Virus record (IMG/VR): IMGVR_UViG_3300046314_000658 | DNA: 64,000 bases | Source of the DNA: a virus | Reading direction: 5' to 3' (one strand) | Part shown: positions 1-64,000 of the stretch, piece after piece | Layout of the letters: every line of letters begins with the position of its first letter | How positions within the stretch are numbered: the first letter of the stretch is position 1 | Made by a program: the position numbers and the translations under genes | The notes under the pieces: generated by a model | The model's input: only the letters and a program-made list of their open reading frames with translations | The model's database searches: none | Told to the model about the DNA's origin: nothing

Positions 1-207
1 TTTTGTTTTAGCTGCTGCTTTATCGAAGCCAATGTTCTTGCGCCAAGCGTTTAGTGCTTCTTGTTTTTCTGGATCGGCTTGTCCGATAACAGTCGTTACA
101 CTTGGGTACCACAAGTCGTCTGCAACTTTGTACATTCGCTTGCCATAGACGTTAGTTTTCGATTCGAGCTCGATGGCCCATTCAGGATGAGAGTTGCGTG
201 GTATCAA
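1..207 (-). CDS. Partial (runs off window) phage exonuclease, probably PD-(D/E)XK/RecB-like
   Basis: Manual translation gives ...KRMYKVADDLWYPSVTTVIG...EALNAWRKNIG, matching the YPSVTT..WRxxxG N-terminus of T4-superfamily exonucleases. The start (TTG 207) is uncertain. Confidence 0.6.
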   Translation of the reverse strand, partial: MIPRNSHPEWAIELESKTNVYGKRMYKVADDLWYPSVTTVIGQADPEKQEALNAWRKNIGFDKAAAKTK

Positions 208-265
208 AATAGGTAAAGGGAACTAATGCTCCCTTATCTATGTTTGGTAAAAAGGGGGCAACTAC

Positions 266-553
266 TCACCACCCCTTGTCTATGATTACCCTAGGCATTG
301 CATCCTCTTCGACACCATCTTTCATTAGTTTAGCAAGACGAGGTTTAAATAGAGATTGATTTCCTTTTGTGGTATACAGGATTGGCTGGCCGTGTGTGTC
401 TTTACCAAATCCTGTCACAGTTGCTTTACGATTCTTGAATTTTCCAATTCGGATTTCGTCTCCTACTTCAATAGCAGGTAGTTCTAGCCGTGGTTGTTCA
501 GCAGCTTCACATAGATAATCCAAGAATTTGCCCACTCTACAACCTCTTATCAA
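266..553 (-). CDS. Small hypothetical protein with KOW/SH3-like segment, probable virion protein
   Basis: ORF with EVGDEIRIGKFKNRKATVTGFG; likely true start is the GTG of (M)GKFLDYLCEA. Confidence 0.6.
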   Translation of the reverse strand: MIRGCRVGKFLDYLCEAAEQPRLELPAIEVGDEIRIGKFKNRKATVTGFGKDTHGQPILYTTKGNQSLFKPRLAKLMKDGVEEDAMPRVIIDKGW

Positions 554-1787
554 TGTAGTTTTTAGCAGCTAGTAGTGTACCAAAACGATTAACAGTTGCG
601 CCCACGATGGCCCATTGTTTTGGGCCTTCTTGGCGTACAGTGTACTGCTTGTATTTGATAGATTTGTACTCAGGCGATGTTGATTGTTCGTTGACAGCTT
701 TACTGAAATTTCTCCAGTCGGATCTGATATGAGAACCTGGGAATTTAATCATTGTAACTTCCAACATTTCAAACCCACGGTCAACACTTAGGACTTTACA
801 TTTCTCACCCTTGTACTTACTATCAGCAGTAATAGTAACAGTATCACCTTTTCTGAACGGAGAAGCTGCTTCTGTTACACCTCGTAAATCTTTTGCGCAC
901 ATCCCACGCATTAGTACATTACCGTTTGGCAGCTTAATCGGTTGACCGAGCATTGTTGGACGATAGTCCGCGTGGCCACCAGCGTGACGAAGTACCGTGT
1001 TAGTTTTTGGATCGACTTCATACCAGTCATCATCATTGAAGTGACCGGTGTATGCTTCGTTAACTGCTTTAGACGCATATTTTACATTCTGCGCTGCGCG
1101 TGCTCGTTTATTAGCAGTGTCAGCAATGCTTTTCATCTGATCCAAGATTGGATCCTTAACTGGTGCGGTCAGCTTTTTAACACTACGCTTGATTGTATCA
1201 CTAAGACCTTCCACCACAGTTGGTTCATTGAATGATTCAGATACTGCTGAACGCGATTGTGCAGCTTCCCAACCCAAGTTCCATTCGCGATTGTCGTCAC
1301 TACCAGCTGGGTGTGGATTTTTAACAACATCAGCGAGAAATGCATCGTACCCGGCAGCGTAAGCAGTGCTGTTTTTACTTTCTTTGACGCTTGCGTGCTT
1401 CTTTTTGATTTCGAAGTGATTCACGAACTTGCCATTCACAGTGTAATGATCGCCTGCTTTTGAGACGCTTGTGATTTTACCTTTGCCTCGGCCACCTTCT
1501 TGTGGCGGATCCATTTCGTACGACACGTCGTCACCAACTTTATATTTGTGCGTTAGTGCTTGTCCCATTACTTTACCAGCAATTTTGTTGAGTATACCTT
1601 CTGTCAACGAGCCTTTGCTAGTTGGAGCATTGAAACGACCTTTGTGAGACGTTTTATCCCAAGCGTGGTACGTACCAGTCTTGTTATCTTTTGTAACAGT
1701 GTAGCCAAGTTTTTTAGCAGCGGTTTCCCATTCGGCAAGTTTGGAGTAAGCGCTTTCATTGAGTGCGATGATAGATGTTAGTTTCAC
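537..1787 (-). CDS. Modular putative internal head protein (KOW/SH3-like and Rmf-like modules)
   Basis: 416-aa ORF; N-terminus MKLTSIIALNES; modules separated by recurring [LV]x(x)E-[SAGQ] motifs. Confidence 0.65.
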   Translation of the reverse strand: MKLTSIIALNESAYSKLAEWETAAKKLGYTVTKDNKTGTYHAWDKTSHKGRFNAPTSKGSLTEGILNKIAGKVMGQALTHKYKVGDDVSYEMDPPQEGGRGKGKITSVSKAGDHYTVNGKFVNHFEIKKKHASVKESKNSTAYAAGYDAFLADVVKNPHPAGSDDNREWNLGWEAAQSRSAVSESFNEPTVVEGLSDTIKRSVKKLTAPVKDPILDQMKSIADTANKRARAAQNVKYASKAVNEAYTGHFNDDDWYEVDPKTNTVLRHAGGHADYRPTMLGQPIKLPNGNVLMRGMCAKDLRGVTEAASPFRKGDTVTITADSKYKGEKCKVLSVDRGFEMLEVTMIKFPGSHIRSDWRNFSKAVNEQSTSPEYKSIKYKQYTVRQEGPKQWAIVGATVNRFGTLLAAKNYIDKRL

Positions 1788-2713
1788 TGTGCGTGTCCTT
1801 TTGATGTACGATATTTAGCCAAGCGTTGAACAAGTCGTTCATTTTTCTTGCGCTCTTTTTCTTCTTCTTCAAATTCTTCCATGTCTGCAACTTCTTGCTC
1901 GCGACTGATCTCAGCATCTTGTTTTTGAGTTTCAATGTCTTGTAACTCGGTTTCAGCTTTTGCTTTTGCAACATCAGCATTCGCAGTACGAACGCCAGTT
2001 TCAGATTTTAGTAGGTCGATCACCTGTTGCAATAACTGAACTGTGCTTTGCTGCATATCTGGAGATGTCTCATCTTCACTACCAAGTTCACCACCTTCTT
2101 CGCCATCAAGGTCCAGTTCATTATCACCAGCATCTTCCTCACCGTCAAGCGCGAGATCGTCTTCACCACCTTCTTCACTCTCTGGTTCCTCATCCTCTGT
2201 AATTGCTTCATCCCATTCAACGTCGACGATATCGTAGTCCTGCTTTAGCATGTACAGCACTTCTGCGATTTCTTTTGGATTGTCTGCATCACTCAAGATA
2301 GCATTGAGACGAGTTTCAAAATCTTCCGCTTGATCGCGCTTAACGGTGACCTTGATCACTTTACCGTCACCATCTTGCAAACCAAAAGTAGATGTTTGTG
2401 TTTTATCATCAACCTGTGCACGCTTGGTAGCGTTTGACACCTTATCATTTACATCAGCAACGATCTTCGCATTTTTATCTGCACTGAGGCCATTCCCTCC
2501 GTTAGAGCCCACTGCTCCATCGAATTCAAATAGGATGGCTGTACTCACATCAAAAGTTGAGATTACACTTTCGCTAATCTTCAACTTTTGCACTTTATTC
2601 TTTAGTATCGGACGTCGTTTAATAGAACCAGAGTGCGTAAATGGGTTACCAGCAATCGATGCTGCCCCTATCGAGCCAGCGGCTGCGTCTTCTAAAATGG
2701 TAGAGAGTTTCAT
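1784..2713 (-). CDS. Acidic, coiled-coil putative head/core protein
   Basis: 309-aa ORF with a long D/E-rich tract and C-terminal coiled coil; TAAATA box at 2736-2741. Confidence 0.6.
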   Translation of the reverse strand: MKLSTILEDAAAGSIGAASIAGNPFTHSGSIKRRPILKNKVQKLKISESVISTFDVSTAILFEFDGAVGSNGGNGLSADKNAKIVADVNDKVSNATKRAQVDDKTQTSTFGLQDGDGKVIKVTVKRDQAEDFETRLNAILSDADNPKEIAEVLYMLKQDYDIVDVEWDEAITEDEEPESEEGGEDDLALDGEEDAGDNELDLDGEEGGELGSEDETSPDMQQSTVQLLQQVIDLLKSETGVRTANADVAKAKAETELQDIETQKQDAEISREQEVADMEEFEEEEKERKKNERLVQRLAKYRTSKGHAQ

Positions 2714-2734
2714 AATATGTTGTGGCAGTATTGA

Positions 2735-4144
2735 TTATTTATCACCGAGGTAGCTCTTGTATAAGATTTCTACAGCTTGTTGAGTAGTTCTCGTGGATTG
2801 TATTGCTTTTTCATTGCTACGAATGTCTGTAATGATATCAGCAAACAGCGACAACGTACGGCGAGTAATCTCAGGAGAGTACTTAAATTTGCGCCCCGTT
2901 GCTGAATCCATTTCAATTTTGTCGACCCGCTGCATAAATGTATCTTTTGCTTGGATCAGCGATTGTTCAGCAGTTTTTAGTGCTTGAATGAGTTGCGGAC
3001 GAACTTTATTAATATCAACAGACCAGTCACCTTCACGAGAAGCAAGGAATGCACGGATTGTGCGAGGCGTTTTCAATTTCGGCTCTTGCAGGATTACAGA
3101 CAAATCCTCTAGCAAATCACCGTAGATAGAGCCACTACGTGTTTCAGCAACTTTTAACATTCCCTCAACGGGACGAGGTACAGTAGCTTTGATTTGATTG
3201 CGAATAGCAAAGTTGAATTGATTGAAAGCGGAGAACACATCCTTATCAACAATCTTGATTTGACGGTTTGTTTTTGGATCGAACATAACGACGCCCTCGA
3301 TACCCGGATCATGCTCAGCATCAACATCACTCACGTCACGCAAACTCGGTACCAGCGTACGGACAAACTGTTTGAGCAATTTCTCTTTAATTGGTAGTTT
3401 GAAATCGGTTAATAACTTCTCTGCAACTTGCTTGCGAAGTGCAACCATCTCCCGAGTCTTGGAGGTTGAACGAGTAATATCAGCAATTGACATCGCCCCC
3501 TGCGACGTCTCCACCTGCTGACTGATGTACAGCTTCAATTGCTCCAACTCATCCTCAAAATCAATCTGTTTTAACTTCTGTGCATCTATTTGTTGTGGAG
3601 TGGTGAAACGCCAAGTAATCATTGTTGGCTTCTTGATCAAATCTACCCCATTTTCAGTTGTAATCTCGACCGTCTCTACCTGTACTGGTGCTAGTTTCAA
3701 TGATTGAAGTTTTTTGATGATTTGTGGAGATTGTTCGCTGATAGCGCGAAGAAATGCGATTGCTGAACTACCATAAATGATAGCATTTGGTTGTCGACCA
3801 TAAAGAACCTCACACTCAACTAATATATTAGCAGGAACCACTCTTGCTAGACTAGCCTCAACCTGTTGTAGTGCTTGATGAGCAGATTTAAACCCAACAT
3901 ACGCAGGGGAGTCTCCCCACTGAGCTGGATCGTATACAGGCGTATCATTCCCTTTTTGCTGTCGGTTGGTATACAACTTACCGTGCTCGTCAATTCCGAA
4001 AGTTAGTGCAGATCCATCTAATTTTTCTGTTGCTGCATACCGAGTAAGGTTGGTAATTGTATCGACGAACTCATCTATCGACAGATCTTCGATGTGTTCA
4101 ATCCCTTCTTTTAGGGATTGTTTTAAATATTCACTAAATCGCAT
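2735..4144 (-). CDS. RNA/DNA ligase-like nucleotidyltransferase
   Basis: TEKLDG (motif I, KxDG), ECEVLY (III), IEGVV (IV), KIVDK (V). Probable start is MRFSEYLK at 4144. Confidence 0.65.
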   Translation of the reverse strand: MRFSEYLKQSLKEGIEHIEDLSIDEFVDTITNLTRYAATEKLDGSALTFGIDEHGKLYTNRQQKGNDTPVYDPAQWGDSPAYVGFKSAHQALQQVEASLARVVPANILVECEVLYGRQPNAIIYGSSAIAFLRAISEQSPQIIKKLQSLKLAPVQVETVEITTENGVDLIKKPTMITWRFTTPQQIDAQKLKQIDFEDELEQLKLYISQQVETSQGAMSIADITRSTSKTREMVALRKQVAEKLLTDFKLPIKEKLLKQFVRTLVPSLRDVSDVDAEHDPGIEGVVMFDPKTNRQIKIVDKDVFSAFNQFNFAIRNQIKATVPRPVEGMLKVAETRSGSIYGDLLEDLSVILQEPKLKTPRTIRAFLASREGDWSVDINKVRPQLIQALKTAEQSLIQAKDTFMQRVDKIEMDSATGRKFKYSPEITRRTLSLFADIITDIRSNEKAIQSTRTTQQAVEILYKSYLGDK

Positions 4145-4167
4145 ACGCACCTTCAACAAAAGTGTAT

Positions 4168-5478
4168 TTAGGTTAAACCAAGTAGATCCATCATCGATGC
4201 TTTCACAGGTGTGGCATCTCTTTGTGGTCTATCAAATGCGCCTTTTTCTTGTGGATTGAAAATCCTCAAGGATTTCGCATCCCAGCCAACATTGACGATA
4301 CTACCAACACCACCCGAACTTCGGGTTTTCAGAAACTGAAAACCGATTTGACCAGCAGCACGCATCGCATCTGTTAAGTGAATGGCAAGTGTCCAGTCAC
4401 TAGAACGAATCTTTTCTGCACCACCAGCTTGGTGACTTTGATCATACACTTCAACAGATGCAGCTGCTTTCGTCAGCTGGCTTGCAGTCAGTCCAATCAT
4501 ATCATATTCACCAAGCAAGTCGTAAAACTCTTCTGTAATGAACTTGTCGCGTGTACCGATGTTCTCCGAAGACACTTTTTGGATTGGATACAGTTTGTCG
4601 AGATAGTCGAGGACGATGATGTCTGGTATCCAACCTTTTTGAATTTCAATTTCCTTGATTAGTGCACGGATATCATTTGCAGTAGAACCAAGCCGAATCT
4701 TCTTGATGACCATTTCTCCAGAGACGCCAACCAATCCATTGACAGCGGCTTGACCGAGTTCAGGATGACGACTAAGTTCTACTGAACTTTTCTTCGATAC
4801 AATCATCTGCGCGCGCTTATCAATCATTGGCTCATTCAATTCCAGTGACACATACAGGCAGTTGAGAAACTTACCGTTTAACCCCCGTTGTTTCATCATA
4901 TTGAGAGCGAAGTTGAGAATCGATACGGATTTACCACCACCAGAAATAGCGAGCACAAGCAGCATTTCACCACGTGCCACACCACCATCCATTTTTTTAT
5001 CAATCTCCGGATAACCGAGTGAATAACGGATAGCATTTTCCTGCACCTCTTGACGAGATTCGATGTCTTGCAAGAATGAGATGCCGATGTTGCTATCTAC
5101 CTTAATCGAGATCGCACTTCGAACCAAGTGTTCCAACTGGTCATACTGCTCCGACATAATCAATGTTGGAGATTGCTCTAAAATTATGTTGCGTAAAGCA
5201 CTCTGACGACAAAAAGTTTGGATTTGGTCTTGTGTGTACTTAACCTCATCCCCTAGCAGTGCTTTCACTTTTTTGAGTTTAAGCTTTGTATCAGATTCAA
5301 TGATATCAATCGACGGGATTCCGTTATATTTCTCGTGATACTCTTTGATGAAGGTAACAGCTTTGCGAAATTCTGGATCAAAGTATTCTGGTTGAATGAT
5401 TGGCAAAGTTTTGGTGAATAGCTTAGCATCTGCTACCCACAATGAGATTAGCATTTCTTGTTGTTTATTGTCAAGCAT
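4168..5478 (-). CDS. DnaB-like replicative helicase (T4 gp41-like)
   Basis: Walker A AISGGGKS, YVSLE, Walker B IIVLDYLD, TASQL, KTRSS. Confidence 0.9.
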   Translation of the reverse strand: MLDNKQQEMLISLWVADAKLFTKTLPIIQPEYFDPEFRKAVTFIKEYHEKYNGIPSIDIIESDTKLKLKKVKALLGDEVKYTQDQIQTFCRQSALRNIILEQSPTLIMSEQYDQLEHLVRSAISIKVDSNIGISFLQDIESRQEVQENAIRYSLGYPEIDKKMDGGVARGEMLLVLAISGGGKSVSILNFALNMMKQRGLNGKFLNCLYVSLELNEPMIDKRAQMIVSKKSSVELSRHPELGQAAVNGLVGVSGEMVIKKIRLGSTANDIRALIKEIEIQKGWIPDIIVLDYLDKLYPIQKVSSENIGTRDKFITEEFYDLLGEYDMIGLTASQLTKAAASVEVYDQSHQAGGAEKIRSSDWTLAIHLTDAMRAAGQIGFQFLKTRSSGGVGSIVNVGWDAKSLRIFNPQEKGAFDRPQRDATPVKASMMDLLGLT

Positions 5479-6423
5479 TTAGTATATTACGAATGGTTTT
5501 CGAAGTTCTTCTACAATAGTAGAGTTTGCAACAACCAGTTGGTTGTTGTCAACAACGAGGTCCCCTAAACGAATAGTCGAATTGCGAATAATGCGATCTT
5601 GCACAACGTCTGCTGCAGCTGACTTGTCTGAGGTAGCTAGCGGCAACACAACCGTTGGTAGCGTCGACCCTGTTAATAACAGCGAATTGCCTTTTTGCAA
5701 TAGGTACGTCGGAATCACAGCTGAGTACAGGAAATATGGTTTCTCCAGTGCAATCACCTTATAGTGTGTCCACAGTGTACCCCCAATCGGCACATTAGAT
5801 GTAGTCCATCCTGTGGATTGAAAGTGGTTAATGAAGTCTAATTGTGTATACAACGTATCAAGCGATGTTAGTGATTTATAAGACAATGTTGCTGTAAAGG
5901 ACGATGCTTCAATGTCAGCAGCAATTGTCAAAATATTTGACGTTAGTAAGCTCGGTGCTGTCCACGACGTAGACGGTACCACAAGTGTGGGTGGATTAAA
6001 CTGATTATCAGTAACAACTGCAACACCTGTTTGTGGAGTTAGAAGATCGATTATAACAGTATCAGCTGTTTGAGATACAACGGTAAAAGCAGTGGTTTTA
6101 ACACGACTGATTCCACCGCTTGTGTTGGCCTCTACAAAAATCTCAACAATCAGCGAACCAATGTGGCCAAAATTGTGAGTAAGCACAATTGTTCGAACAG
6201 AAGTGAATGAGGTTTTATAGACCTTAGGTGTTTGTCGCCAGGTGATATGACTGCGTGCCGTAACATCAGCATTCGGATCAACAGACAGTACTCCAACGCA
6301 CCCTGGTGTAAGCGTGCAACGATTGAAGAATGTAATAGCTCCAGGAACAACGGATCTGTAATCCGCCTTTGCACATATACTACACTTAAAAATCTTTTTT
6401 ATGTTTGCGCGCTTGTTACTCAT
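5479..6423 (-). CDS. Hypothetical protein (N-terminal Cys cluster, beta-rich), possibly structural
   Basis: 314-aa ORF abutting its neighbours; CSIC...CTLTPGC. Confidence 0.6.
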   Translation of the reverse strand: MSNKRANIKKIFKCSICAKADYRSVVPGAITFFNRCTLTPGCVGVLSVDPNADVTARSHITWRQTPKVYKTSFTSVRTIVLTHNFGHIGSLIVEIFVEANTSGGISRVKTTAFTVVSQTADTVIIDLLTPQTGVAVVTDNQFNPPTLVVPSTSWTAPSLLTSNILTIAADIEASSFTATLSYKSLTSLDTLYTQLDFINHFQSTGWTTSNVPIGGTLWTHYKVIALEKPYFLYSAVIPTYLLQKGNSLLLTGSTLPTVVLPLATSDKSAAADVVQDRIIRNSTIRLGDLVVDNNQLVVANSTIVEELRKPFVIY

Positions 6424-6905
6424 TGCAGTTCTTTCAATAGGTCACCAAATCGAGGGTATGCGGCGGTGCGTATCGCAACATACTTCTGCACCCCAAATAT
6501 GTGAACTGGAATCTTTTTCTCCGCCACATATTTTATATCAACCACTTGACTAAATCGATCTGTAATAATTTGCTCAAGTAGTAGTGGTTGAAGTGCGTTT
6601 GCAACAACATCACCACGCTCAAATACCATAGGTCGCCAATCAAACTTATTGAATGGTAGAACATATACACTAGATTGTGACTGCACCCAATCAATCTCAA
6701 TTGATCGAGCCAGAACATCCTTTATTCCAACAATTTTCTCGATGATAACCTCTGTCGGAGAATGAATGTAATCACGATGACGGACCTTGACTACTGACAT
6801 TACTTTTGCACAAGGTGGACGGCTTTTGATTAAGCAAGTGCCTTCGCCAATTACTTGGCTACAGTGTTGTTTGATGAATTCGCGCTGAGTAGTAGTTAGA
6901 TACAC
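6420..6905 (-). CDS. Hypothetical protein
   Basis: 161-aa ORF with upstream TAAATA (6930-6935) and a 4-nt overlap with the next gene. Confidence 0.6.
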   Translation of the reverse strand: MYLTTTQREFIKQHCSQVIGEGTCLIKSRPPCAKVMSVVKVRHRDYIHSPTEVIIEKIVGIKDVLARSIEIDWVQSQSSVYVLPFNKFDWRPMVFERGDVVANALQPLLLEQIITDRFSQVVDIKYVAEKKIPVHIFGVQKYVAIRTAAYPRFGDLLKELQ

Positions 6906-6929
6906 TATGTGTTAACGTGATGCGTGAAC

Positions 6930-6947
6930 TATTTAGTCACATAAATA
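6930..6947. promoter_or_regulatory. Back-to-back divergent late promoters (TAAATA)
   Basis: TATTTA at 6930-6935 (minus) and TAAATA at 6942-6947 (plus), each 24 nt from a start codon; matches the core of the T4 gp55 box TATAAATA. Confidence 0.75.
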
Positions 6948-6971
6948 ACGCATACACTATTTTATGACACT

Positions 6972-7925
6972 ATGAAATTCTCACAATATTTATCTGAAGG
7001 CATTCGAGCAGCAGATTTCGAAAAGGCTGTTGGCACGATTGTTCAATATCTGCAAAAACAACTGGGTACAATGTATCGGTATCCACAGATTGAGCACTAC
7101 AGTGGTTCACAGGGTCAAGGGATTGGGTTGCGATATTTTCTGCAAGATGGCACTAGCTTGCGTTTCAATTGGACTTCAACGTCTGCATCTTCCAAGCTAG
7201 ATTCGATCTCAATTTGGGATGGTTCGTCTCGTCACCCTAATTTCCAGATTCGTGGTATTGGGGATGTGCCACTTGGTCAACTGTCACTCGCAAAGATCCT
7301 CCCAACACTTGCTCAAACTATCAAAAATCCAAAAGTTGGTGAAGTTGAGTTGTCTACACAAGAGTCAATCAGCGTACTGGCTGATTTGGATACCCAACTA
7401 TCCGAGAGCGTGTTGAACGAAGATGCATTCGATGATGTCGTCGGGGCGCTTGAACAAGGTGCTGTATCTGGCTACACATTCTCAAAGATGGGCCGTAACC
7501 AAGAGCGTATCTTCAAAGAGATTCTAGCTGCTCATAAAGACGAGTTTGAAACCAAGGTCGATGGTGCTGGACGTCAACGGTACACATTCACAGGCGAGCT
7601 CGGCGAAATTAGCCGGGATGATATCGTGGGCAATGTAGTTGGCAACCAACAAAAGAGTGGTCGTCTTGGACTATCCGTTTCAGTCGGCGGTAACGAGAGC
7701 ACAACAACAGATGGTGAAGATGCTGCAGCAAAGCAGTTCCCAGGTGCGCCAGCTCGGGTACCGTACGAAGAGCAGTTGGATGATATGAAGTCAATCATCA
7801 ATGCTGTTGTGAAAGGTGCGAGTAACTTCTCTGTGATATTAGGAGCTGGTGGACTTGGTAAATGTGCAAGTTCTGCGGTGTTATTGAATGGATCATTTAA
7901 AAACTGGGAAAAATCCCTCGCCTAA
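6972..7925 (+). CDS. AAA ATPase N-terminal fragment plus 20-aa split-intein IntN
   Basis: Ends ILGAGGLGK|CASSAVLLNGSFKNWEKSLA*; Walker A is cut before its Thr and followed by Cys1 (TGT 7863). Confidence 0.85.
   Translation: MKFSQYLSEGIRAADFEKAVGTIVQYLQKQLGTMYRYPQIEHYSGSQGQGIGLRYFLQDGTSLRFNWTSTSASSKLDSISIWDGSSRHPNFQIRGIGDVPLGQLSLAKILPTLAQTIKNPKVGEVELSTQESISVLADLDTQLSESVLNEDAFDDVVGALEQGAVSGYTFSKMGRNQERIFKEILAAHKDEFETKVDGAGRQRYTFTGELGEISRDDIVGNVVGNQQKSGRLGLSVSVGGNESTTTDGEDAAAKQFPGAPARVPYEEQLDDMKSIINAVVKGASNFSVILGAGGLGKCASSAVLLNGSFKNWEKSLA
7863..7922 (+). other. Split intein N-fragment (atypical, 20 aa)
   Basis: Cys1 directly follows the GK of Walker A; only block A is present. Confidence 0.8.
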
Positions 7926-8005
7926 AATACTTGCAGCCATTATCCATAAATAGTACTATTAATATACAGCAGCTAGTTCGCTGCATATATTTTTAGGGAC
8001 TAACA

Positions 8006-9322
8006 ATGAATGTTACCAACACCAAGCGCAAGAGCAAACACGAGCAACACACTACCGTCATACAGACGATCAACACTCCCGATCAGTTACTCGAATACGC
8101 ATTTGCAAAAGAGTTTCTCAATAGGGGAGATTGGAAGGGTTGGCACCCAGATGTAAAACAGCGTGCATTGCAGCTACTTGAGCTACCAGAGTGTAGTATT
8201 ACGAATTTTAATCTCAAAGTTCGGTTTGATGTACTAAATCCGAATCGCACTGCAAAACCAAATAACGTCGAACATTGGATCAATCGAGGTTGGACCGAAG
8301 CAGATGCAATGCTGCACATCAAAGCTATGCAAAAAGCTCGCAACAATAAAAAACAAGAAATGTTAACCCCCGAATACTGGGTACGAACTGGGTTGACTCT
8401 ACAGGAGGCGCAACAGAAAGCTGATGATTGTAGATTCGGTAATACAGCCAGGCGACCAGAATATTGGATTAAACAAGGTATGTCTGTAGACGAAGCAAAG
8501 ACGAAAGTATCTCAACACCAAAGCGCACACTCTCCTAAAACAGTTGGATATTGGACTGCGCAAGGGTTAACAGATGAACAAGCTACTAATAAAGTGTCAG
8601 AAGTGCAAACCAGTGCAGCAGCAATTGCAAAGCAGAAATGGAAGGATGGATTAATCGACAAAGCCACTCGTAACACCAATCTTGAATATTGGATCAAGAA
8701 AGCAAATGGTGATAAATTGCGAGCAAGAAAGTTGCTACGAGAGCGGCAGAGTACGTTTTCATTAGAAAAGTGTATAGCTACGCATGGAGAATTGAGGGGG
8801 ACCCAAATGTGGGAACAACGACAAGAGAAATGGCAGACTACGATGCAGTCAAAGCCCCCCGAGGAGTTGTTGCGGATATCTAGAGCAAAGCAGGTGCGTG
8901 GGAATGGGTTGCGATATGGTGTGGTATCACAACAGCTGTTCTGGGAGGTATTTAATATCACCCAACCTCTGGGGTATGCTATTTATTTTGCTGAACTTGA
9001 TCAAAAAACGAAAGTAAAAGCCATTCAAGGTAATCATGAATTTGTAATGTTCTGCGATGATGTGGTATATCGTCCGGATTTTTACATACCAGACATTGGC
9101 GTGTGGGTAGAGTTTGATGAGAAACATCACTGGGGGTGTACAGCAGCAAAAGCAAGCGACGTAATTAGAGAGACTAATATTAAACGAGTATTGAAAGATG
9201 TCACATTCATTCGCATCAAAGAAACAGAATTTGCAGACAATCCAGAAGATTGTGTGACGAAAATAGTTGATGTGATCTTAGCAAAACATCTCCAATACGA
9301 AGCAGCTCTCCAACAAGACTAA
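8006..9322 (+). mobile_element. Free-standing homing endonuclease (helical YW..G...EA repeats plus Vsr/PD-(D/E)XK-like domain)
   Basis: Repeats HWINRGWTEADA, YWVRTGLTLQEA, YWIKQGMSVDEA, YWTAQGLTDEQA; C-terminal YRPDFYI...VEFDEKHH. Lies between the intein halves. Confidence 0.8.
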
Positions 9323-9351
9323 ATACACGATACTACACTTCTACTACCACT

Positions 9352-9789
9352 ATGGATACTACTGCATTGAAACTTGAGACCAAATCGTTTGGTGAACTGG
9401 CCGACCTAATTAAGCAACATCTCAATATTACAGAGTTAGAACTGAATAGACTATACGACATTCGCAAGTTCGAGTGGACTGTTCAGGATCATAACGATAC
9501 TCCTATTCCAATTATTGGACTAATTCGCAAGCATAGTAAAGCAATTGCTTTTGAATTCAGCGATGGTAGTGAAATTATTACTTCCACCCACCACCTATTT
9601 GCCACTGACGATAGGTGCGATGTTACATTTGCTGCAGAGCTAGCGGTTGGTGATAGTATTACCAAAATTAGTGGTGAAAAAGTTACAGTAGTATCAGCAA
9701 CTGCGCTACCAGAGCAAGATGTGTACGACATCCAAGTTAAGTCTCACAAGATGTTGTATCGCGATGCAGCTGGTTTTGTGCACCACAAT
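9352..9789 (+). other. Split intein C-fragment (long, 146 aa; +1 Thr)
   Basis: HHN codons at 9781-9789; Thr codon ACT at 9790. Confidence 0.85.
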
Positions 9790-10434
9790 ACTCATACTGT
9801 TGAAGAAACACTTGGAGAACTTGGCTTAGAAGACGGGAATGGATACTTCAAAAACACATCGAGCGGCTCTGCAGCTGGATTGTACAAGACTCTATTCATG
9901 AACCGTACTGGCATTGTGGTGTTAGATGACTGTGATACGATTGTTGCCACACAAGAAGGTCGCAATCTATTGAAGGCTGCACTAGACACCAAAAAGAAAC
10001 GGAAACTCGTCTGGGCAAAAATGGGTTCTTGGTTGTTTGACCCAGCTGATGAAGAGGAGATGGCAAAGGCACAAGACTCCATCGCGGTTGGTGAAGAACC
10101 AGAGATGTTCCCACGATACTTCGACTTTGAAGGTCGTGTGATTATGATTAGCAACTTACCAGCAGAAACACTTGATCCAGATGGTGCACTAGCCACGCGC
10201 GGATTCATCATCACATTAAATCCAACGAAGGATGAAGTGTTTGCATTCATGCGTAAAATTGCACCGAAAATCCCCGTTGAAGGTCGTCAACTAACTGATG
10301 CTGAGCGTAATGAAGTTGTTGATATGCTTGAGAAGCAATCTGGTACCGCCAATATTCGAAAATTAGTTCGAGGTCTCAATATGTGTGCCAGTGGGACCCC
10401 TAATTGGCAAAGAATTGTCGAGCGTTATTGCTAA
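9352..10434 (+). CDS. 146-aa split-intein IntC plus AAA ATPase C-terminal fragment
   Basis: Block B TSTH, block F VYDIQV, block G GFVHHN|T; then THTVEE, Walker B VVLDDCD, NLLKAALD, IMISN. Own TAAATA at 9320-9325. Confidence 0.88.
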   Translation: MDTTALKLETKSFGELADLIKQHLNITELELNRLYDIRKFEWTVQDHNDTPIPIIGLIRKHSKAIAFEFSDGSEIITSTHHLFATDDRCDVTFAAELAVGDSITKISGEKVTVVSATALPEQDVYDIQVKSHKMLYRDAAGFVHHNTHTVEETLGELGLEDGNGYFKNTSSGSAAGLYKTLFMNRTGIVVLDDCDTIVATQEGRNLLKAALDTKKKRKLVWAKMGSWLFDPADEEEMAKAQDSIAVGEEPEMFPRYFDFEGRVIMISNLPAETLDPDGALATRGFIITLNPTKDEVFAFMRKIAPKIPVEGRQLTDAERNEVVDMLEKQSGTANIRKLVRGLNMCASGTPNWQRIVERYC

Positions 10435-10437
10435 AAT

Positions 10438-10463
10438 AAAGGACCAAATGCTGGTCCTTTTTT
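10438..10463 (+). terminator. Intrinsic terminator
   Basis: AAAGGACCA-aatgc-TGGTCCTTT followed by TTT, right after the stop codon. Confidence 0.8.
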
Positions 10464-10495
10464 GTTGCACTAGTATGCAACTATCATAAATAGAA

Positions 10496-10789
10496 GTGCG
10501 AGCCACGATGTACCACCATCCGCTCGCTCTAATGCTAACAAGGAGCAATCAGCATGACTATTTATACAATATATTTGGTGATGAATGTTGTTATGTAGAT
10601 AGCTCAACAATTGCTACCGACAACATAGTTAAGGGTTCTCGCGCAATTATTACACCGTTAGGAAGAGTTGGCAGTGTTGCTATTGCGTCAAAGGCTGCTA
10701 GCTTAAATCCATCAACAATCAACAGGCGTCTTAACAGTCCTAATTATCCCGATTGGTGTTTTGCTAATGAAGAGTTGATACACACCTAA
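10496..10789 (+). pseudogene. Probable homing endonuclease relic (NUMOD1/HTH-like tail only)
   Basis: IITPLGRVGSVAIASKAASLNPSTINRRLNSPNYPDW resembles endonuclease C-terminal DNA-binding modules; no catalytic domain is visible. Confidence 0.45.
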
Positions 10790-10814
10790 ATATGTCAACA
10801 CATACGCTCAATAT

Positions 10815-11420
10815 ATGAAAGTCACCACTGTTTTATCACTACTAGAAGCAAAGGTAGCACCACTGTATCACGGTACAACTGCTGACAGTGCTGAAAAAAT
10901 ACTAGCAACCAACAACCTTACAGCTAGGGCTGAGATTGAACCAAATGCACTCAGGTACATGCGCGGTGCTCGAACTGGTGATAAGTCAGTTAGTTTTAGC
11001 AGAAGCATTAGTGCTGCGCGAGCATTCGCATCAGGAGCGCCACGCAGAACCGGAATTTCCGGTGTTGTATTTGTGATTGATCAAGCTCTACTAAGCAGAG
11101 ACATTGGAAGACGACTCAACCCATATAATGACCTAACTGCATCTAGTAGTACTGCATCCAGAGGAGCAGGTTCGACAGAATATGAGGAGACTGTGGTTGG
11201 CGATGTGCGGAATTTTAACAAATATGTTAGTAAAATTATCGTGTTTGTGCACCCGCAATATAAAGATATGTTAGATCCTGAAATGTTCCCAACACTACTG
11301 AATAACCCAAAAACAATCCTAACAACAAATACTACCATCAAAGACTTGCCAAATGTGTATGATAGATTCGCATCAGCAAAGGAATTGGAATTCCAACAGC
11401 AGCATGACACTGCTAAATAA
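10815..11420 (+). CDS. ADP-ribosyltransferase-fold protein
   Basis: LYHGT, SVSFSR..AxxFA, GVVFVID, EYEE; TAAATA at 10787-10792. Confidence 0.65.
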   Translation: MKVTTVLSLLEAKVAPLYHGTTADSAEKILATNNLTARAEIEPNALRYMRGARTGDKSVSFSRSISAARAFASGAPRRTGISGVVFVIDQALLSRDIGRRLNPYNDLTASSSTASRGAGSTEYEETVVGDVRNFNKYVSKIIVFVHPQYKDMLDPEMFPTLLNNPKTILTTNTTIKDLPNVYDRFASAKELEFQQQHDTAK

Positions 11421-11438
11421 ATCATCAATGGACTTTAT

Positions 11439-13064
11439 ATGCTAGTAAATTTTAGGCACGGTATAGTATCTGCCACGCAAAATGCAACACAACAACCTCG
11501 ATTCTTGCAAATGCAAGGTCAGGTGGTTAAAATAATTGCAACCAACACTCCAGTTGTATTGACAATTGCACACAGGCAATCAAACTACCTAGTTACAATC
11601 GAGCAAGATGTTGATACAGCTTGGGTGGGTGTTAGTGCAGCACTAACTTATCTATATGTAGATATTAACCTAAAGACGGGTGTAGTATCGTACGGGCACA
11701 CAACAACTCCACCTTTGATACAATCAACACTACCAACTAATGCAATTAACGGTCAACACTGGTTTGATCCGAGTATCGACACAATGCGCATCAGAGGGAT
11801 TGGTGCATGGCAAGAGTGTGCTAGATTGTTCGTTGGGACAGTCGTGGGTGGAATTGCAACCTGCTCTCCATTTGGTTCTCAAATCGGAAAAACCGGTAAC
11901 TTTCCAACTGGGAAACTTGCGTTTGATGGTAGTGGAAAGCCAATTTCAAAAAGCACGGGAGAGTTTTGGACAACGGATGATGTGTTTTATGTAAACGGCA
12001 CAATATCTGCACCATATGCATTTGGCACGCAACTACAAGTCGCGTCAACAGCAGAAGTAGTAACTCCAATGTCAGTGGTAGCGTATAGTGGCAATACATT
12101 CAACACAGTGCGACTAGCACAACCTAGCGATACTGGATACGCAACACTTGCTATAGCAATGGCCGGCGTTAGCGCAGGTGAAAAAGTTAGTGTCGTGTGC
12201 AACGGAGTCATTGTTAACCCAGCGTGGGCGTTTGTAAATCCGAATAGCTTAGTTTGGGTAGGCCAAAATGGAGTAATATCAACCACTCCCGACCCTGTTA
12301 ACACATCTCAGCCGATTGGGCGTGTAATAGATGCAAACACTATCGTATTTAACCCTCCGATTAGTGTTAGTGCTGGTACAGGTAGCGGTAGTGGACAGAT
12401 GGGACCAAGAGGACCAGAAGGTGCACAAGGGCCTGCCGGAGCTACTGGATTACCAGGGGCGCAAGGTCCTGCCGGTCCTGCAGGAGCAGATTCTACAGTA
12501 GCAGGTCCTGTGGGACCAACCGGCGCCAATGGTACTGGTGGAGTACGGCGGCAAATCATGTATGTAACGTCAGGGTTGGTCGGGTTCGGATCGATAACAA
12601 CTAGTTGGCCAGAAGTTGATGAATTGTATACTCCTGCTGATAGATTAGTTACATACGACGCATATAGTGGTATGTTTACCTTTTTAAAGGCAGGGTCGTG
12701 GAAAATTACTATGGCAGTTAACTACGGATTTCCGGTTGGTGGAAATCTTCCAATGGGAGCATCTACGTATATTAGCAGGATTGACTACGTTAGTGGCGGC
12801 GCTTACTGGCGGCGCAATGAACATCGGTGTCGATTGATGCTCGACAACACTGCATATTTAAGTAGTGACGTATTAATTGGAGGAATAGATGGGTATGCAG
12901 ACTTCTTTGTCAAAGAGGTTGGGGAAAATTCTCAGTTCCTAATCGAGATGAGGTCTGAAACTGACGTCAATTCAACCACATACAGTAGCAATCCAGTTGG
13001 GTTAACATACTCTGCGCTTGTTGCTTTCGAACTCGTCGATGAATACGCCCCAAACAACGTATAA
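11439..13064 (+). CDS. Virion fibre/structural protein with collagen-like Gly-X-Y repeats
   Basis: [28 protein letters not shown] at about 12400-12540; GQHWFD motif shared with the tail proteins. Confidence 0.75.
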
Positions 13065-13725
13065 TTTAACAGTTGTTACTCACACTAGACTGCATAATCC
13101 GTATCCTAATTTATTGGAGCGGTGTAAGCAGTCTGTTGCAATAGCATTACCACCAAACTCACAGCATCTAATATTAGTCAACAACCCAACAGATGGTGTG
13201 AAGTTTTCAGAGTTCTTTGCGCACTTACGGTATAGTGCCCTACAATACAGTCGGTATATCGCGTTTGTAGATGATGATGATTACATTCATCCCGACTCAT
13301 TAACACTGTGTATGGATGCACTATCACAAACTGGAGCAGGTGCTGCCGTGACAAACGAAGTTATGGTAGATGTTGACGGAAAGCATCTGTCAGCAAACCG
13401 ATATCCTCGGTACTACTGTGGCGTGGGGATGCACCCACGGAACATCCACCACTTAACGGTGTTCAAAAGAGACTTTGTGCAACCAGTTGCGTTAGAGTTA
13501 GCGCTACAGTTTGGCGCTGGTATTGAATGGACGATGAAGGCGTCAGCTTGTCTGACTGGTGGGGCTGTTCACGTTCCGATTGATGGATATTACTGGACAC
13601 AACACGAGAGCAGACCAGGAGCACAACCAAACCTTCGTCAGCAACACGCAAATAAAATTTTACCACTCGGAAACGCTATTAAAAATGCATTCCCGAGTAG
13701 ATTTGGACGAATTCCAACTGTTTAA
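13039..13725 (+). CDS. Glycosyltransferase, family 2 (GT-A fold)
   Basis: LTVVTHT, CKQSV, YIAFVDDDDYI; probable ATG at 13039 overlaps the fibre gene end. Confidence 0.75.
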   Translation: MNTPQTTYNLTVVTHTRLHNPYPNLLERCKQSVAIALPPNSQHLILVNNPTDGVKFSEFFAHLRYSALQYSRYIAFVDDDDYIHPDSLTLCMDALSQTGAGAAVTNEVMVDVDGKHLSANRYPRYYCGVGMHPRNIHHLTVFKRDFVQPVALELALQFGAGIEWTMKASACLTGGAVHVPIDGYYWTQHESRPGAQPNLRQQHANKILPLGNAIKNAFPSRFGRIPTV

Positions 13726-14237
13726 ATCGGCTTGGTAAAATAGGCGTGCGCTTCTAGATCACTATTTGGTACACCAAATATCCTCAGTGCTTCGCACAAA
13801 TTTACCAATGTAAACCCCGTTGCACCCGACGTATTCACAAAGTGTGGTAACTGATGGGGAAGCATGTCACTATCATCATCGATAATAACATAGTTAGAAA
13901 CCTCAGGATGAGCATTCAGCCAGTCCTCAATTTCATCACCACGTACAGTACCAATTCCACCTCGTCCAGTTTTTCCAGTAAATGGAGCATCTACCCAACC
14001 ATATGATGTGAAGATATCTACGAACTCTTGCAGCGAGTAGTTCATTCTCCAAGTGCTTGATACGACGATTTTTGCATCAGTTGCATCAATGAGGTACTTT
14101 AGCAATCCAATGGCGACAGGGTCAAGACGGTCGGCCTCGCTGTAAATCGTTTTTGATGGACCACGTAGGTGGTGGTACGCAACCATCGATGAGACGGAGT
14201 TTAGTACACCGTCTATGTCCAACACAACGCAGTTCAT
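13722..14237 (-). CDS. HAD phosphatase (Swiss-Army-knife RNA-repair type)
   Basis: LDIDGVLN, IVVSSTWR, RGDEI, YVIIDDD. Confidence 0.8.
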   Translation of the reverse strand: MNCVVLDIDGVLNSVSSMVAYHHLRGPSKTIYSEADRLDPVAIGLLKYLIDATDAKIVVSSTWRMNYSLQEFVDIFTSYGWVDAPFTGKTGRGGIGTVRGDEIEDWLNAHPEVSNYVIIDDDSDMLPHQLPHFVNTSGATGFTLVNLCEALRIFGVPNSDLEAHAYFTKPI

Positions 14238-14815
14238 TTTCCTGCTTTCAACATGCGCTTCACATTATAAAGGTATGTGGCGGCACCGTTTGGAGTCAGT
14301 TTCAACTGCTCAATAAACATTGCTTGAAGCTCGCGCGAGGTTGCAGTTGGGTTAGCTTTCACGATATCAATAGCACGAGCTTGCTTTGACACTGGACGTG
14401 TATACTCTTCTTTGTGCTTCGCAACCATCGCTTTAACTTCATCACGACTCCCCATTTTCCACTCAATGCGTTTACCCACTGGTACGCGAGATGAGAACAC
14501 GTCGAAATAACTTTCAGTACCCTTTTGAGCAGTACGAATTGCTTGTTGCAATGCAATGTCGTCAGTTTTTGCGTACTGAGTTACAGCATCCCGCACGAAG
14601 TTGATAAAATACATTTTTGCTTGTAGCTCGAATCCTGTGCGAGTAAGGTCACCAGTGATTTCAAACAACGCGCGTTCGTAACCAGCTTGGTCTGTTTCAA
14701 AATCTTCAGCAGCAGTTACAGCACGTGTCACGTTATTGACGTCAATACCTTTATCACGCATTTTCTGAATTACGTTGAACAAATTAGCGTTGGTTTGAGT
14801 TGCTGCTGTAGTCAT
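14234..14815 (-). CDS. Hypothetical early protein with C-terminal helical (HTH-like) domain
   Basis: 193-aa ORF with SD AAGGA and an upstream TTGTCA-16-GATAAT. Confidence 0.7.
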   Translation of the reverse strand: MTTAATQTNANLFNVIQKMRDKGIDVNNVTRAVTAAEDFETDQAGYERALFEITGDLTRTGFELQAKMYFINFVRDAVTQYAKTDDIALQQAIRTAQKGTESYFDVFSSRVPVGKRIEWKMGSRDEVKAMVAKHKEEYTRPVSKQARAIDIVKANPTATSRELQAMFIEQLKLTPNGAATYLYNVKRMLKAGK

Positions 14816-14901
14816 ATTTTCCTTAATTATCTCAGTTGCGATAGGGTCTATTATCCTCTGTTTTTACAGATTGACAACAGTTTTTAGATTTATTTTCAAA
14901 T

Positions 14902-15720
14902 TTACTTAAACGCAACGCGTTGCACTACAGTTTGCTTCGTACCATTGTAACTGGTGTGGTCTTTCACAGTGAAAGCAGCAGTAGCAAACTCTTCGAATGG
15001 AGTTTCGTGACGACTTGTCCACCAGGTTAGTTGATTACCAGTAGAATCTTCCAGTGTAACCAACACGCGTGGGGTATTGGGATACGCAAAAGTGTTCCAA
15101 CCCACCTGCAAGCTACGCAGCACGCGCACTTTAGCAGCTTTCACACGCTCACCCACAGTACCGATATGTTTGCTATTAGCAGCAGCTTCAACTTGACGGC
15201 GTTGCACAACGAGTGCATTTTCAGTCGACTCGACTTGGCGAGCAGTGAGTGAACCCCACTGATTTAATTGCTGCTGCATAGACGACAGAAAACTATTCAC
15301 ACCAGCGTAGTCAGTTAGTGCTGCGACCAGTGCAGCGTGCTCATTCTTCCAAGCGGCGGCAAATTCTGCACGCTCCGCTTGACGAGCTTGGCGTTCAGCT
15401 TCCCACGCAGCTTGGCGAGTTGCACGACGTTCTGTTGCTTTTACAGCACGACGATCGCGAGCGTGTTGTAGACGAACTTTACGAAAGTCTTCAACCTGTT
15501 GACCAGTTTTCTCAACACAGTCGCATCCGACCACAAATGTCTTGTCGTTCTTGTCTTTAATTACATACTCATACAAAATACCCGTACCGCAGTAGTTGCA
15601 AGAACCACCAGGCTTGCGACCAAAACCTGGCATCTCAAACCAGTTTTCGCGGCAACCAACACACCGAAAGGGAGCATAACCGAGACCAGCTTTTTCAAAT
15701 GGGTGTGTGAATGTAGTCAT
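14902..15720 (-). CDS. Hypothetical early protein (Zn-finger N-terminus, OB-like C-terminus)
   Basis: CNYCG...VGCDC motifs; SD AAAGGA. Confidence 0.7.
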   Translation of the reverse strand: MTTFTHPFEKAGLGYAPFRCVGCRENWFEMPGFGRKPGGSCNYCGTGILYEYVIKDKNDKTFVVGCDCVEKTGQQVEDFRKVRLQHARDRRAVKATERRATRQAAWEAERQARQAERAEFAAAWKNEHAALVAALTDYAGVNSFLSSMQQQLNQWGSLTARQVESTENALVVQRRQVEAAANSKHIGTVGERVKAAKVRVLRSLQVGWNTFAYPNTPRVLVTLEDSTGNQLTWWTSRHETPFEEFATAAFTVKDHTSYNGTKQTVVQRVAFK

Positions 15721-15745
15721 TTCGGTTCCTTTGGTTGTTGAGATA

Positions 15746-15774
15746 ATTATCTACCCTAATTAAATAAATGTCAA
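15746..15774 (-). promoter_or_regulatory. Sigma70-type early promoter
   Basis: TTGACA-17 nt-GATAAT upstream of the start at 15720. Confidence 0.75.
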
Positions 15775-15778
15775 CAGG

Positions 15779-16351
15779 TTAACGCTTACCAGTGAAGATG
15801 CTCACGTAATATTGCGCATTTGCAACTGTAATGTTCCATTCTTCTGCAATTCTCTTCGCAATTTGGTAGGGAGTGTGGGTACCATATGCATTCAATCGAT
15901 CGAAAGTCGCGCGAGCATTAGCACGCTTGGTTGCAGCAGATGTAGTGTTTACAGGCTTCTCATCGATTGGAGTAGGAGCAGATGCAACAGAATCAGTCCA
16001 GTAGAACGTGATCCGCGATTTCCCACCAACTTTCCAAGAATCATGCAGGACTCCATTGATGATAGCAAATGCGTGACCACGCTTCAGACCATACACCTTT
16101 CCAGTGGGATTGGCAGCAATTAATTGGTTCAGCGTCATCCCGGCACCGTCTTTACGAGAATTGCGACCAATTAGATCATAGATTATGTGATTCTTAGTCC
16201 CGCGACCGTCGCGTCGACCAAGCTTCTTGAAAATGCAATGAGCTTCGTTATATGGGATGTCTTTGAACAGTGCATATGCACGCACTGCACAGTCGTTATG
16301 CTCTGCAAAACCTGAACTACGCATTCCACCATCAGTCTTAACGAATTGCAT
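15779..16351 (-). CDS. Hypothetical early protein (NDCAVRA...H..A...G..HD motif, possibly papain-like)
   Basis: Start MQFVKTDGG at 16351 with GGAG SD; Cys/His/Asp arrangement. Confidence 0.65.
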   Translation of the reverse strand: MQFVKTDGGMRSSGFAEHNDCAVRAYALFKDIPYNEAHCIFKKLGRRDGRGTKNHIIYDLIGRNSRKDGAGMTLNQLIAANPTGKVYGLKRGHAFAIINGVLHDSWKVGGKSRITFYWTDSVASAPTPIDEKPVNTTSAATKRANARATFDRLNAYGTHTPYQIAKRIAEEWNITVANAQYYVSIFTGKR

Positions 16352-16385
16352 ATTAACTCCGTCTGTACAATTAAACAATGTGTGT

Positions 16386-16413
16386 ATTATACAATCGTTT
16401 ATAGAAAAGTCAA
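16386..16413 (-). promoter_or_regulatory. Sigma70-type early promoter
   Basis: TTGACT-16 nt-TATAAT. Confidence 0.7.
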
Positions 16414-16418
16414 CGGAC

Positions 16419-16444
16419 AAATAAAAACCCGGACTATGCCGGGT
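16419..16444 (-). terminator. Intrinsic terminator
   Basis: ACCCGG-catagt-CCGGGT followed by TTTTATTT on the minus strand. Confidence 0.75.
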
Positions 16445-16451
16445 GATTGTG

Positions 16452-16736
16452 TTAGGTGATTAGCCTGATGTAAGCTACTGTATCAATGCTGACCAGTAGC
16501 GCGTAGTTACCGACCATCCCAAAGCTACGTCGCGTCCATGCTGCCCAACCAAACACAACACACTGAGATATGAACAGTGGATACAGGATGATGAACGGTG
16601 GATTAGGAATCGTTAGTGCCATTGTGACAGCGCACCCAATACTAGTGGCCCAAGCCAACACTTCCATGATAAACCGAGTGGGTCGATCCTGAAAGTCTTG
16701 CCTCGCCCAAGCAAATATGCCAAGGACTATGTCCAT
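16452..16736 (-). CDS. Small membrane protein
   Basis: 94 aa with three hydrophobic segments. Confidence 0.7.
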   Translation of the reverse strand: MDIVLGIFAWARQDFQDRPTRFIMEVLAWATSIGCAVTMALTIPNPPFIILYPLFISQCVVFGWAAWTRRSFGMVGNYALLVSIDTVAYIRLIT

Positions 16737-16741
16737 CTGTA

Positions 16742-17974
16742 TTATAGTCCAGCCAGACGTTCTAATGTCGCACGGTCAGTCAGGTCAGTCAATGCTAACA
16801 AACGCTTGATGCCAGTAGCCTTATCACGGAAGTGGTCAATCTGGTGGATACCCATTTGGTTCCAGATCGCAGTAAGTTGTGCGTTCGAGAGTGAAGCAAG
16901 GTGAGCAGTCAATACCGAGACAGATAGTTTACCAATTGTAGGCACCATGTCAACTAAGTCGTTAGTAATCGAGACTGGTGTAGGTGCAATTGGAACAGGT
17001 TGAGTTATTGATTGAGATCCTGGACCAGTGACAACTGGATAAGGCCACACAGCACTGGGGATCACGGGAGTACGAGCGGCAGCAGCGTCGACAGCAGTGT
17101 ATGGTTGTGTATGCATAGACGGTGTCAGCACCGATTTGACCGAGTCGTTGACTTCGATAGTGCGGTAGGCACTTGCAGCCACAATAGACGGACCTTGTGA
17201 CAGTATCGGACCAGTCTTTGCTTCTAACGTGATCTCGCTCAACACTTCATACTTACAGGTGCGACCCTTTGTGTCGTTGTAGTCAGTGGGGATTGATACG
17301 ACATCCGCTGGGTTAATTTTCAACACAACCACGCGGTCGGTACTGCTATCTTTTGACCTGAATTGGTCCAAATACGCATATGAACAAAAGTGTAAGCCAG
17401 TGGAGCATGTTTCTGTGTCTTTGTCGTTGACCAGTACACGAGGCATTTCCAGGATCTTGCCAACACTATTATCCATTGTACCAGAATGGATATCCTTCCA
17501 GTCGCCACGGACCTTTTTATAGGCAAGAAAGTAACCATCGTCAGTCAAAGGCATATTACCAACCTCGAGGAAGCGGTACAGACGCTCTGCAATCGAGCTG
17601 CGAGGATTCTGGTACAGATTTTCCAAAAATGCGAGGAACTTCAACAAAGGCTTTGGTGCACCAGTGCGGTGAAGTTCAAGAGCTTTTGTAGCGACGTATC
17701 CACTCAGCGGATACCCACGATACTTCAACGTACCTGAGGCTACATCAAACGTGACGTCATGCTTACCACGAGAGGTGACCTCAGGTTCAGTGCGCTGGGC
17801 ACCCAAACTTTTAACAAGATCGATGAGATTCATAAATTCATCTGGATTATCGTCGCCGTTTTCCAACTTGGAGATAATTTTCTTGAAATTGATGTGGTCA
17901 GAGGCAACAGTGATACCACGACCTTTGATAAACAGTGTTACCGAATCTGACTTGGCAATGTACGGAATAGACAT
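16742..17974 (-). CDS. rIIB: rIIB-like protein
   Basis: FLENLYQNP, LTDDGYFLAYKKV, TCSTGLHFC, VVLKINPADVVSIPTDY..KGRTCKY. Confidence 0.9.
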   Translation of the reverse strand: MSIPYIAKSDSVTLFIKGRGITVASDHINFKKIISKLENGDDNPDEFMNLIDLVKSLGAQRTEPEVTSRGKHDVTFDVASGTLKYRGYPLSGYVATKALELHRTGAPKPLLKFLAFLENLYQNPRSSIAERLYRFLEVGNMPLTDDGYFLAYKKVRGDWKDIHSGTMDNSVGKILEMPRVLVNDKDTETCSTGLHFCSYAYLDQFRSKDSSTDRVVVLKINPADVVSIPTDYNDTKGRTCKYEVLSEITLEAKTGPILSQGPSIVAASAYRTIEVNDSVKSVLTPSMHTQPYTAVDAAAARTPVIPSAVWPYPVVTGPGSQSITQPVPIAPTPVSITNDLVDMVPTIGKLSVSVLTAHLASLSNAQLTAIWNQMGIHQIDHFRDKATGIKRLLALTDLTDRATLERLAGL

Positions 17975-17995
17975 GAGGGTTCCTTTTAAAAGATT

Positions 17996-20443
17996 TTAGA
18001 CTGAAGTTAGTTTAATGTAATTTTGAATTTGTTCACAAGCTGCCACATAATCTCGTGTACCATATGAGCTGTGGCGAAGTGCTGTATTAACATATGGCAA
18101 TAGTGGAAATTCCAATACCAGCTGTTTATTAAGGTCTGCAACTTCACGATACGCTGTTGCTGCTACAACACTCGCTTCATTGACCTGCTTTGCAATATCG
18201 TGAAGTTGAGCATCAAGAGGAGCGTGAGAAGAGCGGTCAATTGCATTGAGGGTGTTCACCATCAATTTAATCGCGCTATGGTTAGCGGTCGCGTTAGACT
18301 GTGCGGTCGCGTTACAGACGAATGAGCTTACCAAGCGCTTTAACTCATTAACTGTCTTACTCTTCACAGTATCAATTGTTGAGACGGCACATAGTGCAAC
18401 ATTTTGGTTTCCGTAGTTTGAATGCCACTGCAAATGGTACGCTCCAGCAGTGGCAACCCTTACGGCATTTGCATATACCCACGAGCGGATGAGGGTTTCA
18501 AGATTCTGAGCTTGTTGAATAAAGGTTTTCACTTTTTTTACCCCCATTGCGGATGACTTGATCCCAACTAACAGGATTTTATCCGGACCAACTACTTTGG
18601 TTAGGTAGTTCCACAGTTCGGCAAAGTCGTCGGTAATCTCGTTAAACACAACATCTTTAGCACTATTAGTGTATGTAAACTGAGGCACGCCACGAATTTG
18701 TGGAACAAATACTACGTGTTTATACTTGAGACTTTTAATGTACACATCTAGCTGAGCTTCGTCTACTGTGGTCCACTCATTAAGTGCATACCTGTCTGGG
18801 CACTTTGTACTAGTGATACTAGGATTAAAAACTTTGAATGTATCATCAGCACGTGTGATCGTTGAAGGATTGGTACCCTTCTTCGGAGCGGCAGCTAAGG
18901 TAGAGGCATATACAACAGAAACAAAGCTACCTGGAACATTGAATGCTTCCAACAATTCTGTAACAGCGGTGTTGAATCGAACTGTATCAGCAATCTTAAC
19001 TCCACGTGGGGCTGAGATTGAAAACACCTCACCTTTGTGTGTCGCAGATGCGTTGTTGAGATAGTGAAACTTCAACTTTGACGTTCCGCCTTTCGCTTCA
19101 TCAAGCACAACAAAAGTAATCCTTTCACCTGGAATAGAAAACGACAGATTTGTGTTAATACTCTCGGTAACACTTACAGTTACTGTACCATCTGCAGCCA
19201 CGACACGTCTGGGAGTTGAGATGCGCAGTGGGACTGGCTCCATTTTACGACGCAGATTCGATTGTAGTGACAAATCATGCTTCGCAAGTGCTGATTCTAG
19301 TTTGACAGCATCGGTTGGTACGTATGTACCATCGATCGAGATTTCCTTTCCCTTCCACATCAACTTACCACCAGTCGTGTAGGTAATAATACTGCGCAGA
19401 CGATCACCACGCAGAACACGGCAAAATTTAACCACATCCCACATAGTAGGCAACTCGCTAAACTGGTCCTGAATGTGTTTGCCGATACCTTCACCAATCT
19501 TGACCAACTTATCCAGAATAACAGCGACTGTTTGTTCTGTATACTGCAACTCTTCACGAGACGCGCTGAAATCCAATGACCCGATTGGGAAGGTAATGAT
19601 GATTGGCAGTTCCAACAATTTGGTTATCAGGTTAACCTCTTGTAAGCCTGAGAAGCCTGAGAAACGCTCGCGGAACGCATTAGAAGCAAGTACTGTAGAT
19701 TTTGCGAGTGGGTACGGTACGTTACCTTGGATAGCAAGCGCAGTCGACAGAGGACCCCCTGACTTTGCAACAAACCAGTCAGTTCCACCAAACTCACGCT
19801 CAACATGACGTAGTGTGGTACGACCTTGCAAGCCACCCAATATTTTAGGTGGAGTTGAACCCCAAGTTGTGAAGAATGATTGCACTTTGGAGGTGAACTT
19901 TTCAAAGTCGACCTGTTTTACAGCGAAGTTCACCTCCAGACCAGACGGCTCATCAGAGTCTGAGACATCAAGCAGAGCAATCGATGGGATGCCATCTGCA
20001 GTTTTAAAGGCAGAATACACCAACTTCAGACCAGTGTGCCAGCTCGTAATCGTGTAGTTGCTTGTATATGAGAATGGTGACTTTGAACCAAGCCCCAATG
20101 CACCAACTACATCATTCGATTTAGTTTTCGTACTCTCGAAGAATTTAGTATAGATGCTGTCAATTTGTTCGGCAGACATGCCAGTACCATAATCGCGAAT
20201 CGCAAAAAACGGTTCGAGTTGGTTGGGTAGATGAATGTCGAATGGTTTGTCTGGGTTACCATTAGTGACATGAGAATCTGACGCATTGCACGCCAGTTCA
20301 CGCACCACAGCGAGAATGGGGTCCTTGTACAACATTGATGATAAAATATCAAATGTCTTACCTGTCAACGCAATCGAGTATTGCTTGGATTGCAATCCAC
20401 TACTCATAGTGGTAGCCGTACCTGAGGATGAGAGAGGAATCAT
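17996..20443 (-). CDS. rIIA: rIIA-like protein (GHKL ATPase N-terminus)
   Basis: LYKDPILAVVRELACNASD, IRDYGTGM, GALGLGSKSPF, FSASREEL; adjacent to rIIB. Confidence 0.9.
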   Translation of the reverse strand: MIPLSSSGTATTMSSGLQSKQYSIALTGKTFDILSSMLYKDPILAVVRELACNASDSHVTNGNPDKPFDIHLPNQLEPFFAIRDYGTGMSAEQIDSIYTKFFESTKTKSNDVVGALGLGSKSPFSYTSNYTITSWHTGLKLVYSAFKTADGIPSIALLDVSDSDEPSGLEVNFAVKQVDFEKFTSKVQSFFTTWGSTPPKILGGLQGRTTLRHVEREFGGTDWFVAKSGGPLSTALAIQGNVPYPLAKSTVLASNAFRERFSGFSGLQEVNLITKLLELPIIITFPIGSLDFSASREELQYTEQTVAVILDKLVKIGEGIGKHIQDQFSELPTMWDVVKFCRVLRGDRLRSIITYTTGGKLMWKGKEISIDGTYVPTDAVKLESALAKHDLSLQSNLRRKMEPVPLRISTPRRVVAADGTVTVSVTESINTNLSFSIPGERITFVVLDEAKGGTSKLKFHYLNNASATHKGEVFSISAPRGVKIADTVRFNTAVTELLEAFNVPGSFVSVVYASTLAAAPKKGTNPSTITRADDTFKVFNPSITSTKCPDRYALNEWTTVDEAQLDVYIKSLKYKHVVFVPQIRGVPQFTYTNSAKDVVFNEITDDFAELWNYLTKVVGPDKILLVGIKSSAMGVKKVKTFIQQAQNLETLIRSWVYANAVRVATAGAYHLQWHSNYGNQNVALCAVSTIDTVKSKTVNELKRLVSSFVCNATAQSNATANHSAIKLMVNTLNAIDRSSHAPLDAQLHDIAKQVNEASVVAATAYREVADLNKQLVLEFPLLPYVNTALRHSSYGTRDYVAACEQIQNYIKLTSV

Positions 20444-20449
20444 TTTGTA

Positions 20450-20959
20450 TTACAAGTTTAAAAGATTGAGAAGAGTCTGTCGCGTTGTTGCAGCCGATGT
20501 ATGGAGAATTCCTACTCCACCAGCCTCAATCCAATTGTGAATATTGGGTTGTCGGTCATCGATTAGGATTTCAATTACTCCAGCCTCGATATATTTTTGT
20601 TTATCTCGAGACAAGCACACAACCACATCAACAATCTCAGGAACATACCGACTAACCCACGCAATCTTATCACAAGTTGCAGTAGGCATACTATCCTTAC
20701 GAGGACGGCCTGTGATAACACGCTGTTTGAAGCCAAGTGCATGCAGCATGTGAACTAGACTTACTACATCATCGTACGGGCAGAGATCAGCGAAAAGGTT
20801 TGAATGCCTTTCCAACGTTGGCCACAGCAACTTCTGTGCATCAAGCACGTGTGGTAATTGTCCCGTAAGTTCGAGCACACGCTCGTCAAATTGAGCAAGG
20901 ACGCCGTCACAGTCCCAATTCACCCTAACTAACTCTTTTGTATATGGTGGTGTATTCAT
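20450..20959 (-). CDS. 5'(3')-deoxyribonucleotidase (HAD)
   Basis: DCDGVLAQF, ITGRP, K..W, ILIDDR...W..AGG.GI. Confidence 0.8.
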   Translation of the reverse strand: MNTPPYTKELVRVNWDCDGVLAQFDERVLELTGQLPHVLDAQKLLWPTLERHSNLFADLCPYDDVVSLVHMLHALGFKQRVITGRPRKDSMPTATCDKIAWVSRYVPEIVDVVVCLSRDKQKYIEAGVIEILIDDRQPNIHNWIEAGGVGILHTSAATTRQTLLNLLNL

Positions 20960-21252
20960 TATAGTAATCCGTATGTTCTTGCTCGTGTAGCACTAATGTA
21001 GTCACGGGTGGTATTGATAAAATCATCTTCGGTCTCAAATCTGGCGACATCGTGGAGGTCGGGTGGACCCAATAACTCCATTACTGCTTCTAACAAGACA
21101 GCTTCGTAACCTCGTCCCATAGAAATGCCAGCTGCATCATACCGTTGCCACAAAATAGTTAATAAAGTACGTGCACGAACACCAGGAGATACTGGAAGCG
21201 CATCCATTCGCTGTTGTGGAGATAGTAGAGACATTTGCTTCATGATCACCAT
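20959..21252 (-). CDS. Hypothetical protein
   Basis: ORF whose start probably lies downstream of the terminator at 21266-21297 (21252 or 21243). Confidence 0.5.
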   Translation of the reverse strand: MVIMKQMSLLSPQQRMDALPVSPGVRARTLLTILWQRYDAAGISMGRGYEAVLLEAVMELLGPPDLHDVARFETEDDFINTTRDYISATRARTYGLL

Positions 21253-21265
21253 CTTACTGAAATGG

Positions 21266-21297
21266 AAAAAAGGGGTCAACACTACTGCTGACCCCCC
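21266..21297 (-). terminator. Intrinsic terminator
   Basis: GGGGTCAGCA-gtag-TGTTGACCCC followed by TTTTTT on the minus strand. Confidence 0.8.
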
Positions 21298-21342
21298 AAT
21301 ACTAGCTTTGGACTAGTGATCTATTTTAAGAAAATAACCTTA

Positions 21343-21570
21343 CTACAACCACAATGGAGTAGCAGATTGGGTAAGTGTACCTTCTACTAACTGCTTAATC
21401 GTAGCACTACCATCAGTGTGTTCGATCAAACGAGCTTTGCGGCCAGTTGATGCAAATCGGCGGACTATCCAGTTGATCGGAGCATCAGTGTGTGCAACAC
21501 AATCGAGACGATATGTTGTATAAATTGTCTCTAACTCACGAATTTCAGATTCACGTAGCTCAACTAACAT
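21343..21570 (-). CDS. Hypothetical protein
   Basis: Start MLVELRE at 21570 with GGAG SD, immediately after the queD stop. Confidence 0.55.
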   Translation of the reverse strand: MLVELRESEIRELETIYTTYRLDCVAHTDAPINWIVRRFASTGRKARLIEHTDGSATIKQLVEGTLTQSATPLWL

Positions 21571-21571
21571 A

Positions 21572-22096
21572 TCAGTCTCCCAGCAAATCTTCATTCCATT
21601 CGCGGTGACCAATTCTGTATGCCATATTACTTTCAGTTTCTCTGACAGAAACTTTATAGCACCAAATTCGAGCAGCTTCTCCACTGCCCCAGTAGTCTGG
21701 AATGAACACTCCGTTGATATATTTGTACAACATATCAGCAATTCCTTCACACCCAAGACGTGGAAGCTCAATTACCTTTGCAATCCCTCGCTTATTTGCT
21801 TCTCGATACCAATCAATTTCAGGATCACTAGAACTAACCAATAGAGTATGATCGAAGTTATTTTGGAGAAACTCCTTCAGGGGGCGCAAAGAGCCGTAGT
21901 CGACGCTCCAGTTCCTACAATCGAGATCATTTGTTCCGAAGTAAAACTTCATCGAGAAGGCATATCCGTGAATCTTATTGCAACCTGGAATGTTACCTGG
22001 TTTATCATCAGCGAGATACTGACGATATGCTACTGGAAACGCGTCAACATATTCTTTGGTTGAGGTGAAGCGATACGTAATTGGTGGATAATCCAT
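21572..22096 (-). CDS. queD: 6-carboxy-tetrahydropterin synthase / PTPS
   Basis: CNKIHGY, VDYGSL, FDHTLLV, VRETESN; T-fold motifs; near folE. Confidence 0.85.
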   Translation of the reverse strand: MDYPPITYRFTSTKEYVDAFPVAYRQYLADDKPGNIPGCNKIHGYAFSMKFYFGTNDLDCRNWSVDYGSLRPLKEFLQNNFDHTLLVSSSDPEIDWYREANKRGIAKVIELPRLGCEGIADMLYKYINGVFIPDYWGSGEAARIWCYKVSVRETESNMAYRIGHREWNEDLLGD

Positions 22097-22110
22097 AATT
22101 TTCCTAAGTT

Positions 22111-22156
22111 CAGCAGCGGAATATTTTACGAGGGAACGATGCTGGTACAGTCCTCA
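22111..22156 (-). ncRNA. Candidate cis-regulatory H-type pseudoknot (preQ1-I-like) in the queD leader
   Basis: P1 UGAGG/CCUCG; P2 CAGCA/UGCUG; A-rich linker UAAAAUA; ends 5 nt before SD AGGA; TAAATA at 22173-22178. Confidence 0.5.
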
Positions 22157-22255
22157 ATGTTTTACAATAGTGTATTTAGATAGTGGTATCAACAGGTCGA
22201 GTTGATTGGTACTATTGGTACTGATCTACGTTGCCATTTAATTTTTAGTATGCGA

Positions 22256-23950
22256 TCAACAATCTGGCAACCATTCATATACACTTGTACCACAGTCCCA
22301 GAATCTATCAAACTTATTCTCTAACATATTCTCGTATAGTGTTTTTTGCTCGTCGAACTTTGGAACAACATCTGCTATATTTGCTTTTGTAAATTTATTA
22401 GGAGAACACAAAAATGGTGTCTTAGATGCTGTGCTAAAATAGTAACCAACTGGTGGAGTAGTGCGAACTAGTTCAAACCCACTTTCCCTCGCATACTGTT
22501 CAGGTAGTCGTCTATCAGTCTGGTGAATAACTTTCACAATGCTATGTTGCTTACAGAAAGATGATATTAACTGTCGCAATAAGCCTGGAACATAAGTGTC
22601 TGTTGCATATGAAAAATTATCAATTCTGACTATATTATTATCAATACCACTCAACGCGAGTGCAGCGATTAACTGCCGATTAACTCGAACTCCATAGAAA
22701 TATTTAGATTGATTAGAAATTCCAGTTATAGCGTTCTCTGTAAAAAACCAATCAGCATCTCTTCTGGATATTGGATATGCAGCACAGTCATTTACGTCAT
22801 ACTTGATTGGAGATAACTCCAATGCACGCTTAATTAAACTCTCAGTTGCAGAACGGTGGTAATACCAATCTGGTTCTAATATTTGGAGCAGTGTGTACCC
22901 ACTTTTCTCACACAATTGGGTTTTTAGTAGATGTTTATTTCTACCAACGTGAGATTCCCGATGCCAATATAACCCGTTGTATTCAATTGCTATGTGTTTA
23001 GTTGGTATTACTATGTCCAATTCATATGGATGTATAAGTGATCGATTGGATACTTCACACGGAACAAGCGAGTTTACAAAATTGGCAATTTCAATTTCAG
23101 CAGATGAGCGGAATTGATCCTTGCGAATTGAGATCCTGTGCTGATTCAAATACTTTAAAACTGTTGTATCCGATACCTCTCCGTGTAACAAGTATGTAGC
23201 GATGTGAGTGGAAGATAATGTTTGATTTGTATACGCATTTGTCATCCACTCAACATTTTCCAATTTCGCCATAACTTCAAGTGATATGTGTCTCTGAGAC
23301 AGCGTTCTACCACCATTTTCTAATCTAGTGTTAGCTTCAATTGCATCCTGTATGTCAACACTTTGAAATGGAAAATCATGACCGTAACGAGATTGTCTTG
23401 TTGCAAGCTGTTTTGCTTTAACATCGGGTAATAATGCAGTAGATGTTACACCGTACTTTTCAAAAGTATTGTCTCGTACTTTCTGTTGAATTTTATCACT
23501 TTGAAATGGAGTTGCAGACCCGTATCGTTCTATACAGGTTGCGTGTTGCTTTGCACGAATAGTAGGAGATAGCCCAGCAGATTTTACCCCATACTTTTTA
23601 ATCATAGTCGCTTCTTTACGCGACTGCGTTTCAGGAGAGGCTTGTGCACACTTACGACCACAAAATGGTTTATACCCCTGCATTCTGCTAGTGAATTTAA
23701 CTGAAAGTTGATTGCAATGCTTACATTTTACAAGTTCGGTGACACCGTGTTCTAATGCATGTATGCGTTGGTCATTGCGTGCATGCGGGCCGAGGAATGC
23801 TGTTCTATCAATGTACGCGACCCACCAATCTGGCAACACTGGATGGTGTCGAGTCCAATGCTCTACAAGTTTTCCATTTATACGCCCGTCTGGTTTAAGA
23901 ATTCCAGAAAGTTTTAAGTGATCCATAAGCTGCTGGTCAGTGAATATCAT
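22256..23950 (-). mobile_element. Free-standing homing endonuclease (T..xxYG repeats plus PD-(D/E)XK domain) between folE and queD
   Basis: TMIKKYGV, TCIERYGS, TFEKYGV repeats; YELDIVIP..IAIEYNGLYWH; C-terminal WDCG. Confidence 0.75.
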
Positions 23951-24019
23951 GGTTGAGTTACATTACTTTGTAATATTTACATGTATTTATCGACCAGCCC
24001 TAAATTTTTAGGATACTAG

Positions 24020-24718
24020 TCAACTTGCTAGTTTATCTCGAGCAATTGCCAGAAATTCTTGTCGAACGTACGGATTATTGACAAACTTGCCACTCATCGC
24101 GCACGTAACAGTATCAGCTGCAGTGTCTTTTGCACCACGTGTTGACATACACAAGTGAGCCATTGAAGCAAACACTGCAACATCATCGGACTTGGTGATA
24201 AACTTTATTGCTTCTAAGATCTGGTGTGTCAATCGTTCCTGCACTTGAGGTCGGGCGGAAAAGAAACTAACAACCCGACTAACTTTTGATAATCCTAACA
24301 CACGCTCGTTGGGAATATAAGCTACTACTACTGCGGGTTTGTTTAAACCACCTGCAGGAATTATACTTAAAAGGTGATGTTCGCACTGAGACACCGCAGA
24401 ACATGCGATGTTTACAAACTCATCAGGCGCCGACATTTTGTTATCTACAGTGGTGCACTTTGGGAAATTATTGTAATCCAAGCCCCACATAAAGTCATTG
24501 ACCCACATTTTACCAACACGATTAGGGGTATCAATCAAACTGTCATCAGTCAAATCTAACCCCAACGCCTCAAGCATTGTTCTTGTAGATGCGGCGATAA
24601 TATCAATTTGCTCTTGTTTAGACAGTTTTTGCTCAATCATTGGAGTCTCGAGCCCTAGTGAAATTAAGTGTTCGTGGACTTGTTTGCCGAGTTCGGGATT
24701 TGCTTTGCTCATTTTCAT
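24020..24718 (-). CDS. folE: GTP cyclohydrolase I
   Basis: DTPNRV, SQCEHHL, GLSKVSR, RPQVQERLT, HLCMSTRG. Confidence 0.92.
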   Translation of the reverse strand: MKMSKANPELGKQVHEHLISLGLETPMIEQKLSKQEQIDIIAASTRTMLEALGLDLTDDSLIDTPNRVGKMWVNDFMWGLDYNNFPKCTTVDNKMSAPDEFVNIACSAVSQCEHHLLSIIPAGGLNKPAVVVAYIPNERVLGLSKVSRVVSFFSARPQVQERLTHQILEAIKFITKSDDVAVFASMAHLCMSTRGAKDTAADTVTCAMSGKFVNNPYVRQEFLAIARDKLAS

Positions 24719-24746
24719 TATTTCCTTCTATTAATAAGAGTTCTAT

Positions 24747-25034
24747 TTACACTAGTTGAATGCCAGATACTTCTTGCAAGTACTGCTTTTCAAAGTCATT
24801 ATCTACTGCGATTGTAGCAACTACGTGCGCTACCGGAACGGTGATTGCCGACAAGTCGACTGCTGCCATAAAGATTGGTGTTAGTGCCAACCCCATTCCA
24901 CCTTTACCGTTTGGTACAAGTTGGAGGCGGCGTGGATCTTTCAGTGTGATGGTTCCATCATCACTAAGTTGTTGAGTGTGTTTACCAATCCACTCTTCAC
25001 CGTTTGTTACCTTGATTGCGATTACTGTTGTCAA
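24747..25034 (-). CDS. Sm-like fold small protein
   Basis: IKVTNGEEWIG...TLKDPR...YLQEVSGI. Confidence 0.65.
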   Translation of the reverse strand: MTTVIAIKVTNGEEWIGKHTQQLSDDGTITLKDPRRLQLVPNGKGGMGLALTPIFMAAVDLSAITVPVAHVVATIAVDNDFEKQYLQEVSGIQLV

Positions 25035-25603
25035 TTTGAGTCCTTATTTAAAATAGCATTTTGCACATATACAGATAGAATGTCCACTGATTCGAAGTTG
25101 TTATCAACTTCGTGATGGATTTCAGAGTGCTGCTCTACAAAGTTGCGAATTTTATCATCCATCACAATCGATTGTTCAAGTGTTTGCACTCGTCCCTCTT
25201 GTTTGAAGATTGATGGATCGCGCTTGATCCACAGGTTCAGATTTTGATACTTACTATTCAGTGCAAGTGATAATTTTTCAAACTCATCGTGTGGATATTC
25301 CGGAATGTACTCTCGTGCGTATGGAGCAAATAGTAGTAGCGGGCAATCGCTAACTACGACTCTGACCTTACCATCTAGTGCCCATAATTTTTGGTGCTGA
25401 TTAGCAAGCATCACCTCAGGGTGTTCGAGGACATTACCGTGATTGAGCCAAACTGACATCTTATGCCACTCATCAACATACTCACAATCAACACCAGATT
25501 GCTTTAATAGACCAGCAAGTAGTAGTGCTACGGTAGTTTTACCGACACCCGCACCTGAGAAACAATTAATTACCAACAGTTTAGATTTCATTTTTAATTC
25601 CAC
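25031..25603 (-). CDS. P-loop kinase/ATPase (NadR/AAA_28-like)
   Basis: SGAGVGKTT, VVVSDCPLL, GRVQ. Confidence 0.75.
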   Translation of the reverse strand: MELKMKSKLLVINCFSGAGVGKTTVALLLAGLLKQSGVDCEYVDEWHKMSVWLNHGNVLEHPEVMLANQHQKLWALDGKVRVVVSDCPLLLFAPYAREYIPEYPHDEFEKLSLALNSKYQNLNLWIKRDPSIFKQEGRVQTLEQSIVMDDKIRNFVEQHSEIHHEVDNNFESVDILSVYVQNAILNKDSN

Positions 25604-26204
25604 TTACGGTGAATAGTTTATCGTGACCAGTAGCAAGCGTGCAGATTTGTGTTACTGTGATTTTATCTACAACTGCATCATAGGCATCAAAAGATGTAAC
25701 GATATCTTTCGTTTGCTCCACTGGAGTGAGGATTTCAATTTGATTAGGAAGAGTATTGATAGGAAAGGACTTGATTTCACACGTGTCCGTGAATACTACA
25801 ACGTCATATTGGTCAAATACTGCAAACTCGGTGTTATCTAGGATTGGACCAAAGAAATAGCTCTTGAATAAGTTCGGAGAATTGATGTATGTGTTTGCAG
25901 AGTCTTGCTCAGCTTGCGATTTAACGATTGTATCCACAACATAACTTGTGGAAAGATTTAATAGAATTTTTGCAAACAAGACTCCGTGATTCCCAATTGT
26001 GATAATGCGCTTCGGAGTTTCGTGTACTGTTCGATTAAGATGGGAGGCGAGTGCAAATATAGTAAGGAGTTGTCTACCAGATGCTGAAATGCCAGGACTG
26101 TACGATAGTGATAAGCTATCTGTAAGAATACTAATTGGAATTAGTGTTTGTGTTGAAAATGTTGGTTGGAAAAGTTCAGAAAAAGAAACAGAGGGAGTAG
26201 TCAT
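25581..26204 (-). CDS. Hypothetical protein
   Basis: 207-aa ORF within the operon. Confidence 0.55.
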   Translation of the reverse strand: MTTPSVSFSELFQPTFSTQTLIPISILTDSLSLSYSPGISASGRQLLTIFALASHLNRTVHETPKRIITIGNHGVLFAKILLNLSTSYVVDTIVKSQAEQDSANTYINSPNLFKSYFFGPILDNTEFAVFDQYDVVVFTDTCEIKSFPINTLPNQIEILTPVEQTKDIVTSFDAYDAVVDKITVTQICTLATGHDKLFTVSGIKNEI

Positions 26205-26266
26205 TAAACAATCATCGTTGGTGATAACTGAATATTACCCCCTCTGTGCAGGTGGTTACAACAAAA

Positions 26267-26623
26267 TTATGGTGTAGGTGCAGTGATTGGTACACCATAT
26301 TTTGCTAGCACAGCAAGCACTCGATCTTCAAATGGTGGCAAAGGTGTAGGAGTTGGGGCAGGTGTGGGGGGAGTAATAACTTGTGGAGCATAACTCACAA
26401 TCCCGGATGTTCCGACCGGGACTGAAACTACAGTGGCAGTTGATTCAATCCAACGATGAATTGGTGCATATTGTTCAACAATTGTACCAACATCCCCATC
26501 ATTAACAGGTAGTGGCATGCCAACAAGCATAGTTGGGTAACCTGCTGCCGTATATTCGACTTCCATCGTCTTCGACTCAGGTGATGATGTAATCACTTTA
26601 TACGTATATGTAATAGTTGACAT
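26267..26623 (-). CDS. Hypothetical protein, possibly a tail-fibre chaperone
   Basis: SD AAAGGA; follows a fibre gene; Pro/Thr tract. Confidence 0.6.
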   Translation of the reverse strand: MSTITYTYKVITSSPESKTMEVEYTAAGYPTMLVGMPLPVNDGDVGTIVEQYAPIHRWIESTATVVSVPVGTSGIVSYAPQVITPPTPAPTPTPLPPFEDRVLAVLAKYGVPITAPTP

Positions 26624-26724
26624 TTAATTTCCTTTTTAATACGAGGAGTACTCGATGCACGCCTCGTGATTCGTAATATACTTATGGTTAAATAAGCAGA
26701 GTGCCACGTCACACAGTTGGGTGA

Positions 26725-29640
26725 TTAAATAATGACTCCCAAGCGCGTACCTGTTGCACCCCACACAACAGGGTGTCCATTCGTCAAGACAGCTGCACCA
26801 CCTGCACCACCTGCACCTGGATATTGCGCAGCACCAAACCTACCTCCCTCACTACCAGCTGCACCAAGATTACCACCACCACCACCTGCCGTTCCGTACC
26901 CATCACCACCAATACCACCTGACCATGATCCAGCACCACCAGCGCCTCCAGTAGTTGTTCCACCCCACGAACCATCACTACCATATATTGTCGTTGACAG
27001 TGTACCATACTTATCAACGACAATTGATAGATGCGCCCCCAAACCGCCAGCGCCGGCGGCATAACCAGCACCACCACCACCACCACCACCACCGTCTTGT
27101 CTATCCCCTGTCGAGCCTTTACCACCACCACCACCACCACCACCAATTGTACCGTAGTTAAAAATAGTAAATGGTACATTAGAACCAACATTAATTGCGG
27201 TACCACCTGCATAGCCGTTAGTACCTTCTGTACCGTACCCCCCTCCAGCACCACCTGCACCTAACACGTATCCATAATTCAATACCCGAAGTTCCACATA
27301 ATCACCCATTGTCCACCCTGCACCCACATCGAATGCTGGATATGCCGTAGAGATGGAGCCGATCACGCTGTTCGCATTAACAGTAACAATAACATCTGAT
27401 TGTCCAGGTAAATACCCAGCGCCACTTACATTAACTCCAGTGCCGTGTTGAGATGTATACACATTATTAATTACAGTAAAGTTATGTATACCTGCAGATG
27501 TGACTGTAATATACACCGTCCGACGATCGACTGTTGTGTCAACTGAATTCGAATTACCTCCAGCAAAATTTACTGCTGTTAGCGTTGTTGTGTACGTACC
27601 TGAAGTTGTATAAGTGTGTGTTGGATTCTGTTGAGTTGAAGTAGTACCATCACCAAAGTTCCACAGCCACGAAGTTGGTGAATTACTAGACGTATCAGTA
27701 TAGGTAACAGTGACCGGCACCGTACTACCACTTGTTGTGTGACTAAAACTCGTAACAACCGCAGGGGGAGTTATCGTCACAGCTTGAGATGATGTTTGTG
27801 TTCCAATGGTATTATATGTAGTTAGAGTAATTGTACGAGTACCGTACGTGGTGTACACGTGAGCTGTATTTTGCGATGTGGCCCCCGTACCATCACCAAA
27901 ATCCCACTGCCACGATGTTGGACTATTAGCCGAGGTGTCAGTAGCAACTATTGTTATTGGTAAGGTTCCAACACCTGATGAAAGAGTGAAAGAGGATGCT
28001 GGTGCTAGTCCAACACTCACTAGATCGACCATCGTTTTTACTGATGTATTACCCACATCCAATGCAGTGTTGGATAGTACATTCGTGGCAGTTAGACTAA
28101 CCGTATATCGTCCCCAATTTGCATACGAATGTGTTGGATTCTGTTGAGTTGAAGTAGTACCATCACCAAAGTTCCACAGCCACGAAGTTGGTGAGTTACT
28201 AGACGTATCGGTAAACGTGACTGAAAATGGGGATGTATCAGCTGTATTGCGCGTTGGGGTGGTGTAAGAGAAATTGGCAATCGTTGGTTCACCAACCTGA
28301 ACCGCGTGTGTAACAGTAGCTGTATTACTTCCAGCAGCATTCGTAACAAGTAGAGATACAGTGAAATCCCCCATTGTCGTGTACGTATGAGCAGGATTGC
28401 GATCAGATGATGTTGTGCCGTCACCAAAGTTCCACAGCCACGATGTTGGTGAACCAGTTGACTGATCTGTGAAAGCAAGTGTAAAAGGCGTAGTCGCACT
28501 CACATCAGGGTTGGAGTCGGGACCAACTAGAAATTGTGCTACTGGCAACCCTGCAGCACTAATTCCACCTTGTGCAGATGTAGTACCAACAGAATTTACA
28601 AGTGTTAGTGTAACAACCCTGGAACCTGCTGTTGTGTACGTGTGAGATACATTGCCGGGAGTGGTTGATGTAGTACCATCGCCGAAGTCCCAAGTGTATC
28701 GTGTTGGTCCAAATGCGTCACGCGAACTGACAGTCGTTTGAGTGGATGTATCAGTGAAATTAACAACCATTGGTAGTGTACCTGTAGTAGCAGATACAAT
28801 AAATCCCGCTAGCGGCAGTTGAGTGGGTGGATATAGTGCAGCATTTATTGCATCAATGGATGCTTGGATTTGTAAAAATGTTGATTTGATGGTTGCAACT
28901 CCATACATGCCAGCATTACAAATCGTAAAATTGTCAGCAGCTAATACATCAACTATTGAAGATGGTGCAAATACTCCATTAGCTTGTGCCAGTACTCGTA
29001 CATTGGTAATAAGCGCTAACCAATGTGTTGGAGTTGGTTTAGTAGCTCCTGTTAAAATAGGCAGCGTACCAGGGATCGTTGTTAATGCATTAGTGGCTGC
29101 TGTAAGAGTATTATATTCTCGTTGAGATGCATATGGAATACAACTGATGTCGCTCCAGCTCGCGTCATACGAACGGAACGTATACGTAGACGTATCGAAC
29201 CACAACTCACCTGGCACTGCTTGTGAAGCAGTTGCAGCAATGTTAACAGATGCACCCAACTTGTAGAAAGTATTATTGCGACCGTACCAACGTGGTACAG
29301 CTGGTTCAAACGAGGTATCTACCCAAATTTGACCTGGTATCGCATTTTTGGTGTATTTTGGAAAAATGTAAGTTGATTCACTTGGTTGAGAAAAGTTTTC
29401 TAGCAAATAAAATAGATTATTCCAAAGTGGAGCACCATATCCCCTACTACGATGACCATACAACACAACATCCAACGGAACTCGCTTCACTGGATTCGAG
29501 TGATTGAGGTTAGTAGTGTTTACACCAGGTCGATTAGTTTGGTCAGTGACCTCAATCTCGATAAAACGACCATTGTCTGTACCATCGAGATTAAGGACGT
29601 AATCACTGTATTTTATTTTGTAGGTATCGCCAATCATCAA
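26725..29640 (-). CDS. Tail appendage protein: LENF-type N-domain, five PKD (Ig-like) repeats, Gly-rich tip
   Basis: YG..LW.N...LENF, PGQIWVD; five W[ND]FGDG repeats; GGGGG-rich C-terminus. Confidence 0.8.
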   Translation of the reverse strand: MMIGDTYKIKYSDYVLNLDGTDNGRFIEIEVTDQTNRPGVNTTNLNHSNPVKRVPLDVVLYGHRSRGYGAPLWNNLFYLLENFSQPSESTYIFPKYTKNAIPGQIWVDTSFEPAVPRWYGRNNTFYKLGASVNIAATASQAVPGELWFDTSTYTFRSYDASWSDISCIPYASQREYNTLTAATNALTTIPGTLPILTGATKPTPTHWLALITNVRVLAQANGVFAPSSIVDVLAADNFTICNAGMYGVATIKSTFLQIQASIDAINAALYPPTQLPLAGFIVSATTGTLPMVVNFTDTSTQTTVSSRDAFGPTRYTWDFGDGTTSTTPGNVSHTYTTAGSRVVTLTLVNSVGTTSAQGGISAAGLPVAQFLVGPDSNPDVSATTPFTLAFTDQSTGSPTSWLWNFGDGTTSSDRNPAHTYTTMGDFTVSLLVTNAAGSNTATVTHAVQVGEPTIANFSYTTPTRNTADTSPFSVTFTDTSSNSPTSWLWNFGDGTTSTQQNPTHSYANWGRYTVSLTATNVLSNTALDVGNTSVKTMVDLVSVGLAPASSFTLSSGVGTLPITIVATDTSANSPTSWQWDFGDGTGATSQNTAHVYTTYGTRTITLTTYNTIGTQTSSQAVTITPPAVVTSFSHTTSGSTVPVTVTYTDTSSNSPTSWLWNFGDGTTSTQQNPTHTYTTSGTYTTTLTAVNFAGGNSNSVDTTVDRRTVYITVTSAGIHNFTVINNVYTSQHGTGVNVSGAGYLPGQSDVIVTVNANSVIGSISTAYPAFDVGAGWTMGDYVELRVLNYGYVLGAGGAGGGYGTEGTNGYAGGTAINVGSNVPFTIFNYGTIGGGGGGGGKGSTGDRQDGGGGGGGGAGYAAGAGGLGAHLSIVVDKYGTLSTTIYGSDGSWGGTTTGGAGGAGSWSGGIGGDGYGTAGGGGGNLGAAGSEGGRFGAAQYPGAGGAGGAAVLTNGHPVVWGATGTRLGVII
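27617..28209. repeat. 80-bp direct repeat (27617-27696 and 28130-28209, 79/80 identical) in PKD modules
   Basis: Direct base comparison shows a single mismatch at 27682/28195. Confidence 0.9.
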
Positions 29641-29718
29641 CTGTATCCTTGCAATAGTAACTATTTAGGCGTCAATTGAATTGGTTATCCTATTACTTCC
29701 CGATTACCGACTAGATCG

Positions 29719-30873
29719 CTACGCTACAGTGATTATCTGTGTAGTAGATGCAGTGCCAACTGTATTTGTAACTGTTAGAGTTATTGTATACGTACCCACA
29801 ACAGTAAATGTATGATTTGGGTTGATGTCTGTCGATGCTGTGCCGTCGCCAAAATTCCACAAGTGAGTTGCACCAGACGCATGTACGCTATTATTAGTAA
29901 AATTAACCAACATTGGTGCAACACCCTGTGTGAGAGATGGTGCAAAAGCTGCAACCGGAACAGGTGTTTGATTGGTGGCGAGGCGTGTAAAAATGGCATT
30001 ACACACTACAATTAAAGCATCATAATACTGTTGGAGCAATTGGAACCCAAATCGATCAGTTGAGTAATATCTAAATGTAGTAGGTACCAGTGTAGACGTG
30101 TCTACGGGTGGAGTTAGTGCATCGCCGAATTGCTTTACGTATGTGAATAGTGCCAGCCACTCGACGTCTGTAGGTTGATGGTTTATTGGCAATACGCTTG
30201 GACGACCAACCATATTCCATGCAGCAAACTGCGTGGCTAAGGAATTATATTCTGCAACTGCAGCATATCGATGATATAATACATTAACCCACTTTGCTCC
30301 AATTGCGAGACCCACTTGAGAATGTAGTGTTGGGTGACCTGCACTATCAACAGGACCAGTCGGGTCAATTGTTGTATATGGAGAGACTACAGCAGCAGAG
30401 GTTGTAGCCAACGTAGTATCCCAAAAGAACAACCCACGATTATCAGGATTGTACCATAACGTCGGACCATTAACGACGGGTGGGGTTGAACTGACAAAAA
30501 TACGAGAATTTACATTATTCCAAACAGAATTAATTGGATCAGTACACACTTGCAATGCACCAAGTGTGCTACTCTTATTAAACCACAACTGTCCGAGTAC
30601 TGGGTGCTGTGGTTTAGTAGAGCTTGCAAAATTTTCAAGAAGTTGCAACATATTAGTCCACAACACTTGACCATATTCGGGATTACGGTACCCAGTGAAT
30701 ACCAACGATAATGGGGTAGGAGCAATCTGGTTATTAGCACTATCGTATAGTACTGGTTGGTCTACGTTTGTTCCGAGAGGAGCAATAGTAAAGAAATTGT
30801 CAACACTCCCTGCGTATCCTGTACGACCTTGGTTGCTGTAGTTGATCTGGTACGCAATATTTGAGGTTGCCAT
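29719..30873 (-). CDS. Tail appendage paralog with one PKD domain
   Basis: Start MATSNIAY at 30873; YGQVLWTNMLQLLENFA; WNFGDG. Confidence 0.8.
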   Translation of the reverse strand: MATSNIAYQINYSNQGRTGYAGSVDNFFTIAPLGTNVDQPVLYDSANNQIAPTPLSLVFTGYRNPEYGQVLWTNMLQLLENFASSTKPQHPVLGQLWFNKSSTLGALQVCTDPINSVWNNVNSRIFVSSTPPVVNGPTLWYNPDNRGLFFWDTTLATTSAAVVSPYTTIDPTGPVDSAGHPTLHSQVGLAIGAKWVNVLYHRYAAVAEYNSLATQFAAWNMVGRPSVLPINHQPTDVEWLALFTYVKQFGDALTPPVDTSTLVPTTFRYYSTDRFGFQLLQQYYDALIVVCNAIFTRLATNQTPVPVAAFAPSLTQGVAPMLVNFTNNSVHASGATHLWNFGDGTASTDINPNHTFTVVGTYTITLTVTNTVGTASTTQIITVA

Positions 30874-30905
30874 CTGGTATAACGAAGTATGAGTGTGGTA
30901 AGTAT

Positions 30906-33476
30906 TTAGGCAATTGTTCCGTAACAAGTGCCCCATGTACCAAGCGGAAGCGCAAACCCGCCAGATCCAACAACAGCTGTACCACCCCCACCGCCGTTTG
31001 AAGCGACGTAGTCACCAGGCCAAGCAGAACCCTGCGCGCCTCCTGCACCCCAAGATCCGCCTGCACCAGAGTTGCCATGTCCTGATGGTACAATAGCTCC
31101 ACCAGGGCCACTAAATGTGCCTGGATAACTCCAGCCGTATCCACCTGCAGAATTGGTCCGACCCGATTGGCCACCACCTCCACCTGGACTAGATACTTGA
31201 TATGGAGAATAAGATCCACCACCTCCTCCGCCACCACCAGCAATTACTCCGTAGTTACGTACTTTATATAATACATATGGAGTTCCATCATGTCCCAGAG
31301 CCGGACCACCAACACCTCCACTTGATGTAGGAATATCAACCACCCAATTTACAGCTTTGCCACCACCGCCACCATCATGTTGCCAGTTACCATTGCCACC
31401 AGCACCACCCATACCCACAATATAGCCGTAGTTGATGATAGTAAAATCACTGCCGACTGGCAACGATCCTCCTGTGCGCAATGCATACTGTGCCGTTGAA
31501 TTGGCACTAATTACCACACCAGTATTGATTGTTAGTGAACCGAAGACAGGTGAAATACCGTTCCAGCCCGCTGCAATTAACTTAGATCGGACGTCAATGT
31601 TCTGTTCATCACTTGAGAGTACGATGCTAGTAGTGAATTGTGTACTAACGATGTTTGATGAAATCTTGGTTGAAGATCCTGCTGCATTGGTAGCAATTAA
31701 CGTGACTGTGAATACACCATTCGTAGTATATGTGTGCGACGGAGATTGTAACGATGAAGTGGTGCCATCGCCAAAATCCCATAGCCACGAAGTTGGTGAA
31801 TTAGCTGAGGTATCTGCAAATGCCAATGTAAGTGGTGTGGCTCCACTTGTAGCGCCACTATATGTAAAGTTAGCGATTGGTGCGACAACTGTTTGTACAC
31901 ACGCAGGTACAGTAACAGTATTAGATGCAACCGTGTTCGTTACTGTAAGACTAACTGTGAACAACCCCACTGTTGTATAGATGTGAGAAGGTGATTGCAC
32001 AGTTGAGGTAGCGCCATCGCCAAAATCCCACAGCCACGAAGTTGGTGAATTCGAAGACGTGTCTGTGAAGTTTACCGTAAGAGGAGGTTGCGCAACTGCT
32101 GCCGTTGGGGTGCGGGTGAAGCTTGCAATTGGTGATGTAGTTGTGATCACCTGTGTAGTTGCTGTGTTAATAGATGCGCCAGCTTGATTAGAAGCTACCA
32201 GTGAAATATCATACACTCCATTAGTTGTCGCACTGTATTGAAAGTTTTGTGTTGTTGCAGTAGTTACAACGGCACCAGTATCATGATTTGTCACTGTCCA
32301 ACCCCAATTGGTCGGATTATTCGTTGAGGTATCAATAAATGTTGTTGACAGTGGTGGAATGCCAACTACTGGACCGATTGTATTAAAGCTAGAAACAGGC
32401 TTTGCATATGATGTGAGTACATCCGTAGCTGTGCCTACACTGGTTGAATTAGATGCAGTTAGAGTGATTGTGTATGTCCCAGGATTTGGATACGATAATA
32501 CGTGTGGACCTTCTAGATTACTAGAAACCCCATTGCCGAAATTCCACAACCACGAAGTTGCACCAAAAGTTGTTGAAGTGCACGTGATAGTTTGACCAGG
32601 TACGGCTGTAGCAGACGACAGTACAAAATCGACTGCGTTTGGTAGTGCTAAATTGGAAGAGGTTGCCCAACTCTTAGCGTGGGTGGACGTTGCATACACA
32701 AAATCAAATATCTCAAAGTATGTAGACATTCCGTGTAAACTTGAGGTTCCAGTAGGGCACCACTTGAAATCCTCACCAGAAGCAACTATCGCTGCAATCG
32801 TGTTATATGCTTCAATCCAGTATGCAGCATTGATAGCAGGTGTTCCTGATTGGGCATTAGTGTCACGAATGTGAGCTATAATCGTTTGTACCCCAATAAA
32901 CAACAACTGCCACTGTGAAGTCGTTGGTGGGGTATTCGGTGAACCAGCAGTCGTAATTATCTTGTTAGTGGGAACAGCCAACCCCAGTGCTGCTCCAACA
33001 ATCACCAACTCATCTACCAGTGCATTATATTCCAACTGCGATGCGAATACTGTACAATTAATGCCAACCCAACTATTTAAAGCTCGATCCCAATACTTTA
33101 GTGAGTTTGTACTATCATCGAACCACAAATCGGGTGGATATAGTGGATCAATTGTTGCAGGAATAGTAGGTGGAGTTGATCCAATTGTTAGACCAGCACC
33201 GATAACTTCCCACACACCTTGCTTATTATATACTTTTGGAACACCAGGTGATGTGGTCATATCCATCCAAATTTGCCCAGTGATTGGACTTCTTGGTGGG
33301 GACGGAGCAGCAAAATTCTCCAACATACGCAATACATTGGTCCACAGTGCCTCACCGTATACTGGGAACCGATAGCCAACAAATGTTAGTGATGTTGACG
33401 TATCTTGTGTAGCTGGTAGAATCTCGATGGGCGCTAGCGCAGGATCACTGCGCTTAACTATATACTTACCTGGCAT
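30906..33476 (-). CDS. Tail appendage paralog with about four PKD domains and a Gly-rich tip
   Basis: YGEALWTNVLRMLENFA; WNFGNG and WDFGDG repeats; Gly-rich C-terminus. Confidence 0.8.
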   Translation of the reverse strand: MPGKYIVKRSDPALAPIEILPATQDTSTSLTFVGYRFPVYGEALWTNVLRMLENFAAPSPPRSPITGQIWMDMTTSPGVPKVYNKQGVWEVIGAGLTIGSTPPTIPATIDPLYPPDLWFDDSTNSLKYWDRALNSWVGINCTVFASQLEYNALVDELVIVGAALGLAVPTNKIITTAGSPNTPPTTSQWQLLFIGVQTIIAHIRDTNAQSGTPAINAAYWIEAYNTIAAIVASGEDFKWCPTGTSSLHGMSTYFEIFDFVYATSTHAKSWATSSNLALPNAVDFVLSSATAVPGQTITCTSTTFGATSWLWNFGNGVSSNLEGPHVLSYPNPGTYTITLTASNSTSVGTATDVLTSYAKPVSSFNTIGPVVGIPPLSTTFIDTSTNNPTNWGWTVTNHDTGAVVTTATTQNFQYSATTNGVYDISLVASNQAGASINTATTQVITTTSPIASFTRTPTAAVAQPPLTVNFTDTSSNSPTSWLWDFGDGATSTVQSPSHIYTTVGLFTVSLTVTNTVASNTVTVPACVQTVVAPIANFTYSGATSGATPLTLAFADTSANSPTSWLWDFGDGTTSSLQSPSHTYTTNGVFTVTLIATNAAGSSTKISSNIVSTQFTTSIVLSSDEQNIDVRSKLIAAGWNGISPVFGSLTINTGVVISANSTAQYALRTGGSLPVGSDFTIINYGYIVGMGGAGGNGNWQHDGGGGGKAVNWVVDIPTSSGGVGGPALGHDGTPYVLYKVRNYGVIAGGGGGGGGSYSPYQVSSPGGGGGQSGRTNSAGGYGWSYPGTFSGPGGAIVPSGHGNSGAGGSWGAGGAQGSAWPGDYVASNGGGGGTAVVGSGGFALPLGTWGTCYGTIA

Positions 33477-33535
33477 GTTGAATAATCCGTGGCGACATTA
33501 GCGTGTATTTAGCTCCATTCGCCACGCGATCTATA

Positions 33536-34108
33536 TTATGTAGCCCAAACATCATCCCAAGAGCCCGACAATGCACCTTTGGCATAGTCAGTAACTTTAC
33601 TCTCGAAGAAGTTTCCGTGTGTGGGAGCGCCAACCATTTCTTCTACCCAGGGTAATGGATTTTTCTTGACTTTGAAAATACCCTTCATACCAGCAGAAAT
33701 CAATCGTCGGTCAGCGATGTAGCGAATGTACTGCTTGACTTCTGCTGCTGTAAGATTGCGCATTGTGCCACCACAAACACCAAACGCTAAATCAATGAAT
33801 GCGTCTTCCAATTTAACCATTGTTTCACAGATCGAGTAGATCTCACTCTTCAACTCATCATCCCACACATCCTTATGCTCTGAGAGAAATGTCTTGAACA
33901 GTTTGGTCATTGAAGAGCAGTGACAATTACCTGTTACAGACACTTTGTCGTTGTGCTTAATAACAAACGCACCAGTCGGCACTGTCAAACAATACACATC
34001 CGTTGCCGGAGATTCTATGTTAGTTATTGTAACGTTGTTGACCGATTCCACCGCAGGAGTGCGGCCGGCAAACATTTGTAAAATATTTAAAATATCTTCA
34101 TTATTCAT
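33536..34108 (-). CDS. nrdB: Split-intein IntC (61 aa) plus RNR class Ia beta subunit C-fragment
   Basis: VYCLTVPTGAFVIKHNDKVSVTGN|CHCSS; YIRYIADRRL, NPLPW, NFFE..VTDY; SD AAGGA. Confidence 0.9.
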   Translation of the reverse strand: MNNEDILNILQMFAGRTPAVESVNNVTITNIESPATDVYCLTVPTGAFVIKHNDKVSVTGNCHCSSMTKLFKTFLSEHKDVWDDELKSEIYSICETMVKLEDAFIDLAFGVCGGTMRNLTAAEVKQYIRYIADRRLISAGMKGIFKVKKNPLPWVEEMVGAPTHGNFFESKVTDYAKGALSGSWDDVWAT

Positions 34109-34991
34109 TTTTTGGGTTTCCTTTTTTCCAATTAATTATCCGTCCGGGTTTCCACCCTTCAGGGATTTGCTCATCTTTTGTTATACATTTTGATACGCTA
34201 CCGTCTGTGATCCACCGTTTACTATGCTTTTGAGTCATACCCAACCTAAATCCATCGGGAGGAGTCTCTCCGGGTTGTAGTTTAAGATTGACAATTCCGT
34301 CTGTATAGCACACGACTCCGCGTATATTTTTATTGTTAGCGATTTTCTGTTTTGATTCCTCGGAGTGAGCAACGAATCGAGGTATATCTGAACCTACACC
34401 TCGTTCCCATCCTGGCGGAATTGGTCGAATAGCGTTGTGTGTCACAGTTATCCGACCATCGGTAATACGAATATATTTTCCACGCCTGGTTCTACCTGCT
34501 TGTTTGATATTTTCTAACACATTTCCTACGTGGACCCGTCCGACATTGTTCGGAATATGTCCCTTTGCGGCTCTGATTTTTGCTGCAGTCGATATATTTT
34601 GTTTGTGCTCATCGGTGAAATTTAAAGAACCGTTTAATCGCTTGGTTGCCACTGATTTCAGGGCAATTGCACTTCTTTCCCCTCTGGAGTACTTTGCAGT
34701 GGTAAACCCGCCAGTTCCCCCCAGTGCAATATTGAACGTATTTTCATCGAGGATAAAGTTAATATCGACCAGTTCTTGTTCCTTTGCATATGCTTCTTCT
34801 GCAGTAAGAAATATAAACAACGTCTCTCGTTTAAACATATGCTCGCTGTATTTCTCGATTGCTCGGTTCAATAACAATCCCGACCCCAAATACCCATCGA
34901 ATTCAAAAGGGGGGAGGCGTTGGCTATGTACTCCGATGTAAACTTTACCTGTCGGAATACATGTAGTTTGATATACAATATGATAATTCAT
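34101..34991 (-). mobile_element. GIY-YIG (Seg-like) homing endonuclease between the nrdB halves
   Basis: IVYQTT..GKVYIGVH..YLGSG, FNIALGG; NUMOD3-like HSEESKQKI; xTDG repeats. Confidence 0.85.
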
Positions 34992-35041
34992 ATAGTTAGT
35001 TGGATTGTTACAAACCTATTTATACTAATCCAAGTAACTAT
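34992..35041 (-). promoter_or_regulatory. Hairpin occluding the endonuclease start region, with late promoter TATAAATA in its loop
   Basis: Arms 34992-35006 and 35027-35041 are 14/15 complementary; TATAAATA at 35017-35024. Confidence 0.75.
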
Positions 35042-36132
35042 CGTAATGAAAGTCGTGTCGCTTCATATAGCTGTAGAAATTCCTCAGCCCAATTGCTATC
35101 GATTGCATCAAAAAGCGGGACTATCCAAGATAGATCCGCTTCTCCTCGAGCAGACAATTCGCATAATTCTTTTTGCTTTTCTGTTAGGTGCTTTAGTGGG
35201 CCTTGTTTTTTACCAGATAGTATCAGACCGAAATCAATATCATTGGAATGAACATCTTTTGCTAATTTTTCAACAGGTTCTCCGTGCTGTTGACCAATCA
35301 TCCGATGATTAGGAGATGTTACCTGAGAAATTGCTGGACCGTCAAATTGAATTAAATTATCTACTTGTTTGTGTACCAACCCAGTTGGGGAAGCAAATTG
35401 AGTACGTTGCGTTATCGGATCATATGTTAGCACAGAATCAATCAGCTGCACTGCTTCGATTGGTTTCCAACCAGCTGCAGTTAAAACTTCTGTCCCTGGT
35501 ACCAGGCATTCCTCATCGATAATGCTCCAAGAAATAATTTGACCAAGTGACTTCATCAAGCCGTTGCGAGGTAAGTTTAACAACATCACAAATGAGCTGA
35601 ACAACTGCAAACCTTCAGTGAATAAGCTGAATACTGCAATCTTTTTAGCGATAGCGCGCGGTGTTGGTACAGTATCTGATTTAAAATCGTCAAAGTCGAA
35701 GATGTAGTTGTGTTTATCAACCATCTCTTTGTACTGCATAAATTCATTATACGTCGTCTCAGGTAGACCAATTGTCTCAATCAAATGAGAGTAAGCAGCG
35801 ACGTGCAGTGATTCGCGGGCTGCAAACGATGTAAGCATCATTCGCACTTCAGGTGTCTTGAAAACTGGAAGGTAATGATCAACATACCCTTCACTAACAT
35901 CCAAGTCACCTTGCGTGAAAAACCGAAGAATGTGAGTCAGGAAGTTTTTTTCTTCCTTTGTCAACTTTTTCTTCCAATCTTTGACATCCTCTTGCATAGG
36001 TAATTCAAGGTGGAGCCAATGAGACTGCTCACTCAGCAACCAGGATTCGTAACACCATGGATAATCGAATGGCCGAAATGTTTTACGAGTTGAGTGTAGT
36101 AATGATTTCTTTTTTGTTGTTTGCGCGTTCAT
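35038..36132 (-). CDS. nrdB: RNR class Ia beta subunit N-fragment plus split-intein IntN (156 aa)
   Basis: FFTQGDLDV, ESLHVAAYS, EGLQLFSSF, SIIDEE|CLVPGTEVLT; block B TSPNHRM. Cys1 at 35508; start MNAQTT at 36132. Confidence 0.9.
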   Translation of the reverse strand: MNAQTTKKKSLLHSTRKTFRPFDYPWCYESWLLSEQSHWLHLELPMQEDVKDWKKKLTKEEKNFLTHILRFFTQGDLDVSEGYVDHYLPVFKTPEVRMMLTSFAARESLHVAAYSHLIETIGLPETTYNEFMQYKEMVDKHNYIFDFDDFKSDTVPTPRAIAKKIAVFSLFTEGLQLFSSFVMLLNLPRNGLMKSLGQIISWSIIDEECLVPGTEVLTAAGWKPIEAVQLIDSVLTYDPITQRTQFASPTGLVHKQVDNLIQFDGPAISQVTSPNHRMIGQQHGEPVEKLAKDVHSNDIDFGLILSGKKQGPLKHLTEKQKELCELSARGEADLSWIVPLFDAIDSNWAEEFLQLYEATRLSLR

Positions 36133-36136
36133 TGAG

Positions 36137-36781
36137 TTAGTCCTTTTTATATTTTGTCGTGCCAAGGTAAAAATCAATACCTGGCTGCTCGAGCGAGCGT
36201 TTGTTTATAGTGCCGTTGGTCCACCACTTTTTACCACGGACATTTGTATTTCCCATAGAGCCAAGTGCTTGCTGTTGGCGATATTCATCAGTTATGTTAC
36301 GCAGCGTCCCATACGTATTACCTTGCATTTTTCTCGATCGAAGTTGCCTAACGTGAGGTAAATCATTTGCTGGAGATGTTTGGAAGTTGTGTCGCCCTTC
36401 GTCATACAACCGTCGGGCAGCCTTTGACAGTGCAGGCTTGCGTTTTTCACAAATCTGTTGAACATCAACTGCTGTCAACAGAATTCCCTTCGCTACATTG
36501 CGATTGAGCAACATTTCTGTAAATTGAACAAAACCATACTTTCGAAGGAGACGCTTCAACAACCTCGCTTCATACTCCCGAGCGTCAACTCGACATTTGA
36601 TTCGTATTATTTTGAAACTATCAACACCATCCTGCTCAATGAGTTGCTTCACTCGTTTAGATGATGTGAAATAACTCACCCAAAAATTTGCAGGCGAGCT
36701 ACTAGCACCATACTGCGACCCAATGTAGTACGCTCCGGATGGAATATGTTTGATCTTGTAAAAATACGGTTCCAATGTCAA
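36137..36781 (-). mobile_element. GIY-YIG-like homing endonuclease between nrdA and nrdB
   Basis: YFYKIKHIPSGAYYIGSQY, YFTSS, LLNRN, KWWTNG; ATGA overlap with the nrdA stop. Confidence 0.75.
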
Positions 36782-37860
36782 CCTTCACAGCTCGAACAAC
36801 TATTATCAATCAGTGATATCATATTCATATCTTCAATCTTCTCCCGCTGTACCTTTGTTGACAACTTTGATGCCTTACCAAGTTTTTCACTGCGGCAGTA
36901 GTACAACCCCTTGAGGCCTTGCTTCCAAGCCATGAAGTGGACAGCATGTAGGTACTTCACATTAACGTCAGGCGCAAAGAATGTGTTAACTGATTGTCCT
37001 TGATCAATAAATTCCTGGCGTTTTGCAGCATGATCGATGATCCACATTTGGTCAATTTCAAGAGCTGTTTTGAATACATCCTTTGTATTCTGATCCATCC
37101 ACTTAATATGCTGAACTGAGCCTTCATTCGCAAGAATGTCGCGCCACACATCATCGTAATCATCACCAGTTTGCTCACAATGTGCCTTAATAATTTTATC
37201 AAGATAGCGATTGCGGTTCGTGTATGCACCAGACAGAGTATCTTGACGATACACATTAGCTTTATACGGCTCAATAGATGGTGAACAGTTTCCCATTAAA
37301 ATTGAAGAGCTAGCATTGGGCGCGCAGGCCATTACGTGTGTAAAACGACGTTGAGGCGCATTCAACCCATTCGCCTCAATATAATCAAGATTGCTACCAC
37401 GCTCGGCACCAAGTTCAGCATTAGCGATATCAAGCTGCGTACGAATGTGCTTAAAGATGCGGATATTTGCACCAGTTGCCATTGCGCTCTCGAATGGAAT
37501 CATATGTTTTTGGAAGTATGAGTGCAATCCAAGTAAGCCAACACCAATTGAGCGTTCACGCATTGCAGAGAATCTCGCACGAGAGATCGTATCAGGTGCG
37601 TCATCAATGAACTTTTGCAGAACATTATCAAGCATTTCTGCGACGTCTTTTAGGAATAGCTTATCATTCTTCCATTCGTCAAAATACTCTGCATTAACTG
37701 AACTCAAACAACACACAGCAGTACGGTTTTCATCAGTGACCAAGTGAATTTCATTACAGTTGTGAACAAGCACGTTGTTTGCAAAAAATGATTCCGTGTC
37801 AGGTACCGAGATATCATACACAACTGTTGTTGGTACTTGAATTTTTCTTATCTTTAACAT
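36778..37860 (-). CDS. nrdA: Split-intein IntC (34 aa) plus RNR class Ia alpha subunit C-fragment
   Basis: MLKIRKI..VYDISV..FFANNVLVHN|CNEI; AVCCLSS, APNASSS, DQGQS, LYYCR, terminal CSSCEG. Confidence 0.92.
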   Translation of the reverse strand: MLKIRKIQVPTTVVYDISVPDTESFFANNVLVHNCNEIHLVTDENRTAVCCLSSVNAEYFDEWKNDKLFLKDVAEMLDNVLQKFIDDAPDTISRARFSAMRERSIGVGLLGLHSYFQKHMIPFESAMATGANIRIFKHIRTQLDIANAELGAERGSNLDYIEANGLNAPQRRFTHVMACAPNASSSILMGNCSPSIEPYKANVYRQDTLSGAYTNRNRYLDKIIKAHCEQTGDDYDDVWRDILANEGSVQHIKWMDQNTKDVFKTALEIDQMWIIDHAAKRQEFIDQGQSVNTFFAPDVNVKYLHAVHFMAWKQGLKGLYYCRSEKLGKASKLSTKVQREKIEDMNMISLIDNSCSSCEG

Positions 37861-37906
37861 TTTGGTTTTCCTAATTTAAGCGTTGAGATTGATGAACTCT
37901 ATAGTA

Positions 37907-39061
37907 TCAAATTTCCAATAATTCGTCAGTATCGGTTAAATGCTGAGCTTGAACAAAACCTCTGTTTCGAGTATAAATTTGGTGTTCAGGTGTACACTTA
38001 ATTACGTTGCCGGTTGGAGTTTCAATCTCATACAGCTCAGTAGCAGTTCCAGTTGCAGCTGCTGCTGTTACATCAGACCAGCCTTGCTGATCATTTACAG
38101 AGGTTTTAACCTTGACTCCCGGTAGATAACCTAGTTGAAAATTATTAACAAATTCTTCAAGATTGCATTTTGATACTTTGCCATCCATCGTCATTATTTC
38201 AATTTCTGTATCCCCAACCAAGCACAAGTTCGACCCTTTTACAGTCAGTCCGAGCTTCTTTTGATGTTCTGGAAGTGCGTTATTAACTGTATCGATGAAA
38301 TTGAGGTACGGTTCACCTGTTTCCATGCGAAGAATCAATAACTTTTGCCACAGAGCCTTTGCAGATACTACTTCACGAACTTCTTTTGACGCTGGATCAA
38401 TCAATTCCCACGAATCATCAACAGTTGGATCAGCCATCGATTTCTCGATCAACTCCATAAACTTATCGCTAATATTAATAGCATTATGTAAGTTAAGGCA
38501 GCGCGTATTTTGATCACCAGTTGGTTTACGCATCTCCAAGAATTCGATTACATCTGGGTGACTAATATCCAAGTACATCGCATATGACCCACGTCGCGTA
38601 TGTCCTTGTTTATACGCCATAGATGATGCGTCGTATGTTTTCATATGAGGCATGATGCCAACTGACTTATCATCAACAGCACGAATACCAACGTGAACAC
38701 CAACGCCACCACCCATCATCGAAAGCCAATTTACCTCAGATAGTGTATCTACCAAACCTGTAGATGAATCAGGCAAAAAGCTAAGGAAGCAGCTTACACC
38801 AAGTCCACGCTTGTTTCGACCATATGCTAATATAGGGGTTGAGTAGCTCAACCAATGCTTGCTGGAGTAGTCATACAAACGTTGAGCATGTGTTGGATTA
38901 GATGCGAATGCGTTACTAACGTACGCAAACCGTTCCTGGGGTGAAACTTCATGTTCCATCATATACGAATCTTTAAGTCGCTCGAGGCCGAGACTATCAA
39001 ACAAACTATCCCTCGAATAGTCAACTGTAATGCCGTGTAGTGTGGTTGGGAGATCTATCAC
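37907..39061 (-). CDS. nrdA: RNR class Ia alpha subunit N-fragment (no ATP cone) plus split-intein IntN (105 aa)
   Basis: STPIL, VSCFL, GGGVG, RRGSYA, TGEPY, GSNL|CLVGDTEI; block B CTPEH. Cys1 at 38224. Confidence 0.92.
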   Translation of the reverse strand: MIDLPTTLHGITVDYSRDSLFDSLGLERLKDSYMMEHEVSPQERFAYVSNAFASNPTHAQRLYDYSSKHWLSYSTPILAYGRNKRGLGVSCFLSFLPDSSTGLVDTLSEVNWLSMMGGGVGVHVGIRAVDDKSVGIMPHMKTYDASSMAYKQGHTRRGSYAMYLDISHPDVIEFLEMRKPTGDQNTRCLNLHNAINISDKFMELIEKSMADPTVDDSWELIDPASKEVREVVSAKALWQKLLILRMETGEPYLNFIDTVNNALPEHQKKLGLTVKGSNLCLVGDTEIEIMTMDGKVSKCNLEEFVNNFQLGYLPGVKVKTSVNDQQGWSDVTAAAATGTATELYEIETPTGNVIKCTPEHQIYTRNRGFVQAQHLTDTDELLEI

Positions 39062-39261
39062 TTATTGTCCTTTTGAATAGTGTCGACAGAGCGTTAAGCT
39101 CAGTTTAAATGTCGAAAATGTCGGTTGTTTATTTAGTAGCTCAACTGTCGAAGATAGAGTAAAAAATCAATGTTTACAACAAAATATATTTCCGCTAAAT
39201 TCAGATGGTAGTCGAACAATATCGACTATATCTAATCAACAATTACTCAAAAAGGTGCTAT

Positions 39262-39597
39262 ATGGCAACAGAAGTACAAACTCAGCAAGCATCGTACGAT
39301 CCAGTTACTGCGATGACGAACAAACTCTCCGCAACATTTCGTGGTGTTACGAAACAAATTCCGTTTACACACCCAATGCTCAAGCGATTGCAAACACACT
39401 TTACGTATTTCATCGATGAAATTCAACGTGGGCCAGAATACGACCAGAATAAATTGGGGTTTTTCGTTTTGAAGTGGGTCCAAAAGGTTGGTGAAGCACT
39501 ACAATTGGACGCCGCAGATGCAGAGATTGATATTGAACTAGAACGTTTATTGAAAGCGACATATGTACACAATAATTTCTACATAAGTGCTGCGTAA
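39262..39597 (+). CDS. Hypothetical protein
   Basis: Start MATEVQ with SD AAGGT; upstream TTTACA-17-TAAATT (39173-39201). Confidence 0.6.
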   Translation: MATEVQTQQASYDPVTAMTNKLSATFRGVTKQIPFTHPMLKRLQTHFTYFIDEIQRGPEYDQNKLGFFVLKWVQKVGEALQLDAADAEIDIELERLLKATYVHNNFYISAA

Positions 39598-39615
39598 ATT
39601 ACTCAACCACTATCT

Positions 39616-39641
39616 AAAAAGCCACCTTGAGTGGCTTTTTT
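39616..39641. terminator. Bidirectional intrinsic terminator
   Basis: AAAAA-GCCAC-cttga-GTGGC-TTTTTT between convergent genes. Confidence 0.85.
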
Positions 39642-39651
39642 CACATTAATA

Positions 39652-40758
39652 CTATGTACTGAGGGTGCGTAATGTTCCAGCAGCGTAATTCAAATAACTC
39701 GATTGTTCTGCGGTAAGTGTTGATTGTGCAGCCTGCGCAAGTGCTGCTGCTACATTGGTAGCACCTTGTTTCAGTTGTTCTGTTGTCTTACGCGTCGAAT
39801 CAGATGCAGATGCACCCGCGTTTGCTACGGCTGTCGTTTGAGTATTTTGGTTACCAGGTCCACCACTTGTAGCAGATAAATCACGACGCAGATAGTACGA
39901 CGGGGCACCAGCATTTGAATTATTCGAGGTAACCAATTGAGATATTTCTGTGGTCATCTTTCCTGTATCTGATGTCAAGTAGTCGTACCCGAAACTTAGT
40001 TTAAGCATGGTAACATCTTCACCAGCTGTCATATCCAAATCATCCAAATCCATAGACAACAACCTCGGATTCATAAATGTGAACGTGTTCACAGCCTCAC
40101 CATACAAGTGTACGTGGTGAATCTTAATTGATTTAAAAATAGAGACTGCACTGCCAACAGCAACTTGAGATCTTGCTAGTTTTTCTCCAGGATATCCAGA
40201 CGATTGTGCGTACACATTAGGTCGGTATTCACTGGTACCATTCTCTTGAACTGATATGCCTCTTGAAGTGGTATTAATATTAGTGATAGTGCCCTGTCCC
40301 GTTCTAAAATCATATTGACGCTGATCGACGGTAGCACTATTACTAATATTTGTGATCGGACTCATCAATCTTAGTACGTTTGTAAAAAATTGCATTGCAC
40401 TATTATCATTGTCGTCAATGAATGATAAATTGATTGGCTCGAAGCTAGTTTTCGTTAAAACTCCCTTGCGGATGCCGTACTCATTAAACTCTTGGTGCTC
40501 AAATTTTAGTTTTGGTCGTGATGCTGTTTGGGTTAATAAAGCAAATCGTGCCATGTCAGCAATTCCGACGTAAAACGGGTGAATATCAATCTCAGTAATG
40601 AATAAGAACTTGTGTTTAGGACTATTCTCCCAACGCGCGAGATCTTTTGCATATGCAGAGACGTCACGAACCATTGGCCCTGAAAAATTACCTGGAGCAT
40701 GTGTTGATATATCCCGCTGTGTAACAGGAGGTGGTTGGTAGTTGCGTGGATCAGACAT
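39652..40758 (-). CDS. Tail tube / tube-initiator protein (gp19/gp54-like)
   Basis: PKHKFLF, RPKLKFE, FEPINLSFIDD, NPRLLSMDLDDLD, FGYD. Confidence 0.7.
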   Translation of the reverse strand: MSDPRNYQPPPVTQRDISTHAPGNFSGPMVRDVSAYAKDLARWENSPKHKFLFITEIDIHPFYVGIADMARFALLTQTASRPKLKFEHQEFNEYGIRKGVLTKTSFEPINLSFIDDNDNSAMQFFTNVLRLMSPITNISNSATVDQRQYDFRTGQGTITNINTTSRGISVQENGTSEYRPNVYAQSSGYPGEKLARSQVAVGSAVSIFKSIKIHHVHLYGEAVNTFTFMNPRLLSMDLDDLDMTAGEDVTMLKLSFGYDYLTSDTGKMTTEISQLVTSNNSNAGAPSYYLRRDLSATSGGPGNQNTQTTAVANAGASASDSTRKTTEQLKQGATNVAAALAQAAQSTLTAEQSSYLNYAAGTLRTLST

Positions 40759-40766
40759 AATTCTAT

Positions 40767-42320
40767 TTATCGGCGCCAGTTGGGTCCGCGTGTTTTATGC
40801 TCACGACCAACATCTGGATCGTTATATGGATATCTTGGTTCGTGAGTGTTATCAGACTTCGTACCAGTACGAGCCCACGGCTCGTGGAGTGGGTACCGAT
40901 TGGTGAAGAATGCAGGATCTGGTGATGCAGAGGTTGCATCTGCTGCTGATGTAGCTGAGGCAGCACTTGGGCCATTCATATGAATTTGCGCACCAGTTTC
41001 AATGATGTTGCCGCCAGCTAGTGTGTTGTTTGCACCGCCTGATTGCTCGTTGAGATCTCCAGATGCTTTTGTCTCATGATTACCACCCGCTGTTTCCAGA
41101 ATATTACCTGCTGCCTTTATTTCAATGTTACTAGCTGATTGTTGGTGTATATTGCCTCCCACGTTCGTATGGTGATCGCCAATGGTAGTTTCAAAAATAT
41201 GTCCCCCAGCTTTAGTGTCAATGTCGCTACCGGCTGTAGTTTGGATTTTAGTACCCGCCTGAATGCAAACATCTCGATCACTCTTGATGTGCACTCCTGT
41301 TTTACCATACAATCGAATCGTTTCTTCTGCAGTTAGATTGATATGTCTTGCAGTTGCAGATATCTTTTCACTGCTGTATATGTCAATACACCCATCTTCA
41401 TCAATCTCAATCCAGTTATTACCTTTTGCCGTGTTGATGTAAATGCGTTCGTTTGTGTCATCCATTATAATTTGATGGCCTGCACTAGTACGGAGTTTAA
41501 TTCGACAGTTCACCTTACGATCATCTAGAGATATTGAGTGAAATCCAGGTGTCGTCCACGAGTATGTTTGGTTATCATTCGCACCTTCATTGTCGCGACT
41601 CTGTACCATACCCTGAACAATGTGAATCGTAGTTCCATCTTCTTGAGTGAAATCTACATTACTATCGTCTTCAACATAGCAGGGACTTGGTTGGTAACTT
41701 GCATCACCGATAATTGCTGTATTTTGAAAATCTGCGCCACGGGTACGCCATTCAAAATTACCAAATCGAGTCTTGAAAGCAGATGTTTGATTATCAAATA
41801 GAGGTTGAATCGGATTTTCAGTTGCTGTAACTGGACCATAAGGTGCACCACCTGGATGTGGAATTGTCCCGTCCTGATCTTGGTAGAAGTACCTACCGTG
41901 TGGAAGCGTATTAACAACATACTGTTCATACACAGTACCGATCCACACGCGTTGAGCGGGATTACCATTAATGCACATTACACCAACAATTGCACCACGT
42001 TTGGGAATAGCCCACATACCATACGTGACGGGGCCATGTGAGTATGTATCATCAGGGCCACGAGATTGATCACTTTCAGTAATTCCACCAAATGGTGCCA
42101 TGTATGTGCATGGTGGCAAGTTAGTAAAATCTGAGGGGTTTAAGTCAGGTGGATCACCAAGGTCGGGACACAACACAAATAGTCGCCCCATTTGTTGTGG
42201 ATCATCAGTACTAACTACTCTACCGAGTGTTACACCATAAAACGAAGCACCACGAAGTCCTGCGGTTTCATTAAATGATCGAGCACGTTCACGAAGAACA
42301 TCATCATGTAGATTACTCAT
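40767..42320 (-). CDS. Baseplate spike (gp5/VgrG-like OB fold plus beta-helix), no lysozyme domain
   Basis: GRVVSTDDPQQMGRL, YGMWAIP, TSAGHQIIMDD; 8-residue GG.I.E repeats. Confidence 0.8.
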   Translation of the reverse strand: MSNLHDDVLRERARSFNETAGLRGASFYGVTLGRVVSTDDPQQMGRLFVLCPDLGDPPDLNPSDFTNLPPCTYMAPFGGITESDQSRGPDDTYSHGPVTYGMWAIPKRGAIVGVMCINGNPAQRVWIGTVYEQYVVNTLPHGRYFYQDQDGTIPHPGGAPYGPVTATENPIQPLFDNQTSAFKTRFGNFEWRTRGADFQNTAIIGDASYQPSPCYVEDDSNVDFTQEDGTTIHIVQGMVQSRDNEGANDNQTYSWTTPGFHSISLDDRKVNCRIKLRTSAGHQIIMDDTNERIYINTAKGNNWIEIDEDGCIDIYSSEKISATARHINLTAEETIRLYGKTGVHIKSDRDVCIQAGTKIQTTAGSDIDTKAGGHIFETTIGDHHTNVGGNIHQQSASNIEIKAAGNILETAGGNHETKASGDLNEQSGGANNTLAGGNIIETGAQIHMNGPSAASATSAADATSASPDPAFFTNRYPLHEPWARTGTKSDNTHEPRYPYNDPDVGREHKTRGPNWRR

Positions 42321-42322
42321 GG

Positions 42323-44722
42323 TTATCCTTTATAGGGTAAGTATTGACCCTTGACACCACGCCAATGCAATGCTGTGCGTACATTGGCTGATGCTGTACG
42401 AGATACGGAGAGATGCACCCATGGGTTACCATTCGACGGCTCCTCTAAAATCAATCGCTTAAACGGAACTTTCATCGCAATGATTGCATCTACAAGTTGT
42501 TTTGGTGTGAATTTTGACGAGGTAAAGTCAACAGCTTCACCTAACATATGATCACTATTTGCAGCACCTCCAACCACACGGTTGACCGCAGCACTACGAT
42601 ATCCACTAGAAACAATAACGGAAATATTCAGAGCATCTTGAATACCTTGTAACACAGCTGCAAGATTAGTTACATTATCCAGAATAGTCTGTGTTGGTGG
42701 TTGGTTTTGACCAGGCGTGGCGTATCGAGATGCGGTGAATGTGCCAAGTGTGAAACTTCGCGTCAACTGCGTTGCATTAGATACCGTAGATATAGTGGGT
42801 TGTGTATTAGTTGAGCCAACAACAAAAGGTTTACTTGATACAGGTACTGGCGTCACCGACTGTGCACCACGACCCTCTGGTGGAATGCTACCAGATGTAG
42901 ACTCAGTAACCGATTGAGCGTTAATTTGAGCATAGTTAGTAATCAACAAATCAAGTGTAGTTGTAAATCCACCACTATTGTCGAACGAATTCGATACCTT
43001 TTGCACGCGCCACAAACCTTGGTACCAGAATTTTTCATACTTTTGTGGACCCGCATTTTGATATACGGTAGATGAAGAAGATGGCATTTTAATATTGAGG
43101 TACACATCCGGAATTTCATCAACAAACGTGAGGGACGCTGTTGTGGCAACGCTGTATGGATTTTTTGCAAACATTGATAACCATCCAGAGTGACCACGGG
43201 TGCGTACCACAGCTCCCATCTTAGCCGAACCTTGTGACCACACTCTAGCATACATCGCATCATTTTGCTCTTTGAGTACGGACAACTCTTGGCCACCCGA
43301 TCTAGTTTGATTTGAGCTTGCACCTGGACCCACTGCAGCCCTAGCTCCAGCTGTATCACCACCAGTTGGTGTAGCTACTGTAGCTGACGGAGTTGCACCT
43401 GTAGTAACAGTAGTACCCACTCGATACCGATCACTTATAGTTTGTATATTCGTTATCGTTTGAAAGTAAGACATACCTTCATCAATCTGCATATCGAATG
43501 ATTCTATATCTACATTTTTCCCCGTGAAAGTGTAATCATAAATCACAACACCAGGTGTATCTATCAATGCATTTTCAGCATCAGTGGCAGCCACCATATC
43601 ATCAACAACATCTCTACGAATATTAAAGTAGTGTGGGACAATACGATACACAATGTCAGTACTATCACCACTTGATGCAAACGATGTTACGACACGATAG
43701 TAAAAAGAATCAACAGTATTTGCTGTAGCTTGCTTTAAGTATTCGGCACACGAATCGAAAATGTATTGAATGGCACCATCGAGTGCAACATTAGGTGGAA
43801 CCAACGTTGGTTGATTACCACCAGCTGCGCTTTGTCGCGCATTTCTCATCGAATCAGTAGACCACCCACGTACCTGTTGGATTGATTCATCAATAATGAT
43901 TCTATACTTGATCGGATGTTTATTTGTTGCGATATCTGACGAGAGTCGGTTGAAATTTGCAACAGCATCTTCCGTATATCGATTTGCCACCAAGTCTAAC
44001 ATATCTTGTATACTGCCACCACCTTGCACCAAGATGCCACTAGACGATGAAGATAGTGCAGGCATGTGAGCAATTCCACCAACACAGTTACTGAATATTG
44101 CGGTGTATGTAGAACCTAACTCTGTAACCCCAATCTTGAAGTTAGTTATAGTACCATACACAGGGGGAATATCAAGGATGGTGTCAATACGCGCAGGTTG
44201 TCCACCAATTGAATGTGTTTCACCAACAAATACGGTCTTGATAATCGTCAACAACCCTTCAGCTGTCGTATTTAATTCTGTACAAATGGCGCGATATACA
44301 TTGAGAAATTTAACTCCGTGAGGTTCCTTGATTACAATCTCACCATTTAAACCAATTAATGCTTGTGATCCTGTTGAAATTGGAGTACCTTGCACGACAG
44401 TTTCTAGTACCAATGAATCTACAACAAAATCAACATCTTGCATACCATTACACAAAACGAAGTAGCTGTCTAGTGTATCACCTGAATCACTAACTGCAAG
44501 CGCCACTCGATACCCATCTTCATTCTTTGGAGTTGGAGTATTGATTAGTTTTAATACTTCTGCATTATTTTCAAATATTGGTGCGACATTTTGAAGTCCA
44601 TTTGTAGCACATACAGCCAATATGTGATAATACGAGTATGAACGAAACTTATCCAGCTGGTTTCCGTACAGAGCACGCAACCGCAGCGCGTCGCGCTCTG
44701 TCGTTTGTTTTGGTATACGCAT
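42323..44722 (-). CDS. Baseplate hub-like protein with C-terminal peptidase M15A domain
   Basis: YDYTFTGKNVDI, YQGLWRVQKV; C-terminal SSGYRS..N..VGGAANSDH..GEAVD..WVH. Confidence 0.75.
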   Translation of the reverse strand: MRIPKQTTERDALRLRALYGNQLDKFRSYSYYHILAVCATNGLQNVAPIFENNAEVLKLINTPTPKNEDGYRVALAVSDSGDTLDSYFVLCNGMQDVDFVVDSLVLETVVQGTPISTGSQALIGLNGEIVIKEPHGVKFLNVYRAICTELNTTAEGLLTIIKTVFVGETHSIGGQPARIDTILDIPPVYGTITNFKIGVTELGSTYTAIFSNCVGGIAHMPALSSSSSGILVQGGGSIQDMLDLVANRYTEDAVANFNRLSSDIATNKHPIKYRIIIDESIQQVRGWSTDSMRNARQSAAGGNQPTLVPPNVALDGAIQYIFDSCAEYLKQATANTVDSFYYRVVTSFASSGDSTDIVYRIVPHYFNIRRDVVDDMVAATDAENALIDTPGVVIYDYTFTGKNVDIESFDMQIDEGMSYFQTITNIQTISDRYRVGTTVTTGATPSATVATPTGGDTAGARAAVGPGASSNQTRSGGQELSVLKEQNDAMYARVWSQGSAKMGAVVRTRGHSGWLSMFAKNPYSVATTASLTFVDEIPDVYLNIKMPSSSSTVYQNAGPQKYEKFWYQGLWRVQKVSNSFDNSGGFTTTLDLLITNYAQINAQSVTESTSGSIPPEGRGAQSVTPVPVSSKPFVVGSTNTQPTISTVSNATQLTRSFTLGTFTASRYATPGQNQPPTQTILDNVTNLAAVLQGIQDALNISVIVSSGYRSAAVNRVVGGAANSDHMLGEAVDFTSSKFTPKQLVDAIIAMKVPFKRLILEEPSNGNPWVHLSVSRTASANVRTALHWRGVKGQYLPYKG

Positions 44723-44725
44723 TGG

Positions 44726-45001
44726 TTATGTTACTCTTGATGGGTGTGGCATTACAAGAACTTTACCTGGATACAACTCTGCAACAGGATCAATGATATT
44801 ATTATATTGTAGTACCAACCAACCAAGTGAATCATCACCATACAACTGATAGGTAATAATATTCAATCGAGTGCGAGTTTGCTCAGTTAGCTTGATTGTA
44901 ATATCATCTGAGCGATGATCGAATTGCTTGCGAGTCCATACTCCTACCCCAACAGCGTTTGAGGTAGTAGTGCCACCGAATGTATAACGAGTCTTTGTCA
45001 T
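44726..45001 (-). CDS. Baseplate wedge protein (gp53/LysM-like)
   Basis: RLNIITYQLYGDDSLGWLVLQYNNIIDP. Confidence 0.75.
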   Translation of the reverse strand: MTKTRYTFGGTTTSNAVGVGVWTRKQFDHRSDDITIKLTEQTRTRLNIITYQLYGDDSLGWLVLQYNNIIDPVAELYPGKVLVMPHPSRVT

Positions 45002-45005
45002 GTTG

Positions 45006-46811
45006 TTACCAGCCTATTAACTTACCAGCTTTAAAATCAGCCAGAGAGAATTGCTCAATTTCATACGGAGCTTTTGTTTCTTTTAGTTCTAGTGCGATCG
45101 TCATAACCGTTGGGAATGGCACACCATCGAGTGTTGGTATATAGTCAACATCATTTGGGTAGTTAAATCCTACTGAGGCAACACATACCGGAACTCGACG
45201 GATATTTTGAACTGTATTTGTTGCTGTAATACCATCTTCACTATATCCATAAAAATACAACACCGGTGGAGGTGAACCGATACTGCTATTCAACACTTCA
45301 TTACTTGGAGTATTCGCATTTGCAGCAGATGGTGTAATCGGAGTAGTCTGCGTCGCAATTGTGGTAGAATCCAACAGTCGCGTAGTAGCTGCACCTAATT
45401 GCTTGCCATCAATTTTGGATATATTAGTTGCAGTTTTGGATAGGATAGGATTGACAACTGCTGCTGTTACAGACGCAGCGGTGCAGACAGAGGCTGCAGC
45501 AGTTGTAGGTAGATTAGAAACAGACAATAAAGTACCATTCATCGGATCGAAAGTGTTGAGAGCGTAATCAATGTACTCAACAGGTACAGGAGCTGGGTGG
45601 CGACGAAGAAGTTTAGATATTTCTGAAGCGTTCGCAACAGCACTTGCTGCATCTATAGCTCTTTGTTCACGCGCAAGTATGCGTTTTGCTGCAATTTGCG
45701 CAGATTCAGATGTTGGTTCACTACCAAAATCAGATTGGTTTGGACCTTGGGTATGTGATCGACCAAAATACGGCTTAGTCCACGAGCGCAATAGAGTCAA
45801 CATCTGTAAGTTGTGTTGAGCTTCTGATGCATTGCGAGAGATTAGTTTAATATCGCTAACCGAGAATGTTCTAGCCGGACTATTCTTATATGCTAGTATA
45901 TGTCCCGGAGCATGTAGTGGTGAAAATTCCGAATACTGTGCTGATTCCGATATGTTGATAATCGGTTGTGTCTTAAACACAAACAACTCACTTGCATTAA
46001 TTGACGATTCTAAATATACCTTGTACGTATGTGGTTGTGGCAGTCCTTCATTCCCAATAGAGTTGTTAGTTACTGTTGTTGGTGTATTGGGAGGTTGTAG
46101 CCGAATTCCTTGTTGTATAGCTTGAGTCGCTCGTTGAACCGACTCGGGAGATGTTGAAGATGTTGATCCACCAATTAAGTCGATTACTGATTTAATAGTA
46201 CCTGCTTGTTTAACTTCTGGAAGATTGTCAAACGTTGAGTGAAAACTATTAAGTACTGCTGTCCCAAACACAGCGTATTGCTGTGCATTTAGAATTGCGG
46301 TACCATATTTTTGTACCACAGAATTCTTGCCGAGATTAATGGCTGAGTTTGCAAGCACTGCTAACCCCGACGATAGAGGACCAGAATTTGCACTGACCCC
46401 AAATGTAGGGGATGTTGATGCAATAAACCCACGAATGCCAGAAAATAAACGAGTTGCTACATTACCTCGATATTGATTGGATCCGATATCAGTATCCCCC
46501 GTTTGAGTTCGAGATGTCTGCAAGACTGTAGCAATTGTCCCACTAACTGCACTACGGACTGCCGCCTGGTATCCGCTTGGCATTCCAAGCGTTTGTGAAC
46601 CAGATGCTATTGCATCAACCACACCAGATGGTGGTAGCACAGCAGCATTGCGCTGCTGTGGTTGGTTATATGATGAACGATTATCGTATGCAGTTGACGC
46701 AGGAGTTGGTTGCCTACGCGGTGCTTGCACACCGTCTACAGAGGTTTGGGCATTGGGGTTGTTGAGGATGGTCTCGAGCAACGAGCCTGACGGAAGTAAT
46801 TTAATACCCAT
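45006..46811 (-). CDS. Baseplate/tube cap protein (gp48-like)
   Basis: FKTQPIINISESAQY, YKNSP, PPPVLYFYGY, VPVCV..YPNDVDYI; position in the baseplate cluster. Confidence 0.6.
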   Translation of the reverse strand: MGIKLLPSGSLLETILNNPNAQTSVDGVQAPRRQPTPASTAYDNRSSYNQPQQRNAAVLPPSGVVDAIASGSQTLGMPSGYQAAVRSAVSGTIATVLQTSRTQTGDTDIGSNQYRGNVATRLFSGIRGFIASTSPTFGVSANSGPLSSGLAVLANSAINLGKNSVVQKYGTAILNAQQYAVFGTAVLNSFHSTFDNLPEVKQAGTIKSVIDLIGGSTSSTSPESVQRATQAIQQGIRLQPPNTPTTVTNNSIGNEGLPQPHTYKVYLESSINASELFVFKTQPIINISESAQYSEFSPLHAPGHILAYKNSPARTFSVSDIKLISRNASEAQHNLQMLTLLRSWTKPYFGRSHTQGPNQSDFGSEPTSESAQIAAKRILAREQRAIDAASAVANASEISKLLRRHPAPVPVEYIDYALNTFDPMNGTLLSVSNLPTTAAASVCTAASVTAAVVNPILSKTATNISKIDGKQLGAATTRLLDSTTIATQTTPITPSAANANTPSNEVLNSSIGSPPPVLYFYGYSEDGITATNTVQNIRRVPVCVASVGFNYPNDVDYIPTLDGVPFPTVMTIALELKETKAPYEIEQFSLADFKAGKLIGW

Positions 46812-46813
46812 GG

Positions 46814-47437
46814 TTATTCCAACCCCATTCGATTACGCAACAATTCAAATAATGAAGCTGCTTGTCGTTGTGGTTGTCCAGTAATTACCGTGAACGACTT
46901 GATGTCGTTATCTGCAACAGCTTGTCGTGCTTTGGTACTCGATGCGAGTGAAGCTGGATCATCAGCATCTGTACGGGATAAAGATCTCACATCAGGGGGA
47001 GTTTTTTGGTAATCAACATCAAATATTTTAGAAGATAAATCACGATACTTATCAACGCGATCCTCACCACAGACGAGCAGGTCAAGATCTCCACCCGTCT
47101 CCTTGACATTAACTAGTGCTTGAAAAGCATTTGCCGTAACCATCACTTCGACAGTTGGGTACACTGATTCTATTAGTTGCTTGCGTTCAGCTCCTGTTAA
47201 CAATCTGTCGGTGGTGTTCAATCCACCTACATCGACAACTGCCACAACTGGAACTAGGTCACGTTGCTTACACGCAATCAACAGTTGATTGATCATTTTT
47301 TTATGACCTATTGTCAATGGTGAAAATTTACCAATCACCATCCCGATAGCTGGCGGTGTGGGGTCATCAATGCTCCCACGCTCCTCTCGGAGTGACTCCT
47401 GTATCGCTTGCTTTGATAAGTAAAATGCTTTAAACAT
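46814..47437 (-). CDS. HIGH-family (cytidylyl)transferase-like protein
   Basis: GKFSPLTIGH, VCGEDR, SSTKARQA. Confidence 0.8.
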   Translation of the reverse strand: MFKAFYLSKQAIQESLREERGSIDDPTPPAIGMVIGKFSPLTIGHKKMINQLLIACKQRDLVPVVAVVDVGGLNTTDRLLTGAERKQLIESVYPTVEVMVTANAFQALVNVKETGGDLDLLVCGEDRVDKYRDLSSKIFDVDYQKTPPDVRSLSRTDADDPASLASSTKARQAVADNDIKSFTVITGQPQRQAASLFELLRNRMGLE

Positions 47438-47474
47438 TGGAGGGTAGATAGGTACTCGATTGTGTATTTATCTG

Positions 47475-47510
47475 TGCAACGTTGTCAACAACGTTGCAAA
47501 CTGGTAACTT
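47475..47510 (+). promoter_or_regulatory. Sigma70-like promoter overlapped by a 24-bp palindrome
   Basis: TTGTCA-17-TAACTT with a TGn extension; TGCAACGTTG-tcaa-CAACGTTGCA. Confidence 0.5.
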
Positions 47511-47533
47511 TAATTGGTACTGTTCAAACAAAT

Positions 47534-48106
47534 ATGGCAAAAAAATCTACAAAAGCACCAGCAATTGCATCAATTGAAACGATCATTGACGACATTCCCG
47601 ATGAAGTTATTGCAGAGATCATCGATGCACCAGTTGTCGAAGAGGTAGTTCAAGTTGTAGACATCGGAGCTCTCGAAAAGCCTGGTGTATACGTAACCAA
47701 CAAAGCTCTACTAGCAGAATTCAAACGTAGTCGGGAAAAGGGCGAAATGACCACTGAACTTGCTAAGATGGTCATGTTAATATGCGAGCGGTATGCTCGA
47801 CGTGGTAGTTATGCTAGTTATACATACAACGAAGACCTACAAAGTTTTGCATTAATGAATCTTGTGAAGTCGTGGAAGAGCTTCAATCCTGAAAAATCAC
47901 AAAATCCTTTTGCTTATTTCACTAGTTGCATTCACAACTCGTTCTTGCAATATCTCAATCAAGAGCGCAAACATCGCAATATTCGCGACGCTCTGCTCGT
48001 AGAAAATGGACTTGACCCTTCGTATACCTACACAGGCTCATACAAATACGATGGTGACAAGACTGATAGCTCTACAGAATCCACAACCGATGAAAAAGCC
48101 GAATAA
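47534..48106 (+). CDS. Late-transcription sigma factor (T4 gp55-like)
   Basis: YVTNKALL, YTYNEDL, FNPEKSQNPFAYFT; directly upstream of gp47/gp46. Confidence 0.88.
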   Translation: MAKKSTKAPAIASIETIIDDIPDEVIAEIIDAPVVEEVVQVVDIGALEKPGVYVTNKALLAEFKRSREKGEMTTELAKMVMLICERYARRGSYASYTYNEDLQSFALMNLVKSWKSFNPEKSQNPFAYFTSCIHNSFLQYLNQERKHRNIRDALLVENGLDPSYTYTGSYKYDGDKTDSSTESTTDEKAE

Positions 48107-49160
48107 ACAACTCAATAAGATGCTGATTTTTACCGACTATCACGTCGGTAAATCTCGCGACCTGTTTTACACTTCCGTTACCAATGATTATATGGATTGG
48201 TTCTGCGACCTTGCACAGAATACTCCAGGCATTGACAGTATTGGATTTTTAGGAGACTGGCACGAGTCTCGTAGTCACCTGCATGTCGACACGATGAACC
48301 TAACATACCGTCTAACCAAACGTCTCAACGACCTTGGTTTGCCAGTGTATTTTGTCGTTGGTAATCACGACCTGTTCAATAAACACAATCGGGACTTACA
48401 CAGTTGCGTGTTTCTAAACCTGCTTGATAACTTCATCGTCATCGACCAGCCCATGATTCGACCAGAATTTGATGGTGGTGCGTTGTTTTCACCTTTTTTG
48501 TTCCATGAAGAATATGATACACAGTTGTTGAATCAGAAATCCCAACACTTACTTGGCCACTTCGAGTTTAAAGACTTTGTCATAACTGGGTATAACACAA
48601 AAATGGAGTCTGGTCCCGATTGCACACAACTATCAGACTACAAAAAGATTTTATCTGGACACTTCCACAAGCGACAGAAGACGCGTAATGTTGAATATAT
48701 TGGTAACACATTTAGTACATCGTTTGCAGATGCGAATGATACTCAACGTGGTGCTTGCGTATACGAGTTTGATAAGGCAAAAACTACTTACATCAATTGG
48801 ACTGATGGACCACAGTACATCAAAACAACTCTATCAGACCTATCCGACGGCAAGGTAAATGCAACACTAACTCCAAAAACATTCGTACGATGCATTGCAG
48901 ATACGAAGATCACATACGAAGAGCATTCTATGTTGAAGGACACCTTCCTGAAACAGTACGGGGTTCGATCCATATCAATCGAAGAGGATAAGGTGGCTGC
49001 AAAAGCGATTCTGTCAGAAACACTACCAGGCATTACACAGGATGAGTTGGCAAAATCCACCACCGATGAACTTGTACACAAAATGTTGAGCCAACTTTCT
49101 GTAGATGGTATAAACAGTAAGACGCTTGTCGAACTGTATAAGGCTTTGGGTAAATCGTAA
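48090..49160 (+). CDS. Recombination nuclease gp47 (SbcD/Mre11-like)
   Basis: FTDYH, LGDWHE, VGNHD, LGHFE, SGHFH. Confidence 0.9.
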   Translation: MKKPNKQLNKMLIFTDYHVGKSRDLFYTSVTNDYMDWFCDLAQNTPGIDSIGFLGDWHESRSHLHVDTMNLTYRLTKRLNDLGLPVYFVVGNHDLFNKHNRDLHSCVFLNLLDNFIVIDQPMIRPEFDGGALFSPFLFHEEYDTQLLNQKSQHLLGHFEFKDFVITGYNTKMESGPDCTQLSDYKKILSGHFHKRQKTRNVEYIGNTFSTSFADANDTQRGACVYEFDKAKTTYINWTDGPQYIKTTLSDLSDGKVNATLTPKTFVRCIADTKITYEEHSMLKDTFLKQYGVRSISIEEDKVAAKAILSETLPGITQDELAKSTTDELVHKMLSQLSVDGINSKTLVELYKALGKS

Positions 49161-49163
49161 AAC

Positions 49164-50921
49164 ATGCTTAAAATAAAACAAATCTCATTTCGTAATTTTC
49201 GCTCGTACGGTAAAGTCGACACTGTAGTAAATTTTGAAACCCCTGGCACTACGCTACTAACAGGAAAAAATGATGATGGTGGAACGACGAATGGGCACGG
49301 TAAAACTTCCATTTTATTTGCACTCACGTGGTTGCTGTATGATAAGGTTATTGACTCCATCAACAAAGATGAATTGATAAACAACACAAATAAAGTTGAC
49401 ATGCATGGTGAGGTTTCGTTTTCAGTCAAGAATGATGAAGTCGTTGTAAAGCGGTGGCGCAAAAGTGGCAAAGGCAATCGCGACAATGGTGCAGCATTGT
49501 TTATCAATGGTATTGATGTTACTCCAGCTGGGAATGATAAAATTAATCTAAAAATTCAGGAGTTGATTGGAATTGACTTTGAGTTATTTTCACGAATTGT
49601 TGTGTACAGCGCATCAAACAAGAGTTTCTTCGACTTACCATCAACATCTCATTACGAATCTAACCAAACTGACATGGTTGAGCAGTTATTTAATTTGCAA
49701 ATGTTATCCGAGCGGGCAGTTGCACTCAAAGCACAAATAAAAACTACTGAAACAGATCTAATTACTCAAAAAAAGCTAATTGAACAAGCAGAGAAACAAT
49801 TAGAGTCGCATTCTACGCTCGTCAATAAGACAGAACAGCGAAAGGGCATCTGGGAACAGAATCGCTTGAATGAAATGAGTGCGATTGAAGCTGACTTAGA
49901 TTTGATTACTCACGTCAATTTTGATGAGGAAAAGAAGTATCACGATACAATAACTGAGTGTGTAGCTACACGGAAGGAGTTGCTTGGTGAGAAGCGAGTA
50001 CATGAAAATGTACACAACACACTAACTCGTCAAGTGAAAGAGTTGAAAAGTGAAGTGGCGAGTCTTTCTGATTCAACCTGCCCATATTGCGAGCAAGAGT
50101 TTGCGGGCGCAGCAGATAAACGCAAACAGGTACAAGAGCAACTGGTTAAATTTACCGCTCAGTTAGAATCCATTACAACCGAGATTGCAGAATGTAACAC
50201 TCAGATTGCAACACTAGATCGACTAACGAAAAACACACTTGCAAAAACTACTGTCAATGATTTTGATCACCTCGTTGAATTAAAAGCAACCCACAATGAT
50301 CTGGTAGCAAAACTAACTCAACTTAAAGAGCAATTTAATCCACACACCGAGACTCTACAAGAATTGATTGATGCAAAACCAATTGTTCCAGATTTTAATT
50401 CAATCAACACACTAACAACGCTAAACGAACACCAACAGTTCTTGTTAAAGCTATTAACAAAAAAAGATTCTTTCCTTCGTAAAGCATTGCTATACAAAAA
50501 CATTCCACTGTTGAATGAACGAATGTCTTTCTACCTCGAAAGCCTTGGTTTACCACACACTGTAGAATTTACTCCAGCATTGACAGCTAACATCACACAA
50601 TTCGGACGTGAACTATCGTTTGGCAGTCTAAGCAATGGACAAAAGGCTCGTGTAAATTTTGCTCTGTCGTTAGCATTCGGAGACTTATTGCAAGAGATTC
50701 ACCAAAAGATTAATATTCAACTTTTTGACGAGGTATTAGACATAGGACTAGATGCACATGGTGTGTCATCTGCATCGCGACTACTAAAACAAAAAGCTCG
50801 TAAAGAGGGGTTAGCTATTTTTATGATCACTCACAGGGATGAACTTGCGAATGCGTTTGATAACCAACTAATCGTGCGGCAAAAAGATGGTTTTTCTTAC
50901 ATTGAAACAACTAAAGTGTAG
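49164..50921 (+). CDS. Recombination ATPase gp46 (SbcC/Rad50-like)
   Basis: NGHGKT, Zn hook CPYC, LSNGQ, FDEVLD, ITH. Confidence 0.92.
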   Translation: MLKIKQISFRNFRSYGKVDTVVNFETPGTTLLTGKNDDGGTTNGHGKTSILFALTWLLYDKVIDSINKDELINNTNKVDMHGEVSFSVKNDEVVVKRWRKSGKGNRDNGAALFINGIDVTPAGNDKINLKIQELIGIDFELFSRIVVYSASNKSFFDLPSTSHYESNQTDMVEQLFNLQMLSERAVALKAQIKTTETDLITQKKLIEQAEKQLESHSTLVNKTEQRKGIWEQNRLNEMSAIEADLDLITHVNFDEEKKYHDTITECVATRKELLGEKRVHENVHNTLTRQVKELKSEVASLSDSTCPYCEQEFAGAADKRKQVQEQLVKFTAQLESITTEIAECNTQIATLDRLTKNTLAKTTVNDFDHLVELKATHNDLVAKLTQLKEQFNPHTETLQELIDAKPIVPDFNSINTLTTLNEHQQFLLKLLTKKDSFLRKALLYKNIPLLNERMSFYLESLGLPHTVEFTPALTANITQFGRELSFGSLSNGQKARVNFALSLAFGDLLQEIHQKINIQLFDEVLDIGLDAHGVSSASRLLKQKARKEGLAIFMITHRDELANAFDNQLIVRQKDGFSYIETTKV

Positions 50922-50924
50922 GTG

Positions 50925-51419
50925 CTAACTAAAGAACTCAGTATCTGACAAAGTTAGCAGGTCTTCCAGTGTGTAAATGTAGTTTGATTTATATACCAAT
51001 CGAACAGGAATCGTAGAATATAACTGCTTAACAATGGCTAACTCTCGAACACTATTGTATTTTACGATCAATAGTGGAGATTTACCGGATTTTGCACTAT
51101 CCTGTTCAACCTGACTCAACCATCCATCCCATTGCTTAACTTCTCCTGATACGATTGCAGTAAACGTTGGGGGAGTTTTGTAGTGTTTACACTCAATTGA
51201 GAATTTGAAATTAACTGGACACAACAAATCTCCAAAATTGGCATGATCCGTGTCATGTGTATCCGTACGAGTTTTATTGCCGCCGCCAAAAAACGCACCA
51301 CTATCTGGATTTCTCCGAAAAGATGTTGAGATTCCAGTTAACGCCGCAAATCGAGCGGAAAACATTGTAGAAATCTTTCGTTCGAACGTAGATCCTTTAT
51401 TTTTCGAGTTTATACTCAT
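50925..51419 (-). CDS. Holliday junction resolvase (Hjc-like)
   Basis: Start MSINSKNKGSTFER; SGA, GDL, IECK; TAAATA at 51443-51448. Confidence 0.75.
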   Translation of the reverse strand: MSINSKNKGSTFERKISTMFSARFAALTGISTSFRRNPDSGAFFGGGNKTRTDTHDTDHANFGDLLCPVNFKFSIECKHYKTPPTFTAIVSGEVKQWDGWLSQVEQDSAKSGKSPLLIVKYNSVRELAIVKQLYSTIPVRLVYKSNYIYTLEDLLTLSDTEFFS

Positions 51420-51606
51420 TTCTCGTAGCTCCAGTGTTTTTGTATTTACGAAATGTGTACCTGCAGTTAGCCCCCAAAAGGGTATACTAATCAAACTTGA
51501 TTGCACTAGCACATGTTCAGTTGTCAACACAATTATGTTAATGTAGGTTGAACTATCTGAAACAGCACTCGTGTGTTAACCCTATAATGTTAGCGATATG
51601 AGAGGT

Positions 51607-51658
51607 TGTACTAAATAGCGGTCAGTTGATTCAAATTTCATGACCGCTATTTAGTACA
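51607..51658. repeat. Perfect 18-bp inverted repeat, each arm containing TAAATA
   Basis: TGTACTAAATAGCGGTCA-16 nt-TGACCGCTATTTAGTACA. Confidence 0.9.
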
Positions 51659-51686
51659 TCTTTAGTACACATTTTTAAATAACATC

Positions 51687-52007
51687 ATCAGTTTGTTGGT
51701 ACCGTACAAACCTTCTTATTGCCTTAGTACTTGTGACAATTTGGACATTCAAGAAGTCTGCGACATCGTTAATGGCGAGGCAGCTTTCAGGTGATGATCG
51801 TGTAACCGTGTGAAATAGAACGGCTGCATCGCAGGAGAATATCCTGTTGCAGGAGCTTTGTGAATGAGCTCGTAAAACCCTTCAAAGACACCTGTAAACT
51901 CAGATAGCAACAGTGACCGACCTGTCCCCAGGCGGTGGTAAACAACTGACCTATCTGATGCAGCAGTGCGCAATGTACTGAACTTAACTGCAAAAATTTC
52001 ACAAGTA
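51687..52007 (+). ncRNA. Candidate large structured ncRNA
   Basis: TAAATA at 51676; closing stem 51728-51742/51994-52007; several nested helices, one pseudoknot, and G-U pairs favouring the plus strand. Confidence 0.55.
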
Positions 52008-52338
52008 ATTATCGCTCTTCTCTTTTTACATCTCCTCTTTACCCTTATTCTGACAATCTTGTATAACTGGCAATTCTGCTCGGCCTGCACCCAATGGTCG
52101 ATAGGGGGGATATCGATGCCTTTGAAAACCAAATGCACACTAAGTCCCATCTAGTCCCATCTAGTTAAAGTACTAATTCTGCTGTGATTAGACTGTATTT
52201 AAAATTGCTCTAATAGAGTTCTTATTAGTTTGCTTGATGTGAAGTGCGAATATTATGAGGTTGTGCAACAACCGAAGTAATATGAGCAACTTGCACCGGA
52301 GGTGCGATAAATAGTTAGTCTTAATGGATACCTGCCTA

Positions 52339-52707
52339 ATGCGTGCGCTATACAGAGGTTTTTCTCTTCACGAGTACCAGCGAAAAGGTACGACTAAAAT
52401 AAATGACTTAGACCTAGTTAAGTTAAATCTTCTTACTCACATATACACGTCAAAAGGTGAGAGATTAGGTATGACTACGTTTGGTACACGAATTCCAGAA
52501 TTATTATTTGAGCAGTTAGACCAACGTGCTATCAACGCAATTACAGAGGATTTGACCTACGTATTTGCATATGAGCCGCGTGTCAAATTAAACAGCATGA
52601 ATGTAACACCAGTGTATGAACGTGGTGCCATCATAGTGGAAGCAGATCTGACCTACCTGGAATTGAATGTAAGTGAACCATTTGTTTTGCAGCTCACATT
52701 TCAATAA
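52339..52707 (+). CDS. Baseplate wedge gp25-like
   Basis: KGERL..FGTRI..LLFE, EPRV; start MRALYRGFS. Confidence 0.85.
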   Translation: MRALYRGFSLHEYQRKGTTKINDLDLVKLNLLTHIYTSKGERLGMTTFGTRIPELLFEQLDQRAINAITEDLTYVFAYEPRVKLNSMNVTPVYERGAIIVEADLTYLELNVSEPFVLQLTFQ

Positions 52708-52732
52708 ATAGACATTAGATGTCAACTTAGCC

Positions 52733-55486
52733 ATGATCAATCCTCCATCAACAAACTTTGCTGAGCAATGGGTAAAGCAATACACTCAGCTTAATAAAGC
52801 CATTTCTTACAAAGCGTTTGATTTCAATGGGATTAAGCAATCTCTTATTAATTACCTCCGTACCTATCACCCTGAGCATTTCAACAATTTGACTGAAACA
52901 GATGAATTACTTGCACTAATTGAGATGTTTGCATATGTGGGTGAGTTGTACGCCTATCGTGCTGATGTCAATACACAGGAACATGTATTATCTGCTACAA
53001 CACGCAAATCTAGTGCTATTCAGATAGCAAACATGCTTGGGTATACACCATCTAGACGAGTTGCAGCTGTTGGACTTGTGAAATTAACATCAATCTCAAC
53101 AACTGAAACAATCACTGATGCGGATGGATCTAATTTAGCACGACGTGTAGTTAAGTGGGCTGACCAATCCAATGCTCGTTGGAAAGCACAGTTTGAATTA
53201 ATTCTACGTCGCGTACTCAACACTACTACTGGGGTATTCTCCGATTCGGATAAAACTCAAGTTGAGAATATTACATTCGAGCGTTATGTTATGAATACAA
53301 AAGCACTTGTTGGTGGGGTATTCAAGTACACTACCACTGTTAATGGTGTATCTGTTCCTATGGAGCTTATCGGTACTCAGTTGCAATCTGGATCAATTGT
53401 AGAATTACCTCCGACTGGTGACCGACCTATTGATATACTATATGCAAATGACGGATTTGGAGATAACTCTCCATCGACTGGGTATATGTTTTTAACTAAG
53501 CAAGGTAACCTATCCTCTATCTCAACATCATTTAGTGGTAGTAGCGTCAATCTAACTCAACCAATTAATGCTGCTGGCATTAATGATACGGATGTTTGGT
53601 TAAATGCAGTAGACGCAGTTGGTGCTTTTAAAGCCGCGTGGTCTCAAGTCGATAACATTGCATATAATCAGTCTGTTGATGCGACGGTGTTTCAGGTTGT
53701 ATCCCGAGAGAACGATCAAGTATCATTGGTGTTTGGTGATGGTAATTACTCTACCATTCCAAAGGGGGATTTTCAGATTTGGTACCGAACTAGTTTGGAG
53801 CTGGATGGGACTATTCCGATTAATGCTATTGCAAATACCCCACTTATTATGCAGTATGTTGACACGTATGGGAACAATCAAACGTTGACGTGCACATTTT
53901 CGTTGCAATCCCCTATTGTTACTAGCTCGTCGTCTGAAACATTGGCAAAATTACAACAAGCTGTTCCGGGTGTATTTTATACCCAAGATCGTATGGTTAA
54001 CGCCCAAGATCATCAGAACTTTTTGTTGCAAGATCCTTCGGTTGTAAAAATTAAAGCAGTTAATCGTACATTTGCTGGACACTCTAAGTATAGTAGTTGG
54101 CATGATGGTAGTGAAAGCTATGATAATGTTAAAATCTTCAGTGATGATGGAGTGCTGTATTTGGATGATAGTGTAACAACACACGAATTCCTTAATACCA
54201 ACAATTCAGTTTCTTACACAAACTTTGTATCGCAGGAGTTATCAACACTCCTACACTATCCGGAATTGTGGTCATATATCACTAGACGTTTCACTGGTGC
54301 TGTAGTAACACCTCGCACATATTTCACACCAGCTGAGCAAACTGCAATTGCTGCAGCACTTCAAGGTCAAGCAATTGGTAGTGTTGTTGGTGTACATTGG
54401 AATAATGTGTCTTCGAATTGGTCAGTTATAACACAATCGGATAACACACACGACATTACAATTCGATTACTCAACACTGCCGCAGGGTGGTCTGTACAGA
54501 CGTGTGTTAGTAAAGTAATGTTGTACAGCGCCTCAACGCGTTTTTGGCAGTACTCGTCTGTTTCTGGTATAGATTATGATACAGTTAATCCAACGAATGA
54601 CTTAATAACAATACTACAGGCCAACACAGATAGTACTAATAATTTACTTGCTGATACAATCCGTTTTAAAATTTCCAACAATGTTGAATTACAACGTCTA
54701 ATCCCATATCAAGCGAGTGTTGATTTACATCGTGTACAAATCACTGAGGCTGTAGGAAACGCGATACCACTTGCTGCGCTATTTGGATCGACTTCTCCAA
54801 CCTACGTATATTTTACACCGGATGGCTCTCCGACTACATCCACAGGAGTGGGTGCCGTGCGAAAAATCGGTCGATCTAGCCTTAACTTTTTATGGCAGCA
54901 TTTTACTGATCAATTTGAGATCGTTAATCCTGCTCGTACCAATATTATAGATTTATATGTTGTAACAAAACAATACTACACAGATTTTGTGCGCTGGCTT
55001 CAGCATACAAACGCGTCAAAACCTGTGTTACCTTCTGTCACGCAACTGGCTACTGCTTATTCAAAATACATGCAGAAAGCAATGATGTCAGATGAGTTGG
55101 TTTTACGTCCTGGTAAGTTTAAGGTACTGTTTGGTCCTAGGGCAACTCCAACTCTACGAGCAACTATTCAGATTGTCCTCGCACCGGGATTACAAGCATC
55201 TAAGGATGCTGTAAAGCAAGATGTTGTAAATCTGGTTCGACAGTACTTTGATATTACCAATGTTGAGTTTGGCGACACTCTATACTTTTCAAACCTAAGT
55301 GCATATTTGCAAAACAACAGCAAGTACACACTAGGATCGATATTACTTGTTCCACTGTACCCTGGGTATCAATTTGGAGATTTGTACGAGTTGACTGCTG
55401 CACCAGATGAAATATTTGTGGCTGATATATCAGTCTCTGATGTGCAAATTGTTGATCAACTAACCTCAACTAACCTTCGGCAGTAA
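52733..55486 (+). CDS. Baseplate wedge gp6-like
   Basis: DFNGIKQSLINYL, A.MLGY.P, FGDG, QDRMVNAQD. Confidence 0.85.
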   Translation: MINPPSTNFAEQWVKQYTQLNKAISYKAFDFNGIKQSLINYLRTYHPEHFNNLTETDELLALIEMFAYVGELYAYRADVNTQEHVLSATTRKSSAIQIANMLGYTPSRRVAAVGLVKLTSISTTETITDADGSNLARRVVKWADQSNARWKAQFELILRRVLNTTTGVFSDSDKTQVENITFERYVMNTKALVGGVFKYTTTVNGVSVPMELIGTQLQSGSIVELPPTGDRPIDILYANDGFGDNSPSTGYMFLTKQGNLSSISTSFSGSSVNLTQPINAAGINDTDVWLNAVDAVGAFKAAWSQVDNIAYNQSVDATVFQVVSRENDQVSLVFGDGNYSTIPKGDFQIWYRTSLELDGTIPINAIANTPLIMQYVDTYGNNQTLTCTFSLQSPIVTSSSSETLAKLQQAVPGVFYTQDRMVNAQDHQNFLLQDPSVVKIKAVNRTFAGHSKYSSWHDGSESYDNVKIFSDDGVLYLDDSVTTHEFLNTNNSVSYTNFVSQELSTLLHYPELWSYITRRFTGAVVTPRTYFTPAEQTAIAAALQGQAIGSVVGVHWNNVSSNWSVITQSDNTHDITIRLLNTAAGWSVQTCVSKVMLYSASTRFWQYSSVSGIDYDTVNPTNDLITILQANTDSTNNLLADTIRFKISNNVELQRLIPYQASVDLHRVQITEAVGNAIPLAALFGSTSPTYVYFTPDGSPTTSTGVGAVRKIGRSSLNFLWQHFTDQFEIVNPARTNIIDLYVVTKQYYTDFVRWLQHTNASKPVLPSVTQLATAYSKYMQKAMMSDELVLRPGKFKVLFGPRATPTLRATIQIVLAPGLQASKDAVKQDVVNLVRQYFDITNVEFGDTLYFSNLSAYLQNNSKYTLGSILLVPLYPGYQFGDLYELTAAPDEIFVADISVSDVQIVDQLTSTNLRQ

Positions 55487-55538
55487 AGCGGCAAGCAAAG
55501 ATAGTGCTAAATACACTATCTAGCTCGACCACCACCTT

Positions 55539-58500
55539 ATGTTTGAAAAGTACGGAACAGATTACGCACATCCAGCACTTCAACTAAACGACCTGCTTCC
55601 GTCTGTTAATCAATCAGAAGCATCAAATAGCATTTTATCTACTTTGTTTCAGCGGTGGTTGACTAAGCCTAATCTAACCACCGTTGCTGGAACCATTGGA
55701 TTCTCACGTACTCCAATTGCTGGACTTATTCAAGAGGCGACACCACATCGTCAAGCCTATCAACTGCATCCGACATTCTACTGCGAGCAAGGTGATCAAA
55801 AACGCGTTACGGACTGGAACGACATTCTTCGCAAACTTGCATTTACGGGTGTCGATCCGCTGAAATATGATCAATGGGGAAGCACAACAGCATTCGATTT
55901 CCGCCCTCCAATTGATTTTGATAAGTTTGTTAACTTCAGTAGTTATTACTGGGTAAATGAGGTCGATACTATCGAGCAGCCAAATTACATTACGATTGCA
56001 CCTAATGCATCTCGTACCAACGACTGGTCGTATGATCCGGCCATCTCCCCAATGGTAGGTGGATGGGTTCACAAGAATGATATTGGGAATCGAATCGCAT
56101 ATGCTAAACAAGCGCAAGTACCAATCATTGAGTTTGATGACATTGAGATGTGTCAATGGTTCAAAGTCGTGCGCGTATGGAAGAAGTTTGATAGAACTAC
56201 TAACACCTACTCTACCACATCTGAGCAACCAATATGGTCTACTGTCGATTATGTTCCAACAACGTTGAGTGTTGCTGACACGATCGATACTGAGTGGGAG
56301 CTACTGAGTGAGACACTTGTACCAGTTGGATCCCCGCCAACCAACCCATTGATGCAGCAGTTGGTGCAATTGAAGTGTCAATACATCAGCACTGATGTTA
56401 TCAACAATACAGCTCGCTTTGAACTTCGTACAGCATTGATTGGTGGTGTTGTACAACAATACTTGCGTGGACAAAATGACATCGTGGTATTTGCTGGAAG
56501 TGACAATGCACAGATAGTGAACTTTACAGAGGTCGAACACCCGTCTAGCAATCAATATGGTACGCAGATTGATATACCGTTAACTGCATTAAGTGGTGTT
56601 AACCACAGTGTATTATATGCATATGTTGGTGCACATAGTGCGCATGAAATTAGTCGCGGATTAGGTAAAAAATTAATAGCACTTGCTGATGGATTTACAT
56701 CGTTCACTCCTATGAGTGGTGCCAAACTAGCATCTGCACAATATCGTAGTTTGTATGAATATAAGTTGTTTAATCAACGAAAGCTATCCAAATACCAACT
56801 CCCGCTATTTAATCTATACACACTCAAACCAACAGGCACGCATGCGGAGCAAACTACAGCTGGTTATATATTGCGCTATAGTCAAGATGCTAGCACTCCT
56901 ATTGATAGTCAATTAGGGCAACGTGTTGCAACGGCGTTGGGTGACGTATCGTTTACACTTGATTTAGTCAACAACGCGGGAGAACTCCTTACATATAAAC
57001 GCAATGATGTGCAAGTTACAGCAGACTGTGATGCGCACTATACTATTTGGAGGGGTCAATTAACTGCTAGTGGTATCGATACGCCTATTGTACACACTCA
57101 TGTGTACGTAGATTCAACTCGCTCTCCTGTTGCAAAAACTGAACCTGGTGGTTGGGAGCCATCGCAACTACTAACATCTAATCCACTACGCGAAACTCGC
57201 TCTCAATTTAAACTTAGTGAAGTAGTTAATCACTTTCAAAGGCTTGTACAAGGGTTACCTGGCACGATTACAATATCTGACGATGGTGGGAATTATCTAG
57301 TTTCATCGTTATTAGCAGATGGCGTGTCTATACCAGCGCTTGTTGAATTTGTCGCTACCGAACTCGCGACATATCGATCGCAATTTGAACAACAAATTAA
57401 GATGCAGTTGTTTAGTGATAGTACTCTTCGTACAACTCCAACTACCCAAATTGCATCTATTGTTTACCAAACTCTGCGTGACCACTCTCGTGTTGAAGGT
57501 GGTTCAAACTCGATATACGATGATACACTATCGTATGATGTTGATACGGATCTGGGATATCCAAGTTTTCCATTAACATTTGGTGTACTTGGGTTGGCAA
57601 ATCTTGTTAACATTACCATAGAAGCAGATCGCAAGCTAAATCATGCAATTCTTACAACACATGATGACACTTCGTATAGCACTACCATCACCCCACGAGA
57701 ATATGCTACTATTGAGGCTGCTTTATCTACCAACATAGTTGTTGGTGCTAATCCAACTCCAACAGATAATTACTGCATTTGGCAAAAAAACACAACTGAA
57801 TCATATCGTTTCGAATGTCATTATTTCTCTACATCTCCACCTGCTACTCCTACAATTAATGCAACGTGGTTTAATCCTACAACTTCAACTGCATCATTGT
57901 GGACGGGATCACAGTGGCGTGGAATTTCTACAAGTGAGTTGTGGATAGCATTCGATGTGGTAGAGGTGTTGCTGACTGTATTGAGTTACCAAGAGCGTGA
58001 TATTGCTGCATTAATCACATCTCGTTCACCGAGCGCACTACCAGCTATACTTGACTTGCATGCAGTTGCTGCGACAGATACTACTCAATACGGAGCATTG
58101 ATCAAACGAGACTTCGAAGACTTTGCATTTCAGTATCAGCAGCGAGATTTAGCAGATCAGGCTGTTAGTCGCTTACTTGCACCACCATCATCCACGAACC
58201 CATTTACGTGGAATTACGGTAGCATCTACCCATCCACACCTTCAGTATATCAGTTGTATCAACATATGTTTGGTACAACCCTCCCACACAAGTACCCTTG
58301 GAAAATGCAAGGCTACATCGATAAACCAGTGTGGTGGGATGTCGAGTATGCAGATACCACCGGTCAACGTCGTTGGTCTTCAGTTATGTGGACCAATATT
58401 GCCACTGGTACCATTCCTTATGGACGACTGCTCGCTAGTGGTGAAGTAGGTGCTAATATACCTGGACAATATTCAAACACTTACACTATTATCCCCGTTA

Positions 58501-61500
58501 ACTGCACTTCTGTGACATACTACGGGTATGCTCCTGATGATTTGCTACCACCGTACCTCAATACTCAAGATCAAACATATGGTAATACACATCCGTTGCT
58601 ACCATATGTACTGATTCCTGCACAAGTGACAGCAGCTTCTCCTGCGGTGCAAAATCCAACAGCAACACTTGGGCAGTATTTGATATTTCCAGTAATATAC
58701 GCATCTGGTAGTTTTATTGAAAATATATGGAAGACATCACCAACTGTTGTTTCACGTCACCTACGGGCTGCGTATTCAACTGACCCCTTACACTTTGCCA
58801 CGAGTGTACTCACTCGTGGATTTAATTCAATAGGAGGATTACGAGTCAACCCGATAACAAACAATGTATCACGCAACAGTGATCCACTACATGGTGAGGG
58901 GGGTGCAACTGACCATTCGCTATTTGCAGCGTTAACGTTCCTATCCCGTCGTTCTAACTTTGCTGCATTGGATGTATCACCCCTCACTACGTGGAAATCG
59001 TGGTCGACTCGATTAACATATCAAACCAATGCATTGATCGTTCCTCAAACACTCAAAATATATCAAGATTGTTATGACCTCACTGAATACTCAATCATTC
59101 TCAAAAAGAGTGAAAACATTCGTCGCATTCCATTCTCCAATATTATAATCACGTTAGCATCGATGGGTGATCCGTTAACATCTATGGATCGTGGTGAAAA
59201 CTGGACTTTTAAAATCGCATGTAGTGAAAACACTCCTACAATCCGTTACCGATACGCACCATTGCAGCAAGATTTTGTGTGGAATTCAACTAACAAGTTT
59301 TTCTCACTTAATGCAACTGAAGTATTTCGATGGGTAGACGGCGAAGCTGTGCAAATCACCAATCCTCCAACGTCTGTAACATCTAATTTATTCTACATTA
59401 GTACCATCAAAGATGCGACTGGTAATGCAGTAAGTAACGCATTTGGATTATACGGATCGGCAGTAGATGCCGTTATGGGCGTAAAAGCTTTAGTTTTCGA
59501 TGATATTTTTACCGGTCCAGTCGAATTCAGAACTGTTAAAGCAACGTTTACAGCGGGTGGTAGAGTATGGGAAACGGTTGAGGTTGATCGTCGCTCCCCT
59601 ATTAAATTTAGTTTTACGGATAATATTACTATCACTGGTGTACAAACACTCATTGACTTTGTGGTTAGCTACACGGAGTATATGCAAGATGATGGTATTG
59701 TGATTAATGCTGGTACCAATCCTGTTCTCGATCCGGATACAGACGCAGCGATATCCTGGCAACAACAAATCACAAAAGCGGTTGATAGGATTTTCGCTTC
59801 GAATGGATTATCAATTAATGATTACAGACCTGTTTTTGTACCAGATGCAGACGGCAAACTCCGTCCACTTACAGCTGATCGCATGTATATTGATACGCCG
59901 TTTGTTGAAATCAACCCTTTCCGCAGTGCTGTGTATTTCAATACTCCTGATGGTGTTATTTGTGATTTCACACGTACTCCATACACAAACGATCCCATGT
60001 CTCGAGCTGCAATATATGACGATACTGCTACCCCGATATCATCAACAGAGTTGATTCCTCTGCGCACGGACCGATTAACCTCTGTGGTATTCAATGATCA
60101 ACAGCCTGCTCGTTCCATAACCATCAGTCAAGATACATCGCGTCGCATTGCCTTTGGTGAAGTATCGCTTGATTTTTATGAGCACGTCATTGTATTTGAT
60201 CAACAAACATCCAATGGTCTGACAATTTTCGATCGTTTTTTCAATTTACAAAAAACATCACTAAACCTGGAAATGCAGAAGTCGACAGATTTTTACTATC
60301 GTCCTGTAATGGGTGGATTTGCTGTTACTGATGGGGGTACACTACCTAATTTCGAAACGATTGCTGAATATCAGCGTAATGACTACGATGTTACAGAGAG
60401 TAATGAACTCGTTCAGTCGACGGTGGATAGTCGCCAAATGTTAGGTAAAGCACCTCTTTCATACTTCCAAAATATTCCAGTAACATCTAAAACCGAATTC
60501 CAATTCTGGCAACAGATGATTCGTGAAAAGGGTACAAAAGGTGCCATCAATGCATTCACGCGACATCAACTTTATGATGAAGTTAAGTATGATGAATTCT
60601 GGGCATGGAAGCTTGGCACATTTGGTGCTGTAACTCCACGTAAGCAAATCGAAATGGCACTGCAGGTTGGTGACGCTATCCATACAGCAACCTCGTTTTA
60701 CTTCTCCGCCACTACGCCACCAGTTTCATCTTTTGTTGTACAGCAGATTAAACCATTAAATCAGACACGCTGGGTTGATTTTCCTAATTACCTTGATCAA
60801 GTTGGACAAACTGGAGTATTGTTTGCCGATACTCGACAACACGTTATTGCATCGGGTGATGGAACGGGGTATTTTACCAGCCCAGGTGATAACTTTGTTA
60901 ACATTGAATACAACACATCGACTACTATTACTCCCACGTGGGGGATAATCCCTACGGAAGATTACGAAGTGTTGAGCGCTCGCACTATACGGATTATTGG
61001 TGATGGATATGACTTATACAAGCAAAACGGATTCCGATTAACGGGCTTGATGCCTGCTTATGGTCAAATTTCTCCTATTCGAGTTGTCGACATTGACTCG
61101 AAAGTGGTAGTTAAGACAATGCCCGCTTGGGATCCAGCTAACAATATCCATACAACTGCAATTGCACATTTTGATTATTTGGTAGCAACTGACCCAGCAT
61201 CATACAACAGAACCGCTTATAACTCAACTGGTTCAACGTGGGGTGTTCAGCAACTTGGCCAATATATGGTTCGCAGTACTTCATTGGTGTATAAACCATA
61301 CTTCGATATTACAGCCTTCCCATTGTTGGATGATCGCACGCGATACTGGGGTCAACTCGCAGACGGGTACACACCAATCGCCTATCAGTGGGTGGAGTCT
61401 TCTACAATCCCTACAATTCAATCGATTGATGAACCACTCACCAGAAAGGTGAAGCGCAGTCGCGCTGACTCTAAAGTCACTATCGTCGCTAGTACTTCCC

Positions 61501-62900
61501 CAACCACGTTCGTGTGCTCATCTCCGCTGCCATCGCAGTATCGTAACACAACACTGGTTAACTTATACAAACCAAGTGAAATGATATCCAATGCGATGGA
61601 TGCTTTAGTGGGTGTAGAGTATATGATCATGGACATCGATGCGACTCGCACGTCGTTTACGCTACTTGCCAATGGTACTACTTTGGTGGTACCATTAGGC
61701 GCATCTGTTGCTGGGTTATTCATCGTGAGTACGTGGGATGATGTAGTTGTTACAGAAATACTACCACTTTCCCATACGTTTTACGTGCAAGCAGGCGCTG
61801 CAACTAACACGCTTCAACTACCTTGGACTAACATTGTAGGCGACACAACAATTACAACTACTGGTGAGTTGGTGAAGTTTGTTCTACACGACTTAACAAC
61901 TCCAACCGCCGTTGTTAATATTGATGGTGTAGCAGCAGCCTTTAGTGTCACTGCTGCTGGCACTCTAACAGTGTATGATGAATATAATCAACCATTCGAT
62001 TTCAGCAATCGTTCACTATCTGTTGTAACCGTAATGTACTCTGAGTCTGCTGTAGCAGCAACAGGCAGACCAATGACATCATCTTCTGACCTCGAGTATG
62101 TTGATATTGATGTACCATACGTGGAGTACACTCTCAGTGTTGACCAGTTGTCGGTAACCAAGTACTACTATTGGTCAGCATCTCCAACTTCAAACTCGCC
62201 TATCAAGACCGTCTCACTATCAGCAGCTATTGCCGACTTGGTGTATCCTCAATCGAATGCATATATTGCAATTCACGCAGATCGTCAACTACTAACAACT
62301 TGGGGGTTATATGGGATCCATCAACTGACATCTAAAGCACTAGCCATTGACATTGATGTTACAATGCGCGATCGATACATTGCACCATCAGTATCAAAAA
62401 ACACAAATGAGCAGTGGGTACTATTTCGGGAGTATCAAGATGGGTATCCAAATCAACATATTTGGAACTCCATTGTTGCTACTATCACCGGAACTCGTGT
62501 AGTGAATTCAACTTCGACGGTAATTATCCCATCACCAGACCGCGTGTCGTACGACTACTTGTATGATACGACATTGAGCTACGGCACAGGGTTGACTCAA
62601 TCTCTAATCTCACCAATACGCGCTCGTGAACTATTCCTTGAATTTTTCTCAACAACGAATCCGTTAATTGAGTCAACTTGGCACACATTGCTATCCAACA
62701 GTACGTGGTCTACTTTGGTAAATTCACTACGATATGCTGATGCATTAGATTATGTTTATACGTATTTGCCTCCAACCTTATTAAATAGCTTTATATTTGT
62801 AATACTTCGTGAAGGTTTATACAGTGGTTATCATTACGATGGTCTCTTTAAAACTAGCTTCATTGCGTTGCAAACCTCGCAGAAAGTTGTGGTTGGATAA
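55539..62900 (+). CDS. Very large baseplate wedge/structural protein (2453 aa)
   Basis: Follows gp6; FDKFVNFSSYYW, QFWQQMIREKGT, FKTSFI; TAAATA at 55508. Confidence 0.75.
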   Translation: MFEKYGTDYAHPALQLNDLLPSVNQSEASNSILSTLFQRWLTKPNLTTVAGTIGFSRTPIAGLIQEATPHRQAYQLHPTFYCEQGDQKRVTDWNDILRKLAFTGVDPLKYDQWGSTTAFDFRPPIDFDKFVNFSSYYWVNEVDTIEQPNYITIAPNASRTNDWSYDPAISPMVGGWVHKNDIGNRIAYAKQAQVPIIEFDDIEMCQWFKVVRVWKKFDRTTNTYSTTSEQPIWSTVDYVPTTLSVADTIDTEWELLSETLVPVGSPPTNPLMQQLVQLKCQYISTDVINNTARFELRTALIGGVVQQYLRGQNDIVVFAGSDNAQIVNFTEVEHPSSNQYGTQIDIPLTALSGVNHSVLYAYVGAHSAHEISRGLGKKLIALADGFTSFTPMSGAKLASAQYRSLYEYKLFNQRKLSKYQLPLFNLYTLKPTGTHAEQTTAGYILRYSQDASTPIDSQLGQRVATALGDVSFTLDLVNNAGELLTYKRNDVQVTADCDAHYTIWRGQLTASGIDTPIVHTHVYVDSTRSPVAKTEPGGWEPSQLLTSNPLRETRSQFKLSEVVNHFQRLVQGLPGTITISDDGGNYLVSSLLADGVSIPALVEFVATELATYRSQFEQQIKMQLFSDSTLRTTPTTQIASIVYQTLRDHSRVEGGSNSIYDDTLSYDVDTDLGYPSFPLTFGVLGLANLVNITIEADRKLNHAILTTHDDTSYSTTITPREYATIEAALSTNIVVGANPTPTDNYCIWQKNTTESYRFECHYFSTSPPATPTINATWFNPTTSTASLWTGSQWRGISTSELWIAFDVVEVLLTVLSYQERDIAALITSRSPSALPAILDLHAVAATDTTQYGALIKRDFEDFAFQYQQRDLADQAVSRLLAPPSSTNPFTWNYGSIYPSTPSVYQLYQHMFGTTLPHKYPWKMQGYIDKPVWWDVEYADTTGQRRWSSVMWTNIATGTIPYGRLLASGEVGANIPGQYSNTYTIIPVNCTSVTYYGYAPDDLLPPYLNTQDQTYGNTHPLLPYVLIPAQVTAASPAVQNPTATLGQYLIFPVIYASGSFIENIWKTSPTVVSRHLRAAYSTDPLHFATSVLTRGFNSIGGLRVNPITNNVSRNSDPLHGEGGATDHSLFAALTFLSRRSNFAALDVSPLTTWKSWSTRLTYQTNALIVPQTLKIYQDCYDLTEYSIILKKSENIRRIPFSNIIITLASMGDPLTSMDRGENWTFKIACSENTPTIRYRYAPLQQDFVWNSTNKFFSLNATEVFRWVDGEAVQITNPPTSVTSNLFYISTIKDATGNAVSNAFGLYGSAVDAVMGVKALVFDDIFTGPVEFRTVKATFTAGGRVWETVEVDRRSPIKFSFTDNITITGVQTLIDFVVSYTEYMQDDGIVINAGTNPVLDPDTDAAISWQQQITKAVDRIFASNGLSINDYRPVFVPDADGKLRPLTADRMYIDTPFVEINPFRSAVYFNTPDGVICDFTRTPYTNDPMSRAAIYDDTATPISSTELIPLRTDRLTSVVFNDQQPARSITISQDTSRRIAFGEVSLDFYEHVIVFDQQTSNGLTIFDRFFNLQKTSLNLEMQKSTDFYYRPVMGGFAVTDGGTLPNFETIAEYQRNDYDVTESNELVQSTVDSRQMLGKAPLSYFQNIPVTSKTEFQFWQQMIREKGTKGAINAFTRHQLYDEVKYDEFWAWKLGTFGAVTPRKQIEMALQVGDAIHTATSFYFSATTPPVSSFVVQQIKPLNQTRWVDFPNYLDQVGQTGVLFADTRQHVIASGDGTGYFTSPGDNFVNIEYNTSTTITPTWGIIPTEDYEVLSARTIRIIGDGYDLYKQNGFRLTGLMPAYGQISPIRVVDIDSKVVVKTMPAWDPANNIHTTAIAHFDYLVATDPASYNRTAYNSTGSTWGVQQLGQYMVRSTSLVYKPYFDITAFPLLDDRTRYWGQLADGYTPIAYQWVESSTIPTIQSIDEPLTRKVKRSRADSKVTIVASTSPTTFVCSSPLPSQYRNTTLVNLYKPSEMISNAMDALVGVEYMIMDIDATRTSFTLLANGTTLVVPLGASVAGLFIVSTWDDVVVTEILPLSHTFYVQAGAATNTLQLPWTNIVGDTTITTTGELVKFVLHDLTTPTAVVNIDGVAAAFSVTAAGTLTVYDEYNQPFDFSNRSLSVVTVMYSESAVAATGRPMTSSSDLEYVDIDVPYVEYTLSVDQLSVTKYYYWSASPTSNSPIKTVSLSAAIADLVYPQSNAYIAIHADRQLLTTWGLYGIHQLTSKALAIDIDVTMRDRYIAPSVSKNTNEQWVLFREYQDGYPNQHIWNSIVATITGTRVVNSTSTVIIPSPDRVSYDYLYDTTLSYGTGLTQSLISPIRARELFLEFFSTTNPLIESTWHTLLSNSTWSTLVNSLRYADALDYVYTYLPPTLLNSFIFVILREGLYSGYHYDGLFKTSFIALQTSQKVVVG

Positions 62901-63617
62901 ATGAGTTCGTTTCTATTTTCACCCCTGTGTCTTGATCCGTTACAAGGCATATTAGACTTCACTGCAGATGTGAAGCCCTTTCATACTAAGGTCATTCAAG
63001 CAGGCATATCGCTATCATTCTTTGACGCGATGACGGTTGGGGTACGAGAGCAACTGCACAGTGACATCGAACAACTGTTTCATTTGCATCGCGGAAATTG
63101 TAGCATTGAACCACTACCGTGTGTGAGTGATGGATTTGAAAGTGAAGTGTATGATGATGAAATTGGCTTTGAGCCGACTATTCGGTACACTACCGCTGAG
63201 TTTCCAGTTGGCACACCAACTGTGGGAATGTTAAATTTTATAGGATTTAGCGCTAGGGGAAATCCTGTTTTTATTGTTCCCGAGGAGTGTGATATCCCAC
63301 CCCCTGTGTGCCCTGATGGTTTTGAGATGTATGGGTATGACCAAGCTCTATTCGACAGTACGGATCCTGAATGTCTCGATACATGCAACGGGGTGTATGC
63401 GGATTCAAGCTCGACACCTACTGCCCCTAATATAAATCGCTCGCCTACTACACTTGCATCGATGTTTATAGAATCGCTGCTTGTGGAAGATGAGCTAGGC
63501 GTACTACTGGAAGTCTATGGCTCGGAACAATATTCCACTATATACGGATACAATCCCACCACTGGGACGACAGAAGTTGTATATGAATCTAATGGTGAAC
63601 AGGTATATCTTGGATAA
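62901..63617 (+). CDS. Putative structural protein
   Basis: Abuts the previous gene; VKPFHTK and DGFE..YD repeats. Confidence 0.6.
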   Translation: MSSFLFSPLCLDPLQGILDFTADVKPFHTKVIQAGISLSFFDAMTVGVREQLHSDIEQLFHLHRGNCSIEPLPCVSDGFESEVYDDEIGFEPTIRYTTAEFPVGTPTVGMLNFIGFSARGNPVFIVPEECDIPPPVCPDGFEMYGYDQALFDSTDPECLDTCNGVYADSSSTPTAPNINRSPTTLASMFIESLLVEDELGVLLEVYGSEQYSTIYGYNPTTGTTEVVYESNGEQVYLG

Positions 63618-63620
63618 ACT

Positions 63621-64000
63621 ATGATTATTGAAGCATCTATTCAAGACCTTACCGCATCGACCAATAGTATTGATACGACTGCCAGACAACATACAGCCAA
63701 TCAAGTGCAGATGCGGACTGGTTTTCAAACCATCAAGATGGGTGCTGATGTGGTGTTCCAGGGTGAAACCACAACGGGCCACACGCCAAAGCTTCGCATA
63801 ACTGGATTTGAGGTGTCTGAAAAACCAAATGCTGTGGAGGTTGTCACTGCAAGCGGTCCAATAAAAATTGAGCCTCTGTCAAAACAAGCGCAAGCATACG
63901 TTTCGTGTGACTGTGAGGATTTTGTGTTTCGTTTTGCTACCACCGACCAAGCACGTGGAGTGTTGTTTGGGAAGATAACTCATCCATACATCCCCAAGAC
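63621..64000 (+). CDS. Partial protein with SWIM-type Zn finger start
   Basis: Manual translation MIIEASIQDL...VSCDCEDFVFRF; runs off the window. Confidence 0.65.
   Translation, partial: MIIEASIQDLTASTNSIDTTARQHTANQVQMRTGFQTIKMGADVVFQGETTTGHTPKLRITGFEVSEKPNAVEVVTASGPIKIEPLSKQAQAYVSCDCEDFVFRFATTDQARGVLFGKITHPYIPK

Follow-up and report, generated by a model that had tools for sequence, protein, structure and literature searches.

Three essential-looking genes of one large uncultured phage, encoding a P-loop ATPase and the two RNR subunits NrdA and NrdB, are each divided into two ORFs within the 64,000-nucleotide stretch of DNA analysed here (the window), and the products of each ORF pair are most likely united post-translationally by split inteins. 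The breaks fall in the Walker A motif of the ATPase, between GK and T, at the thiyl-radical Cys of NrdA, and within the second iron-ligand ExxH motif of NrdB. The initial annotation had described three IntN/IntC pairs whose splicing would restore these motifs, and we reproduced its coordinates, junctions and fragment sizes for all six ORFs, as well as the spliced lengths of 511 aa (ATPase), 605 aa (NrdA) and 337 aa (NrdB). The IntN/IntC sizes are 20/146, 105/34 and 156/61 aa, respectively. In every case the two halves occupy different reading frames and have separate starts and stops, and uninterrupted alleles in related contigs run through the site with exactly the junctions predicted after splicing. 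Since other contigs carry the same splits, we regard them as inherited fractured genes and not as assembly errors. Three such loci are far beyond chance, and trans-splicing that rebuilds the ATPase, NrdA and NrdB is, with high probability, the best explanation for them.

The ATPase locus is organized as follows.
6972-7925, plus strand: ATPase N-ORF, with the Walker A GK near its end followed by a 20-aa Cys-initiated tail.
6972..7862, plus strand: N-extein, 297 aa, last residue the Walker A Lys; collinear with uninterrupted 511-513-aa homologs in contigs L002-L004.
7863..7925, plus strand: IntN, 20 aa from Cys1, and stop codon.
8006..9322, plus strand: free-standing gene for a 438-aa endonuclease that has about five YW repeats at its N-terminus and, at its C-terminus, a nuclease of Vsr/DUF559-like type.
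9352-10434, plus strand: ATPase C-ORF, opening with a 146-aa piece that ends in HHN, then Thr.
9352..9789, plus strand: IntC, 146 aa, with blocks B, F and G, ending in HHN.
9790..10434, plus strand: C-extein, 214 aa, first residue the Walker A Thr (+1), and stop codon.

The ATPase belongs to phrog_1250, which is annotated as of unknown function. In the three related contigs L002-L004 the uninterrupted protein of 511-513 aa is continuous across the predicted junction, and DNA homology to these empty-site relatives stops at window base 7862 and picks up again at 9787, coinciding exactly with the two ends of the insertion. The gene is also split in L012-L014 and L018-L020. Homologs of the 438-aa endonuclease occupy the same position in L012, L013 and L018-L020 (41-87% identity) and carry PF04480 (DUF559) and PF18741; the window protein itself gave a weak, sub-threshold match to PF18741 (E=1e-3) and no match in a PDB sequence search. 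The leader of this endonuclease folds no better than shuffled sequences (z = -1.5). The ATPase halves have no obvious Shine-Dalgarno sequences upstream, a point that counts against the trans-splicing explanation.

The ATPase intein is a member of a large P-loop intein family. Its IntC matches 72 representative clusters, in about 55 of which the IntC-like piece lies at the extreme N-terminus, ends in HHN followed by Thr or Ser, and directly precedes the sequence that follows Walker A in diverse NTPases. Modelled with AF2 (pLDDT 92.9), the IntC corresponds to a Hint fold without its first strands, and among the matches listed in a Foldseek search of the PDB (E<=0.001) all were inteins except three bacterial intein-like (BIL) domains. 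As in S1-type fragments, the 20-aa IntN carries block A only, with blocks B, F and G on the IntC. An AF2 model of the contiguous homolog P0008 shows β1-β2, a variable low-confidence linker, and then a strand and helix that match the start of the window IntC, placing the predicted split immediately after strand β2 and before helix α1 (the S1 position).

This architecture resembles that of the natural atypically split inteins VidaL (PDB 6VGV), PolB16 OarG, AceL-TerL and GOS-TerL, whose IntN fragments range from 15 to 37 aa (reviewed in PMC13014065), in that the IntN is very short and almost the whole Hint fold resides on the IntC. VidaL and PolB16 share the split position right after β2. However, phmmer detected no sequence relation between VidaL and the ATPase intein, and the match is structural only (rank 15, 22% identity). 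The host also differs from the VidaL, PolB16 and TerL cases, being a functionally uncharacterized P-loop ATPase whose Walker A Thr is the +1 residue. Among relatives of the ATPase intein the IntN measures 20, 16, 14 or 13 aa, with a Leu-x-Gly-x-Phe/Val core in most; the 13-14-aa versions thus fall below the 15 aa given as the shortest on record.

Both RNR loci are on the minus strand. The features of the NrdA locus are listed here.
39061-37907, minus strand: NrdA N-ORF, with the 105-aa IntN at its end.
38225..39061, minus strand: N-extein, 279 aa, with Pfam PF00317 and PF02867.
37907..38224, minus strand: IntN, 105 aa, with Cys1 and TxxH, and stop codon.
37860-36778, minus strand: NrdA C-ORF, opening with the 34-aa IntC, the junction falling between HN and C.
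37759..37860, minus strand: IntC, 34 aa, ending in HN; its start is 46 bp past the IntN stop, and the gap holds no endonuclease gene.
36778..37758, minus strand: C-extein, 326 aa, first residue the thiyl-radical Cys (+1), and stop codon.
36137..36781, minus strand: free-standing GIY-YIG-like gene between nrdA-C and nrdB-N, outside any intein (phrog_314 homing endonuclease, E=1e-5) and overlapping the stop of nrdA at its start.

By sequence, the NrdA intein is assigned to the canonical split NrdA/NrdJ-1 type. The IntN matches the NrdJ-1 intein (PDB 8UBS, E=3e-12), and the pair has Cys1, the block B TxxH, the terminal His-Asn and a nucleophilic +1 residue, as expected of class 1. The split falls at the insertion point of the endonuclease domain (about 100/35), again as in canonical class 1, giving the 105/35-type arrangement that NrdJ-1 also has. 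The end of the IntN is acidic and the start of the IntC basic, the charge polarity described for NrdJ-1 and NrdA-2 (Dassa 2009, PMC2677866). Unlike for NrdJ-1, the host is a class I NrdA and no endonuclease gene is left. The same split is kept in L008; at this site the gene is uninterrupted in L015 and holds a contiguous large intein in L010.

The NrdB locus comprises the following features.
36132-35038, minus strand: NrdB N-ORF, with the 156-aa IntN at its end.
35509..36132, minus strand: N-extein, 208 aa, from Pfam PF00268 and alignment to uninterrupted NrdB.
35038..35508, minus strand: IntN, 156 aa, with Cys1, an SxxH-R-M block B and about 55 extra helical residues, and stop codon.
34992..35046, minus strand: RNA hairpin with TATAAATA in its loop, in which the nrdB-N stop region pairs with the endonuclease start region.
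34101..34991, minus strand: GIY-YIG homing endonuclease gene between the NrdB halves, 296 aa (phrog_314, E=6e-36); the last 8 nt of the gene overlap the start of the IntC.
34108-33536, minus strand: NrdB C-ORF, opening with the 61-aa IntC, the junction falling between GN and C.
33926..34108, minus strand: IntC, 61 aa, with an N-terminal helix, the block-F Cys and a Thr-Gly-Asn end.
33536..33925, minus strand: C-extein, 129 aa, starting Cys-His (the His being an ExxH iron ligand), and stop codon.

The hairpin has an MFE of -17.5 kcal/mol (z = -4.0), and 0 of 200 shuffles were as good. Uninterrupted NrdB alleles read D-E-T-[Q/H]-H at the window's intein site, and the uninterrupted NrdB and NrdA alleles among L005-L007, L009, L011 and L015 bear out the junctions predicted for the RNR genes. 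In L008 both RNR subunits are split at the same sites as in the window (42-68% amino-acid identity), with an endonuclease homolog at the same NrdB position; the NrdB IntN is conserved there and in L015. Between the window RNR genes and those of L008, synonymous sites are saturated and dN is 0.29-0.60 for the inteins vs 0.29-0.43 for the exteins; the fragments have therefore been under long-term purifying selection. Direct reading of the RNR exteins found the catalytic residues intact (N-x-C-x-E, YY and the C-terminal Cys pair; E-x-x-H and Tyr). The suggestion in the initial annotation that the loci represent different stages of fracture also holds for both subunits. At NrdB, the endonuclease is 296 aa long in the window and 200 aa in L008, and its gene is absent from L015, where NrdB is still split; NrdA occurs with a contiguous large intein (L010), split without an endonuclease (window, L008) and intein-free (L015).

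[quoted passage not shown] 2020, PMC7891396; PDB 6ZGQ), with the IntN matching 6ZGQ at E=5e-14 and 1.8e-15. Both interrupt an RNR beta-subunit gene at the ExxH motif, on a phage or phage-like contig, with a GIY-YIG gene between the halves, and they share the block B S-x-x-H-R-M, a Cys at C2:4 followed by Pro, and the T-G-N end (PMC7891396). Neither has the two usual His residues. The missing penultimate His was counted against trans-splicing of NrdB, but the GN ending is explained by kinship with AceL NrdHF, which is active in this form and in which introduction of the penultimate His abolished activity (PMC7891396). There are also differences. The insertion point is one residue downstream of the AceL NrdHF site, the host is an nrdB without an NrdH fusion, and the fragments are larger (156/61 vs 98/48 aa). 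Position 1 is Cys in the NrdB inteins of the window, L008 and L015, as opposed to Ala1 in AceL NrdHF, and the +1 residue is Cys in these three instead of Ser. The class-3 trait of having no Cys, Ser or Thr at position 1 is consequently absent from them. Of the WCT triplet (Trp N3:12, Cys C2:4, Thr C1:5), Cys and Thr are conserved, whereas Met stands in place of Trp, just as it does in AceL NrdHF, a proven class-3 intein. The NrdB intein may use either class 1 chemistry or that of class 3, in which the internal block-F Cys carries the first branched thioester.

Modelling predicted that the two NrdB fragments pair. The IntN+IntC complex scored 0.92, against 0.01 for the best of three controls; of the solved complexes, 58 of 80 reach the mark applied, compared with 2 of 110 mismatched pairs. 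Agreement between runs covered at least 95% of contacts, and partner pLDDT was at least 82. Because a like complex, 6ZGQ, is already solved, the model may have passed through likeness to 6ZGQ, or memory of it, alone. The contacts predicted with the least error link the extra IntN helix (chain residues 142-149) with the N-terminal helix of the IntC (6-14), and the extra residues of both fragments are predicted to form a helical module shared between them.

All three genes conform to the fractured genes of environmental phages, including NrdA-1 to NrdA-7, described by Dassa, London, Stoddard, Schueler-Furman and Pietrokovski in 2009 (PMC2677866): two ORFs, intein parts, and a site that is continuous in homologs. 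As in those loci, the split inteins sit at conserved sites, directly N-terminal to the thiyl-radical Cys in NrdA, and a free-standing endonuclease gene lies between the halves of the ATPase (Vsr/DUF559-like) and of NrdB (GIY-YIG). NrdA has only its 46-bp gap, and gp41-7 from the same study is also without an endonuclease gene. Two further details are shared with the NrdB locus, namely the hairpin with the TATAAATA late promoter ahead of the endonuclease start and the overlap of the endonuclease 3' end with the IntC start. In contrast to the short metagenomic fragments of that study, the three loci lie here on one contiguous phage sequence and include both RNR subunits; Dassa 2009 lists no NrdB case and mentions only an unknown gene beside nrdB.

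As for other readings, the pairs may splice without being fully orthogonal, either by cross-reaction or because one IntC serves several IntN alleles. The identical IntC found with clearly different IntN fragments in L012 and L013 (14 vs 13 aa) suggests that the IntC tolerates varied short partners, although this poor conservation of the ATPase IntN could mean that constraint is relaxed and not that pairing is promiscuous. The title of one paper reports cross-reactivity for an atypical split intein (PMC3443213). Within this phage, however, the three inteins have no significant pairwise similarity (best E=0.027), and the cuts are structurally incompatible, such that core strands would be missing from non-cognate pairs or present in them twice. 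As the families are unrelated and the split sites incompatible, orthogonality is plausible, and we consider incomplete orthogonality unlikely.

Less probable still is that splicing has been lost in at least one of the pairs, the fragments being decaying remnants that permit at most non-covalent assembly, or the gene being dead. Such assembly is documented for the endonuclease-fractured NrdA of Aeh1 (PMC2677866, PMC3045599), and the short, variable ATPase IntN and the GN end of the NrdB IntC could be read in the same way. Against this, Cys1, the block B His, the terminal Asn and the +1 Cys or Thr are all conserved despite saturated synonymous sites, the AceL NrdHF homolog splices efficiently with its natural GN, and unspliced assemblies, with intein domains lodged in the Walker A and thiyl-Cys loops and at the di-iron site, are unlikely to work. 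Frameshifts introduced into contiguous inteins by sequencing or assembly, or RNA-level joining by intron splicing or translational bypass, would fit the mere 46 bp between the NrdA halves but can practically be discarded, given that the same stops and restarts recur on independent contigs from other samples (L008, L012-L015, L018-L020), two gaps are filled by complete endonuclease ORFs, the halves use different frames and their own start codons, and an Rfam search gave no group I/II intron or other match even at E<=1.

The initial annotation's view of trans-splicing, with an RNR made from four polypeptides, is therefore supported by the empty sites, the same splits in relatives, the conserved catalytic intein residues, and homology to the proven trans-splicers NrdJ-1 (PDB 8UBS) and AceL NrdHF (PDB 6ZGQ). 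Its estimate of novelty was too high, as it missed the kinship of NrdB to the published AceL NrdHF and the large existing family of the ATPase intein. Each of the three inteins is of a different and already known kind; what is new is their occurrence together in one phage, along with several of their details. In the literature searched we found no other case of three split inteins in one phage, of both RNR subunits being split (which occurs also in L008), or of an IntN and endonuclease cassette swapped against an identical IntC.

We propose that three independent insertions of mobile inteins and homing endonucleases, from three unrelated families, fractured three genes of a large phage with T4-style late regulation. 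The ATPase would have received a P-loop-homing intein, split after β2, with a 20-aa IntN and a Vsr/DUF559-like endonuclease gene alongside; NrdA a NrdJ-1-related class-1 split intein with the canonical 105/34 division, whose endonuclease gene is gone; and NrdB an AceL NrdHF homolog with a GIY-YIG gene between its halves and an extra helical module that, divided between IntN and IntC, may enlarge their interface. With each gene made as two polypeptides, the intein fragments would associate and ligate the exteins by protein trans-splicing, which would restore the Walker A loop in the ATPase (511 aa), the loop with the thiyl-radical Cys in NrdA and the second ExxH iron site in NrdB. Four primary translation products would then be required for an active RNR.

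Direct reading of the ORFs in the window placed three split genes at two loci of the same contiguous phage sequence. One locus encodes a P-loop ATPase, whereas the other lies on the minus strand and encodes both RNR subunits, in the order NrdA-N, a 46-bp gap, NrdA-C, a GIY-YIG-like ORF, NrdB-N, a GIY-YIG ORF and NrdB-C. [quoted passage not shown]

6972-7925, plus strand: ATPase N-ORF, 317 aa, ending in the Walker A Gly-Lys and a 20-residue Cys-initiated tail
8006-9322, plus strand: ORF between the ATPase halves, 438 aa, in a different frame from the N-ORF
9352-10434, plus strand: ATPase C-ORF, 360 aa, in the third frame
39061-37907, minus strand: NrdA-N, 279-aa extein and 105-aa IntN
37860-36778, minus strand: NrdA-C, 34-aa IntC with a His-Asn end, then the thiyl-radical Cys
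36781-36137, minus strand: free-standing GIY-YIG-like gene between nrdA-C and nrdB-N, 214 aa (phrog_314, E=1e-5)
36132-35038, minus strand: NrdB-N, 208-aa extein and 156-aa IntN
34991-34101, minus strand: GIY-YIG ORF inside nrdB, between the NrdB halves
34108-33536, minus strand: NrdB-C, 61-aa IntC with a Gly-Asn end, then Cys-His

The ATPase C-ORF starts with 146 residues that contain intein blocks B, F and G and end in His-His-Asn, followed by a Thr and the Walker B-bearing ATPase body. The fragment sizes put forward in the initial annotation (20/146, 105/34 and 156/61 aa) and its spliced lengths (511 aa for the ATPase, 605 aa for NrdA and 337 aa for NrdB) were all reproduced from these ORFs. 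The three fractured genes are confirmed, and their reading as trans-splicing genes is supported. No further inteins were found by Pfam in the other window ORFs of at least 150 aa. The TTG start of the GIY-YIG-like gene at 36137-36781 overlaps the nrdA stop codon, and the gene occupies the position that mobE has in T4-type phages; in the viral contig L008 (7.3 kb, from a different sample), a thioredoxin-like gene occupies this place.

The fractured loci are neither chance nor error. In three IMG/VR contigs (L002-L004; n=3), the ATPase is a single uninterrupted protein of 511-513 aa, 87-90% identical to that of the window and continuous across the predicted splice junction. DNA homology with these contigs ends at window base 7862 and restarts at 9787, the exact flanks of the IntN, endonuclease gene and IntC. 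Similarly, NrdB is uninterrupted in six related contigs, which have D-E-T-[Q/H]-H at the insertion site, and the NrdA of another related contig, L015, is intein-free. At 4064-6901, contig L010 encodes NrdA as one contiguous protein of 945 aa that carries a large intein at the same site, Asn-Leu|Cys (thiyl-Cys); this intein seems to end in Gly-Gln rather than His-Asn, and may thus have a C-terminal Gln. The records behind L002-L004 gave no RNR match and, being fragments, are uninformative in this respect, and no near-identical DNA to the window was found in the phage collection. Pelagiphage NrdA matches over residues 2-360, considered as a shared IntC, were rejected as a spurious N-terminal alignment because the gene is annotated as encoding NrdA without interruption (584 aa). 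Regarding an RNA-level route, Rfam, including group I and II introns, gave no match in the window or its gaps, even at E≤1.

The splits have been inherited and are under selection. In L008, NrdA and NrdB are both split at the same residues as in the window; its nrdB contains a GIY-YIG gene of 200 aa, and its nrdA has no internal endonuclease gene. Protein identity between the two phages is 42-68%, with saturation at synonymous sites; at non-synonymous sites, the intein pieces have diverged (0.29-0.60) to an extent close to that of the exteins (0.29-0.43). The NrdB split is also kept in L015, with the same extra residues and without the endonuclease gene. These NrdB IntN relatives came from pattern scans, as a word-based search returned only the window's own protein. 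Residues 1-70 of the NrdB IntN also had weak matches (30-34% identity) in two further viral contigs (L016 6001-6207 and L017 6001-6207), of which one is a giant-virus MAG. The fractured ATPase recurs in L012 and L014 (221- and 47-kb contigs), L013, L018 (320 kb), L019 and L020, and the endonuclease genes at these six loci are homologous to that of the window (41-87% identity). Different stages of fracture, as initially proposed for the three loci, are visible across these relatives, but a single genome contains no time series.

Since CheckV estimated the 70.6-kb contig behind L002 to be 26% complete, and relatives lie on 221- and 320-kb contigs, the window phage is probably a jumbo phage. It also encodes an rIIA homolog (17996-20443, minus strand) and a 2453-aa virion protein (55539-62900, plus strand). 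Similar short leaders (Met-Lys/Arg-hydrophobic ... Leu-x-Glu) start several neighbouring genes including the ATPase (6972, 10815 and neighbours in the window; 3-683 and 706-2109 in L002).

A full HMMER search with the 146-aa ATPase IntC matched 72 representative clusters. In about 55 of them the piece lies at the extreme N-terminus, its His-His-Asn end falls at residue 131-149, and Thr or Ser follows with the sequence normally found after Walker A; the extein starts suggest ClpA/B-like, AAA+/FtsH-like, ABC and SNF2-like proteins as well as the window ATPase family. About 10 clusters are contiguous; in these, Gly-Lys|Cys and two short strands are followed by a linker that varies between 10 and 35 residues, ahead of the conserved part. 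In the AF2 model of one such contiguous homolog (P0008), the linker forms an additional helix and a low-confidence loop, and the strand and helix after it match the start of the window IntC. The natural break is therefore predicted to fall directly after strand β2, at the S1 position known from the atypically split inteins VidaL and PolB16 (PMC13014065). The structure model of the IntC is confident (pLDDT 92.9), and its listed Foldseek PDB matches at E≤0.001 are inteins except for three BIL domains; gp41-1 came top, with VidaL at rank 15 and the Cat intein at rank 21, and phmmer revealed no relation to VidaL. Natural atypical IntN fragments are reported to measure 15-37 aa (PMC13014065), and the ATPase IntN has 20 aa in the window, 16 in L020, 14 in L012 and 13 in L013, most with a Leu-x-Gly-x-Phe/Val core. 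The host protein belongs to phrog_1250, whose function is unassigned, with a weak AAA_16 match, and its gene adjoins that of a DnaB-like helicase.

Comparison of the ATPase loci of L012 and L013 revealed an exchange of alleles. Flanking DNA is 98-99.6% identical and the IntC-ATPase-C proteins are identical, whereas L012 2299-3674 is a different allele from the first IntN codon through the end of the endonuclease gene, with about 66% identity confined to a short part. At this atypical split, therefore, the short IntN moves together with the endonuclease gene, and a single IntC has to serve different IntN fragments. This fits homing with co-conversion and suggests that the family tolerates IntN variation, which has no bearing on cross-talk with the RNR inteins. 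Between its endonuclease gene and IntC, L012 has two additional genes on the reverse strand (3761-4924). Ahead of its nuclease domain, the 438-aa endonuclease (8006-9322, plus strand) has about five tandem repeats of about 25 residues (Tyr-Trp ... Gly ... Glu-Ala), which are kept in the L012 homolog and may form a modular DNA-binding array; a PDB sequence search gave no meaningful match for this protein, and the leader of its gene folded no better than shuffled sequence.

In the case of nrdB, a hairpin ahead of the internal GIY-YIG gene (z = -4.0), in which the stop region of nrdB-N is paired to the start of the endonuclease gene, carries TATAAATA in its loop, and at its 3' end the endonuclease gene shares 8 nt with the start of the IntC. 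Both features have been reported for fractured genes (Dassa et al, 2009; PMC2677866). The window shows no enrichment of TATAAATA (2 copies versus 3.2 expected); only the hairpin copy is meaningful. The window encodes a gp55-like late sigma factor (47462-48106, plus strand). Another homing-endonuclease-like gene (22256-23950, minus strand; 564 aa; phrog_3339, E=4e-68; DUF7487 and a weak PF18741 nuclease match) lies between PTPS/QueD-like (21572-22096) and GTP cyclohydrolase I (24020-24718) genes; it is apparently free-standing and fractures no gene.

The NrdA intein has Cys1, Thr-x-x-His in block B, a terminal His-Asn and Cys+1, with an acidic stretch at the IntN end and a basic one at the IntC start. 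Its IntN is homologous to the fast split intein NrdJ-1 (PDB 8UBS; E=3e-12), and Dassa et al (2009; PMC2677866) described seven fractured NrdA loci at exactly this site, as well as one locus, in a different gene, without an endonuclease gene. The NrdA intein therefore belongs to an already published kind.

The NrdB IntN matched AceL NrdHF (PDB 6ZGQ; E=5e-14, or 1.8e-15 with flanks), whereas a PDB sequence search with the IntC alone gave no meaningful match. AceL NrdHF, the first natural split class-3 intein, comes from an RNR beta-subunit gene on a phage-like contig of Antarctic origin, where a GIY-YIG gene separates its halves; it splices efficiently in vitro, and introducing His at its penultimate (Gly) position abolished activity (Hoffmann et al, 2020; PMC7891396). 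The inteins of the window, L008 and L015 share with it a block B Ser and a His followed by Arg-Met, a Cys at C2:4 with a Pro three residues on, and a Thr-Gly-Asn end, both usual His residues being missing; this kinship explains why the window IntC ends in GN and not HN. In contrast, Ala1 of AceL NrdHF aligns with Cys1 in all three, and its Ser+1 is replaced by Cys+1. The insertion also lies one extein residue downstream (D-E-E|C-H instead of D-E|S-M-H), which preserves the E-x-x-H spacing, and the window fragments exceed those of AceL NrdHF by about 55 (IntN) and 13 (IntC) residues.

When modelled as two chains, the NrdB IntN and IntC paired with a score of 0.92 (best of three controls, 0.01), although this pass may reflect likeness only, since the similar complex 6ZGQ is already solved. 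Among solved complexes, 58 of 80 attained the mark, as did 2 of 110 mismatched pairs, counts that are only roughly valid here because our own three-row alignments were used. Contact agreement between runs was at least 95%, with partner pLDDT of at least 82, and the contacts of lowest error were those between the N-terminal IntC helix and the final helix of the additional IntN segment. In this model the extra residues look like a single helical module cut in two. This module may be what is left of an older, nested endonuclease domain, and would now serve as extra interface. Class 3 is defined by the lack of an N-terminal nucleophile, and the NrdB intein departs from it because Cys1 is present. 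As three diverged lineages retain this Cys along with the full AceL NrdHF catalytic set (block-F Cys, Thr-Gly-Asn and H-R-M), splicing may be able to start from either nucleophile. With more doubt than confidence, we suggest that the intein could be a natural class 1/class 3 hybrid or evolutionary intermediate, in which the helical module would act as an affinity-raising zipper.

No significant pairwise similarity was detected among the three inteins of the window (best E=0.027) and, given their cut points, non-cognate pairs would lack core strands or have them twice; the three pairs are therefore likely to be orthogonal. Every element is a member or variant of published kinds, namely the fractured genes of Dassa et al (2009), AceL NrdHF and atypically split inteins. 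Within our incomplete coverage of the literature, we found no report of three (or several) split inteins in the same phage, of an RNR whose two subunits are both split or both reliant on trans-splicing, of an intein of the AceL NrdHF type that combines Cys1 with a divided helical module, or of a natural IntN of 13-14 aa.

Split inteins are protein-ligation tools, for which orthogonal sets and very short N-fragments are sought. The main value of these loci lies in what they offer to intein engineering and to the class 1/class 3 question: the phage provides three co-resident pairs of three architectures, among which cross-reaction was presumably selected against, a large P-loop intein family with natural N-fragments of just 13-20 residues is indicated, and the NrdB intein offers a direct way into the relation between class 3 and class 1 chemistry. 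At atypical splits, the mobile unit can be the N-fragment plus the endonuclease gene, swapped against an unchanged C-fragment. Finally, in two diverged phages, an essential two-subunit enzyme appears to be under selection even though both of its subunits would need trans-splicing.

Follow-up and report, generated by a model that had tools for sequence, protein, structure and literature searches.

A phage AAA+-like ATPase gene fractured within its Walker A motif by a probable trans-splicing, VidaL-like split intein

Introduction

How could an AAA+-like ATPase be made as one protein when its gene is in two pieces, its Walker A motif is cut between Lys and Thr, and a nuclease gene lies between the halves? 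The question is raised by three consecutive ORFs in a 64,000-nt stretch of viral DNA, here called the window. The source of the window is a giant lake phage and the ATPase host is a jumbo-phage gene. A preliminary description of the locus had proposed an atypically split intein in an AAA-type ATPase, with a 20-aa N-terminal fragment (IntN), a 146-aa C-terminal fragment (IntC) and Thr at position +1. The comparative evidence presented below makes it likely that this is a fractured ATPase gene whose products would be joined by a trans-splicing class-1 intein, split at the S1 position and broken by a free-standing nuclease gene.

Results

Anatomy of the locus

The three ORFs lie on the same strand, each in a different frame (Table 1). 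Towards its 3′ end the first encodes the start of a Walker A motif (G-x-G-G-L-G-K), a Cys and 19 further residues before a TAA stop, while the third, which has no in-frame start further upstream, opens with 146 residues that end in His-His-Asn and are followed by Thr. A short IntN (<40 aa) and an IntC in which blocks B, F and G all lie are in this way encoded by two genes with their own stop and start codons in different frames. The region 6900-10500 had no nucleotide match in the phage collection searched, and neither a second copy of the ATPase nor a further intein was found within the 64-kb window.

Table 1. Coordinates of the features of the fractured ATPase locus within the window.
Feature	Coordinates	Strand	Description
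Upstream ORF	6972..7925	+	317 aa
N-extein	6972..7862	+	297 aa, N-terminal ATPase; last seven residues are the Walker A start G-A-G-G-L-G-K
Insertion	7863..9789		1,927 nt; between Lys and Thr of GLGKT; 20-aa Cys1 IntN, nuclease gene and 146-aa IntC before Thr+1
IntN	7863..7925	+	Cys1 (TGT, 7863-7865) and 19 residues (7863-7922); TAA stop, 7923-7925
First inter-ORF gap	7926..8005		80 nt
GC hairpin with T-rich run after it	7969..7984	+	Between IntN and nuclease gene; 5-bp stem; resembles a terminator or a 5′-UTR hairpin, on weak evidence
Homing-endonuclease-like gene	8006..9322	+	438 aa, between the ATPase halves; free-standing
Downstream ORF	9352..10434	+	360 aa
IntC	9352..9789	+	146 aa; blocks B, F and G
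Block B His81	9592..9594		Second His of T-S-T-H-H
Block F Asp126	9727..9729
Block G His145-Asn146	9784..9789
Thr+1 codon (ACT)	9790..9792
C-extein	9790..10434	+	Thr+1 (Thr of GKT) and 213 aa of AAA+-like core and lid, then stop codon
Terminator-like hairpin	10438..10460	+	9-bp stem and T run, immediately 3′ of the C-extein gene

In close relatives the same ATPase is a single protein of 511 aa (297 + 214 aa). Because GGT AAA runs directly into ACT CAY ACY GTT in these intein-free loci (L005-L007, P0007-P0013), the segment between the two exteins is a clean and exact insertion, and the fragment lengths and Thr+1 given in the preliminary description were borne out to the base by the ORFs and by this junction. 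The N-extein matches, collinearly and at 68-87% identity, residues 1-297 of the 511-aa proteins P0007-P0013, and the C-extein is 90-92% identical to intein-free alleles. Both exteins are intact (68-92% identity overall), and joining them restores GAGGLGKT. The C-extein carries a Walker B-like hhhhDD motif and matches phrog_1250. A joined homologue scored 21.9 bits against Pfam AAA_16, below the cut-off of 32.6, and the nearest folds in BFVD are uncharacterised phage AAA+ ATPases, including a T4-type NrdC.10 homologue. A literature search found no paper on this host gene or on an atypically split intein with Cys1 and Thr+1, and the host gene is apparently undescribed.

A gene in pieces could also be an error of assembly or sequencing that placed false stops in a contiguous gene. 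We regard this as having negligible probability, since the identical 317-aa N-fragment has been recorded from 7 contigs and independent samples, like diverged relatives, show the same architecture.

The intervening region

The N-terminus of the nuclease consists of helical repeats of the type E-Y-W...G...E-A, and its C-terminus is a probable Vsr/DUF559-like nuclease domain. Taken alone, the ORF had no match in the PDB or in NCBIfam, and its Pfam matches to MTES_1575 and PvuRts1I_N were both under threshold. Homologous ORFs are found at the corresponding position in L001-L004 and L008-L010; that of L008 clears the DUF559 cut-off, and the family profile reaches AbaSI in its Vsr-like domain (E 0.0017). 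D358, E369, D371 and R388 are conserved.

Vsr-like homing endonucleases occur within group I introns too (PMC2677866), which raises the possibility that the break is healed before or during translation, by a self-splicing intron around the nuclease gene or by frameshifting or readthrough, to give a contiguous intein precursor. A search of 7700-9500 against Rfam at E 10 returned no group I or II intron and no other family, and we therefore rejected the reading of the nuclease region as an intron. Frameshifting or readthrough would have to join three ORFs in three frames across a stop codon and gaps of 80 and 29 nt. In some relatives 2.7 kb and two genes on the opposite strand separate the halves; in others the halves are 145 nt apart and no nuclease gene is present. 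Healing of this kind is very improbable.

The preliminary description had called IntC separately promoted, a claim that found no support: IntC starts 29 nt past the stop codon of the nuclease gene with no promoter-like match upstream, and neither a promoter nor a ribosome-binding site could be recognised before it, consensus sites being no commoner than in shuffled sequence. The first inter-ORF gap was also considered as a terminator or promoter and was dropped, as its hairpin has only 5 bp, it folds with a z-score of -0.88 and consensus sites are again no commoner than in shuffles. Hairpins upstream of nuclease genes are known in fractured genes (PMC2677866).

Conservation of the intein halves

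All five related N-fragments that we found repeat the arrangement of a Cys directly after GLGK, a tail of 12-20 aa and a stop, a recurrence that is not due to chance. Cys1 is kept in six of six N-fragments of the clade, the window copy included. IntN is conserved over its first 12 residues, which follow C-x6-L-x-G-x-hydrophobic; the related N-fragments, with tails of 12-18 aa, share this pattern, whereas residues 13-20 are variable. Position 2 is Ala in the window and mostly Leu, Gln or Phe in relatives. Family IntNs are 12-20 aa long, P0125 having one of 12 aa, except in one clade, where they have 33 aa. We propose that the functionally relevant part is only the first ~12 residues, that is, Cys1 and one beta-strand.

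His81, Asp126, Gly141, His145, Asn146 and Thr+1 (Thr147) are invariant among 41 proteins with an IntC, the most distant of them at 38% identity. Blocks F and G are where the preliminary description had placed them, and its block B string TSTH was off by one: the family-invariant His is His81, so the residue at -3 to it is Ser78 rather than Thr, at a position that varies across the family. The features of a class-1 intein (Cys1 nucleophile, block B His, block F Asp, His-Asn, Thr+1 and a Hint fold) are all present.

The fold agrees with this assignment. An AlphaFold model of the window C-fragment, made without IntN, has a pLDDT of 87.6 overall and of ~90 over the IntC domain, and its best Foldseek matches in the PDB are all inteins. 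The profile of the IntC family finds VidaL (PDB 6vgv) as its closest solved relative with an E of 1.9e-11 and Cat (6dsl) with 4.6e-8. When the window IntC was used alone in a pairwise search of the PDB, VidaL was not matched and only a marginal match to gp41-1 was obtained.

A search for contiguous homologues, as the preliminary description had suggested, recovered mini-inteins (P0131-P0136) as well as the intein-free 511-aa alleles. The mini-inteins align to IntN plus IntC along their full length. P0131, a site-a member, matches VidaL with an E of 0.002, and a contiguous relative was modelled with a pLDDT of 95.3, its best structural match being VidaL (TM 0.82). Contiguous P0135 differs from its split sister P0033 in a break after intein residue 16. 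In the contiguous-relative model a strand (residues 7-12) and a turn precede a second strand (15-20) and a helix (21-32), and the break falls in the turn; in the window model residues 1-12 of IntC are disordered and the helix spans residues 13-24. The alignment, the P0135/P0033 pair and the model together place the break in the turn of the first beta-hairpin, just behind the first long beta-strand and before helix alpha-1, which is the known atypical split site S1.

Is the intein still active?

Splicing could have been lost once the nuclease gene broke the intein, leaving a dead relic, with the ATPase itself lost or reduced to a two-fragment, non-covalent complex held together by the intein halves. 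Such a relic would fit the Ala at position 2 of the window IntN, which departs from the consensus of its family, the failure of the consensus scan to find expression signals before IntC, and the circulation of intein-free alleles in close relatives, which means that the ATPase gene can exist without the element. A non-covalent complex, however, would have no normal Walker A, because Lys and Thr of the P-loop lie on separate chains. Against a relic stand the catalytic residues, all retained in 41 diverged sequences, and the exteins, which are intact and 74-92% identical to uninterrupted alleles. Selection on IntC also matches that on the extein: between L011 and L014, dN/dS is 0.13 for IntC (dS 0.95) and 0.12 for the extein, although these unsaturated figures come from a sister clade and not from the window's own. 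The comparison of the window with L001 gives an IntC dN/dS of ~0.15 at saturated dS. By these ratios, purifying selection acts on IntC and on the extein with equal strength. We consider a relic unlikely and infer that the trans-splicing intein is real and probably active.

Family distribution and exchange of cassettes

The split form is represented by at least 41 protein clusters and, among the 80 IMG/VR loci kept, by 12; a nuclease gene accompanies it in some cases and is absent in others. The element is a member of a large VidaL-like family with a wide distribution in phage metagenomes. The same intein lineage is found at two sites in the P-loop, one after G-G and the other, three codons away, after G-K. 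Across the jumbo-phage ATPase the Walker A loop is found empty, with a split class-1 intein, with a contiguous class-1 mini-intein, or with a class-3 intein that has a LAGLIDADG domain.

In one pair of related phages whose genomes are 97-100% identical, with IntC DNA 100% identical, IntN and the nuclease gene are exchanged as one cassette: between the P-loop codons and the 3′ end of the nuclease gene, IntN included, identity falls to ~50%, and the two IntNs (13 and 14 aa) have only about 5 residues in common. One possible reading of this exchange, which we put forward tentatively and hold at somewhat less than even probability, is that the mobile unit is IntN plus the nuclease gene rather than the entire intein, and that IntC, if both phages are viable, tolerates divergent, ultra-short partners.

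Discussion

The reading of the locus as a fractured gene with an S1-split intein is directly supported in its anatomy, homology, fold, split position and conservation, and in the purifying selection seen in the family; splicing itself and the target of the nuclease are its inferred parts. The sequence of events would be as follows. A class-1 mini-intein would have inserted between Lys and Thr of Walker A, and a free-standing gene for a Vsr/DUF559-like homing endonuclease would then have broken it at the turn of its first beta-hairpin. The upstream gene would now yield the 297-aa N-extein with the 20-aa IntN, and the downstream gene the 146-aa IntC (the remainder of the Hint fold), Thr+1 and the ATPase core. 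The IntN strand may dock on the first strand of IntC to complete the Hint fold, after which the Cys1 thioester would be attacked by Thr+1 and Asn146 would cyclise, releasing a 511-aa ATPase with its GxxGxGKT loop intact. Before splicing, neither half would be expected to bind ATP. The nuclease most likely maintains the mobility of the element, and in relatives it appears to travel with the IntN-coding segment.

The preliminary description had given TerL-type inteins, with IntNs of about 25-30 aa, as the natural examples of splits close to the N-terminus, a background that is outdated. Characterised natural atypical IntNs range from 15 to 37 aa and include those of VidaL (16 aa) and PolB16 OarG (15 aa). 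VidaL (PDB 6vgv/6vgw), a Cys-dependent intein cited in PMC13014065, shares with the window intein a natural S1 split directly after the first strand of the beta-hairpin, a short Cys1 IntN, a long IntC that holds blocks B, F and G, and a P-loop insertion, the crystallised chain ending in ...H-A followed by S-G-K. It differs in having Ser+1 rather than Thr+1, an IntN of 16 rather than 20 aa, and an insertion site between G-G and S/T-G-K, three residues upstream of the window site in GLGKT; the window IntC is too diverged from it for a pairwise match. PolB16 OarG (PMC10189870) has an S1-type split and the shortest characterised natural IntN, but it uses Ser1 and Ser+1, is cysteine-independent, resides in a PolB host and has a 168-aa IntC with an insertion; it was a weak structural match, at rank 30, to the contiguous-relative model. 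AceL-TerL, GOS-TerL and Cat are split after the first helix (S2), with IntNs of 25-37 aa, in large terminases. The engineered Ssp DnaB S1/M86 has the same structural split position and an 11-aa IntN, close to the 12-14 aa of the window's relatives, but it is an artificially split, laboratory-evolved intein rather than a natural gene arrangement.

The gene arrangement itself recalls the fractured genes described by Dassa et al. in 2009 (PMC2677866), in which a phage gene is in two pieces and intein halves flank a same-strand endonuclease gene. Those nucleases are Vsr-like, as the window nuclease appears to be, a hairpin precedes the nuclease gene, and one locus, a terminase, is likewise atypically split. 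In contrast, all but one of their inteins are canonically split with IntNs of 88-105 aa, the IntC start is often overlapped by the nuclease gene where the window has a gap of 29 nt, and their hosts are enzymes of DNA synthesis and repair and terminase rather than an AAA+-like ATPase. Homology, fold and comparative genomics thus back the atypically split intein in an AAA-type ATPase that was first proposed. The novelty suggested with it apparently stands for the host gene and for the Cys1/Thr+1 combination, on which no paper was found, and does not extend to the element, which is a new member of the VidaL-like class in an apparently undescribed host gene and not a new kind of intein.

None of these points amounts to a new principle, and the kind of intein is known but rare; its interest lies in joining proteins to synthetic peptides. 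Split inteins with an IntN of a size suited to synthesis are few, and the family supplies a wide choice of natural ones, 12-20 aa long, in the Cys1/Thr+1 configuration. The single IntC paired with two different IntNs is a natural experiment that suggests loose partner requirements; if both phages are viable, IntC would be naturally promiscuous, in a family that would hold the shortest natural IntNs yet seen (12-14 aa). For the phages themselves, the Walker A loop of the jumbo-phage ATPase is an insertion hot spot, and the locus illustrates step by step how an intein is fractured by a free-standing nuclease gene and which part is mobile afterwards.

An atypically split intein in a fractured ATPase gene

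The element at 7863-9792 is a genuine class-1 intein with an S1-type atypical split, housed in a fractured gene for a phage ATPase, and the coordinates given in the preliminary description are exact on our ORF reading of the window. The N-fragment ends in G-A-G-G-L-G-K followed by Cys, 19 further residues and TAA, while the C-fragment ORF, which has no in-frame start upstream of 9352, places Asn at residue 146 after His-His and Thr at residue 147. At the DNA level, the intein-free relative loci L005-L007 run from GGT AAA/G into ACT/ACG CAC ACC GTT without a gap, so the intervening 1,927 nt are a clean insertion. The stops that interrupt the gene could be read as an assembly or sequencing artefact, but the identical N-fragment is recorded from 7 contigs, which speaks against that explanation. 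An Rfam search of the locus found no intron or other Rfam family.

Features of the window discussed in the text
Feature	Position	Strand	Description
N-fragment ORF (N-extein + IntN)	6972-7925	+	317 aa, own frame
Insertion	7863-9789		1,927 nt
Intein Cys1 codon	7863-7865		
Hairpin	7969-7984		5-bp hairpin plus T run, between IntN and nuclease gene
Nuclease ORF between halves	8006-9322	+	438 aa, second frame
C-fragment ORF (IntC + C-extein)	9352-10434	+	360 aa, third frame
Thr+1 codon	9790-9792		
Collagen-like ORF	11439-13064	+	541 aa, Gly-X-Y run mid-protein
Very long ORF	55539-62900	+	2,453 aa

The exteins add up to 297+214 = 511 aa. Among 354 relatives retrieved with the window C-fragment, several proteins of 511-513 aa (P0007-P0013) carry an unbroken GAGGLGK-THTVEE, with identities of 87-92% to the C-extein and 68-87% to the N-extein; these sequences show the split ATPase to be a single gene elsewhere. 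The host protein is AAA+-like, has a P-loop and matches phrog_1250; its Pfam AAA_16 match is below threshold, its best viral fold matches are uncharacterised phage AAA+ proteins, and a literature search found no description of this gene. Viral contigs bearing homologues reach 368 kb, which fits a jumbo phage. The collagen-like ORF downstream in the window probably encodes a tail-fibre-type protein.

Intein identity and the position of the break

An alignment of 41 IntC-bearing proteins (38-92% identity) showed His81, Asp126, Gly141, His145 and Asn146, then Thr+1, to be invariant. The AlphaFold model of the window C-fragment has a mean pLDDT of 87.6 (about 90 across IntC), and its top PDB matches are all inteins, including gp41-1, DnaB, Cat and VidaL. 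The best solved sequence for the intein-family profile was the split intein VidaL (6vgv; E 1.9e-11), with gp41-1 and Cat next; a pairwise search with the window IntC alone did not match VidaL, the IntC being too diverged. The VidaL chain ends H-A followed by S-G-K, so VidaL also lies in a P-loop. For the loci L011 and L014, IntC dN/dS is 0.13 at a dS of 0.95 (0.12 in the adjacent extein), and for the window against L001 it is about 0.15 with dS saturated; these values argue for a working splicing domain, with the cleanest figure coming from a sister clade and not from the window's own. The window intein adds a new member to the VidaL-like class and is probably active.

The search for contiguous homologues proposed in the preliminary description was productive, since longer relatives of 647-655 aa (P0131-P0133, P0135, P0136) proved to be the same ATPase with contiguous mini-inteins, 36-43% identical to the entire window C-fragment. 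The contiguous intein at L018:5947-6417 was modelled at pLDDT 95.3 as a strand (7-12), a two-residue turn, a second strand (15-20) and a helix (21-32), with VidaL as the best structural match (TM 0.82). Contiguous P0135 and its split sister P0033 are collinear, and the split form begins one residue past intein position 16. The family is thus broken in the first hairpin turn, where the L018 strands and the P0135/P0033 comparison both place the split; VidaL and PolB16 are reported to be split at this S1 site, and the TerL inteins at the S2 site. The window model has a helix at IntC residues 13-24, and residues 1-12 ahead of it are disordered, as would be expected of a strand without its partner.

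In all five related N-fragments Cys immediately follows GLGK or GTGK, and the tails are 12, 14, 16, 17 and 18 aa long, with further IMG/VR tails of 13 and 14 aa. Characterised natural IntN pieces span 15-37 aa, a range that the tails of 12-14 aa would undercut. The common pattern is Cys1, Leu8, mostly Gly10 and, at position 12, a hydrophobic residue; because no conservation is seen past position 12, residues 13-20 of the window IntN are probably dispensable.

The nuclease gene and expression of the halves

Dassa et al. 2009 (PMC2677866) described fractured genes with the arrangement seen at this locus. The ORF between the halves is 41-42% identical to its positional counterparts in L001 and L002 and shares a repeat region with the L008 ORF. 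Its N-terminal part repeats a helical E-Y-W..G..E-A module, and its C-terminal ~90 aa keep D358, E369, D371 and R388. In Pfam, the matches of the window copy fall short of threshold and that of the L008 copy to DUF559 exceeds it; the family profile reaches AbaSI in its Vsr-like domain (E 0.0017). We therefore assign the window ORF, with moderate confidence, as a putative Vsr/DUF559-type nuclease.

Loci L001 and L002 are 97-100% identical across about 8 kb, and 100% identical in IntC and C-extein, yet the stretch from the P-loop codons through IntN to the nuclease gene (L001:3140-4700) is only ~50% identical. Its left edge lies in the P-loop codons, where differences are synonymous only, and its right edge within the nuclease gene, about 30 nt short of the stop. 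Because identity drops across both, IntN and the nuclease gene travel as one cassette, and one IntC has been paired with two different IntN pieces.

The suggestion that IntC is separately promoted is unproven in the window, where it starts 29 nt behind the nuclease stop, no promoter-like site was found ahead of it, and the hairpin between IntN and the nuclease gene is no different from chance. Separate promotion must hold in L001-L004, where 2.7 kb and two opposite-strand genes separate the halves.

Distribution of the family

Among the 80 viral loci kept, 64 are empty, eight are split around a nuclease gene (L001-L004, L008-L010, L011), four are split without it and with halves 145 nt apart (L014, L017, L019, L023), three hold a contiguous mini-intein (L016, L018, L020), and one has an IntC-bearing C-fragment with an incomplete N-fragment (L022). 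The split forms lacking the nuclease gene have a 13-aa IntN (L014:5790-5935, likewise the other three). In L008 (3959-7020), and likewise L009 and L010, Ser replaces Cys at intein position 1, IntN is 33 aa, and a DUF559-type nuclease ORF overlaps its neighbours on both sides, the N-fragment gene at its end and the IntC gene at its start.

In the intein tree the six split members of the window clade, all inserted between GLGK and T, form a long branch of their own. Another clade mixes contiguous with split forms, which means that breaking or re-joining occurred more than once. Most of the family sits three residues upstream, between G-G and T-G-K-T (P0019-P0045, P0131-P0136, L008-L023), with the window and P0025/P0030 clades between G-K and T; one intein lineage thus occupies two P-loop positions three codons apart. 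A different intein lies between G-K and T in P0127, whose C-extein is 90% identical to the window's, and in P0128-P0130, P0134, P0137 and P0138 (same ATPase, up to 90% C-extein identity). It lacks an N-terminal nucleophile, beginning with Ala or Phe; at the class-3 positions it carries Trp, Cys and Thr, and it includes a LAGLIDADG domain.

The intein-only profile retrieved 2,718 representatives (E<=0.001). Numerous proteins among them begin with a 135-145-aa IntC and pass through H-H-N and then T or C into other P-loop hosts (P0166-P0236), namely ClpB-type AAA, ResIII/DEAD helicases, SNF2, RecA and AAA_5. These IntC-first proteins suggest many uncharacterised atypically split inteins among phage P-loop proteins, and the class is far larger than its few characterised members.

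Follow-up and report, generated by a model that had tools for sequence, protein, structure and literature searches.

A candidate riboswitch family of uncultured phages, built like the class I preQ1 aptamer, in the leaders of queD-like genes

Comparison with phage relatives indicates that the leader of a queD-like gene in an uncultured giant phage from a lake belongs, as a divergent member, to a family of structured cis-regulatory RNAs restricted to phages. The virus is known from 64,000 nt of IMG/VR record IMGVR_UViG_3300046314_000658, the whole of which we call the window, and the element lies on its minus strand at 22097-22178. We hold the fold and the family to be real with very little doubt. 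The motif is probably a small-molecule riboswitch built like the class I preQ1 aptamer, a reading to which we give a probability of roughly 0.6 and in which ligand binding is a prediction. Among the features by which riboswitches are generally recognized, this family has a conserved structured element in the 5′ UTR, covariation, and invariant bases in the junction and loops.

Results

Layout of the leader

A sequence-only reading of the window had written out the mRNA of 22097-22178 as a preQ1-I-like pseudoknot, and its letters match the minus strand one for one. From 5′ to 3′ in the transcript, the leader is laid out as follows.

22173-22178, minus strand: TAAATA box, T4-late-promoter-like, read directly; ends 76 nt before the ATG
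22152-22156, minus strand: P1 5′ strand UGAGG, pairing with 22129-22133
22145-22151, minus strand: L1 ACUGUAC, which starts with the near-invariant NCU of the family
22137-22144, minus strand: P2 5′ strand CAGCA-U-CG, that is the 5-bp core, the U of a U.C mismatch and a 2-bp extension
22134-22136, minus strand: L2 UUC, in which C22134 is the invariant unpaired C at the P1/P2 junction
22129-22133, minus strand: P1 3′ strand CCUCG, pairing with 22152-22156
22119-22128, minus strand: L3 UAAAAUAUUC, 10 nt, A-rich, with an invariant UC end; family consensus WUAMAAAYUC
22111-22118, minus strand: P2 3′ strand CG-C-UGCUG, placed by the match to covariance model R1 and the counts of the extension pairs
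22144-22140 with 22115-22111, minus strand: P2 core as first drawn, CAGCA with UGCUG, read directly
22102-22105, minus strand: Shine-Dalgarno sequence AGGA, 5 nt after P2 and 5 nt before the AUG, outside P2
22096-22094, minus strand: AUG start codon, read directly

The TAAATA box, a putative promoter, probably marks the start region of the transcript that carries the queD leader, and such a box lies 1-23 nt 5′ of P1 in 70 of 146 distinct relatives. Its spacing had been singled out as unusual, which holds: 76 nt separate it from the start codon here, as against 10-29 nt in 12 of the 21 other cases in the window where a TAAATA box accompanies an open reading frame. One identical metatranscriptome contig of 151 nt spans 22118-22268, which is compatible with transcription through the leader, the contig itself giving neither start nor strand nor whether it came from RNA or DNA; a DNA run contained a variant with an identical core and differing flanks.

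Covariation, loop conservation and an extended P2

As a lone sequence, the fold of the window is no more than would be expected by chance. The nested minimum free energy of the leader is weaker than that of its shuffles (z +1.6), such folding being blind to pseudoknots, and a loose descriptor of an H-type pseudoknot found 877 matches in the window and 80 related loci; two loose scans by regular expression or descriptor were dropped because most of their matches were due to chance. We therefore take the feature as real because it is conserved in relatives, and not from any single-sequence signal.

To represent the family we used a covariance model, R1, built from 68 phage instances with the window left out and with the P2 core alone as its P2 structure. 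Run with filters off over the whole 64 kb, R1 returned the leader as its sole significant match (22109-22158, minus strand, 24.7 bits, E 4.6e-4), and this leader is the lowest-scoring family member that we saw. The next match in the window (9471-9507, plus strand, 12.3 bits, E 0.36) has some likeness to the motif's 5′ half (AGUGGACU...UCAU); it falls in coding sequence and is most likely due to chance.

Pairing in the relatives far exceeds that of the controls. In alignment A3, 95.6% of cells were paired compared with 69.6% after shuffling (none of 500 shuffles reached the native value) and 36-56% in slid controls; the corresponding values were 93.5%, 69.3% and 37-53% in A4, and 96.7%, 79.8% and 31-53% in A5. 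P1 is paired in 99.6-100% of cases, its middle pair being CG, AU or UA with zero mismatches, while its two junction G-C pairs are near-invariant, with one swap from G-C to C-G (in A4). All pairs of the P2 core vary on both sides among relatives. Furthermore, G.U pairs are frequent in the helices, which suits an RNA of the gene-sense strand only. Covariation among phage queD leaders had been named as a check on the pseudoknot, and the H-type fold proved to be kept, with covariation, across the homologous leaders.

Loop conservation was assessed in 91 distinct sequences recruited through the protein rather than the motif. L1 begins with NCU in 88 of them, and all 91 have the unpaired C that immediately precedes the P1 3′ strand, mostly with a U before it. 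In L3, positions 3, 5, 7, 9 and 10 are conserved in 89-91 of the 91, with A at the first three of these positions and then U-C.

The P2 helix of the sequence-only reading was right in its 5-bp core and too short: it runs past a conserved U.C mismatch by two further pairs, formed by UCA of the former L2 with UGC from the end of the former L3. This extension is new here. Among 139 distinct sequences, the inner extension pair is A-U in 121, G-C in 17 and mismatched in 1, and the next is C-G in 137, U-A in 1 and mismatched in 1; the two columns, unpaired in the structure of R1, were 100% paired in the alignment check. The window carries the G-C form, which gives it a P2 of 7 bp plus the U.C mismatch, the L2 UUC and an L3 of 10 nt. 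We had entertained the idea that a G at the end of L3 fills the ligand site by way of the junction C, and this was superseded by the pairing of that G with the C of L2 in the extension. The architecture of the family is then a P1 of 5 bp with an invariant closing G-C, an L1 starting with NCU, a P2 with a core of 4-6 bp followed by U.C and two pairs, an L2 of 2-3 nt ending in the invariant unpaired C, and an A-rich L3 of 10 nt.

Occurrence of the family and its tie to queD-like genes

The QueD-like protein of the window has at least 593 relatives in IMG/VR, the best 80 of which (61-77% identical) were retained. Many of these 80 lie on contigs of 100-500 kb from lake metagenomes, and most have an alignable motif directly upstream. 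R1 matches 56 of these 80 loci, always on the sense strand and directly before the gene, and nothing else in 533 kb reached E 0.1. A second QueD set, seeded differently, gave matches at 70 of 75 loci in the same orientation and position, and its 100 kb likewise contained no further match at that threshold. The motif was also searched for in IMG/VR with a pattern made of the conserved loop bases only and containing nothing from the gene; it returned at least 120 sites, 106 of them with a perfect 5-bp P1. The open reading frame next to the motif is QueD-like in 156 of 162 cases, the exceptions including a canonical CxxxHGH QueD, a 306-aa PTPS-like protein, a cupin and methyltransferases. Such a consistent tie to the genes of one metabolic pathway is a general hallmark of riboswitches. 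Among the loci fetched from IMG/VR, the family comprises well over 200 instances.

Outside viral collections, a search of 185,579 bacterial and archaeal species genomes for a highly specific form of the motif gave a single match. This match (L209, CAZXGO010000106.1, 'uncultured Chitinophagales', 60.6 bits) sits at the end of an 8-kb contig of a metagenome-assembled genome; the contig probably comes from a phage and was binned with bacterial sequence, or else it hints at the host. The motif is almost confined to uncultured phages. The cultured relatives ACP17 and BUDD do not carry it, and Megablast and blastn of the region and two consensus leaders gave no real match among GenBank phages. In IMG/VR, an exact 49-nt search found no identical copy, and a search with a window-type pattern added three members and one match probably due to chance; none was a close relative. 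Neither the window nor 20 relatives nor a short leader had any match in an Rfam 15 cmscan, and literature searches on phage riboswitches of the queD or preQ1-like kind turned up no description of the motif, PMC10516641 being silent on riboswitches.

Genes of the DpdL pathway

Three genes of the window are considered here.

21572-22096, minus strand: QueD/PTPS-like T-fold protein of the CxxxHGY subfamily, 174 aa (Pfam PTPS, 40.8 bits; phrog_2389)
22256-23950, minus strand: homing-endonuclease-like gene, 564 aa (DUF7487; phrog_3339), between folE and queD
24020-24718, minus strand: GTP cyclohydrolase I (FolE), the first enzyme of the pathway (Pfam and NCBIfam matches)

The homing-endonuclease gene seems to be a mobile element that has inserted between folE and queD, dividing a former pair. 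Among cultured phages, the nearest relative of the QueD-like protein is gp119 of Acidovorax phage ACP17, with 51% identity, and C39, H43, G44, Y45, D82 and H83 are invariant in the family. The phage 'QueD' has CxxxHGY in place of the QueD signature CxxxHGH, a motif that is invariant in 124 aligned sequences including ACP17 gp119 (L210:9001-9477), and a second zinc-ligand His is seemingly missing; as judged from these residues, this would be an unusual active site for a CPH4 synthase.

Within the 64 kb of the window, FolE and QueD alone are visible, a search for QueE, DpdL and DpdA3 having given nothing. Of the fetched loci, 80 have FolE near queD, 67 have QueE and 26 have DpdL. Moreover, of 25 large motif-bearing contigs, 23 encode DpdL homologues, among them all eight that are at least 90% complete; no full-length QueC was found in these contigs, only partial weak matches. 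Five near-complete relatives have no QueC and no TGT detectable with Pfam, and DpdA3 has been reported to be detectable by HHpred only (PMC10516641). From the missing QueC and Pfam TGT we had considered a pterin rather than a deazaguanine pathway, an idea rejected once DpdL was found in the relatives. In ACP17, the neighbors of gp119 are FolE, a QueE-like radical SAM protein and gp125, which has the DpdL signature LxxxHRHxF; this signature and the roles of the pathway enzymes are taken from PMC10516641, according to which the DpdL pathway could not be reconstituted in E. coli. Because DpdL is present and QueC absent, the relevant metabolites would be CPH4, CDG and 7-deazaguanine, not preQ1. 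The sequence-only reading had raised the thought that a ligand other than preQ1 might be sensed, which is in keeping with relatives that lack QueC and bear DpdL.

Two further genes are worth recording. A glycosyltransferase-like gene is tightly linked to DpdL (ACP17 gp124, L210:12192-13220, with homologues in the relatives G001 and G002), which hints at a sugar-decorated deazapurine. In addition, the window encodes an RIIA homologue of 815 aa (17996-20443, minus strand; phrog_612, E 7.6e-116), which together with the TAAATA boxes identifies the phage as a T4-like giant phage.

Comparison with preQ1-I and other known RNAs

The closest known counterpart is the preQ1-I riboswitch (RF00522; types I-III, represented by T. 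tengcongensis, B. subtilis queC and C. antarcticus). Both RNAs are small H-type pseudoknots in the leader of a gene of the queuosine/7-deazaguanine pathway. Several features of preQ1-I recur in the phage motif, as the sequence-only reading had proposed: a 5-bp P1 with a G-C junction pair (PMC8222354, PMC8752633), an unpaired C directly 5′ of the P1 3′ strand, usually after a U as in type I, and an L3 that is rich in A and resembles UUA.CAAA with C/U-U after it. The ligand of the T. tengcongensis aptamer forms a pair with C15, is sandwiched between G5-C16 and G11, and is recognized by U6 and A29 (PMC8222354); in type I aptamers, the specificity C tends to follow a U, and the A-run leads into A-C-U (PMC8752633). 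By analogy of position with C15/C17 of preQ1-I, C22134 is the candidate ligand-pairing base of the window leader.

However, the two RNAs also differ. P2 of preQ1-I has 3-4 bp and a 3′ strand that overlaps the Shine-Dalgarno sequence or feeds a terminator, whereas P2 of the phage motif has 7-9 layers with the conserved U.C, making it two to three times longer, and in the window does not extend to the Shine-Dalgarno sequence. L1 of the motif starts with NCU and has 3-10 nt, whereas preQ1-I has U first in L1 (U6), and the motif has three extra nucleotides (YUC) between the A-run and P2, where in preQ1-I A29/A30 adjoin the P2 3′ strand. The U of L1 and the A next to P2 that contact preQ1 are thus not at equivalent places in the motif; their counterparts may be shifted by 2-3 nt. 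Unlike the setting of preQ1-I, the phage pathway makes no preQ1.

A cmscan against the preQ1 models, RF00522 included, had been suggested and brought no match: RF00522 did not match the leader of the window or that of relative L004 at E 10 or below, had no match at the gathering score (39 bits) in 20 relatives, and in 5 complete relatives reached at best 19 bits, below threshold and away from the queD leader. That best match lies at G003:C1:300817-300857 (L201; E 0.03). The motif seems therefore to be built like preQ1-I and to stand outside that family. The preQ1-II and preQ1-III riboswitches (RF01054, RF02680) are likewise pseudoknotted 7-deazaguanine sensors that control translation, but they are far larger and of other topologies, and cmscan found no match to them.

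The THF-II riboswitch (folE motif) is a small RNA of GTP cyclohydrolase and pterin genes that recognizes a guanine-like edge; its fold is not a pseudoknot but a hairpin containing an internal loop, and the phage motif has no Rfam match. The leader of T4 gene 32 is also similar in architecture: there too a T4-like phage mRNA begins with an H-type pseudoknot, but this one has no link to a metabolic gene. That pseudoknot is a nucleation site for gp32, serves translational autoregulation and has no metabolite pocket.

The gene 32 leader is the precedent for what we regard as the least unlikely of the alternatives, that the pseudoknot is an operator at which a phage or host protein would repress or activate the translation of queD. 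A protein site would account for the conserved loops and covarying stems as well as a ligand pocket would, the phages are T4-like (RIIA in the window, regA in ACP17), and the window has no clear mutually exclusive platform. It counts against such an operator that the motif accompanies three different genes of PTPS/QueD type instead of a single candidate binding protein, no such protein having been identified, and that the junction mirrors a known small-molecule pocket in its closing G-C, unpaired C and A-rich L3.

Expression platform and direction of control

If the motif is a riboswitch, the relatives suggest how it might act. They have three types of platform. In each, a hairpin covers the Shine-Dalgarno sequence or the AUG, and 1-3 nt of its 5′ arm belong also to the P2 3′ strand; owing to these shared nucleotides, folding of the aptamer would free the ribosome site, as in an ON switch. 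The window has no hairpin that sequesters its Shine-Dalgarno sequence. There P2 ends 15 nt 5′ of the AUG, which is the shortest, hairpin-free kind of platform, and UUCC of L3 is able to pair with GGAA of the Shine-Dalgarno region, but weakly.

In modelling, the predicted accessibility of the ribosome-binding site rose from 0.44 to 0.60 when the aptamer was blocked, and it was more than 0.1 higher with the aptamer sequestered in 101 of 138 modelled leaders. In a shuffle control, however, the native 3′ half of the aptamer masked the ribosome-binding site no better than shuffled sequence did (mean z -0.29; 0.53 in the window compared with 0.57 +/- 0.09). We rejected this modelling as support for an ON switch, as the gain in accessibility is no larger than for shuffled sequence, and in view of that null result the modelling yields no switch mechanism or direction. 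As for the direction of control, we would give an ON switch about an even chance, with an OFF switch clearly less probable and some other mode the least so.

The same control bears on a second alternative, which we also consider unlikely and place next in order: a constitutive, ligand-independent 5′ pseudoknot, perhaps derived from a riboswitch, that stabilizes the late queD transcript or tunes ribosome loading. The masking of the ribosome-binding site by the 3′ half of the aptamer, no better than chance, would agree with such an element, as would its place near the predicted 5′ end of the TAAATA transcript. Yet a stabilizer needs neither invariant single-stranded bases at the junction nor a strict tie to one metabolic gene family, and the other late genes of the window have short leaders without the motif.

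A DNA-level promoter or operator sequence as the cause of conservation is very improbable: in a subfamily with a CAUAGG hairpin, 60 of 69 leaders do have a TTTACA-like box, 16-18 bp and TAnnnT (TATAAT in 35), but the window and two other subfamilies keep the motif without that -10 box, and the helices preserve pairing rather than sequence, with G.U pairs that are mismatches on the other strand. In this subfamily (L004, L013 and 58 others), a putative sigma-70-type promoter is nested in the leader, the TTTACA-like box lying in L3 and TAnnnT in the loop of the hairpin over the Shine-Dalgarno sequence; its early transcripts would be without the aptamer and the 5′ arm of the hairpin.

Discussion

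We return to the small-molecule riboswitch as the preferred reading. On this proposal, a ligand stacked between P1 and P2 would present its guanine-like face to the junction C for pairing, and folding would control the translation of queD and hence the supply of the modified base for phage DNA. As the phages have FolE, QueD, QueE and DpdL and no QueC, 7-deazaguanine or its precursor CDG would be the likeliest ligands; CPH4, guanine and host preQ1 are less likely. It would be tempting to see in the motif a new, phage-only riboswitch class for 7-deazaguanine or CDG, with a pocket related to that of preQ1-I, which gates the step catalyzed by QueD in the DpdL/DpdA3 route, the QueC-less pathway by which guanine in phage DNA is replaced. 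This more specific idea is tentative, and we regard it as somewhat doubtful in its full form.

If true, it would provide the first riboswitch known to control DNA hypermodification. Should the motif bind a ligand, it would illustrate how the smallest known aptamer fold, that of preQ1-I, can be rebuilt for another 7-deazapurine. It would then also serve as a natural sensor of 7-deazaguanine or CDG and give access to the DpdL pathway, of which little is understood. If the motif binds a ligand, it would be a riboswitch of viruses, not of cells, in which RNA sensing is tied to the hypermodification of phage DNA, an anti-restriction trait.

Follow-up and report, generated by a model that had tools for sequence, protein, structure and literature searches.

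A putative trans-splicing nrdB of a lake giant phage, with probable remnants of a LAGLIDADG endonuclease domain in both intein halves and a putative GIY-YIG gene between them

The closest described system is AceL NrdHF, a naturally split class 3 intein (Hoffmann et al. 2020, ChemBioChem; PMC7891396; PDB 6ZGQ) whose halves of 98 and 48 aa carry no endonuclease relic, associate with a Kd of 82 nM and splice within minutes in high yield (PMC7891396). Like the intein analysed here, it has a phage-like metagenomic origin, lies in the second E-x-x-H motif of an RNR small subunit and is fractured into halves that a homologous GIY-YIG gene separates; both have Ser65, His68 and Met70, a block-F Cys and a Thr at C1:5, and neither has His at C1:6 or C2:13. 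A gap-free phmmer alignment matches residues 2-101 of the N-terminal intein part (IntN) to 6ZGQ chain residues 8-107 (E 5e-14), with an IntN identity of about 40%. The two inteins differ at residue 1, which is Ala in AceL NrdHF, a proven class 3 intein, and Cys in the present one; in position, because AceL NrdHF is inserted at SIRDE·SMH (a raised dot marks the insertion point throughout) and the present intein one codon downstream, at IIDEE·CH; in size, the present parts having 156 and 61 aa with a four-helix relic; and in the host, which is an NrdH-NrdF fusion in AceL NrdHF and a plain NrdB-type protein here. Judged by its sequence, the present intein belongs to the AceL NrdHF family, and what is new compared with AceL NrdHF is Cys1, the one-codon shift and the conserved four-helix relic in both halves. 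An earlier note on this DNA, made from the letters alone, knew of no described split intein in nrdB, which was wrong because AceL NrdHF, homologous and in the same arrangement, had been published in 2020.

Fractured genes with the same layout have been surveyed before (Dassa et al. 2009, NAR; PMC2677866): the gene halves with their intein parts lie in one operon with a GIY-YIG or Vsr-like gene between them, the break is at the intein site that normally holds the endonuclease domain, a hairpin, often with TATAAATA, stands upstream of the endonuclease gene, and the stop of that gene overlaps the downstream start. A hairpin that hides the start codon, together with an endonuclease stop overlapping the downstream half, is a described feature of such genes (PMC2677866). 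However, the survey comprised gp41, IMPDH, DnaE, NrdA, NrdJ, ligase and terminase, not nrdB, and its model starts with an endonuclease-less intein, whereas the intein invaded here evidently still had the relic of an earlier LAGLIDADG domain. Contiguous metagenomic LAGLIDADG inteins of RNR small subunits share the family and the host protein, and two of them with a full endonuclease (P0033 and P0092) occupy the identical Ex·xH site, but they are single polypeptides with a double-motif endonuclease domain of ~180 aa and no free-standing endonuclease gene. The nrdA/mobE locus of phage Aeh1 (PMC3045599) is likewise a phage RNR gene fractured by a free-standing endonuclease gene, whose fragments have been proposed to assemble by way of interaction domains that came from the mobile element; unlike the present locus, it reportedly lacks an intein, and the fragments remain separate. 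A 2025 preprint has put forward in general terms that the decay of an endonuclease domain can produce a split intein, and our literature search returned no described endonuclease relic inside split-intein halves.

Layout of the nrdB locus

The window, that is, the whole stretch of 64,000 nt that was analysed, comes from a lake giant phage in which the RNR small subunit is encoded by two genes with a selfish nuclease gene between them. The split-intein nrdB was confirmed, and every feature described for it is present on the minus strand, in the 5' to 3' order nrdB-N/IntN, GIY-YIG gene, IntC/nrdB-C. The nrdB-N open reading frame runs from 36132 to 35038 and includes an IntN of 156 aa; that of nrdB-C runs from 34108 to 33536, starts with MNNEDILNILQMFAG and includes a C-terminal intein part (IntC) of 61 aa. 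The features are as follows:

35509..36132, minus strand: nrdB N-extein, 208 aa from the ATG at 36132 (Pfam Ribonuc_red_sm, E 2e-46)
35215..35508, minus strand: IntN splicing core, intein residues 1-98 (alignment to 6ZGQ)
35041..35214, minus strand: IntN tail, residues 99-156, probable LAGLIDADG relic (MAFFT, phmmer, HMM, hhalign)
35038-35040, minus strand: IntN stop codon
34987..35050, minus strand: RNA hairpin, from the nrdB-N end to the endonuclease start codon (predicted fold)
34101..34991, minus strand: free-standing, probable GIY-YIG homing endonuclease gene, 296 aa (PHROG 314, E 6e-36)
34058..34108, minus strand: IntC head, residues 1-17 (MNNEDILNILQMFAGRT), probable relic helix 4 (alignment to full LAGLIDADG relatives)
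33926..34057, minus strand: IntC linker and splicing blocks F and G, residues 18-61 (family-wide block F/G signature)
33536..33925, minus strand: nrdB C-extein, 129 aa and stop (Pfam Ribonuc_red_sm, 9DWS alignment)

The N-extein contains the first E-x-x-H motif with the radical Tyr (FAARESLHVAAY) and the third ligand (FTEG), ends in ...SIIDEE, and aligns with residues 7-200 of the intein-less R2 structure 9DWS (E 1.5e-53). The C-extein starts with Cys+1-His, which completes E-E-C-H; it corresponds to positions 185-281 of the Pfam Ribonuc_red_sm profile (E 4e-18) and aligns with 9DWS residues 202-327 (E 3e-30). The insertion therefore falls between 9DWS chain residues 201 and 202, inside E-x·x-H, so that nrdB is interrupted within its second iron motif (...IIDEE·CH...), and in this alignment no extein residues are lost at the junction. 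Both exteins are complete and in frame, with the metal ligands and the radical Tyr present when checked by eye. IntN begins with CLVPGTEV... directly after ...SWSIIDEE, and the IntC/extein junction reads ...KVSVTGN·CHCSS; the penultimate His is thus replaced by Gly. In these respects the earlier note, which had placed a split intein at DEE·CH in the second iron-ligand motif of nrdB and had seen it end in GN instead of HN, agrees with the 9DWS alignment and the junctions. The neighbouring nrdA is also kept as an intact split-intein pair.

The 296-aa reading frame matches PHROG 314 'homing endonuclease' and contains the IVY...VYIG...R...E...N pattern, recognised by eye. GIY-YIG homing endonucleases combine a GIY-YIG catalytic domain with a DNA-binding tail (NUMOD), and in Pfam the protein itself stays under the cut-offs for both (SegE_GIY-YIG 16.5 vs 25; NUMOD3 14 vs 20.4). 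Along its full length it shares 42% identity with the endonuclease of a related locus (L002), and it is 26% identical (E 5e-17) to that of the AceL contig, both of which pass Pfam GIY-YIG (28 and 26.7 vs a cut-off of 22.6). Together with PHROG 314, these homologues make probable the identification of a GIY-YIG gene between the halves that had been made at first reading. The predicted hairpin pairs the endonuclease start codon, with a minimum free energy of -17.5 kcal/mol and a z of -4.63, and none of 200 shuffles was as stable; TATAAATA lies at 35017-35024, in the apical hairpin region, where the fold prediction shows it as partly base-paired. The endonuclease reading frame, with its stop, runs 8 nt into the start of IntC (ATGAATAA). 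The locus accordingly has the marks of a fractured gene: co-oriented adjacent halves, an endonuclease between them, an upstream hairpin and a 3' overlap with the downstream half.

Extra segments of the intein halves

Compared with the 98 + 48 aa of AceL NrdHF, the excess is 58 residues in IntN and 13 in IntC. Ordinary IntC parts have about 36-40 aa, and against these the IntC excess is about 20 residues; the numbers of extra residues first proposed, about 55 and 20, are close to the 58 and, by reference, ~13-20 found here. The extra segments are, as far as sequence comparison supports it, remnants of a LAGLIDADG endonuclease domain. MAFFT placed the tail on motif 1, the run-up and motif 2, and the next helix of relatives with IAxQADG and FIxELxxWDG. 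Relic helix 1 is LTEKQKELCELSARG, with LCELSARG as the equivalent of motif 1, in which the catalytic Asp is lost (LSARG vs QADG in relatives); helix 2 is DLSWIVPLF; and helix 3 is SNWAEEFLQLYEA, in which WAEEFLQLYEA is the equivalent of the motif 2 helix and the WDG of relatives is lost, the chain ending in YEATR and the stop codon. DLSWIVPLFDAIDS forms the run-up helix to motif 2. The IntC head aligns with ...VQxIAxLxG, the next helix after motif 2 of the full LAGLIDADG relatives. A functional LAGLIDADG endonuclease has two helices with catalytic Asp/Glu, each with a DNA-binding beta-sheet; here the acids are gone, and deletions of about 100 and about 25 aligned columns have removed both beta-sheet halves. 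'PLFDAID', which the earlier note had implied to be the LAGLIDADG motif, was rejected after alignment with full-length relatives.

What speaks for the relic is the comparison of profiles, the position of the segments and the series of forms in the family. An HMM of the endonuclease region gave the tail 7.6 bits, which is weak as a single-sequence match, and none of 2000 shuffles scored as well; hhalign of the relic against the endonuclease region gave a probability of 95.9% (E 5.6e-9) and put the motif 1 segment elsewhere. The motif 1 correspondence is an ungapped extension of the Hint alignments, without a separate significant hit, and phmmer alignments to full-endonuclease relatives extend through IntN residues 121-123. 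Searched by themselves, neither the IntN tail nor the IntC head matched any Pfam family, even at E 10; of 25 relatives, 4 had a match to LAGLIDADG_3 (P0088 with 32 bits vs a cut-off of 22.5). The tail is not a chance feature, because it is conserved in 13 other members of the family, and W128 and W140 are invariant in all 14 sequences.

A contiguous relic-bearing relative was modelled with AlphaFold2 (pLDDT 95.3). Its relic is predicted as a packed four-helix bundle with pLDDT >90 (helices 101-111, 118-124, 129-143 and 151-163, the last corresponding to the IntC head), and the confidence dips at residues 141-150 (mean 78), a block that takes in the helix 3-4 loop, the break point in split members. 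The best structural match of the model is 6ZGQ (Z 22.0, rmsd 1.4 A, 140 aligned). Mini-inteins align to 120-147 of its residues and the LAGLIDADG-bearing PI-PfuI, PI-SceI, TliVMA and PI-TkoII to 201-214 of 218, where these VIA-align matches are aligned ranges, not a helix-by-helix superposition on the LAGLIDADG helices. When the full-endonuclease relative P0088 was compared with the PDB sequences, R2 proteins and 6ZGQ were the only hits, with no LAGLIDADG entry among them. The alignments, the HMM shuffles, hhalign and the model all bear out the proposal, made at first reading, that the extras are LAGLIDADG remnants and that the intein broke within this domain, with an unrelated GIY-YIG gene inside; the break lies at the helix 3-4 loop. 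That the domain is decayed is right for its catalytic residues; on the other hand, it has not decayed freely, being a length-conserved four-helix relic about as constrained as the core.

Relatives and alternative readings

Relatives on viral contigs were found by an alignment-based scan; a single-sequence scan of these contigs gave none, and a word-indexed protein search with IntN returned only the window's own fragment. In cultured phages (GenBank) there were only distant intein-like matches under annotated nrdB, none reaching the tail, among them matches of 70 residues in nrdB of Pectobacterium phages CB7/phiTE and Vibrio phage C-ZP2022. The metagenomic relatives that share the relic, the split point (at loci with both halves seen) or the endonuclease family number at least about 20, and their genomic context is known from IMG/VR loci only. 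The split relatives have the same tail; wherever both halves were seen the break is at the same point, and all have the same GIY-YIG family between the halves. The AceL locus itself is represented five times (L014-L018) in the set of related viral contigs. A block F/G signature, YC(L/V)TVPxGAF ... (V/I)TGN·C, is common to the family, in which both insertion positions (E·xxH and Ex·xH) occur. Residue 1 is Ala in L003-L009, P0004, P0006, P0017 and AceL, and Pro in P0147. Contiguous forms exist with the relic (P0026, P0147 and L012) and as mini forms without it (P0095 and P0024). A tree was built from the 100 residues of the IntN core. Good support is confined to 4 of its 25 branches, contiguous forms are interspersed with split ones, and AceL groups with relic-bearing members in a clade with support of 92/87. 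Counting fractures or ordering states from this tree was abandoned, its resolution being too weak. A single ancestral fracture is likely.

The strongest alternative accepts the relic and sees in it a neutral leftover, young junk with no role in folding or docking. The relic is dispensable in principle, because AceL NrdHF, which lies in a clade with relic carriers and works with its short halves, and the contiguous mini forms do without it. Nevertheless, its length and its two Trp were kept while the core of the carriers diverged to 26-71% identity. Moreover, the tail has 32% identity compared with 39% in the splicing core, at an equal indel load, whereas the adjacent IntC linker retains 17% identity only, with three times the indels, and the bundle is predicted to be well packed. 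We therefore regard neutrality as a possible but doubtful reading, and the relic probably still matters for the folding or docking of the halves.

It is much less probable that nrdB is dead or dying, with an intein that no longer splices and a phage that relies on another reductase or on its host. The Gly in place of the penultimate His, an odd block B and Met at N3:12 would fit such a loss, and a second intact nrdB could lie elsewhere, as our view is that of the 64,000-nt window. However, AceL NrdHF deviates in the same ways and splices efficiently (PMC7891396), and the splicing residues are all in place. IntN has Cys1, Ser65, His68 and Met70, with S65/H68/M70 numbered identically to PMC7891396, and IntC has the block-F Cys40 (DVYCLTVPTGAF), Thr59, Gly60 and Asn61, followed by Cys+1. 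The exteins are intact, the architecture is retained across relatives 30-50% identical, and the neighbouring nrdA is maintained as a split-intein pair. With respect to class, the intein has the class 1 residues Cys1, Ser65-x-x-His68, Asn61 of IntC and Cys+1, with Gly for the penultimate His; of the class 3 features, it has the block-F (C2:4) Cys, the residue on which class 3 inteins form a branched thioester, the block-G (C1:5) Thr and, as in AceL, Met at N3:12, which is usually Trp, but its residue 1 is a Cys, whereas class 3 inteins have no Cys/Ser/Thr nucleophile there. Met70, Cys40 and Thr59 stand at the positions of the MCT triplet of AceL NrdHF. Because Cys1 is kept, the intein could, to judge from these residues, splice by the route of class 1 or by that of class 3.

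Marginally less credible still is that the extras are newly evolved helical docking tails, like the charged tails of other split inteins, with a chance resemblance to LAGLIDADG: the low HMM score, the empty Pfam result and the failure of the local hhalign alignment to recover motif 1 are outweighed by the position of the tails at the exact endonuclease place of P0033 and P0092 with the same insertion site, the same order of motif 1, run-up, motif 2 and next helix, the profile E-value, the contiguous relic-bearing forms that bridge both states, and the ~60-70 more model residues aligned by endonuclease-bearing inteins than by mini-inteins.

Proposed explanation and its meaning

We favour, at a probability of roughly 0.8, a working fractured gene: a trans-splicing nrdB with a LAGLIDADG relic in both halves and a GIY-YIG gene between them. 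The phage would make NrdB as NrdB(1-208)-IntN and IntC-NrdB(209-337), and the two intein parts would come together as a single Hint fold and ligate ...IIDEE to CH... by trans-splicing, an activity expected by analogy with a relative about 40% identical in IntN. Splicing would rebuild the second E-x-x-H iron ligand pair and therefore give an active small subunit. The ancestral LAGLIDADG domain has probably decayed to four helices through the loss of its beta-sheet halves and both catalytic acids; in contiguous relatives these helices are predicted to form a small bundle, and in the present locus three of them stand at the IntN end and one at the IntC start. The GIY-YIG gene would then have inserted in the helix 3-4 loop, splitting the intein, and would be the present mobility engine of the composite element. 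The hairpin at its start codon probably represses the endonuclease until late infection, when a TATAAATA late promoter within the hairpin would be used; in relatives, hairpins or TATAAATA are also found upstream of the endonuclease gene.

More speculatively, and with clearly less confidence than in the fractured gene itself, the relic may have been co-opted as a split docking module in an intein with a dual class 1/class 3 splicing route, within a stepwise family series. The three IntN helices and the one IntC helix would reassemble the old endonuclease core and drive the association of the NrdB halves, Cys1 together with the block-F Cys would make the intein a naturally occurring link from class 1 to class 3 chemistry, and the series would lead from a full endonuclease through the relic and the fractured form to the trimmed one (AceL).

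The finding leaves the knowledge of RNR and of general intein biology unchanged. Its value is that one intein family at one protein site offers a natural series for a process otherwise mostly modelled. It begins with a mobile intein that has an endonuclease of its own; this endonuclease decays until a small relic is left; a second endonuclease gene, unrelated to the first, invades the relic and so breaks the host gene; and trimming leads to the minimal split intein in laboratory use. The Cys1, Ala1 and Pro1 variants with similar active sites are material for studying the origin of class 3 splicing. The relic-bearing members are relatives of a fast and clean-splicing split intein with an extra helical interface, and in protein ligation this interface may let the fragments pair more tightly or orthogonally.

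Gene structure and relation to a proven split intein

The RNR operon lies on the minus strand of the window and comprises the following features:

39061..37907 and 37860..36778, minus strand: nrdA, in two pieces
36781..36137, minus strand: small GIY-YIG-like ORF
36132..35038, minus strand: nrdB-N with the N part of the intein (IntN)
34991..34101, minus strand: 296-aa ORF between the nrdB halves
34108..33536, minus strand: C part of the intein (IntC) with nrdB-C

The first nrdB piece matches positions 2-193 of the Pfam Ribonuc_red_sm profile and the second positions 185-281. The N-extein ends in ...SWSIIDEE, the 156-aa IntN begins with CLVPGTEV, and the 61-aa IntC ends in ...KVSVTGN before the C-extein start CHCSS. 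Alignment with the intein-less R2 structure 9DWS places the N-extein on chain residues 7-200, Glu(-1) at position 201 and the C-extein on residues 202-327; thus, the intein interrupts the second E-x-x-H iron motif at the junction of x1 and x2, and the host NrdB protein has no missing residues. All features observed in the earlier note are borne out, including the insertion site, the GN (not HN) end, the extra residues in both intein parts and an endonuclease gene between the nrdB halves.

The view that the RNR small subunit has no described split intein is wrong, as AceL NrdHF has been published (PMC7891396). IntN residues 2-101 align without gaps to PDB 6ZGQ ('AceL NrdHF-1-1 intein'; E 5e-14), a natural split intein encoded on a phage-like contig from Ace Lake, with an IntN of 98 aa and an IntC of 48 aa between the exteins SIRDE and SMHVE; it has Ala as residue 1, an unusual Met70/Cys124/Thr144 triplet and no His at either C2:13 or C1:6, and it splices by the class 3 route within minutes (PMC7891396). 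The window intein shares with it Ser65, His68, Met70, the block-F Cys (DVYCLTVP), Phe at C2:13 and the terminal Thr-Gly-Asn. Because these residues occur in a proven active intein, the odd GN end is a family trait and no defect. The two differ in residue 1 (Cys in the window, Ala in AceL), in the insertion point (E-E/C-H, one codon further on than E/S-M-H; the slash marks the intein), and in length, the window intein carrying 58 more residues in IntN and 13 more in IntC, in line with the extra residues noticed earlier in both halves. Gene structure and homology to a proven split intein are thereby established, and all residues for a class 1 or class 3 route are present; either Cys1 or the block-F Cys may form the first thioester.

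The nrdA gene is also split (36778-39061, minus strand; ...GSNLC/LVGDTEIEI... and MLKIRKI...NNVLVHN/CNEIHL), with a split intein joining both pieces across a gap of ~46 nt without an endonuclease gene; Pfam Intein_splicing matches to both intein parts are weak. Production of the phage RNR therefore depends on two distinct trans-splicing events. The 214-aa ORF between nrdA-C and nrdB-N (36137-36781, minus strand) is a second, weaker GIY-YIG-like gene (PHROG 314, E 1e-5), placed as mobE is in T4-like phages; its similarity to the endonuclease within nrdB is marginal. Directly downstream of nrdB-C, an 856-aa ORF (30906-33476, minus strand) resembles a tail-fibre protein in its PKD-like repeats and its Gly-rich C-terminus, which fits a phage origin of the window.

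A LAGLIDADG relic in both intein halves

The long contiguous relatives carry the motifs IAxQADG and FIxELxxWDG about 100 residues apart, and 4 of 25 match Pfam LAGLIDADG_3 (P0088: 32 bits, cut-off 22.5). In a joint alignment with these forms, LTEKQKELCELSARG falls on motif 1 with its Asp replaced, the half-domain after motif 1 (about 100 columns) is missing from the window intein, and DLSWIVPLFDAIDSNWAEEFLQLYEA matches motif 2 in its run-up and helix, the IntN protein ending at the relatives' WDG position; these motif equivalents differ from the 'PLFDAID' segment highlighted in the earlier note. The IntC head MNNEDILNILQMFAG aligns to the helix ...VQxIAxLxG located after motif 2, with about 25 further columns missing. 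Phmmer alignments to a dozen long forms continue through to IntN residues 121-123, an HMM built from just the endonuclease region gives the IntN tail 7.6 bits (0 of 2000 shuffles as high), and a relic profile of 14 family members matches the endonuclease profile with an hhalign probability of 95.9% (E 5.6e-9). Taken together, the joint alignment, shuffles and hhalign support the earlier idea that the extras are LAGLIDADG remnants, an origin shown here at the level of sequence profiles.

A model of the contiguous, relic-bearing L012 intein (91% identity with P0026 where the inteins align and 96% for the protein as a whole; 29-row alignment; mean pLDDT 95.3, pTM 0.89) consists of a Hint core, four helices (101-111, 118-124, 129-143, 151-163) and a hairpin. 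Its sole confidence dip (residues 141-150, mean 78) takes in the loop that links helix 3 to helix 4, which is the break point in every split member readable on both sides. The top structural match is 6ZGQ (Z 22.0, rmsd 1.4 A, 140 residues). Of the 218 residues in the model, 120-147 align with mini-inteins and 201-214 with the LAGLIDADG-bearing PI-PfuI, PI-SceI, TliVMA, PhoVMA and PI-TkoII (rmsd 3.6-4.4 A), the pattern, compared by aligned ranges, that would be expected if the predicted helices corresponded to parts of the endonuclease domain.

Among 14 members, mean pairwise identity and indel load are 32% and 6% in the IntN tail, 39% and 5% in the Hint N core, and 17% and 18% in the IntC linker. 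The relic is conserved, and its Trp128 and Trp140 are invariant, indicating that it is not drifting freely. AceL NrdHF functions without it; a role in folding or docking of the halves is a reasonable inference.

Family architectures and insertion sites

When 1.8 billion representatives were scanned in full with HMMER, IntN had 159 matches, which define a large RNR-beta intein family with the signature YC(L/V)TVPxGAF...(V/I)TGN/C. Split N halves with the window-type tail are P0002-P0006, P0010, P0015, P0017 and P0018; the P0043 match reached only query residue 125. The inteins of P0026 and P0147, contiguous and about 210-220 aa long, hold the tail and IntC head and nothing further, contiguous inteins of about 320-335 aa share the insertion site of the window intein (P0033, P0092), use the neighbouring one (P0088, P0089, P0109, P0039) or interrupt the first E-x-x-H motif (P0013 and many more), and P0095 and P0024 are contiguous minis without extra segments. 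P0048 (515 aa, tandem repeats), with nine matches to IntN residues 117-145 (ITWLIPLYTSIVSYW...), seems to be an artefact of repeats or low complexity and no relative of the intein.

An alignment-based IMG/VR scan returned 30 loci, including split, relic-bearing inteins with Cys1 at Ex/xH (L001, L002) or with Ala1 and Thr+1 at E/xxH (L003-L009 and L011, whose C half was not reached), the contiguous L012 with its relic, and AceL NrdHF itself (L014-L018). Two insertion points thus lie one codon apart in the same motif, E/xxH (P0088, P0089, P0024, L003-L009, L014) and Ex/xH (window, P0033, P0026, L001, L002), an offset for which we found no description; inteins at either point still restore the motif, and among split members Ala1 goes with E/xxH and Cys1 with Ex/xH.

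The first E-x-x-H motif holds closely related LAGLIDADG inteins (..E/C...N/CLH; P0013, P0025, P0034, P0060 and others). The sisterhood of P0060 (first motif) and P0089 (second motif; support 98/84) and the proteins with one intein in each motif (P0009, P0011) suggest that inteins have moved from one of the pseudo-symmetric metal sites of RNR beta to the other. Same-family inteins with a full endonuclease domain also occur in L019-L022 (IMG/VR contigs of about 248 kb from other giant phages), in a non-RNR protein of about 930-1070 aa (...VILDE/C...VTGN/CH...), so the family is not confined to RNR beta.

Endonuclease gene, fracture and significance

In all split loci the two halves flank an ORF of 200-320 aa, which starts M(N)YIVYKTTN..KIYIGIHKQ..FDGYLGSG. 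The window's 296-aa ORF is 42% identical to that of L002 over its full length (E 2e-71) and 26% identical to that of the AceL contig (E 5e-17), and both of these exceed the Pfam GIY-YIG threshold. A related endonuclease is found at one and the same break point, which suggests that the fracture arose once, in an ancestor, and then spread. Under a single fracture, AceL would be a trimmed descendant, since it forms a clade with relic-bearing Ala1 members (support 92/87); the 100-residue tree, in which split and contiguous forms interleave, is weakly resolved and too weak to settle the fracture history.

Between the stop codon of nrdB-N and the ATG of the endonuclease gene, a hairpin (-17.5 kcal/mol, z -4.63) engages the start codon in base pairs and holds TATAAATA in its apical part; hairpins occur at the same place in L001 and L002, and TATAAATA in L008, L010 and L014. 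The stop codon of the endonuclease gene overlaps the start of IntC (ATGAATAA), which is preceded by an AAGGA. Hairpin and stop/start overlap are both known for fractured genes and the Aeh1 nrdA endonuclease (PMC2677866). The endonuclease start would be hidden in early read-through transcripts and exposed in late transcripts beginning inside the hairpin, from which we infer late expression, and IntC-NrdB-C would have a separate ribosome site. Trans-splicing would restore E-E-C-H and an active beta subunit, the relic may aid docking of the halves, and the GIY-YIG protein may mobilise the composite element.

Fractured genes (2009) and the occurrence of the same intein family, together with a GIY-YIG gene, in an RNR beta gene (2020) are already known, and an origin of split inteins in degrading endonuclease domains has been put forward in the literature. 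As far as the literature searched shows, three features are new: Cys1 in a member of a family that otherwise resembles class 3, the one-codon insertion offset, and a LAGLIDADG relic that is both conserved and split within a natural split intein; the steps behind that relic are documented by relatives, contiguous and full-length, that share its site.
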